Shown here in pieces: positions 1 to 25,388 of a DNA stretch of 25,388 nucleotides (position 1 is the stretch's first letter; the number at the start of each line of letters is the position of its first letter). Origin of the DNA: a virus (lineage: Duplodnaviria; Caudoviricetes). Below the pieces are notes generated by a model, which was given only the letters and a program-made list of their open reading frames with translations, did not search any database and was not told the DNA's origin. Location: the IMG/VR virus record IMGVR_UViG_3300022895_000170, positions 1-25,388 of that record, one strand, 5' to 3'. Both the position numbers and the translations under genes were made by a program.

Positions 1-759
1 TGACGCAGCTGCTTTTGCTTCTACAATGTTATAGGCTGTGTTAATGCCGACAATATCTAGGATGGCAAATGGTCCAAGTGGCGCTCCTGTACCAATCATC
101 CATGTTTTATCAATTGTTTCTGGATCAGCCACTTCTTTTACGAGTAGAGATTCAGCTGCATCTAAAAATGGTACAAGTAATGAATTTAAAATATAGCCTG
201 GCTGCTCTTTATATAATGGTAGTGGCACCATGCCGATTGCACGAGCAAATTCTACGACTTCATCGAATACCTTCATATCTGTGACTGGGTGTTTCATAAT
301 TTCAGCAGTGTTGTTTTTCCAAATTGTGTTTGCGAAATGAAGTGCTAAAAACTTTTCTGGGCGGCCAGTTGCTTCAGCAAATTGGCTTGGCAATAATGTA
401 GAAGAGTTTGTAGCGAAAATAGTTTTCGCAGGTGCTACTTTACCAAGATTAGTGTAAAAATCAGTTTTAATTTTGACCACTTCAGGGATTGCTTCGATGA
501 TAAGATCAGCATCTGCAACCGCTTCCGCAAGATTGCTTTTAAATGTTAGGCGAGCATATGCCGCATCTACTTCTTCCTGTGAGGCCCCTAAATCTTGCTG
601 ATAAAATGGTTTTAATTTTGTGATCCGATCCTGCGCATTTTTCAAAGCTTCATCATTAATATCGTAAACCGTTACATTAAAGCCTTTAAAAGCTGTTTGA
701 TAGGCAATCTGACTACCTAATACTCCGCTACCTGCAACTGTAATGTTTTGATAATTCAT
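1..759 (-). CDS. 3-hydroxyacyl-CoA dehydrogenase (5' part; runs off the window)
   Basis: Not in the ORF track. Manual minus-strand translation gives MNYQNITVAGSGVLGSQIAYQTAFKG (Rossmann GxGxxG), then LIIEAIPEVVKIK, IFATNSSTL and FLALHFAN, typical of the 3HCDH family. RBS GAGGAGG just upstream; alternative ATG at 762. Confidence 0.93.
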   Translation of the reverse strand, partial: MNYQNITVAGSGVLGSQIAYQTAFKGFNVTVYDINDEALKNAQDRITKLKPFYQQDLGASQEEVDAAYARLTFKSNLAEAVADADLIIEAIPEVVKIKTDFYTNLGKVAPAKTIFATNSSTLLPSQFAEATGRPEKFLALHFANTIWKNNTAEIMKHPVTDMKVFDEVVEFARAIGMVPLPLYKEQPGYILNSLLVPFLDAAESLLVKEVADPETIDKTWMIGTGAPLGPFAILDIVGINTAYNIVEAKAAAS

Positions 760-946
760 CATGAATTCCTCCTCTGATATTATTACATTAATATAATAGT
801 GTGGATATGTACTGCCTCTCTTGTTACAACTCCATACTACTTCTTCCGATATAAAAAAATCAAATGAAAGACTCAGTTATTATAATGATATAAAGAATTT
901 GCCTTTTGACTTGAAAATCTCTTTTTCAAGTATGTGTTTTAAACAT

Positions 947-976
947 AAAAAAATGTCACAAAAAAAGTGACATTTT
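947..976 (-). terminator. Intrinsic terminator after the 975-1616 gene
   Basis: Perfect inverted repeat AAAATGTCAC-N7-GTGACATTTT (950-976) with an A-run on the left, giving a U-tract on the minus strand. Confidence 0.75.
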
Positions 977-1616
977 ATGGGCTTTCAATGGCTGCTAGTG
1001 CTTTATCCATTTGGCGTTCATTATATTTAATTGTATTGCTATTGCTTGATTCGATTCCTCTCAAAACATTATTAGAATTTTGATAAAATCCATAGACAAA
1101 ATCATTAATAGGTGTTTCTTCATCCCCATAATATCTATTAATAACATATGCCTTAAAAATATTGCTTAATAAATAGGTTTCATCTTTTATATCCGCTAAA
1201 TATTTTTTGTTTTTATACTCAGCTATAATGTAATTCTCAAATTCTTTAATTTCAGCCTTTGTCGAAGGATATTTTTTAGCATAAGCTACAATAGTATCGA
1301 ATTTTTCAGTAGGTGTATTGTTAAGACCAGCAATCTCTTTCACTTTATCTTGCCAAGTTACATCGTCTGACGTTTCAATCTTCGCCACAGGCTTTTCTTC
1401 TTGCTTCTCTTTTTTAGGAGTTTCAGCATTATTAAGTCCAAGTTCCCCTACTGCAATGAAACACAAAATAAAAATGACAATTGAGATGCCAGTAAATTTC
1501 AACATTTTTATAGCTTTGATTTTATCCAACTTTATGAAATTAAAAATGGCAAGAAGCAAAAAGATCGCAGCTATGAAACCACTTAGTAGAAATATCCCTA
1601 CTAATATATTAATCAA
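975..1616 (-). CDS. Membrane-anchored hypothetical protein downstream of the repressor (immunity/superinfection-exclusion position)
   Basis: 213 aa. Two N-terminal hydrophobic segments, a K/E-rich linker and a soluble C-terminal domain. RBS GAAAGGGGGT before TTG. Function inferred from position only. Confidence 0.75.
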   Translation of the reverse strand: MINILVGIFLLSGFIAAIFLLLAIFNFIKLDKIKAIKMLKFTGISIVIFILCFIAVGELGLNNAETPKKEKQEEKPVAKIETSDDVTWQDKVKEIAGLNNTPTEKFDTIVAYAKKYPSTKAEIKEFENYIIAEYKNKKYLADIKDETYLLSNIFKAYVINRYYGDEETPINDFVYGFYQNSNNVLRGIESSNSNTIKYNERQMDKALAAIESP

Positions 1617-1742
1617 GTATTTAACCCCCTTTCTTTTGTGTAAATAAACTTAATTTTCTATTTATCCAATATTTTAATGTAATGAATGAAACAACCTGTG
1701 AGTTACACTTGGTTCTATTTTTAATATTTTGTACTTAAACAA

Positions 1743-2375
1743 CTAGAGTGTAACTTTAAAACTGACAGCTTTTCCGATAATTTTAGCAGGATTATTTTCG
1801 TCCACAATATAAGGTTCATGTTTTGGATTATCTGGCATAAGTAAAATGGTTTCACCCTGTTTTTTAACACGTTTTAGTGTTGCTTCAGTATCTCCATTTA
1901 CAAGTACAGCTGCTATTTCACCATATTCGACTTCACTTTGTTCCCTTATCAAAACTTTAGAGCCATTTGGTATAGTCGGCTCCATTGAGTCCCCTTTAGC
2001 AACTAAAGCGAAAATATTCCCAGTTGGTAATAACTCGGAAAATTCATACATATAGCCTTCTACATTTTGTTGAGCTAGAATTGGCTCTCCACAAGCAATT
2101 GTACCTAGGATAGGAATTTTTACGAAATTTGGCTGTACCTCTATTAAATTAGTAGGTTGCTCTTCCGTTAAATCGGAGCGTCTAATATTGAAGTAGTTCG
2201 CCATTAATTGAATTTTATCCGGTCTGGGGTAAGTGCTGGCTTTCATCCAGTTAGAAACAGTTGTTTCAGGAATATTTAAATCTCTTGCCATATCTGTTTG
2301 ATTCAAGCCTCTTTTATCTAATTGCAGTTTTAGGTTTTTTGAGAAAACAATTTTTAGTTTATCTGAGTTTTCCAT
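1743..2375 (-). CDS. CI/LexA-type repressor (XRE HTH + S24 autopeptidase)
   Basis: HTH LNQTDMARDLNIPETTVSNW, cleavage loop IPILGTIACG, catalytic Ser (GDSMEP) and Lys (EATLKR). RBS AAAGGAGGTG favours ATG 2375 over GTG 2387. Confidence 0.93.
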   Translation of the reverse strand: MENSDKLKIVFSKNLKLQLDKRGLNQTDMARDLNIPETTVSNWMKASTYPRPDKIQLMANYFNIRRSDLTEEQPTNLIEVQPNFVKIPILGTIACGEPILAQQNVEGYMYEFSELLPTGNIFALVAKGDSMEPTIPNGSKVLIREQSEVEYGEIAAVLVNGDTEATLKRVKKQGETILLMPDNPKHEPYIVDENNPAKIIGKAVSFKVTL

Positions 2376-2399
2376 ATATTCATGCACCTCCTTTTAATA

Positions 2400-2428
2400 A
2401 TAATACTTATAAAAAGTAGTGATGTAAA
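2400..2428 (-). promoter_or_regulatory. Putative sigma-A promoter for the repressor
   Basis: Minus strand TTTACA (2428-2423)-N17-TATTAT (2405-2400), overlapped by an operator-like site at 2403-2419. Confidence 0.5.
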
Positions 2429-2613
2429 CTATAAAATACCTTTTAAAAGTATTTTATCTTGACTATACCGTTTAAAGGTATTATAGTGTAATTAATTAAA
2501 TATTATATTTAAAGAAAATCTTTAAAAACAAGGGAGGTTATTTTAATGCAAAATAAAAACATACATAAAAAAAGGTATAATATTAAACAAAAAATACCGT
2601 TTAAAGGTATTAT
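2403..2613. promoter_or_regulatory. Array of 17-bp palindromic operators, ATAC-N9-GTAT
   Basis: 2403-2419 ATACTTATAAAAAGTAG; 2436-2452 ATACCTTTTAAAAGTAT (within a longer palindrome 2431-2457); 2465-2481 and 2594-2610 are identical, ATACCGTTTAAAGGTAT (20-bp exact direct repeat). Confidence 0.8.
2459..2487 (+). promoter_or_regulatory. Rightward sigma-A promoter (early/lytic direction)
   Basis: TTGACT (2459-2464)-N17-TATAGT (2482-2487). The 17-bp spacer is exactly one operator. Confidence 0.8.
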
Positions 2614-2629
2614 CTGCAGATGTAAATGA
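2546..2629 (+). CDS. 27-aa basic mini-ORF in the cro position (cro remnant or leader peptide)
   Basis: RBS AAGGGAGG then ATG. Translation MQNKNIHKKRYNIKQKIPFKGIICRCK*. Contains the 2594-2610 operator. Confidence 0.4.
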   Translation: MQNKNIHKKRYNIKQKIPFKGIICRCK

Positions 2630-2798
2630 ATTACTTTCACAAATTTCTAATAGTGCTAAACAAGAATGATTTTCTATTTGGGGTAAATATTCATCTTTAA
2701 AACAATTTTAATCATTTAAAATACATAATATTTTTTATAGTAGGAAATTGATTCAGAAAAGGTATAACAAAAAATAAAAATAAAAGTGGGTGCTATGC

Positions 2799-3200
2799 AT
2801 GTACGATTGGTTACGAGATTATCAGCAAATTCAAGAGGAAATAGCATATTTAGAATATAATCTTGAGAGATCACAGAAAGAATTAAAAAGATGGGTGAAT
2901 GGTGATTTAGTTGGGGTAAGACTTACGGCTGATTCTGATGGTGCAAAACTTGAGGAACGTATTGAACGGATTGATCGGGAGTTGCAAGTTAAGCTCTTGG
3001 AACAAAAAAATATTTTAGAGCTAATTAATAGATTTAGTGGGTTAAATCATAAAATATTAAAATTGAAATATGTAGATGGAATGACATTAGAAGAAATAGC
3101 TGAAATTTTAAACTACAGTGCAAGCTATATTTATAAAAAACATGCGGAGATTGCTAAAATGATAAAGTTTGCTCATGAAATAAAACTTACACATTGTTAA
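2799..3200 (+). CDS. Phage late-gene transcriptional activator (RinA/ArpU-like, sigma70 region-4-like C-terminal HTH)
   Basis: N-terminal coiled coil and C-terminal KILKLKYVDGMTLEEIAEILNYSASYIYKKH. Lies immediately upstream of the structural operon. Probable start ATG 2799 (ORF track 2790). Confidence 0.82.
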   Translation: MYDWLRDYQQIQEEIAYLEYNLERSQKELKRWVNGDLVGVRLTADSDGAKLEERIERIDRELQVKLLEQKNILELINRFSGLNHKILKLKYVDGMTLEEIAEILNYSASYIYKKHAEIAKMIKFAHEIKLTHC

Positions 3201-3311
3201 TAAATTTGCAGAGGCAAGATTCCTGAAATAGGACAGAGGTTCAAACGAAATTTAAGAAAATGTTTATAACTTGTGGTTGGCACATAAATTAATTAGCAAG
3301 CTTCACTCCAG

Positions 3312-3357
3312 AAAAGCGTTAGAAATCAATTTTAAGACATTGATTTCTAGCGCTTTT
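3312..3357. terminator. Long hairpin / bidirectional terminator between activator and late region
   Basis: 19-bp stem AAAAGCGTTAGAAATCAAT / ATTGATTTCTAGCGCTTTT (one G-U pair), 8-nt loop. Confidence 0.7.
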
Positions 3358-3434
3358 AAGGTTTAGACCAGATTTTGTCCCAGCTTCTTCTATTGGAATT
3401 AATGTAGATGTTTTAAATAGATCTTTCTTTTTAT

Positions 3435-3604
3435 TGACACTCAGTAGTATGAATAGAAAGGGTTGGAAATCCGTTATATGATGGTAGTGTAAAAGTTTGA
3501 ACAATAAGTATTTAACTAATAAAATAGCTTTCCTTCCACTGACACTTAGTAGTATGAATAGAAACTCTTGAGATTCCATTATATGATGGTAGTGTAAAGA
3601 TTTG
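3435..3604 (+). repeat. Two 65-bp direct repeats (3435-3499, 3540-3604); putative activator-dependent late promoters
   Basis: 55/65 identical by manual alignment. Conserved blocks TGACACT-y-AGTAGTATGAATAGAAA and TTATATGATGGTAGTGTAAA (contains -10-like TATGAT; no good -35 at 17 bp). Confidence 0.8.
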
Positions 3605-3639
3605 TTGCTGATTAATTATTATATTAAAGTAAGCTTGGA

Positions 3640-3665
3640 ACCACTCAAATTCGAGTGGTCTTTTT
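3640..3665 (+). terminator. Terminator-like hairpin in the late leader
   Basis: ACCACTC-aaattc-GAGTGGT followed by CTTTTT. Confidence 0.6.
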
Positions 3666-3697
3666 ATAGCTCAAAACTTTTGAAGGGAAGTGTGTAG

Positions 3698-4006
3698 ATG
3701 GAGCCAATATATGCAAAGTGCAATAAATCCTGTGGTCATAAATTCTATATACAACATTTTAAAAAAGACAGACTAGACCATGCAATTGAAAAAACCTATT
3801 TTTCTTGTCCAAAATGTGGTCGAGAGTATATATGTTTTTATACTGATGAAAGTACACGTAAACTTTATGCAGAATTAAGAGAATTACATCGGGAAATGAA
3901 GTGGATTGATAGAAATGGGTTAGAGAGGCTGAAGAAGAAGGAATCAACTTTGAAACAAATGATTTCAAACAGTACGGCTGGTGTTAGAAAAATGATCGAA
4001 GGCTAG
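3698..4006 (+). CDS. Small phage protein with putative zinc ribbon and C-terminal coiled coil
   Basis: 102 aa. CNKSC ... CPKC cysteine pairs. RBS GAAGGGAAG. Confidence 0.75.
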   Translation: MEPIYAKCNKSCGHKFYIQHFKKDRLDHAIEKTYFSCPKCGREYICFYTDESTRKLYAELRELHREMKWIDRNGLERLKKKESTLKQMISNSTAGVRKMIEG

Positions 4007-4059
4007 ATGATAAGCACCTTGAAAGGAGGTGAAACAATTGAATAAGCGAGAAAAAATAG

Positions 4060-4103
4060 AAACGTCTACTGATTTCTCATCAGCAGACGTTTTTTGTTTT
4101 TTT
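4060..4103 (+). terminator. Intrinsic terminator-like hairpin upstream of the tail genes
   Basis: AAACGTCTaCTGAT-ttctc-ATCAGcAGACGTTT followed by a long T-tract. Confidence 0.7.
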
Positions 4104-4246
4104 AAAATCACTCACTGTCAGCAAACACTATTGGAATTATTACTTTATTTTAGAAGTGCAATATTTCAAATGCTGAAGGGAGACATTTTCTGAATTTAAT
4201 ATGCTTGTTCGATACTTTATCTCATACACGAAGATAGGAGAAAAAT

Positions 4247-4591
4247 ATGATAGATCTAATGAATCATATACCTACTATTTTAGAGCCATTAGGTCTGCCC
4301 GTTATTTTTAATGGATTTCCTACAGGTTCAACAAAACCAAACCAGTTTATCACTTTTTTAGAAATAAGTGCGAAGCCAGTTTTTGAAGCTGGCGGTATTG
4401 AAGTTGAAACAGAGCGGCTTATACAAATGAATGTATGGTCTAATTCGAATTTTCATCAGATTGTAGAAAGCATTAAACAATTGATGGGAAATGCAGGCTT
4501 TGAACGTACTCTAGAATATGATGAACCTTATACAGCTAGCGAAACTTACTATAACAGGGTATTACAATTCGCTTTCTTTGATGAAAAATAA
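4247..4591 (+). CDS. Tail terminator/completion protein (SPP1 gp17 / lambda gpU-like)
   Basis: 114 aa, directly upstream of the major tail gene. Pattern FITF...IQMNVWS...IKQLM..AGF.R...YYNRVLQF. Confidence 0.75.
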   Translation: MIDLMNHIPTILEPLGLPVIFNGFPTGSTKPNQFITFLEISAKPVFEAGGIEVETERLIQMNVWSNSNFHQIVESIKQLMGNAGFERTLEYDEPYTASETYYNRVLQFAFFDEK

Positions 4592-4614
4592 TAAACAATT
4601 AGGAGGTCATGTAA

Positions 4615-5190
4615 ATGACAACAGTAAATGAAAAACCACAAAAAATTAGCTTAAAACGTATTCACTATGCACTAATGACAAATGAGCAGACAGAGACATG
4701 GGGTGAAGTGAAAACTTTAACGATGCCTATTTCCTTGACACTTACACCAAACTTTTCAGAAGCACATTTAGATGCAGGTGATCGAGTAGTAGATCAGGAA
4801 GCGCAGTTGGATTCAATTACTATTGCAGGAGAAACAGCTGATTTACCAACTGATGTGCTAGTAGATTGGTATGGACATAAAAAATCTGCAGAGGGTGGTA
4901 TTATTACAAATGCAAATGATACACCTAACTCGATTGCAATTGGCTTTGAATCAGGATCTAAGCTGGTTTGGCTATTAAAAGCAAAATTAAAACCAGGTGA
5001 AGAAACAAATACAACTCGTAAAAAAGGTGAAACAAGTTACAAAGTATATCCATTTGGTGGTGAGGCATTACCATTGATTGATGGTGTTATTAAACATACA
5101 GTAGATACACGAGATGTAGGGGTAACAGTAACAGCAGAAACATTCTTTAAATCTGTTGCAAAACCAAATGAAACAGTAGAAACACCATAA
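4615..5190 (+). CDS. Major tail tube protein (siphophage, phi13-like)
   Basis: 191 aa. ISLKRIHYALM, LPTDVLVDWYG, IAIGFES, VWLLKAKL motifs. RBS AGGAGG. Confidence 0.88.
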   Translation: MTTVNEKPQKISLKRIHYALMTNEQTETWGEVKTLTMPISLTLTPNFSEAHLDAGDRVVDQEAQLDSITIAGETADLPTDVLVDWYGHKKSAEGGIITNANDTPNSIAIGFESGSKLVWLLKAKLKPGEETNTTRKKGETSYKVYPFGGEALPLIDGVIKHTVDTRDVGVTVTAETFFKSVAKPNETVETP

Positions 5191-5196
5191 TTAGAG

Positions 5197-5227
5197 AGAA
5201 GCCCTTTAAAGGGTTTCTTCTTTTTTT
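5197..5227 (+). terminator. Terminator after the major tail gene
   Basis: AGAAGCCCTT/AAGGGTTTCT stem followed by TCTTTTTTT. Confidence 0.7.
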
Positions 5228-5312
5228 GTTGCAGGTAATCAACATTGAGGGTTGAGCAAATAAAATTTGGCAAATGGTTTAAAAAAAGGCTACTGAAAAG
5301 GATGGATGAGAT

Positions 5313-5636
5313 ATGCAAATAACATTAAAGATAGATGGACAAGAGAAAATATTTTCAAATGATTTTGTAAAAGCACGAGTTTTCCGTAATGCTTTAAAAA
5401 TGAACGAAAAAATGCGTAAAGAAGGCAATGAAATTTCAGTTGAAACATTTGATGAAATGATTTCCTTTGTTGTTCACGTATTTGATAATCAATTCACAAT
5501 TGATGATGTATGGGATGGCCTAGAAGCTGGAAAATTGCAGGAAGAAATTATGCGCGTGTTCAATAATGTGCTGAATATTGGTGGGCTTGAAACTAAACCT
5601 GTCCAGAATAATGATGAGGGAAAGTTAGTGGTATAA
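5313..5636 (+). CDS. Tail assembly chaperone (gpG-like)
   Basis: 107 aa between major tail and tape measure genes. FVVHVFDNQFTIDDVWDGL motif. Slippery site near the 3' end. Confidence 0.85.
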   Translation: MQITLKIDGQEKIFSNDFVKARVFRNALKMNEKMRKEGNEISVETFDEMISFVVHVFDNQFTIDDVWDGLEAGKLQEEIMRVFNNVLNIGGLETKPVQNNDEGKLVV

Positions 5637-5794
5637 CGCCTTACCAACAAATTAAAGCATTTTATCGAGAATTAATAAAAGAGGGTTACAAATTACATGA
5701 AGTTGACGAAATGGATATTCATTTTTGGTTTGAACTTACAGGTGATTTCGATGAAATATATGAGGTTACAGCCGATGAAATTTCATGGTTGTGA
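5313..5794 (+). CDS. Tail assembly chaperone long form (gpGT-like) via -1 programmed frameshift, ~160 aa
   Basis: G GGA AAG at 5618-5624 in the correct phase. The -1 frame stays open to TGA 5792-5794: VSGITPYQQIKAFYRELIKEGYKLHEVDEMDIHFWFELTGDFDEIYEVTADEISWL. Confidence 0.85.
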
Positions 5795-5816
5795 TAGACA
5801 AAGGCGGTGATAGGGA

Positions 5817-8800
5817 ATGACGGAAATTGGTCCAGTTGAGCTAAGACTAAATACTTCTAATTTTGATGGATCCATTGAACAATCTATACGACATTTGACT
5901 GCAATGGGTGCAGAATTACAGGCTATACAAGCACTTGGCAATGAATATGAAAATTCCATAGAGGGCTTATCACAAAAGCATGATGTACTTACAAGATCAG
6001 TTGAGGCGTCAAGATTTAAATTGGGTGAGCAACGTAAAAAATATGATGAATTGCTTGCCTCCGGAACAGCAAATACAGAAGCTCTTGAACAACAAGCAAT
6101 TGCAGTTAATGAAGCTGTTGCTGAATATAATCGTTTAAGCACACAATTGACGGACGTTGATAATCAATTAGGTGCACAAACATCAAAATGGAACAAATTT
6201 CAGGAGTTTGGTGGAAAAGTGAAATCTGTTGGAGAAAGCATATCCACAGTTACAGCTCCTATAAAAGATTTTGGTGCTTATGCCCTAAATGCAGCAATCG
6301 ATTTTGAAAGTGCTTTTACTGGGGTTCGTCAAACAGTAAATACTAGTGAGGAAAATTTTAAAAAGCTTGAAGATGGTATAAGAGGTATGGCTAAAGAGCT
6401 TCCAGTTAGTGCTACAGAAATTGCGGGAGTTGTTGAATCAGCTAGCCAATTAGGAATTGCTGAAGAACATCTTTTATCTTTTTCCCGTACAGTAATCGAT
6501 ATGGGAAACTCTACAAGTATGACTCGAGAGCAGGCAGCAAAGGAATTTGCTGATTTTGCTAACATTGTGGGTATGGGACAAGGTGATTTTGATCGACTAG
6601 GCTCTTCAATTACTGAGCTTAGTAGCACTATGGGAATTGCAGCCTCTGACATCATGTCAATGGGAAAGGGATTTGCGGAGCAAGCTTCAAAAATTGGTTT
6701 AACAGAAGCGCAAATTATGGGGTTAGCTGCTACAATGTCCAGTCTAGGTATTGATGCTGAAACTGGAGGAGCAGCAATGTCTTCGGTTTTCCAAAAAATT
6801 CAGAAAGCAGTGGGTGATGGTGGAGAAAGTTTATCTGGATTTGCGAAGGCTGCTAACATGTCTAGTGCAGATTTTAAAAAAGCCTTTGAAACAGATGCAG
6901 CCTCTGCGTTAGATGCATTAGTGAAGGGATTAGCTGAAACATCAGAGGGAGGTGCTAATCTAAAAAGCGTGCTTGCAGATTTAGGTGTAAGTGGAAACGA
7001 AACGGATGTACTTTTGAGCATGGCGGGTGCCTCTGATTTACTTACATCAGCTGTTAATTCATCTTCAGCTGCCTGGAAGGAAAACACAGCTTTATCAGAT
7101 AAAGCAGCTGAGCGTTATCAAACTACAGAATCTCAAATAGCAATCATGAAAAACCAGCTTGTAGATGTTGGGATAAGCATAGGAAAAGTGTTAATTCCCA
7201 TAGTTCAAAAAGTACTTGATATCTTTATACCATGGATAGAAAAGTTTAGTAACCTATCCTCTGCAACACAAAATACAATTGTCATTATTGGAGGATTAAT
7301 TGCTGCTATTGGTCCTTTATTAGTTGTTGGAGGAACATTAATTTCAAGCATTGGGTCAATCGTTACAGCAATTGGTGGATTTTCAATGGCAATAGGTGCA
7401 GCAGGGGGAGCAACAACTGCTTTAGGAGCAGCATTAGCATTATTATCTGGGCCTGTAGTTATAGCAGCTACTACATTAGCTGGTATTGGGATAGCAGCAT
7501 ACGCAGTAGGTCGTGATCTTAATGAATCCTCTATCCAGATTGAGGATTGGAAAACTAAAGTTTCTGAATCTACCGCAGAATCTGTTGGAAGCTTTTTGGA
7601 ATTATCCGATCAAGCAACAGTGGCACTTAATCAGTTGTCATGGTCTGGTCAAGCAGTGACAGAAGAAATGGCAGCTAATATGGTATCCATCTATAACGAG
7701 ATGGGTGATCAAGTGCTAGCGGAAATGCAATCTGATCATGCTCAAGAATTAGAAGCAATGCAAAATCACTTTGCTTCAAGCAGTGCCTTAACCGAAGAAC
7801 AAGAAGCGAGTATTCTAGAACGTGTTGCTCAAAGTCAGAATGAACAACAGCAAGTAATTACAGATGGCAAGGCAAGAATTGCAGAAATTTATCAAAGTGC
7901 AGCTGAAAACAATAGAAGCATCACAGAGATTGAGCAACAAGAAATCGACATTATTCAACAGACGATGAAAGAAAATGCTATAAAGCATCTTTCTGATAGT
8001 GAAGTTGAGCAAAAGATTATTTTAGAAAGTCTAAAAAATGAAGCATCAAAGATTTCGGCAGAACAAGCTGCTCAAGTTGTACAAAATTCGTTGGAGCAAA
8101 AAGAGGGTGTAATAAAAGATGCTGAGGATCAATACAACGAAATATATAAATGGGCAATAAGACAACGGGATGAAACAGGGGCAATGTCTGCGGAAGAGGC
8201 ACAAGCTGTTATTGACGAGGCTAAACGTAAACGTGATGAAATAGTTAAAAATGCTGAAGATATGCACCAAAAGGTTGTTAATGAGGCACAAGTACAAGCT
8301 GAAGAACATGTTAATATGGTGGACTGGGAAACTGGAGAAATAAAATCAAAATGGAGTGTTTTTTACCAAAATATTGTGAGCAAAGCTAAAGAAATTGGGA
8401 CATCTATTGGGAATACTTGGAGTAACTTGTTGTCTGCTACAAAAAATAGATTCAGTGAAATTAAAGAATCAGCAGCAGAAAAATTTAGTGCTTTGTCTAC
8501 ATCTATAGAAAGAATCATAAACAACCTTCCAACTATTTTTCAAAAAGCTTTCAAAGGAATTCTTTTATTTTTATCAAATTTTAGTTTGGTGAAAATAGGA
8601 GCCGAGATTGTTAATGGACTAATAAAAGGAATAGGTAACAAACTTAAAGAACTTCGATTAATCTTTGATACGATAGGAAATCTTATTCCAAATTGGTTAA
8701 AGAAAAAATTAGGTATTAAATCTCCTTCACGTGTTATGCAGGCTCTAGGTGTAAATATTGGAGAAGGTTTAGCAATTGGAATTGAACAAGGCTGTGAGGG

Positions 8801-10511
8801 AGTTAGTAAAGCCGCTGAAAAATTAGCTGATGCCGCAATACCTAACATCGCACAGCAATTAACAATTTCTGCAGAAGCTATGGAAAAAGGACAACAAATC
8901 ATTAGTGGTGTTACAAAAGTTAATGCTGCTGAAATAGAAGCTTTAAATTCAGAGGCTGAGAATAAACGAATTGAAATTTCGCAACAGGCCGCAGAAAAAA
9001 TTACTACAATCAAAAACAATGCAGCAAAAAAACAGGTAGCACTTACAGCTGATCAAATAGCTCAAATCAAAAAAATTGAAGAGCAGGCATTGAAGGATAA
9101 AGAAACGGTTACAAAGCAATACGCTGAAAAGATAGAAAAAATTGAATCTAATTCTGCAAATGTAAAATTCAATGCTTTAAAAGAATATGTCGAAGCCCAA
9201 AAATCAGCTGGAGAAATGACAGCTAAACAAGAAGCAGAATTTTGGCGATACAGTGCTTCATTATTTAAAGATGGTACAAAAGAAAAGACAAACGCACTAA
9301 AAGAGTTTAAAAAAGCCTACTCTGAAATGGCGAAAGATCAATTCGAGAAAGAAAAAGAATATATTGAGAAACGTAAAAAATACAATTCGATATCTCTTGC
9401 TGAAGAATTGAAAATTTATGAGGGGTATTTATCTCAATATGAAGCAGGAACAGATGAACGTATTTATTATGAAGACAAATTTTATAATACGAAAAAAGAA
9501 ATAAGCGAAAAAATTAAAACAATCAATAATGATTATTTGAAGCAGACGCAGGATGTTAACAAGAAATTATTGGATGAAGAGCAAAAGCATAATGATGCTT
9601 ATAAGAATGCTTTAGAAAGCCGAATAAAAAGTATCAAAGGTTACTTCGGATTATTTGATGAAGTAAAAATTGCTGATCCTGTAGACTCTTCTAAATTGAC
9701 GCAGGATTTAAGTGAGCAGGTGAATAGCTTATCCCAATGGAGAATTGAGTTATCAAAACTAGAATATCGCAGATTATCTAGTGATATTATAGATGAACTT
9801 GAAGCAATGGGCCCAAGTGTCCTTGCACAGCTAGAAGCTTTAAATCGAATGACTGATGCGGAACTGATGCAATATCAAGAGTTATATGAGAAAAAGCTAT
9901 TAATTGCACGTGAAGCGGCAATAAAGGAGCTAGAACCATTACAACAAGAAACAAAGGCTAAAATCGAGGACCTACGACAAACAGCAAATTCAGAATTGGC
10001 AACATTAAATAGTGAATGGCAAGCAAAAATAAAAGAAGTCGTTCTTGGAACAGAAGAAACTTTAGGATCAATGAATGAAATTGGGAAGAATGCAATTCAA
10101 GGTTTAATCGATGGTATGACGGGAATGCAATCAACTTTACAGGAATCTGTAAATAATATTATCAAAGGTGTTTCACAGACCCTAGAAAAAGTACTTAATT
10201 TCAATCCCGCATCTCCAATAGTTCAGGCTGCTGGTGGAAGTTTTGCTAGTGGATTTGATTCAATTATGAAAAAGGCTACAAATATTAGTAAACTATTGGA
10301 AAATAGCAATTTGCATGAACCCTCTTCATTATCGCCAAAACAAAAACTCAAAAATAACACTGCTTCTCAAAATTCATCGCCTTCTACCATTATTCTACAA
10401 TCTGTATTAGATGGCCAAATTATTGGTGAATCGGTAGTAGATGTCGTAAGTGGTAGACAATATAATAATGCAAGCATCCATGCATTAACAAGGGGGTTGA
10501 GTGGTATATGA
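5817..10511 (+). CDS. Tail tape measure protein
   Basis: 1564 aa. TP901-type core (AAIDFESAFTGVRQTV...ELPVSATEIAGV), hydrophobic Gly/Ala stretch, LGIKSPSRVM motif, extensive coiled coil. Confidence 0.95.
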   Translation: MTEIGPVELRLNTSNFDGSIEQSIRHLTAMGAELQAIQALGNEYENSIEGLSQKHDVLTRSVEASRFKLGEQRKKYDELLASGTANTEALEQQAIAVNEAVAEYNRLSTQLTDVDNQLGAQTSKWNKFQEFGGKVKSVGESISTVTAPIKDFGAYALNAAIDFESAFTGVRQTVNTSEENFKKLEDGIRGMAKELPVSATEIAGVVESASQLGIAEEHLLSFSRTVIDMGNSTSMTREQAAKEFADFANIVGMGQGDFDRLGSSITELSSTMGIAASDIMSMGKGFAEQASKIGLTEAQIMGLAATMSSLGIDAETGGAAMSSVFQKIQKAVGDGGESLSGFAKAANMSSADFKKAFETDAASALDALVKGLAETSEGGANLKSVLADLGVSGNETDVLLSMAGASDLLTSAVNSSSAAWKENTALSDKAAERYQTTESQIAIMKNQLVDVGISIGKVLIPIVQKVLDIFIPWIEKFSNLSSATQNTIVIIGGLIAAIGPLLVVGGTLISSIGSIVTAIGGFSMAIGAAGGATTALGAALALLSGPVVIAATTLAGIGIAAYAVGRDLNESSIQIEDWKTKVSESTAESVGSFLELSDQATVALNQLSWSGQAVTEEMAANMVSIYNEMGDQVLAEMQSDHAQELEAMQNHFASSSALTEEQEASILERVAQSQNEQQQVITDGKARIAEIYQSAAENNRSITEIEQQEIDIIQQTMKENAIKHLSDSEVEQKIILESLKNEASKISAEQAAQVVQNSLEQKEGVIKDAEDQYNEIYKWAIRQRDETGAMSAEEAQAVIDEAKRKRDEIVKNAEDMHQKVVNEAQVQAEEHVNMVDWETGEIKSKWSVFYQNIVSKAKEIGTSIGNTWSNLLSATKNRFSEIKESAAEKFSALSTSIERIINNLPTIFQKAFKGILLFLSNFSLVKIGAEIVNGLIKGIGNKLKELRLIFDTIGNLIPNWLKKKLGIKSPSRVMQALGVNIGEGLAIGIEQGCEGVSKAAEKLADAAIPNIAQQLTISAEAMEKGQQIISGVTKVNAAEIEALNSEAENKRIEISQQAAEKITTIKNNAAKKQVALTADQIAQIKKIEEQALKDKETVTKQYAEKIEKIESNSANVKFNALKEYVEAQKSAGEMTAKQEAEFWRYSASLFKDGTKEKTNALKEFKKAYSEMAKDQFEKEKEYIEKRKKYNSISLAEELKIYEGYLSQYEAGTDERIYYEDKFYNTKKEISEKIKTINNDYLKQTQDVNKKLLDEEQKHNDAYKNALESRIKSIKGYFGLFDEVKIADPVDSSKLTQDLSEQVNSLSQWRIELSKLEYRRLSSDIIDELEAMGPSVLAQLEALNRMTDAELMQYQELYEKKLLIAREAAIKELEPLQQETKAKIEDLRQTANSELATLNSEWQAKIKEVVLGTEETLGSMNEIGKNAIQGLIDGMTGMQSTLQESVNNIIKGVSQTLEKVLNFNPASPIVQAAGGSFASGFDSIMKKATNISKLLENSNLHEPSSLSPKQKLKNNTASQNSSPSTIILQSVLDGQIIGESVVDVVSGRQYNNASIHALTRGLSGI

Positions 10512-11320
10512 AAATGATTTTAAAGAATGGTCGCGAATTGTTAATAAGTGACTACAGTTTAAAATTATTAAAATATTACATCCCTTCTGTTTCAATTGAG
10601 CACCAATCGACTGAGGTTGATGGCAGAGATGGCCCAATTTTCACAAGCACACGTTTTAGTGGAAGAACAATTACTGCGAAATTTATGTATAAAGCATTTG
10701 ATTACCATGATTATAAATTGTTTATTGCAGATATCAATATGCTGTTTTCTCGCAAGGAATATTTTTATATTATTTTCGCTACAGAACCAGGAAAGAGATG
10801 GAAGGTCAGATTAGCAAATAGCTACCAACCAAATGAGCTACTTCGGAAAGTAGGGGAGCTAGAAATACAATTTATTTGTGAAAATATATATGCAGAATCT
10901 GTTCCAACGACTTTAGATTTAAAGGAATGGGATATTGATAAGTGGGCGTGGGGGATGGGTCTTGATTGGGATGAGGATTTAGCTTACTCATTTAACAGTA
11001 ATCTTTTCACGATTAAAAATTATGGCAATGTTGCTGTGGATCCACGCAGAAATGACTTAGAAATAACCCTAAAAGGAGTTTTTAATAATAGTGTAACTAT
11101 TACAAATCACACAACAGGAGAAGTATATCAATTAAATGATTCTTTATCATCCTCTGATGAATTAAAAATTAGTGGTATTCAATCTTTTAAAAATGGTATT
11201 TCTGTTTTTAAAAATACAAATAAAAAACTCCTTTCACTAGCGGTTGGTGTTAATAATTTTTCAGTTTCAGGCGGTACTGTTCACAGTATCGTTTTTAATT
11301 TTAGATTTTTATATATGTAA
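10508..11320 (+). CDS. Distal tail protein (Dit, siphophage tail family)
   Basis: 270 aa, ATGA-coupled to the tape measure gene. EVDGRDG, EPGKRWKV, IKNYGNVAVDP, LAVGVNNF, FRFLY motifs. Confidence 0.88.
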   Translation: MKMILKNGRELLISDYSLKLLKYYIPSVSIEHQSTEVDGRDGPIFTSTRFSGRTITAKFMYKAFDYHDYKLFIADINMLFSRKEYFYIIFATEPGKRWKVRLANSYQPNELLRKVGELEIQFICENIYAESVPTTLDLKEWDIDKWAWGMGLDWDEDLAYSFNSNLFTIKNYGNVAVDPRRNDLEITLKGVFNNSVTITNHTTGEVYQLNDSLSSSDELKISGIQSFKNGISVFKNTNKKLLSLAVGVNNFSVSGGTVHSIVFNFRFLYM

Positions 11321-11342
11321 ATAAGGATGGTGAAGAAAAACC

Positions 11343-14273
11343 ATGGTAATTAGTCTACACACAACACAATCACCAGTCAGTCGTTCAGAACGAATGAAAA
11401 TAAATGAGAACTGGCAGCGTATTATTGAAGGATTATCAAAATTACAACTGCAAATTAATATTTTAGCTGGTGGAGAAGAAGTGGATGAGTTAATTTTACG
11501 TATTAACCAGGCAATTGAGATGGTATCTACTGCTTTACAAGATACTGAAAAAGTAATTATTGAAGCAAATAAAGCTACTATGGATGCGCAAGAAGCCTCA
11601 GATAACGCTAATACTGCTGTACAAGTAATTAATGAGGCAATGGGTGAAGCTGGTCAGCTAATGGCGAACTTAGATGCTTTAAAAGCCCAATTAGAGCAAA
11701 TGAAATATAAATTGGAAACCCTATCCACGGAAGCTGAAGCAGCAACAATAAATGCCAATAATGCAGCACAAGTGGTCTCTAATTTAACTGATGCCATAAG
11801 TGAGGCAATAACAGTAGCAAATAATGCGACTCAAGAAGCAAATAATGCAGCACAATTAATTGCTGGATGGGGAACTGCTTCAGTATGGAATGCAACAACT
11901 GAGTATGTTAAAAACAATATTACAACTTACAATGGATCTACCTGGCAATCCCTAACAACTAATAAAAATTCAGTTCCTTCAGAATCTAATAAAGATTGGA
12001 TATTACTTGCTCAACGGGGAGTGGATGGTACTGGTTCAGTTTCAATGGTAGCCGGCAAATCCCCCGATGCAGATGGCAATGTCCCTTTAACTTCTATTGA
12101 TATTGGCGCTGAAACTCCTTCTGGAGCGCAAGAAAAAGCAAATAAGATTCAGGAATGGGTTCAGGCACATGGTTTAGGTACTGATCAACCAGAATTAATT
12201 ACATTACCAGATTCTTTATTAAATAAACAGGAGTCAGGATTTTGGAATGTTGAAAATGAACAAGGCTCCGTCTCACTTCCAAACGATATTGAAGATTTTC
12301 ATGTTTATGTAGGCATGAAATCAGATGATCAAAGTAACAAAATCTATCAAACCTTTCTGGCTATCTCCCAGAAGACAGCTAAGACATATACAAGAGTAAT
12401 TACGAATGATGGGCAGGTTAATAACCATTTAGATGATACAGGGTGGATTGAAGGTGGAGAAGGCGGAACAGGTAGTGGCCTAAAATTAAATATAAATACT
12501 TATAACCTTCAGACAACTATGGATCATCAAAAAACATGGGATTTACCTAGAGAATTATATGATAAAAATAATGATGAAATTATTGTATTCCATAATGGCA
12601 TTTACTTACCACCAATTTCATGGGATATTACAGGAAATGCAAGCAGCGGTTATGTCCTAACAATTCCCGATAATCCTATTGAAAAACAAATAGATAATAA
12701 TGTTAGTATATTGATTTTTAAAAACGTACCTACTACTGGTGATGAACAATTTAGTGGGAGTTTACTAACAGATGGATCTGTGACAATGAATAAATTTAGT
12801 CAAGATGTTCAAGACAGGATAAACAGTGCTAGTGAGAAGGTTGAAATAGTTGATAATTTAACAGTTGGAGGAAGTAACAAGGCTCTTTCAGCTGAAATGG
12901 GGAAAAATTTAAAAGGAATAGTTGATGAAAAAGTAGATAAGACAGAGCTAGATGTTTTAGAAACTGAAGTTAATGAACAAATGAAACCAAAAGTTGATAA
13001 CTCATGGCAAAAAGGTGTTTACAATGATACGGACATTATGAATCTTAAATCATTTAATGTGTCAAGGGTATTTCATATTGCAGATTGGGTAGCTCCAGTT
13101 AGTAATATTGAACAAGTGTCCATAGTGATTCCAGCAACTATCTTTGGTGGAACGGTTAAAGTCAGTGTAACTGGTAGTTATATGGGAACAGATGGTTCAG
13201 GTGCTATTGAGTATGAAACATCCTATCTTAAAATAGACAATACTGTACACACTTACAACAGAACTATATATAAAGCAGATAGCGGTATAGTTACTCAATA
13301 TTATTTCCCTGACTTTAATCGAAACGAACATGTTTTTACCATTCCTATCGTGCGTAAACCACATGCACTGAATAGATTGAGTGTTAAGGTTGAATTGTTG
13401 GGTATATATGAATCTTTCAATATGTTAAAGGATGCGTATTTAGTTTATGAGGACTTAGGTACATCATGGAATGGCTATCCTTGGACACCACAAATAAGTG
13501 ATATACCTACTAGTGCAAACTTCGGCAAGTGGAACGCTGGATACGATGCATATACAAGATTCCCTGGTGAATGTAATCAAATAACAGACTGGAATTTAGC
13601 AACACAAAATGGAATGTATATGGGTTCAAACGTAGCAAATGCCCCTTCTACAGATTGGTGGATGGGGATAACCATATCTCACAATGATAAATACATTGTT
13701 CAAAAAGTTATAGGCGTGACAAATGGTCAAGAATTTGAGCGTCAAAAATATAATGGCGAGTGGGAAAATTGGATAGAAACGTCACCTAGAAAACTTTTTA
13801 CATCTGTCGCTAGTGGCAAAAGTGAAATGGCATCTGCACTAGGCGACAAAGGCGTACCGACAGATGCCAATGCCCCTTTTAGTAGTTTTGCAGCTAATAT
13901 TAGAGCTATACCAACAGGCACTAAGAAATGGGTTGGGACTGTCACATCAACTTTGGATAATAGAACATACACTTATGTTAATGGAGTTAATACTAACTTA
14001 CCTAGTATCATATTTACAGTACCTTTTCAACCAACTACAGTAAGCTGCATGGGGTGGATTAATTCAACTGCTGCATATAACAGTATATACGAATCTGCAT
14101 CTGATGGAAATATATCAGGTACAGTAAAGTTTGCGTATTTTAATCAATCTCTAGCGTCAACACAGACACAAAATTTTAGAGCGCAAGTGGTCAACAACGG
14201 TAACGGTACATGGACAATGTATATGCCGTCAATGCAGCATCCAGTAACTTATACTGTTAAGGCTTTTGAGTAA
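11343..14273 (+). CDS. Mosaic tail fibre / receptor-binding protein
   Basis: 976 aa. Ala/Asn-rich coiled coil; CBM5/12-like WNATTEYVKNNITTYNGSTWQS...DW; fibre repeat VDNLTVGGSNKALSAEMGK; knob-like ITDWNLATQNGMY...ANAP...GEWENW; fibre motif LFTSVASGKSEMASALGDKGV; beta-rich C-terminus. Confidence 0.8.
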   Translation: MVISLHTTQSPVSRSERMKINENWQRIIEGLSKLQLQINILAGGEEVDELILRINQAIEMVSTALQDTEKVIIEANKATMDAQEASDNANTAVQVINEAMGEAGQLMANLDALKAQLEQMKYKLETLSTEAEAATINANNAAQVVSNLTDAISEAITVANNATQEANNAAQLIAGWGTASVWNATTEYVKNNITTYNGSTWQSLTTNKNSVPSESNKDWILLAQRGVDGTGSVSMVAGKSPDADGNVPLTSIDIGAETPSGAQEKANKIQEWVQAHGLGTDQPELITLPDSLLNKQESGFWNVENEQGSVSLPNDIEDFHVYVGMKSDDQSNKIYQTFLAISQKTAKTYTRVITNDGQVNNHLDDTGWIEGGEGGTGSGLKLNINTYNLQTTMDHQKTWDLPRELYDKNNDEIIVFHNGIYLPPISWDITGNASSGYVLTIPDNPIEKQIDNNVSILIFKNVPTTGDEQFSGSLLTDGSVTMNKFSQDVQDRINSASEKVEIVDNLTVGGSNKALSAEMGKNLKGIVDEKVDKTELDVLETEVNEQMKPKVDNSWQKGVYNDTDIMNLKSFNVSRVFHIADWVAPVSNIEQVSIVIPATIFGGTVKVSVTGSYMGTDGSGAIEYETSYLKIDNTVHTYNRTIYKADSGIVTQYYFPDFNRNEHVFTIPIVRKPHALNRLSVKVELLGIYESFNMLKDAYLVYEDLGTSWNGYPWTPQISDIPTSANFGKWNAGYDAYTRFPGECNQITDWNLATQNGMYMGSNVANAPSTDWWMGITISHNDKYIVQKVIGVTNGQEFERQKYNGEWENWIETSPRKLFTSVASGKSEMASALGDKGVPTDANAPFSSFAANIRAIPTGTKKWVGTVTSTLDNRTYTYVNGVNTNLPSIIFTVPFQPTTVSCMGWINSTAAYNSIYESASDGNISGTVKFAYFNQSLASTQTQNFRAQVVNNGNGTWTMYMPSMQHPVTYTVKAFE

Positions 14274-14295
14274 ATAAAAAAGGGGGTATAGCTTT

Positions 14296-14607
14296 GTGAA
14301 TTATATATTAGGAAGTCGTGTTATCTTTGATTCAGTAACTGGACGTATAATACATCAAATAGGGGAGGTATTGGAAAGAACCAGTTAAACATGAAGATAT
14401 TAATGGGGTAGACTATATAGATTTAGAAGTAAATACTTATGATATGTATACTCATTATATAGAGCGTATAGATGTAGAGAAACATCAGCCTATCTGAAGA
14501 AATTCGATTGAGTTGTAAACGAACCGACAATTGACGAAAAGATTAGTAAATTAGAGCAAGATTTAGAGTTGCTTAAAGCTGATAAAGAGGTGGGAGAGAC
14601 TTTATGA
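14296..14607 (+). pseudogene. Disrupted small tail-fibre-associated (assembly) gene
   Basis: RBS AAAAGGGGGT + GTG. Three broken fragments: MNYILGSRVIFDSVTGRIIHQIGEV..* / KHEDINGVDYIDLEVNTYDMYTHYIERIDVEKHQPI* / EPTIDEKISKLEQDLELLKADKEVGETL*. Confidence 0.65.
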
Positions 14608-14740
14608 TGGATAATGATAATCAAATCGTTGTAAGATTGCAGCAAAACGTATTATTTCAAAAATCTTATGTTATTGATGACATCACTAATTAGGATTACA
14701 GACAAGCAATAGAGGATTACATTTTTATAACTATGTGTAA
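14604..14740 (+). pseudogene. Disrupted small gene following the fibre-associated gene (XkdX-position)
   Basis: ATGA overlap and RBS GAGGTGGGAG. Reads MMDNDNQIVVR..., then KSYVIDDITN*DYRQAIEDYI with an in-frame TAG at 14691-14693. The end coordinate is approximate. Confidence 0.5.
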
Positions 14741-14759
14741 TCGTTCCATATTGTTCAGT

Positions 14760-14794
14760 AAACACTACTTATAATAAAGTAGTGTTTTATTCTT
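14760..14794 (+). terminator. Inverted repeat / terminator before the tailspike gene
   Basis: AAACACTACTT-ataata-AAGTAGTGTTT, perfect 11-bp stem, followed by TATTCTT. Confidence 0.6.
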
Positions 14795-14811
14795 ATTAAG
14801 AAGGTGATTTT

Positions 14812-16302
14812 GTGTATAAAGGTAATCAAATTAGTTATGACAATCTAAATGAGAAGCTCAAGAAAAAAATATCCAAAGCTGATTTTGAAATTGTTAATGA
14901 TTTAACTACAGGTGGTATAGAAAAGGTCTTGTCAGCTGAACAAGGAAAAAAATTAGCTATTAAGTTTAATGAGCATGTGGATGATTTTATATCAGTAAGT
15001 AGGTTTGGATTCTTTAAGGATTCAACAACAATTCAAAATGCGTTAAATTACGCTGAAAGTATTGGAGGTGCAGTTGTAGTAGCGCCAAGCGGTAATTATA
15101 ATATTTTAGATATTATAAAAATCCCATCAAATGTAAAATTGTTAGCAGAGGGAAATGTAGTATTTAAGCGTATGGCAGAGATAAGTGCTATTTTACACAA
15201 TGATTCTGACGGTATCATAGGTGGATATGATGCAAATAAAAATATCACTGTAAAAGGAATTACCTTCGATGCTAACAACATAGAATATACATCTAATGTA
15301 ACATCACTAGCTTTTGGGCATTGTACAGGCATTCGAGTTGAAAATTGTGAGTTTTTAAATTGCACTACATGGCATGACCTAGAACTTAATGGTTCTAAAA
15401 ATGTTGTTGTTGATAATTGTCGTTTTCTTAATTATAAAGGTACTTCAGAAATGTTACAGCTTGACTATGCGGGTTCAAGTGGTCAATTCCCTTGGTTTGC
15501 ACCTTTTGATGACACATCTTGTATGAACATTGAGATAACTGGATGTACTTTTATGGGAGCAGGTATAAATGACAATGTTGTGCCGTTCAATGACAAGATT
15601 AAAGCAATAGGTAATCACTCTTTCAAGCAGTCAGTAACTTCAAAAAATGTCTTAATTTCAAAATGTCATTTCGAAGGATTCTTATATGCTATATATTTAC
15701 AAGATGTAGAAAATTTAAAAGTTGAAAAGTGTGTTTTTAGGGATAATAACACTGGTGTTGTTTGGGAACAAAAATTAAATAATTCAAAGGATTGGACTAT
15801 TACAGATTGTTCTTTCACACACAGAGATAGTATTTTAACTTATATTGGCGTAGGTGGAGAATCAAGATTTTTATTAGGAATCACTAATGAGCCTACTTTA
15901 TTCTTAGAAGGCGTTCTCATAAGTGGAAACAAAGTACATGCTAATTGCACCAACATCATTGGTGGAACATTCAATAATGTAAAAATAGTGAACAACACTT
16001 TTGAGATGGCTAGACGTAATGGAATATACATTTACGGTGGCGATAACATTATTATAGAAAACAACTTCTTAACTAATAATGCTAGAAATGGTGAAGCAGA
16101 TCGAGCAGATATTGTAGCTGGGAATAATCCTACTATTAAATCTAAAAATGTTATAGTTAGCAATAATATATTTGACAAAATCATCTCTGTAAATACAAAT
16201 GAAAATGTTATTGCTACGAACAATATTATCAAAAATTTTTTGCAATTTGCTGGTGGAGCACAAGCTAAAAATAATATGATTGCAGGAGTTTGGACACCTT
16301 AG
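14812..16302 (+). CDS. Right-handed parallel beta-helix protein (pectate-lyase-like tailspike / polysaccharide depolymerase)
   Basis: 496 aa. DSTTIQNALN...GGAVVVAPSGNY...IKIPSNVKLLAEG cap motif, repeated N(I/V)x(I/V)xNCxF rungs, N-terminal fibre repeat IVNDLTTGGIEKVLSAEQGK. RBS AAGAAGGTGA. Confidence 0.85.
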   Translation: MYKGNQISYDNLNEKLKKKISKADFEIVNDLTTGGIEKVLSAEQGKKLAIKFNEHVDDFISVSRFGFFKDSTTIQNALNYAESIGGAVVVAPSGNYNILDIIKIPSNVKLLAEGNVVFKRMAEISAILHNDSDGIIGGYDANKNITVKGITFDANNIEYTSNVTSLAFGHCTGIRVENCEFLNCTTWHDLELNGSKNVVVDNCRFLNYKGTSEMLQLDYAGSSGQFPWFAPFDDTSCMNIEITGCTFMGAGINDNVVPFNDKIKAIGNHSFKQSVTSKNVLISKCHFEGFLYAIYLQDVENLKVEKCVFRDNNTGVVWEQKLNNSKDWTITDCSFTHRDSILTYIGVGGESRFLLGITNEPTLFLEGVLISGNKVHANCTNIIGGTFNNVKIVNNTFEMARRNGIYIYGGDNIIIENNFLTNNARNGEADRADIVAGNNPTIKSKNVIVSNNIFDKIISVNTNENVIATNNIIKNFLQFAGGAQAKNNMIAGVWTP

Positions 16303-16355
16303 TAAATAGCTTCTATAATATTTGGGATAAATTTATACAAAAGAAGGTGATATTG

Positions 16356-18188
16356 TTGCTCATTGTTACAAATGATACACAAGTCGAGCCAATACTAGAA
16401 ACAAATTACGAAAAATTTGAAGAGTTGAATGGGGCATTGCGGATCTCATTTAGCTCTTTTTTACATGAAAGCAATCCAGGACATACCTTGCTAGATTTTG
16501 AAGCTATAATCGAAGATGAAGATGGTCATGAGTATGTTGTGAAAGAATTTAGTGGTGATACCTTTACCAAAAAAGCTACGGCGGTGCATATCTATTTTTC
16601 ATTAGTGGATGATTTTAAGTATGAAATCCATGGTGGAACAAGGACGTTTAATGATTTTATGTCATTTGTTCTTGATGGAACCGGTTGGACTTTTATTAAT
16701 GCAGATGTAGATGGTTATCAATTACTACCGAATTTTGGAGAAGCGAATCCAATTGTTTTAATCGAACAATTGTGTACAGCATTTAACTGTGAACGTCAAT
16801 TATTACCTGGAAAAGTTATTCGTTTTTCTAAGAAAATTGGTAGAGATAATGACATACAATTTCGTTACCGTCATAATATTGAAACCTTATCATATAGCAT
16901 CAATACTACAAATTTAAAGACACAAATTCGCGGATATGGTTCAGAGGGGATTGATGTTACTTATACTTCACCTTTAGCTAAGTCACCAAGAATTGGTATA
17001 CGTATTGCAGATCCTATTCATGACGAGAATATAGAATCTATTGAGGAAATGGCAACCCGTTTGGCAAGTGAATTACCTGCAGCACCTGAAACAAATATTA
17101 AGGTTAAAGTGACTTCAATAGATGGTGATGTGGGAGATATGGTTTGGCTTATACATGAGGAGCTTAACTTAGAATATCAAACACGTATTTTAAGTAAAAA
17201 GACTAAACGGGATTATAGTAATTCAGAGATTGAAGTTGGAAATACACAAGCCAAAAGTATTGTAGATGCCTTATTAAATCAACGTGCTACTATTAATGCT
17301 AACGATAAACGCTATCGTTCAAAATTTGAACAAACTAATGATCGAATTGATTTAGAGGTTGAAGAAATAGGTGCATCAATTGCTGCAATTAATATTCGCG
17401 CTGATAGTATCACTCAAAGCGTAACAGATATAAGTAACAATTTAAGTAGTCGTATTACTCAAACAGCTATTGAAATTCGAGGTGAAGTATCTGCACAGGT
17501 TACAACACTGAACAACAATATTCAAACAGTTCGCAATGATGTTTCTGTTGTTTCTCAAACAGCATCTCAAATACAGTCAACGGTGACTAGTCAACAAACT
17601 CAAATAAGCAGTCTTGGGAATAGGGTATATAATGCCGAAAGTAGTATTACACAACAAGCAAATCAAATTCAGTCAAAAGTAAGTGTAACGGATTTTACAG
17701 GAAATACAATTACGTCTTTAATCAATCAAACTGCAACGACGATTGGTATACAAGCATCAAAAATCAATCTTGTAGGGGCTGTTACTGTTCTATCTGATAT
17801 TACTGGGAATTTAGGAACAATTTATACAGGAACATTAAACAGCGTAAATATTTACTCTGCAGATATAAATATCTCTAATGATGTTACGATAGGTAAAGTT
17901 TTAAAAATAGGTTCTCACTGGAGTGACTCCGAGCCTAAGGCAATTGTATTTGGTGGAAATTTAGGAGCATCTGCAATTAGACATGATGGAGATCAGCTTC
18001 ATTTAAGTGCCTTACATGGAGTTAATATTGCAGCAGACTTATTTGTTAGTGGTAATTATGGAAATATAGCAAAAGCTGATACAAATGGCTTAGGTTTTGG
18101 CTTATCTACTGCAACTAATCCTAAAAGGCTTTATGTTAGACTTTTTGGAATAAATCAAGGTTATTTAGAACTAATAAAAGGAGATTGA
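16356..18188 (+). CDS. Tal-like baseplate hub / tail tip protein with coiled-coil extension
   Basis: Prophage tail-endopeptidase-like N-terminus (VLDGTGWTF, NFGEAN, QFRYRHNI, TQIRGYG, YTSPLA, GDMVWLIHE) and C-terminal S.I.Q.A..I...VS repeats. RBS AAGAAGGTGA favours TTG 16356 (or 16353) over 16290. Confidence 0.85.
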   Translation: MLIVTNDTQVEPILETNYEKFEELNGALRISFSSFLHESNPGHTLLDFEAIIEDEDGHEYVVKEFSGDTFTKKATAVHIYFSLVDDFKYEIHGGTRTFNDFMSFVLDGTGWTFINADVDGYQLLPNFGEANPIVLIEQLCTAFNCERQLLPGKVIRFSKKIGRDNDIQFRYRHNIETLSYSINTTNLKTQIRGYGSEGIDVTYTSPLAKSPRIGIRIADPIHDENIESIEEMATRLASELPAAPETNIKVKVTSIDGDVGDMVWLIHEELNLEYQTRILSKKTKRDYSNSEIEVGNTQAKSIVDALLNQRATINANDKRYRSKFEQTNDRIDLEVEEIGASIAAINIRADSITQSVTDISNNLSSRITQTAIEIRGEVSAQVTTLNNNIQTVRNDVSVVSQTASQIQSTVTSQQTQISSLGNRVYNAESSITQQANQIQSKVSVTDFTGNTITSLINQTATTIGIQASKINLVGAVTVLSDITGNLGTIYTGTLNSVNIYSADINISNDVTIGKVLKIGSHWSDSEPKAIVFGGNLGASAIRHDGDQLHLSALHGVNIAADLFVSGNYGNIAKADTNGLGFGLSTATNPKRLYVRLFGINQGYLELIKGD

Positions 18189-18193
18189 TATTA

Positions 18194-18388
18194 ATGGATT
18201 ATCAAGTACTATTAAACAACGGACAAACAATTAATTTAAAAAATGCAGAGTTTGATGCAACAGCTTTTACAGCAACACTAAATGATCAAAAAATTACTTT
18301 TGTTAATATTGGAGGAGCGATTATTAATAAGCATATTATTGTAAGTGTGTTACCAATGACAGCCGTACAAACAGAAACGCAGTCCTAG
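18194..18388 (+). CDS. Small hypothetical phage protein after Tal
   Basis: RBS AAAGGAG, ATG 18194, 64 aa. Confidence 0.7.
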   Translation: MDYQVLLNNGQTINLKNAEFDATAFTATLNDQKITFVNIGGAIINKHIIVSVLPMTAVQTETQS

Positions 18389-18414
18389 GACGAGCGTTAT
18401 TTTTATTTAATAGG

Positions 18415-18454
18415 AAAGCCTTCCAGCGTTTTTCGCTTAGGAGGGCTTTTTCTT
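18415..18454 (+). terminator. Terminator-like hairpin before the lysis cassette
   Basis: AAAGCCTTCC...GGAGGGCTTT with inner AGCG/CGCT, followed by TTCTT. Confidence 0.65.
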
Positions 18455-18479
18455 ATGATCTACAAAAGGAAGTGATGTA

Positions 18480-18884
18480 TTGGATAAATGGATAGCAACA
18501 TGGAGTGGTTTTATGGGTACACTTATTTCTTATTCAGTAAATGGTTTAGGTATGGCCGTAACAGTTTTAATTGGATTTATGACAATTGATTATATCACTG
18601 GCATTTTATCTAGCATTGTTAATCATAATTTAAATAGTCGTATTGGTGTAAATGGTATTATACGAAAAATTTATTATTTGATGTTGGTGGGTTCAATTTA
18701 TTTATTAGCTTTTGTGATACCAGGTATTGAATATGCTGGCGATGGAGCGGCAATAGCATTTTGTGTTTTAGAATTTATCTCAATAACAGAAAATGGTACA
18801 AAGATGGGGCTACCTACACCAAATTTTATAAAGAATATATTAGCAATTGTCAAAGATAAAACTGATGAGGAGGATAAAAAATGA
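18480..18884 (+). CDS. Holin (phage_holin_4 / TcdE-like family)
   Basis: IDYITGI...LNSRIG..GIIRK...EFISITENGTKMGLPTP signature. Three hydrophobic segments and a charged C-terminus. Confidence 0.92.
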   Translation: MDKWIATWSGFMGTLISYSVNGLGMAVTVLIGFMTIDYITGILSSIVNHNLNSRIGVNGIIRKIYYLMLVGSIYLLAFVIPGIEYAGDGAAIAFCVLEFISITENGTKMGLPTPNFIKNILAIVKDKTDEEDKK

Positions 18885-19552
18885 GTATAAATATAACGTC
18901 AACATGCCGAGATTTAGCACAATTAATGCCAGTCGCACAATTAGCATGCCGACTTCTATTTCAAGAATGCTACAAGTCAGGCATTGATAATATTTTTATC
19001 ACAGAAACGTTCCGCTCACAGGAACGACAAAATTATTTATTTGCTCAAGGGCGAACTAGGCCAGGAAACATTGTCACTTGGACACTTTCCAGCAACCATA
19101 GCAGTCGTTTAGCATGGGATATTGCGGTTGGTGCCCCACTATCTTTATACGATGTGACTACTCTCAATAAAGTTGGTGTTATTGCTCGCAAGCTTGGCAT
19201 AACGTGGGGTGGTGATTGGACGGGGAGCATTGATCGACCCCATTTTGAAGTTAAAGCATCTTGGAAAATGCCTATAGGCTATCTATTAGAAGGACAAGTA
19301 AATGTTCCTAGTAGTAGTAAAATGAAAGTTAAATTAATGATAGATGAGAAGAAGGAGGCAAATAAGATGACACAAGCATGGAATCCTGCATCACCAACAA
19401 TGCGCAATGAAACAGAGAATTATATAGCACAAGCTATTAAAGAAGGAATTATTCAAGAATCACATTTAAAAGATTTGCAAAACGGGATGATGACAACAGA
19501 CCGCTTGTTAGGGCTTTATATTACAATCCAGCAGCGACGAGCGAATGAATGA
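18881..19552 (+). CDS. Endolysin, M15 family L-Ala-D-Glu peptidase with C-terminal helical domain
   Basis: ETFRSQERQ..L.AQGRT.PG.IVT, SxHxxxxAxD (SNHSSRLAWD), WGGDW, DRPHFE. Confidence 0.92.
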   Translation: MSINITSTCRDLAQLMPVAQLACRLLFQECYKSGIDNIFITETFRSQERQNYLFAQGRTRPGNIVTWTLSSNHSSRLAWDIAVGAPLSLYDVTTLNKVGVIARKLGITWGGDWTGSIDRPHFEVKASWKMPIGYLLEGQVNVPSSSKMKVKLMIDEKKEANKMTQAWNPASPTMRNETENYIAQAIKEGIIQESHLKDLQNGMMTTDRLLGLYITIQQRRANE

Positions 19553-19557
19553 TAAAG

Positions 19558-19581
19558 ACACCGCCTAAATGGTGGCGGTGT
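19558..19581 (+). terminator. GC-rich hairpin at the end of the lysis cassette
   Basis: ACACCGCC-N8-GGCGGTGT directly after the endolysin stop; weak U-tract. Confidence 0.55.
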
Positions 19582-19845
19582 TCATTAAATGAATATTTAC
19601 TGTAGGCATAAAAATGCTAATCATATCAGGGTATCTTTCGATGCTTATGCCTATGAATAAATAATCATGCTACTAATCTTTTTCTTTATCTGCTTTATAA
19701 ATATTAAATTCGATTATAAACCTGTATCACGAGAGGGAATTTGTAACGGCTAGCTATTTATTGACTTTGATTTAACTAAAATGCGTAAGAAAACTGTAGA
19801 ACAATCGGAATTTTACAGCAATTAGTTGAAAAAATAGTATTAAAT

Positions 19846-19884
19846 AAAAAAAGCAATCCACGTTTTCTCGATGGATTGCTTTTT
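19846..19884. terminator. Bidirectional intrinsic terminator
   Basis: AAAAAGCAATCCA...TGGATTGCTTTTT overlapping the ZIP gene stop. Confidence 0.8.
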
Positions 19885-20599
19885 ATTCGACTAAAGTATG
19901 GAATACATAGCTTAATAAATAGCCTAGACAAACATAGATGATTAAGGATTTTAGTGTGACAGAACGAATATGATGCAAAATAAATTCAGATATACTAGTT
20001 GTGGCAATTAGGCCAATGGAAATCCCCATCAATAATCCTTGGGCTTTTTCAGATAAATCCCAATATTGACCAATCAATATGAAAATGCTGAAAAAAATAG
20101 AGAATACAATGAAATAAAGAAAAAGTCTCCATAGTCGTTCTCCCTGAGATAGTAGGGCTGTTGAAAGTGCAAAGCCCTCTGGTATGTGATGAAGAATAAT
20201 AGATGCTGTAATGGTAATGCTTAATGCCGCATTTCCTAGTAAATTTCCCACGGTAAGACTAATGGGGATGGTGTGAATAATCATTGCGATTGCTAGTAGG
20301 GTGACAGAAGGGTTTTGTGAATGGGAAGAATGAAAGATAGTATCTAATATTCGGAAAATAAAGTAACCAATAAAAATGCCAAGGATCAGACCAAATGTTT
20401 GATATAGGTGAAAGGAAGATGGAACGATATCAAGTACTAGTAAGCCAACTAGAAATCCACCACATAATAATGATAAGCCCTGGGTTGTATGCTGGAAAAG
20501 CTTCGAGAACACCCAAGCAATCGCTCCTCCTATACTAATACTAAAAAAAAGAAAACCACCAAGTACCATTGCACTCAACTGCAAAATTCTCCACCTCAT
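19883..20599 (-). CDS. ZIP (ZupT-like) metal transporter family protein
   Basis: Multi-TM protein; IIHTIP and ILHHIPEGFA motifs; short His-containing loop. The true start may be a few codons downstream. Confidence 0.8.
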   Translation of the reverse strand: MRWRILQLSAMVLGGFLFFSISIGGAIAWVFSKLFQHTTQGLSLLCGGFLVGLLVLDIVPSSFHLYQTFGLILGIFIGYFIFRILDTIFHSSHSQNPSVTLLAIAMIIHTIPISLTVGNLLGNAALSITITASIILHHIPEGFALSTALLSQGERLWRLFLYFIVFSIFFSIFILIGQYWDLSEKAQGLLMGISIGLIATTSISEFILHHIRSVTLKSLIIYVCLGYLLSYVFHTLVE

Positions 20600-20762
20600 C
20601 CCAAACTTTCAGCGTATTACAAAATATATGCAAGGTAGAAATGAATATGATAATCGTAAGTTTAAAAGAAAAAGAAACCAAATTGCGATGATTGAATACT
20701 ACAACTTAATCAAGGAGAGAATATAGACGATTGCTTTAAGTAAACATTAAGGAGTTGCTTAT

Positions 20763-21902
20763 ATGAGGGCAGTAACCTACCAAGGTATTAAAGATATACA
20801 AGTAAAAAATGTAGAAGACCCTGTATTAAAAAAGAAAGATGATATTATAGTACGCATTACATCTACGGCTATATGTGGCTCAGATTTGCATATCTATAAG
20901 GGGGCAGTTCCAGCAGATAAAGATTATGTGATTGGACATGAGCCAATGGGGGTTGTAGAGGAAATTGGCTCTGAGGTGACGAGGGTAAAAAAAGGTGATC
21001 GTATCATTTTGCCCTTTAATGTATCCTGTGGTGATTGTTATTACTGCAAGAACGAGATGGAGAGTCAATGTGATTATTCCAACCCTAACCTCGAAGTGAA
21101 TTCAGGAGGATATCTTGGATTTACAGAGCGATATGGCAATTATCCAGGGGGACAGGCAGAATATCTACATGTGCCATACGGAAACTTTATGCCCTTTGTC
21201 ATTCCGGAGTCCTGTGAGCTAGAGGATGAGGCACTATTATTTTTGTCAGATGTACTCCCAACAGCCTATTGGAGTGTCGAAAATGCAGGAGTGAAAAAAG
21301 GAGATACAGTTGTAGTGCTCGGCTGTGGTCCTGTTGGTTTAATGACACAAAAATTTGCTTGGATGAAGGGGGCTAAGCGTGTAATTGCTGTTGATTATAT
21401 TAACTATCGTTTAGTACATGCGAAGAAAATAAACAATGTCGAAATTATTAATTTAGAGGATTATGATGAAGTGGCCTTTTATATTCGAGAAATTACCAAG
21501 GGTGGAGCGGATATTGTTATTGATTGCGTAGGGATGGATGGGAAGAAAACACCTGTAGAGGCCATCGAACAAAAATTAAAGCTTCAAGGGGGAACTTTAA
21601 GTCCAATACGTATTGCAATGGATGCTGTTCGTAAATTTGGTACGATTCAAATCACTGGTGTTTATGGTTCTAAATACAATCAGTTTCCATTAGGGCATTT
21701 ATTTGAAAGAAATATTTCTTTGAAGATGGGACAGGCTCCAGTTATACATTTAATGCCGCTGCTTTATGATAAAATAATGGCAGGAGAATTTGATCCAAGG
21801 GAGATTATTACACATAAGCTACCTCTTGAAGAAGCAAGTAAAGCCTATCAAATTTTCAATGATCGTGAGGATGAATGCATAAAAGTAATTCTTAAGCCAT
21901 AA
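20763..21902 (+). CDS. Zinc-dependent alcohol/formaldehyde dehydrogenase-like (MDR family)
   Basis: AICGSDLH, GHEPMG, CGDCYYC...C structural Zn site, LSDVLPT, GCGPVG. Confidence 0.93.
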   Translation: MRAVTYQGIKDIQVKNVEDPVLKKKDDIIVRITSTAICGSDLHIYKGAVPADKDYVIGHEPMGVVEEIGSEVTRVKKGDRIILPFNVSCGDCYYCKNEMESQCDYSNPNLEVNSGGYLGFTERYGNYPGGQAEYLHVPYGNFMPFVIPESCELEDEALLFLSDVLPTAYWSVENAGVKKGDTVVVLGCGPVGLMTQKFAWMKGAKRVIAVDYINYRLVHAKKINNVEIINLEDYDEVAFYIREITKGGADIVIDCVGMDGKKTPVEAIEQKLKLQGGTLSPIRIAMDAVRKFGTIQITGVYGSKYNQFPLGHLFERNISLKMGQAPVIHLMPLLYDKIMAGEFDPREIITHKLPLEEASKAYQIFNDREDECIKVILKP

Positions 21903-21948
21903 AAATGAGGGGAAGGTCATTATGCTTTCCTTTTTTTACATAAAAAGG

Positions 21949-21981
21949 AATACCCTCAGTGAAGTAGCACTGAGGATATTT
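21949..21981. terminator. Hairpin between convergent genes
   Basis: AATAcCCTCAGTG...CACTGAGGaTATT. A second hairpin with a T-tract lies at ~21909-21938. Confidence 0.65.
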
Positions 21982-21984
21982 TCA

Positions 21985-22554
21985 TTAAAAGTGTATACCT
22001 GGTTTATCTATTAATTTACAACATGTGCCATATTTTGCTTTTAAGGCACCTTTAAAGGCAGTTTGTTCAAGCTCTGGAAATGCTTGCTGCCATAGTTCAA
22101 AGACATTATGGCTAGTTGCAGTCCCTTCCTTTGTTAGGCGAACAATATGAAAGCCATACTCATCATTGCATCGAGCTAATGGGCGATTTTCACGTACAGA
22201 AATAATTCGACCACTCTGTGTTATTTCATACAAGCCTTCATATCCAGTAATCGTACGACTGACTTCATCGCAATCAGCCTTCTTTTCCTCTTTTGATTCT
22301 TCCTTTTCTTCTTGTGCTGGGAGCTGATCCACAATAACAAAATCTTTATGGGAAGCTTTGTCGCTCATTGTTGCCATCACATTCATAATAGAGCCTAGAT
22401 AATGCATAGGTTTCTCTTTTTCTTCCTCAAAAACGAATATATTATAATCGGTTTTATTAATTTTTTTTATAATAATATTTCCTGTTGTAATAGTAAAACC
22501 GATAAATTTGTTTTTACTTAGTGCTTGTAATGCTTGCTGCTTCGTTAATATCAT
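21985..22554 (-). CDS. Hypothetical protein with NUMOD4-like C-terminal motif
   Basis: ITGYEGLYEITQSGRIIS...GFHIVRL resembles NUMOD4. No HNH motif. RBS AGGAG. Confidence 0.65.
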   Translation of the reverse strand: MILTKQQALQALSKNKFIGFTITTGNIIIKKINKTDYNIFVFEEEKEKPMHYLGSIMNVMATMSDKASHKDFVIVDQLPAQEEKEESKEEKKADCDEVSRTITGYEGLYEITQSGRIISVRENRPLARCNDEYGFHIVRLTKEGTATSHNVFELWQQAFPELEQTAFKGALKAKYGTCCKLIDKPGIHF

Positions 22555-22781
22555 TATTAAATCTCCTAAAAAATCATTTTTTCTATTCTACCATAAATTT
22601 AATGTAAATGTTTTCGTAAATCAGTGGTGAGACGATGAAGCTTTTATAAAAAAACTGCCCAAGAAATGAAATGTTAGCTATCCTCTTAATTTTAATAATG
22701 GTAATATTAAGTAATGTTTGATTATATAGGTTCATTAGCCACATATGATATTTATTTTATTTTGTAGGGAGTGTTAGTAGT

Positions 22782-24392
22782 TTGATAAATGTATTAGGAG
22801 GCATTGGTTTATTTTTACTCGGGATGACCATGCTTACTAACGGTTTAAAGGAGCTTGCAGGGGATGCTCTTAAAAAATGGTTGAATCGATTTACAGGTGG
22901 AACAATTAGTTCAGTTCTTTCAGGTACTTTAATGACAATGATTGTGCAATCCTCTACTGCAACAACTCTGATTACGATTGGTTTTGTAAGTGCTGGGCTG
23001 TTGACCTTTATACAGTCAATTGGTGTTATTATTGGAGCAAATATAGGTAGCACAAGCACAGGATGGATTATTTCGCTTATTGGCTTCAAAATTAATATGC
23101 AGACCATGTCATTGCCTTTTATTGCACTCGGTGTCTTTGTGCAATTATTAGCACCACGTGATTTTAAAGCGATAGGCGGGCTTTTTACAGGCTTTGGCTT
23201 ACTATTTTTAGGTATTGATGTATTACAGGGAGGAATGGCATCCGTTCAGGATAAAATTCCATTTGATTCTTTTCAGGCGGATTCTATAGGCGGTCAGCTT
23301 ATTTTAATTGTGCTTGGTCTTGTCATGACGGTCATTATGCAGGCATCTAGTGCAGCAATTGCGGCTACTTTAACCGCCCTTTATGCAGGAGCTATTGATT
23401 TTGAACAGGCTGCCTATTTAGTAATCGGACAAAATATAGGAACCACTGCCACAGCCCTTTTTGCTGCAATTGGAGCGTCAACAGCTGCAAAACGGACAGC
23501 GATGACGCATGTACTGTTTAACGTGGCCACAGCCATTATTGTTACGTTTGGTGCAACATTGATGTTTGCATTAACGAAAAACGTGACGACATTCATAAAT
23601 GGTAGCTTTGATGAAACATTAGGAATTGCTGTTTTCCACACTTTATTTAGTGTCATTGGTGCCATTATTTTCGTGCCATTTGTCCGACCGTTTGCGAGGG
23701 CCATTGAAAAAATGATACCAGAGAAAGGTAATCATTTAACGCGAAATCTGGATGATAGTGTGGCAAAAATTCCTGGGGTAGCTGTGGAGGTTTCCTTTAA
23801 TACCCTACAGGACATTACAAAGGAATTAACAACAGTAATCGTATCCCTTATTCGAAGTAAAAAGATGACAACAGAAGCTGAAAGTAAATTAACTCTGATT
23901 GATGATGCGATTGAAAAAACACGTCTGTTTATGGATGCTATCCAATCAACAGCCACGAAGGATCGTCATAAGCATATTTCACTTTTACATGCACTTGATC
24001 ACTTGCTTCGCTTGACTAAGGCATTACGAGAGCAAAATCCAAGCACCTTTCAGCTACAGTCCACTTTAACACAGAAATGGTTGGAGGTACTTGAGGAAGT
24101 TTTAGTGATAATTGATGAAGATGAACGCTTACCAGAGATTTCTGTTCTATTAAAGGAAACATCATCAGAGATGGCAGCTGTACGACGAGATAAACGAAAT
24201 GCCTATTTCGAACATTCTGTTGAAAATGTCGTAGAGTTAGAGACAGCTGTTTCGAAAGTAGAAGCGCTTCTATGGATTGATCGTTTAGTCTATCACTATT
24301 GGCGCACAACTGCTCGTTTAGCAGAATATCAAACAGCAACGAAAAAAAACCGCCATACTGAAACGGAAAAGAACGTTGCTGCCACAGAATAG
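22782..24392 (+). CDS. Na/Pi cotransporter family protein
   Basis: GGIGLFLLGM, VQSSTATT, GANIGST, QASSAA and GQNIGTT repeats; PhoU-like helical C-terminus. Confidence 0.92.
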   Translation: MINVLGGIGLFLLGMTMLTNGLKELAGDALKKWLNRFTGGTISSVLSGTLMTMIVQSSTATTLITIGFVSAGLLTFIQSIGVIIGANIGSTSTGWIISLIGFKINMQTMSLPFIALGVFVQLLAPRDFKAIGGLFTGFGLLFLGIDVLQGGMASVQDKIPFDSFQADSIGGQLILIVLGLVMTVIMQASSAAIAATLTALYAGAIDFEQAAYLVIGQNIGTTATALFAAIGASTAAKRTAMTHVLFNVATAIIVTFGATLMFALTKNVTTFINGSFDETLGIAVFHTLFSVIGAIIFVPFVRPFARAIEKMIPEKGNHLTRNLDDSVAKIPGVAVEVSFNTLQDITKELTTVIVSLIRSKKMTTEAESKLTLIDDAIEKTRLFMDAIQSTATKDRHKHISLLHALDHLLRLTKALREQNPSTFQLQSTLTQKWLEVLEEVLVIIDEDERLPEISVLLKETSSEMAAVRRDKRNAYFEHSVENVVELETAVSKVEALLWIDRLVYHYWRTTARLAEYQTATKKNRHTETEKNVAATE

Positions 24393-24438
24393 AAAAAATG
24401 CTCGACTCATGCTTTTGCAAAGAGGGCGAGCATTTTTT
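24393..24438 (+). terminator. Intrinsic terminator
   Basis: AAAAAATGCTCG...CGAGCATTTTTT. Confidence 0.75.
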
Positions 24439-24586
24439 ATTGCGATTAAGTCAGTAAGAAAAGATGCTTAAGTTGCCAAGGTAATTGTTCCGGTAAATAG
24501 GAAAAGTTGAGGTTAGTATAAAAAGTGGACACGGAAAACTGAGAGTAGCTATGATAGAAATAACTATTTTAAAGGACGTGTACCGA

Positions 24587-24880
24587 ATGACTAAAAAAAT
24601 AACCCAAGAATATCGTGATTATGTTGTGAAATTAGTAGTAGAAGAAAATCGAAAAGTAACAGAATTATCGTATGAATTAGGGATTGGGGAATCTTCTATT
24701 CATCGCTGGGTAAAAAAGTATCGTGATGGAAAAAAGCAAGAAAATGGCGACGTGAAATATATAACCCCTTCGGAGCTAAAGAAGTTAGAAGCGACTTATG
24801 AAAAGAAACTTCGTGACTTAGAAGAGGAGAATGCCATTCTAAAAAAGGCGATGCACATCTTTGCCAAAAACCCGCAGTAG
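24587..24880 (+). CDS. IS3 transposase OrfA (HTH + leucine zipper)
   Basis: VTELSYELGIGESSIHRWVKKY and LRDLEEENAILKKAM. A AAA AAG slippery site at 24841-24847 leads into the -1 orfB frame. Start ATG 24587 behind AAAGGA. Confidence 0.9.
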   Translation: MTKKITQEYRDYVVKLVVEENRKVTELSYELGIGESSIHRWVKKYRDGKKQENGDVKYITPSELKKLEATYEKKLRDLEEENAILKKAMHIFAKNPQ

Positions 24881-25388
24881 TGTTTGAATTTATTGAAGCG
24901 CATAAACGGGAGTTTTCGATTGTAAAGATGTGCCGTGTTCTAAAAGTATCGACGAGTGGCTATTATAAATGGTTGGCAAAACAGGCAGCACCGATAACAG
25001 AAAAAGAAGAATATAAAATGAAAGTCACACAAAAAATTAAACAATCGTTTCATGAAAGCTATGGTACGTATGGCAGCCCGCGAGTACATAAAGATCTGTT
25101 GGAATGGGGTTATCCGCTTTCACAAAAAACAGTGGCAAACATCATGCGAGGACTGGAACTGTGCGCAAGACAGCCGAGAAGCTATGTGACGACAACAGAT
25201 TCAAATCATGATGCACTGGTGTATCCGAATATACTGAAACGCATGTTTTATGTGGAAGAACCAGATCAAGTATGGGTCGCTGATATTACCTATATTTGAA
25301 CGTTGGAGGGATGGGTGTATTTAGCGAGTATTATGGATTTGTATTCTCGTAAAATTGTAGCGTGGGAAATGGCCGATCATATGAAAGT
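24880..25388 (+). pseudogene. IS3 transposase OrfB with premature stop
   Basis: MCRVLKVSTSGYYKW, TYGSPRV, then [30 protein letters not shown]. TGA at 25297-25299 interrupts the rve core and the frame continues afterwards. Confidence 0.85.

Follow-up and report, generated by a model that had tools for sequence, protein, structure and literature searches.

A headless flexible-tail gene cluster at one chromosomal site in Lysinibacillus, a predicted F-type tailocin

Within the 25,388-nucleotide stretch of DNA analysed here (the window), 17.8 kb of chromosome (1743-19552; Table 1) is given over to genes for a flexible phage tail, for regulation and for lysis. On the basis of sequence comparison, and with a probability put at about 0.72, this cluster is a headless descendant of a temperate siphovirus in which nothing but a switch, the full set of genes for a non-contractile tail and a lysis cassette has been kept, and it is predicted to be an F-type tailocin. 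The cluster likely yields headless tail particles that would kill competing strains. Scans of 24 ORFs against Pfam and PHROG gave no integrase, replication protein, terminase, portal, scaffold, capsid, adaptor or sheath, which upholds the absences listed in a first-pass annotation of the same DNA; every gene named there was recovered in Pfam, PHROG and NCBIfam scans, and Shine-Dalgarno-like sequences were seen for most genes. That annotation's suggestion of a domesticated flexible-tail bacteriocin gains support, none of the contrary results sought computationally having emerged. As a class, Gram-positive F-type tailocins are not new, the monocin and the efagins being already known; no published description of a Lysinibacillus headless tail locus was found in the literature.

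Table 1. Features of the window, with supporting matches and, where estimated, dN/dS
Feature	Position	Strand	Match or basis	dN/dS
3-Hydroxyacyl-CoA dehydrogenase (3HCDH), host flank	1..762	-	PF02737 E 1.8e-48; extends past window's left end	
orf213, host gene outside element, predicted membrane-anchored protein	975..1616	-	present at empty sites	
Repressor, XRE-type HTH + LexA-like S24 self-cleaving peptidase domain	1743..2387	-	PF00717 E 5.7e-29, PF01381, phrog_4 E 7e-44	0.036
Divergent promoters and operators	2400..2613		palindrome and promoter-motif matches	
cro-like HTH gene remnant, 27 codons	2546..2629	+	gene deleted in this locus type	
Sigma-70 region-4-like late activator, 136 aa	2790..3200	+	PF08281, PF04545, phrog_36 E 6.6e-26	0.052
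Hairpin, 19-nt arms, 95% complementary	3312..3357		inverted repeat, 3' of activator gene	
Two direct repeat units, 105-nt spacing	3416..3604	+	each with weak -35 and TATGAT -10-like site	
Cys-rich first late gene, 102 aa	3698..4006	+	phrog_1315 E 5e-24	
orf54, fossil at head-deletion junction	4029..4193	+	N-terminal ~27 codons from prohead protease	0.45
Tail terminator	4247..4591	+	phrog_78 E 2e-15	0.149
Major tail (tube) protein, phi13 type	4615..5190	+	phrog_88 E 7e-27, TIGR01603	0.053
Tail assembly chaperone G + GT	5313..5794 (G 5313-5636)	+	PF23857 E 6.6e-28	0.049 (G)
Tape measure protein, 1564 aa	5817..10511	+	phrog_1272 E 8e-159, PF10145	
Dit, distal tail protein	10508..11320	+	PF05709, phrog_33 E 6.5e-52	
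Fibre protein, 976 aa	11343..14273	+	phrog_819 and tail-fibre PHROGs	
Broken fibre-chaperone-like gene, phrog_1626 type	14296..14607	+	three reading-frame pieces	
Right-handed beta-helix tailspike	14812..16302	+	PF13229 E 2e-13, phrog_2234 E 6e-52	
Tal, baseplate hub	16290..18188	+	PF06605 E 5.9e-31, phrog_326 E 1.7e-77	
orf67, small conserved gene	18185..18388	+	phrog_12586	0.093
Holin	18480..18884	+	PF05105 E 2.6e-28	0.060
Endolysin, M15 peptidase; element's right end	18881..19552	+	PF13539, phrog_6523 E 3.6e-71	
ZIP-family metal transporter, host flank	19883..20599	-	PF02535	0.079

The cluster does lie between host genes, as had been proposed, with 3HCDH on one side and ZIP followed by ADH on the other. 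At the same site 3HCDH is 87-98% identical in carriers and non-carriers alike, the ZIP gene is present in 46 of 49 genus genomes, and the headless loci are bordered by one or both. Placement of the element's start at 975 has to be given up: the ORF there, orf213, is found between 3HCDH and an SLH gene at the empty sites of non-carriers (e.g. G026, G042, G036, G035, G037 and G038), and the element therefore begins at 1743.

In the sample of 49 Lysinibacillus species genomes, the 3HCDH-ZIP site holds a headless locus in 10, a deletion scar in four (marked in G024, G046 and G049 by lysin fragments) and no element in 25, the empty ones including G026 and G042, the pair whose ZIP is most like that of the window. 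The element is thus not strain-specific, all ten carriers (L. xylanilyticus DSM 23493 and L. sphaericus OT4b.31 among them) being headless at the one site, and it has been lost repeatedly. In no relative is a full prophage inserted here: those complete prophages whose tails are related lie elsewhere in the chromosome. A major tail protein at least 84% identical is present in 13 of the 49 genomes, its places being 10 headless loci and four full prophages. Neutral evolution of the tail genes, which would have told against the first-pass reading, is not what is found: purifying selection is evident from dN/dS of 0.036-0.194 for 12 element genes at a median dS of 0.7-1.6. For all ten element genes tested, pairwise identities track those of ZIP (Spearman 0.41-0.88), co-divergence with the flanking host gene that points to vertical descent.

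Repeated loss is also pertinent to a different explanation, a cryptic prophage remnant not under selection for any function of its own, whose tail genes have not decayed so far or are refreshed by phage recombination. Lesions in structural or assembly genes in 3 of 11 loci (the 10 carriers and the window), unless they are sequencing errors, fit such a remnant: the window's fibre-chaperone-like gene is broken, Tal is frameshifted near codon 58 in G002, and the tape measure is in two ORFs in the metagenome-assembled G030. The early regulators are eroding, with a cro-like gene deleted or broken, and in two carriers the stretch separating the activator gene from the late operon has been invaded by mobile elements, represented by a group II intron reverse transcriptase in G013 and a transposase remnant in G029. 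Related intact prophages also live within the genus, and cassettes have evidently been exchanged with them; since those with an 84-90% identical tube circulate there, part of the purifying-selection signal could be recombination-imported. The remnant explanation is nevertheless unlikely. A neutral 4.7-kb tape-measure frame would not stay open at dS ~1, but 9 complete loci have it intact, and the dN/dS values are near that of the flanking host gene. Retention of the frameshift site and its extension in all loci (below), and the co-divergence with the host flank of the genes untouched by exchange (repressor, activator, terminator, holin and lysin), also argue against it.

The place from which the head genes were removed is marked. 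Gene order in the full-phage relatives runs phrog_1315 (directly upstream of HNH-TerS-TerL), HNH, TerS, TerL, portal, protease, capsid, Ad1, Hc1, Neck1 and terminator, whereas in the headless loci it is phrog_1315, orf54 and terminator. In tblastn, homologues of orf54, within which is a hairpin with a 14-bp stem, match the protease N-terminus of full-phage relatives at E 1.7e-5 to 1e-3, and on this similarity orf54 is a prohead-protease fossil marking where the head genes were deleted. All nine relatives located elsewhere (G003:C7, G017:C52, G034:C2, G032:C62, G115, G062, G195, G120 and G156) are complete prophages with heads. They resemble the locus in having a tube 64-90% identical, the same GGGAAAG slip site with T extension and related distal-tail modules, and two of the nine (L045 and L087) have the phrog_1315 late-leader gene. 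Besides the packaging, head and neck genes before the terminator, they differ from it in chromosomal place and in the 105-nt repeat units, present in none of the full-phage loci searched.

With the heads gone, retention of the terminator, the component by which a tail attaches to a completed head, could mean that the locus supplies tails to DNA-filled heads of a resident prophage or of a capsid-forming satellite, the product then being transducing or infective and not a bacteriocin. Heads may be at hand: a phrog_9-type terminase is encoded elsewhere in the genome of 7 of the 10 carriers, six of these also having a PF05065 capsid match elsewhere (G002 has none), and in G003 the headless locus coexists with a related full prophage. 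Such tail supply is quite improbable, as the neck genes Ad1, Hc1 and Neck1 are missing from the locus and, at equal tube identity (80-93%), the headless terminator is less like phage terminators (median 56%) than those are to each other (67%). The possibility, raised earlier, that the tails join heads encoded elsewhere was checked in one carrier, G015, in whose whole genome neither four terminase families (phrog_9, PF03354, PF03237 and PF04466) nor the HK97 capsid family (PF05065) found a match; the G001 genome likewise has no match to phrog_9, PF03354 or PF05065.

The major tail protein is 89-100% identical among headless loci, though its structural model is mediocre (pLDDT 67.6) with weak matches to tail-tube folds (best E 2.3e-3), and its gene is followed by a terminator-like hairpin at 5196-5219. 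The frameshift signal noted in the first-pass annotation is genuine: the heptamer G GGA AAG (GGGAAAG) at 5618-5624 is in the frame of G, and after the slip the -1 frame is open for 58 codons, to 5794, giving the T extension. Heptamer and an extension of 56-61 aa are kept in 15 of 15 loci.

At the left end, the repressor has a partial match to TIGR00498 (lexA) and the motifs A-C-G-E-P, G-D-S-M and L-K-R, and is predicted to be SOS-inducible. The operators reported there are real, palindromic 17-bp copies being disposed around the divergent promoters. The leftward promoter is at 2428-2400, and the rightward one, TTGACT-17-TATAGT at 2459-2487, has its spacer filled by the palindrome ATACCGTTTAAAGGTAT, with operator-like copies at 2403, 2436 and 2594. 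In 9 of 9 aligned loci the palindrome is directly 3' of TTGACT, exact in seven and with 1-2 changes in L005 and L040. The window's cro remnant consists of the start and the C-terminal 'PFKG' end only, that end spanning the distal operator; at this position L005-L007 have a cro-like ORF of 85-122 aa, with HTH_3 in L005 and L006 and broken in L007, together with a gene of ~140 aa. The activator is present in 10 of 10 headless loci, and the hairpin 3' of it probably acts as a terminator. In every headless locus 2-8 copies of the 105-nt repeat unit, predicted to be late-promoter or activator-target units, stand between the activator gene and the late operon (RNA folding of the units is not significant, z -0.17). 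A minus-strand 'ORF' at 3319-3579 was rejected as a gene, being the repeat region.

The dN/dS values are lowest for repressor, activator and holin (0.036-0.060), which is relevant to whether the switch or the lysis cassette is what selection has acted on, with the tails as passengers. SOS-triggered lysis releasing DNA or matrix would be one such function, and control of other prophages by the repressor another, in the manner of MpaR, a second phage being controlled by the monocin switch in the available text of PMC6872733. This is the least probable of the alternatives, a very remote one, as tube and chaperone G are equally constrained, and in the scars switch and lysin were lost along with the tails. 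Turnover of the recognition cassettes also counts against it and points to selection on targeting.

Evidence for that turnover is at the tail tip. The N-terminal part of the fibre is conserved, and its C-terminal part is cassette-swapped and 39-61% identical to genus proteins encoded away from the 3HCDH-ZIP site. The interval of ~0.5 kb at 14273-14812, earlier taken as a gap, is not empty and holds the broken fibre-chaperone-like gene, because of which the window's fibre may not fold; intact homologues of 87-112 aa are present in L037, L005, L006, L007 and L044. For the tailspike, a receptor-binding role with binding or cleavage of glycans is predicted. Tal, which matches PDB 3gs9 at E 3e-20, most likely starts near 16353 rather than at 16290. 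The DNA of the window is 97-99% identical to that of G018 outside the tape-measure middle (swapped at 7364-8715), the fibre C-terminus and chaperone (no fibre homology from 13030 onward) and the spike body (replaced after the first ~59 residues, the only ones in common). There are two alternative distal-tail modules among carriers, and recognition cassettes are, on these alignments, exchanged between near-identical loci. Downstream, orf67 is present in 8 headless loci.

In the proposed course of events, DNA damage would activate RecA and lead the S24 repressor to cleave itself, whereupon the operator-occluded rightward promoter would fire, the sigma-like activator would be made and the repeat-borne late promoters would be switched on. 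Terminator, tube, G/GT, tape measure, Dit, fibre, spike and Tal would then form a capped flexible tail, its tube predicted at ~220 nm by scaling from the monocin, whose 622-aa tape measure goes with 22 rings of 4 nm. Holin and endolysin would lyse the producer cell, and the freed tails would reach, via fibre and spike, a surface glycan or S-layer-associated receptor of related strains. Killing would result from opening of the membrane through Tal and tape measure, with no DNA injected.

F-type pyocins are of lambda-like tail descent, in a Gram-negative host and under PrtN/PrtR regulation. Those of Pseudomonas aeruginosa resemble the locus in being headless flexible-tail bacteriocins with regulators and a lysis cassette (as described in part in PMC11830787). 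The monocin (the ftb cluster of Listeria monocytogenes) is, in the available text of PMC11830787, a proven killer and an F-type tailocin whose structure has been solved (PDB 9j1k). As there described, its order of regulators, then terminator, tube, two chaperones, tape measure, Dit, hub and fibres, then holin-lysin, with no head genes, parallels that of the locus, as do its fixed chromosomal site and vertical inheritance (available text of PMC6872733). The comparison drawn in the first-pass annotation therefore stands as analogy of plan; as sequence kinship or in type of switch it does not. Dit has monocin FtbK as its best solved relative (9j1k_K, E 3.5e-32) and Tal matches FtbL at E 2e-13; tube, terminator and fibre have no sequence match to monocin chains. 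As only Dit and Tal match, the locus is an independent domestication and not a relative of the monocin. The locus pairs an S24 self-cleaving repressor with a sigma-like activator, where the monocin is described as having a CI-like repressor and the metalloprotease MpaR. Unlike the monocin, it has fibre and spike genes between Dit and Tal, is limited to roughly one in five species of its genus, and has a tape measure of 1116-1679 aa among carriers as against 622 aa, from which tails about twice as long or more are predicted.

Efagins of Enterococcus faecalis, compared by description only, are like the locus chromosomal, non-contractile and phage-derived, and arose independently of the monocin. 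In the available text of bioRxiv 10.64898/2025.12.13.693970 they are intact in all strains and exclusive to the species, unlike the locus, which is patchy across its genus and has left loss scars. Their specificity is ascribed there to a swappable targeting domain, in one instance phage-taken, to which the cassette exchange of the Lysinibacillus locus may be likened.

The locus is a genuine, regulated, headless cluster of non-contractile tail genes. Scans of 24 ORFs of the window with Pfam, PHROG and NCBIfam bore out the gene list, from repressor to endolysin, of the first-pass annotation (see the table), and with it a complete siphovirus-type tail set of terminator, tube protein, G/GT, tape measure, Dit, Tal, fibre and spike. 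The same 24 ORFs contained, as had been claimed, no integrase, replication, terminase, portal, scaffold, capsid, adaptor or sheath protein, sheath families being without a match, and ORF scans found head, DNA-packaging, replication and integration genes neither in the window nor in the other headless loci; as a positive control, such genes were detected by the same scans in 12 full-prophage loci. Comparisons were drawn from related loci in public genomes, the window itself being a complete record of the virus collection (25,388 bases) that is rated about one third complete. The reported frameshift signal was found as well: the classical heptamer G GGA AAG keeps to the codon register of G, past the slip site the -1 frame is open for 58 codons and ends 23 bases before the tape-measure start, and GGGAAAG together with a T extension of 56-61 residues is kept in all 15 loci examined.

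Some of the initial assignments required revision. The ORF orf213, counted at first as part of the element, also occurs at chromosomal sites empty of the element and is therefore a host gene, so that its membership was rejected. The gap at 14273-14812 contains a fibre-chaperone-like gene (phrog_1626 type) in three frame pieces. Tal is present as stated, with its start probably near 16353 rather than at 16290. A minus-strand ORF at 3319-3579 was rejected as a gene, being an artefact made of two 105-nt repeat units. No tRNA was found in the window, and its sole Rfam match, ctRNA_p42d at 18413-18458, scores 27 bits where the gathering score is 50 and was taken as chance.

Table. Features of the window, with median dN/dS (Nei-Gojobori; ten headless loci with complete data)
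Feature	Position	Strand or remark	Median dN/dS
orf213	975-1616	host gene	
HTH + S24 peptidase repressor	1743-2387	minus strand	0.036
Sigma-70 region-4-like activator	2790-3200		0.052
105-nt repeat units	3416-3604		
phrog_1315 gene		first late gene	0.158
orf54	4029-4193	fossil, judged from sequence	0.45
Hairpin and T-run	4060-4092	minus strand	
Tail terminator	4247-4591		0.149
phi13-type major tail protein (tube protein)	4615-5190		0.053
Tail chaperone G	5313-5636		0.049
Slip heptamer	5618-5624		
Tape measure protein, 1564 aa	5817-10511		0.194
Replaced block, window vs G018	7364-8715	tape-measure middle	
Dit	10508-11320		0.086
Fibre, 976 aa	11343-14273		
Replaced block, window vs G018	13030-14659	fibre C-terminus + chaperone	
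Right-handed beta-helix spike	14812-16302		
Replaced block, window vs G018	14984-16305	spike body	
Tal	16290-18188	start probably near 16353	0.113
orf67 (small conserved gene)	18185-18388		0.093
Holin	18480-18884		0.060
M15 endolysin	18881-19552		0.096
ZIP		flanking host gene	0.079
NUMOD4/HNH gene	21985-22554	minus strand	
IS3-family transposase orfA + orfB	24551-25299	right end of record	

A first scan, with Dit as query and one genome per species, yielded nine Lysinibacillus loci, six with the headless order of the window and its host genes on either side, and three that are ordinary prophages, with Dit 43-53% identical and with terminase, portal, protease, capsid and connectors directly upstream of the tail. 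A genus survey with the major tail protein as query, covering all 49 Lysinibacillus species genomes, located a copy at least 84% identical in 13 genomes, at 14 places. Ten of these places have the headless locus (G018, G001, G002, G029, G030, whose contig ends after Dit, G005, G013, G004, G015 and G003:C5) and four have complete prophages at other sites (G017, G034, G032 and G003:C7), one genome, G003, carrying both. L. xylanilyticus DSM 23493 and L. sphaericus OT4b.31 are among the carriers. Six more genomes in a family sample of 301 have tube proteins 64-81% identical; all five that were annotated are complete prophages, and the sixth, on a very short contig, was left out. Headless copies are all at one site, between a 3-hydroxyacyl-CoA dehydrogenase gene and a ZIP-family metal transporter gene (3HCDH-ZIP), and synteny there extends to 10 of the 49 species genomes. 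Copies elsewhere all have head genes, and no relative has a full prophage with heads at the site itself. Among 50,697 phage records the tube protein's best match is at 32% identity; prophages are the sole known representatives of the parent phage line. In a comparison with L002, L003, L006, L007, L040 and L084, a gene for an SLH-domain (cell-wall-anchored) protein of 343-354 aa is present between endolysin and ZIP in the other carriers and between orf213 and ZIP at empty sites; it is missing from the window (19552-19883) and from G018.

The late order in full-phage relatives is phrog_1315, HNH, TerS, TerL, portal, protease, capsid, Ad1, Hc1, Neck1, terminator, with phrog_1315 at the start of the late region seen in the two full-phage stretches reaching that far (L045 and L087); in headless loci it is phrog_1315, orf54, terminator. 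Over its first ~27 residues orf54, like its homologues, resembles the N-terminal end of the prohead protease in four full-phage relatives; the search space was small (E 1.7e-5 to 1e-3), and several query-subject pairs show the match. By this resemblance orf54 is a fossil at the head-deletion junction. Of the features of an intact prophage, with terminase, portal, capsid and head-tail connectors next to the tail, the window has only this ~27-codon protease remnant. Homologues of orf54 are present in nine of 11 headless loci (the 10 carriers and the window) and were not found in L005 and L040, a distribution that points to a single ancestral loss of heads. A hint of changed constraint after that loss comes from terminator genes, 10 from headless loci and 9 from full-phage loci: where tube identity is equal (80-93%), headless-versus-phage pairs are 48-62% identical (median 56%) and phage-versus-phage pairs 57-89% (median 67%). 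As to terminases and HK97-type capsids (PF05065) elsewhere in carrier genomes, the phrog_9 terminase type is present at distant places in seven of the ten; the whole genome of G015 has no match to phrog_9, PF03354, PF03237, PF04466 or PF05065, and that of G001 none to phrog_9, PF03354 or PF05065, another terminase type being present elsewhere in it. Within orf54, at the junction, there is also a hairpin with a 14-bp stem followed by a T-run.

The tail genes are under purifying selection and are not evolving neutrally, their dN/dS being 0.04-0.19, ratios that are rough because median dS, at 0.7-1.6, is near saturation. Reading frames of up to 1679 codons are still open across that divergence. 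ZIP was found in 46 of the 49 genus genomes, and among the 36 non-carriers that have it the site was classified as empty in 25 and as a scar in four, with no class assigned in seven. At empty sites ZIP is 0.2-8.8 kb from 3HCDH, usually with the SLH-domain gene between and often with orf213. The scars retain a C-terminal repressor fragment fused to most of the endolysin (G024), shorter repressor and endolysin fragments (G046), half an endolysin (G049), or an activator fragment and one copy of the 105-nt unit (G031). Loss of the element has occurred in many lineages, among them those of the two genomes nearest to the window by ZIP. Pairwise identities of all 10 element genes tested track those of ZIP (Spearman 0.41-0.88), and element genes and ZIP give the same groupings, namely the window with G018, G001 with G002, and G013 with G004 and G005, G003 being most distant. 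This co-divergence is consistent with vertical descent, short of proof because the pairs are non-independent and ZIP, the one host gene used, is linked to the element. The locus is judged to be old, to be passed on at its fixed site and to be under purifying selection.

With regard to regulation, divergent promoters occupy the repressor-activator spacer, where the spacer of TTGACT-17-TATAGT consists exactly of a 17-bp palindrome, ATACCGTTTAAAGGTAT; additional operator-like copies are nearby, in keeping with the operators first proposed. TTGACT is directly 5' of the operator palindrome in nine of nine loci; the palindrome is exact in seven, and L005 and L040 depart from it by one or two changes. 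The locus has its own switch and lysis cassette (S24 repressor, operators, activator, holin and endolysin), the switch being predicted to be stress-responsive and the cassette to serve release. Between activator and first late gene every headless locus has two to eight copies of a ~105-nt unit, at matching position in L002-L007 and L037-L040 and with copy number differing between species; the full-phage relatives yielded no copy of it. A structured-RNA reading of these repeats was rejected, since they fold no better than shuffles. Between activator and late operon there is, in G013 (L039 16489-17754), a group II intron-type reverse transcriptase and, in G029 (L038 17682-18939), a transposase remnant with extra repeat units; either insertion could cut the link between the switch and the late genes.

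The recognition end and the tape measure show turnover. DNA of the window and G018 is 97-99% identical along the locus outside three replaced blocks, and the swap in the tape-measure middle gives 1564 aa in the window versus 1635 aa in G018 (L037). Relatives of the fibre C-terminus occur in genus genomes away from the 3HCDH-ZIP site, where they reach only 39-61% identity, and an identical fibre cassette with intact chaperone, which would bear on whether the frameshifts in the window are errors, was found neither there nor in the virus collection. In G013 and G015 the distal-tail module is another one altogether, resembling that of the full prophage G003:C7. There are also signs of decay. The window's own copy may be impaired through its broken fibre-chaperone-like gene. 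Tal of G002 has a frameshift near codon 58 (L003 12782-12955), which may be genuine or may stem from sequencing, the tape measure of G030, a metagenome-assembled genome, is split in two ORFs, and loci of the window type have lost a cro-like early gene together with its ~140-aa neighbour, other loci having them in partly broken form.

Among solved structures the best match of the window's Dit, by sequence, is FtbK of monocin (E 3.5e-32), and Tal matches monocin FtbL (E 2.2e-13) as well as Listeria gp18 (3gs9); Dit and hub families are also common in Gram-positive siphoviruses, beyond monocin. The window's tube protein and terminator are without detectable homology to monocin FtbG and FtbF: no match to monocin chains was obtained at E up to 1 with the tube protein (phmmer; 10-sequence profile) or the terminator, nor was any with the fibre. 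Structure modelling (pLDDT 67.6) lends weak support to the tube protein being a tail tube: the Foldseek matches of the model are weak, are for the most part siphovirus tail tubes and never reach E 1e-3, with no monocin chain among the matches listed. In the monocin switch the repressor is CI-like and is cut by the metalloprotease MpaR (PMC6872733); the repressor here has its own S24 peptidase domain, and a metalloprotease gene is absent from the locus. Scaling from monocin, whose tape measure of 622 aa goes with a tube of 22 rings, each 4 nm (PMC11830787), would predict a tube of ~220 nm for the window and ~160-240 nm across carriers.

Most likely the locus is an F-type tailocin with an origin separate from that of monocin, with particles and killing as predictions. 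The known F-type tailocins of Gram-positive bacteria are very few, monocin and the recently reported efagins, beside which this lineage would be a third independently domesticated case; no description of a phage-tail-like bacteriocin of Lysinibacillus was found in the full-text literature, most subscription journals being outside its coverage. The natural history is unusually clear, with surviving complete phage relatives, the head-deletion fossil, copies in ten species, loss scars, swapped fibre, spike and tape-measure cassettes, and varied tape-measure length. How a non-contractile tail kills is still open according to PMC11830787 and the efagin preprint, and for efagins the question has been raised of why a long tail should be retained by selection if it is chiefly the baseplate that takes part in killing; the natural series of tape measures here, 1116-1679 aa among carriers, makes that question directly testable. 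A quite improbable further role, for headless tails as a standing supply and not only as weapons, would have them terminator-capped and docking onto tail-less, DNA-filled capsids of other elements (resident prophages, capsid-forming satellites), with swapped fibre and spike cassettes redirecting whose DNA reaches which strain and the locus acting as a host-owned regulator of gene transfer. For the tailocin reading, it is pertinent that Lysinibacillus includes strains used as mosquito larvicides (PMC11245835), among which a strain-specific killing particle could matter for competition.

Two other mobile features are present in the record to the right of the locus. A free-standing NUMOD4/HNH homing-endonuclease-like gene of 189 codons is between ADH and Na/Pi-cotransporter genes, with an 86%-identical copy near the locus in G002 (L003, 20539-20808), and the window stops inside an IS3 element.
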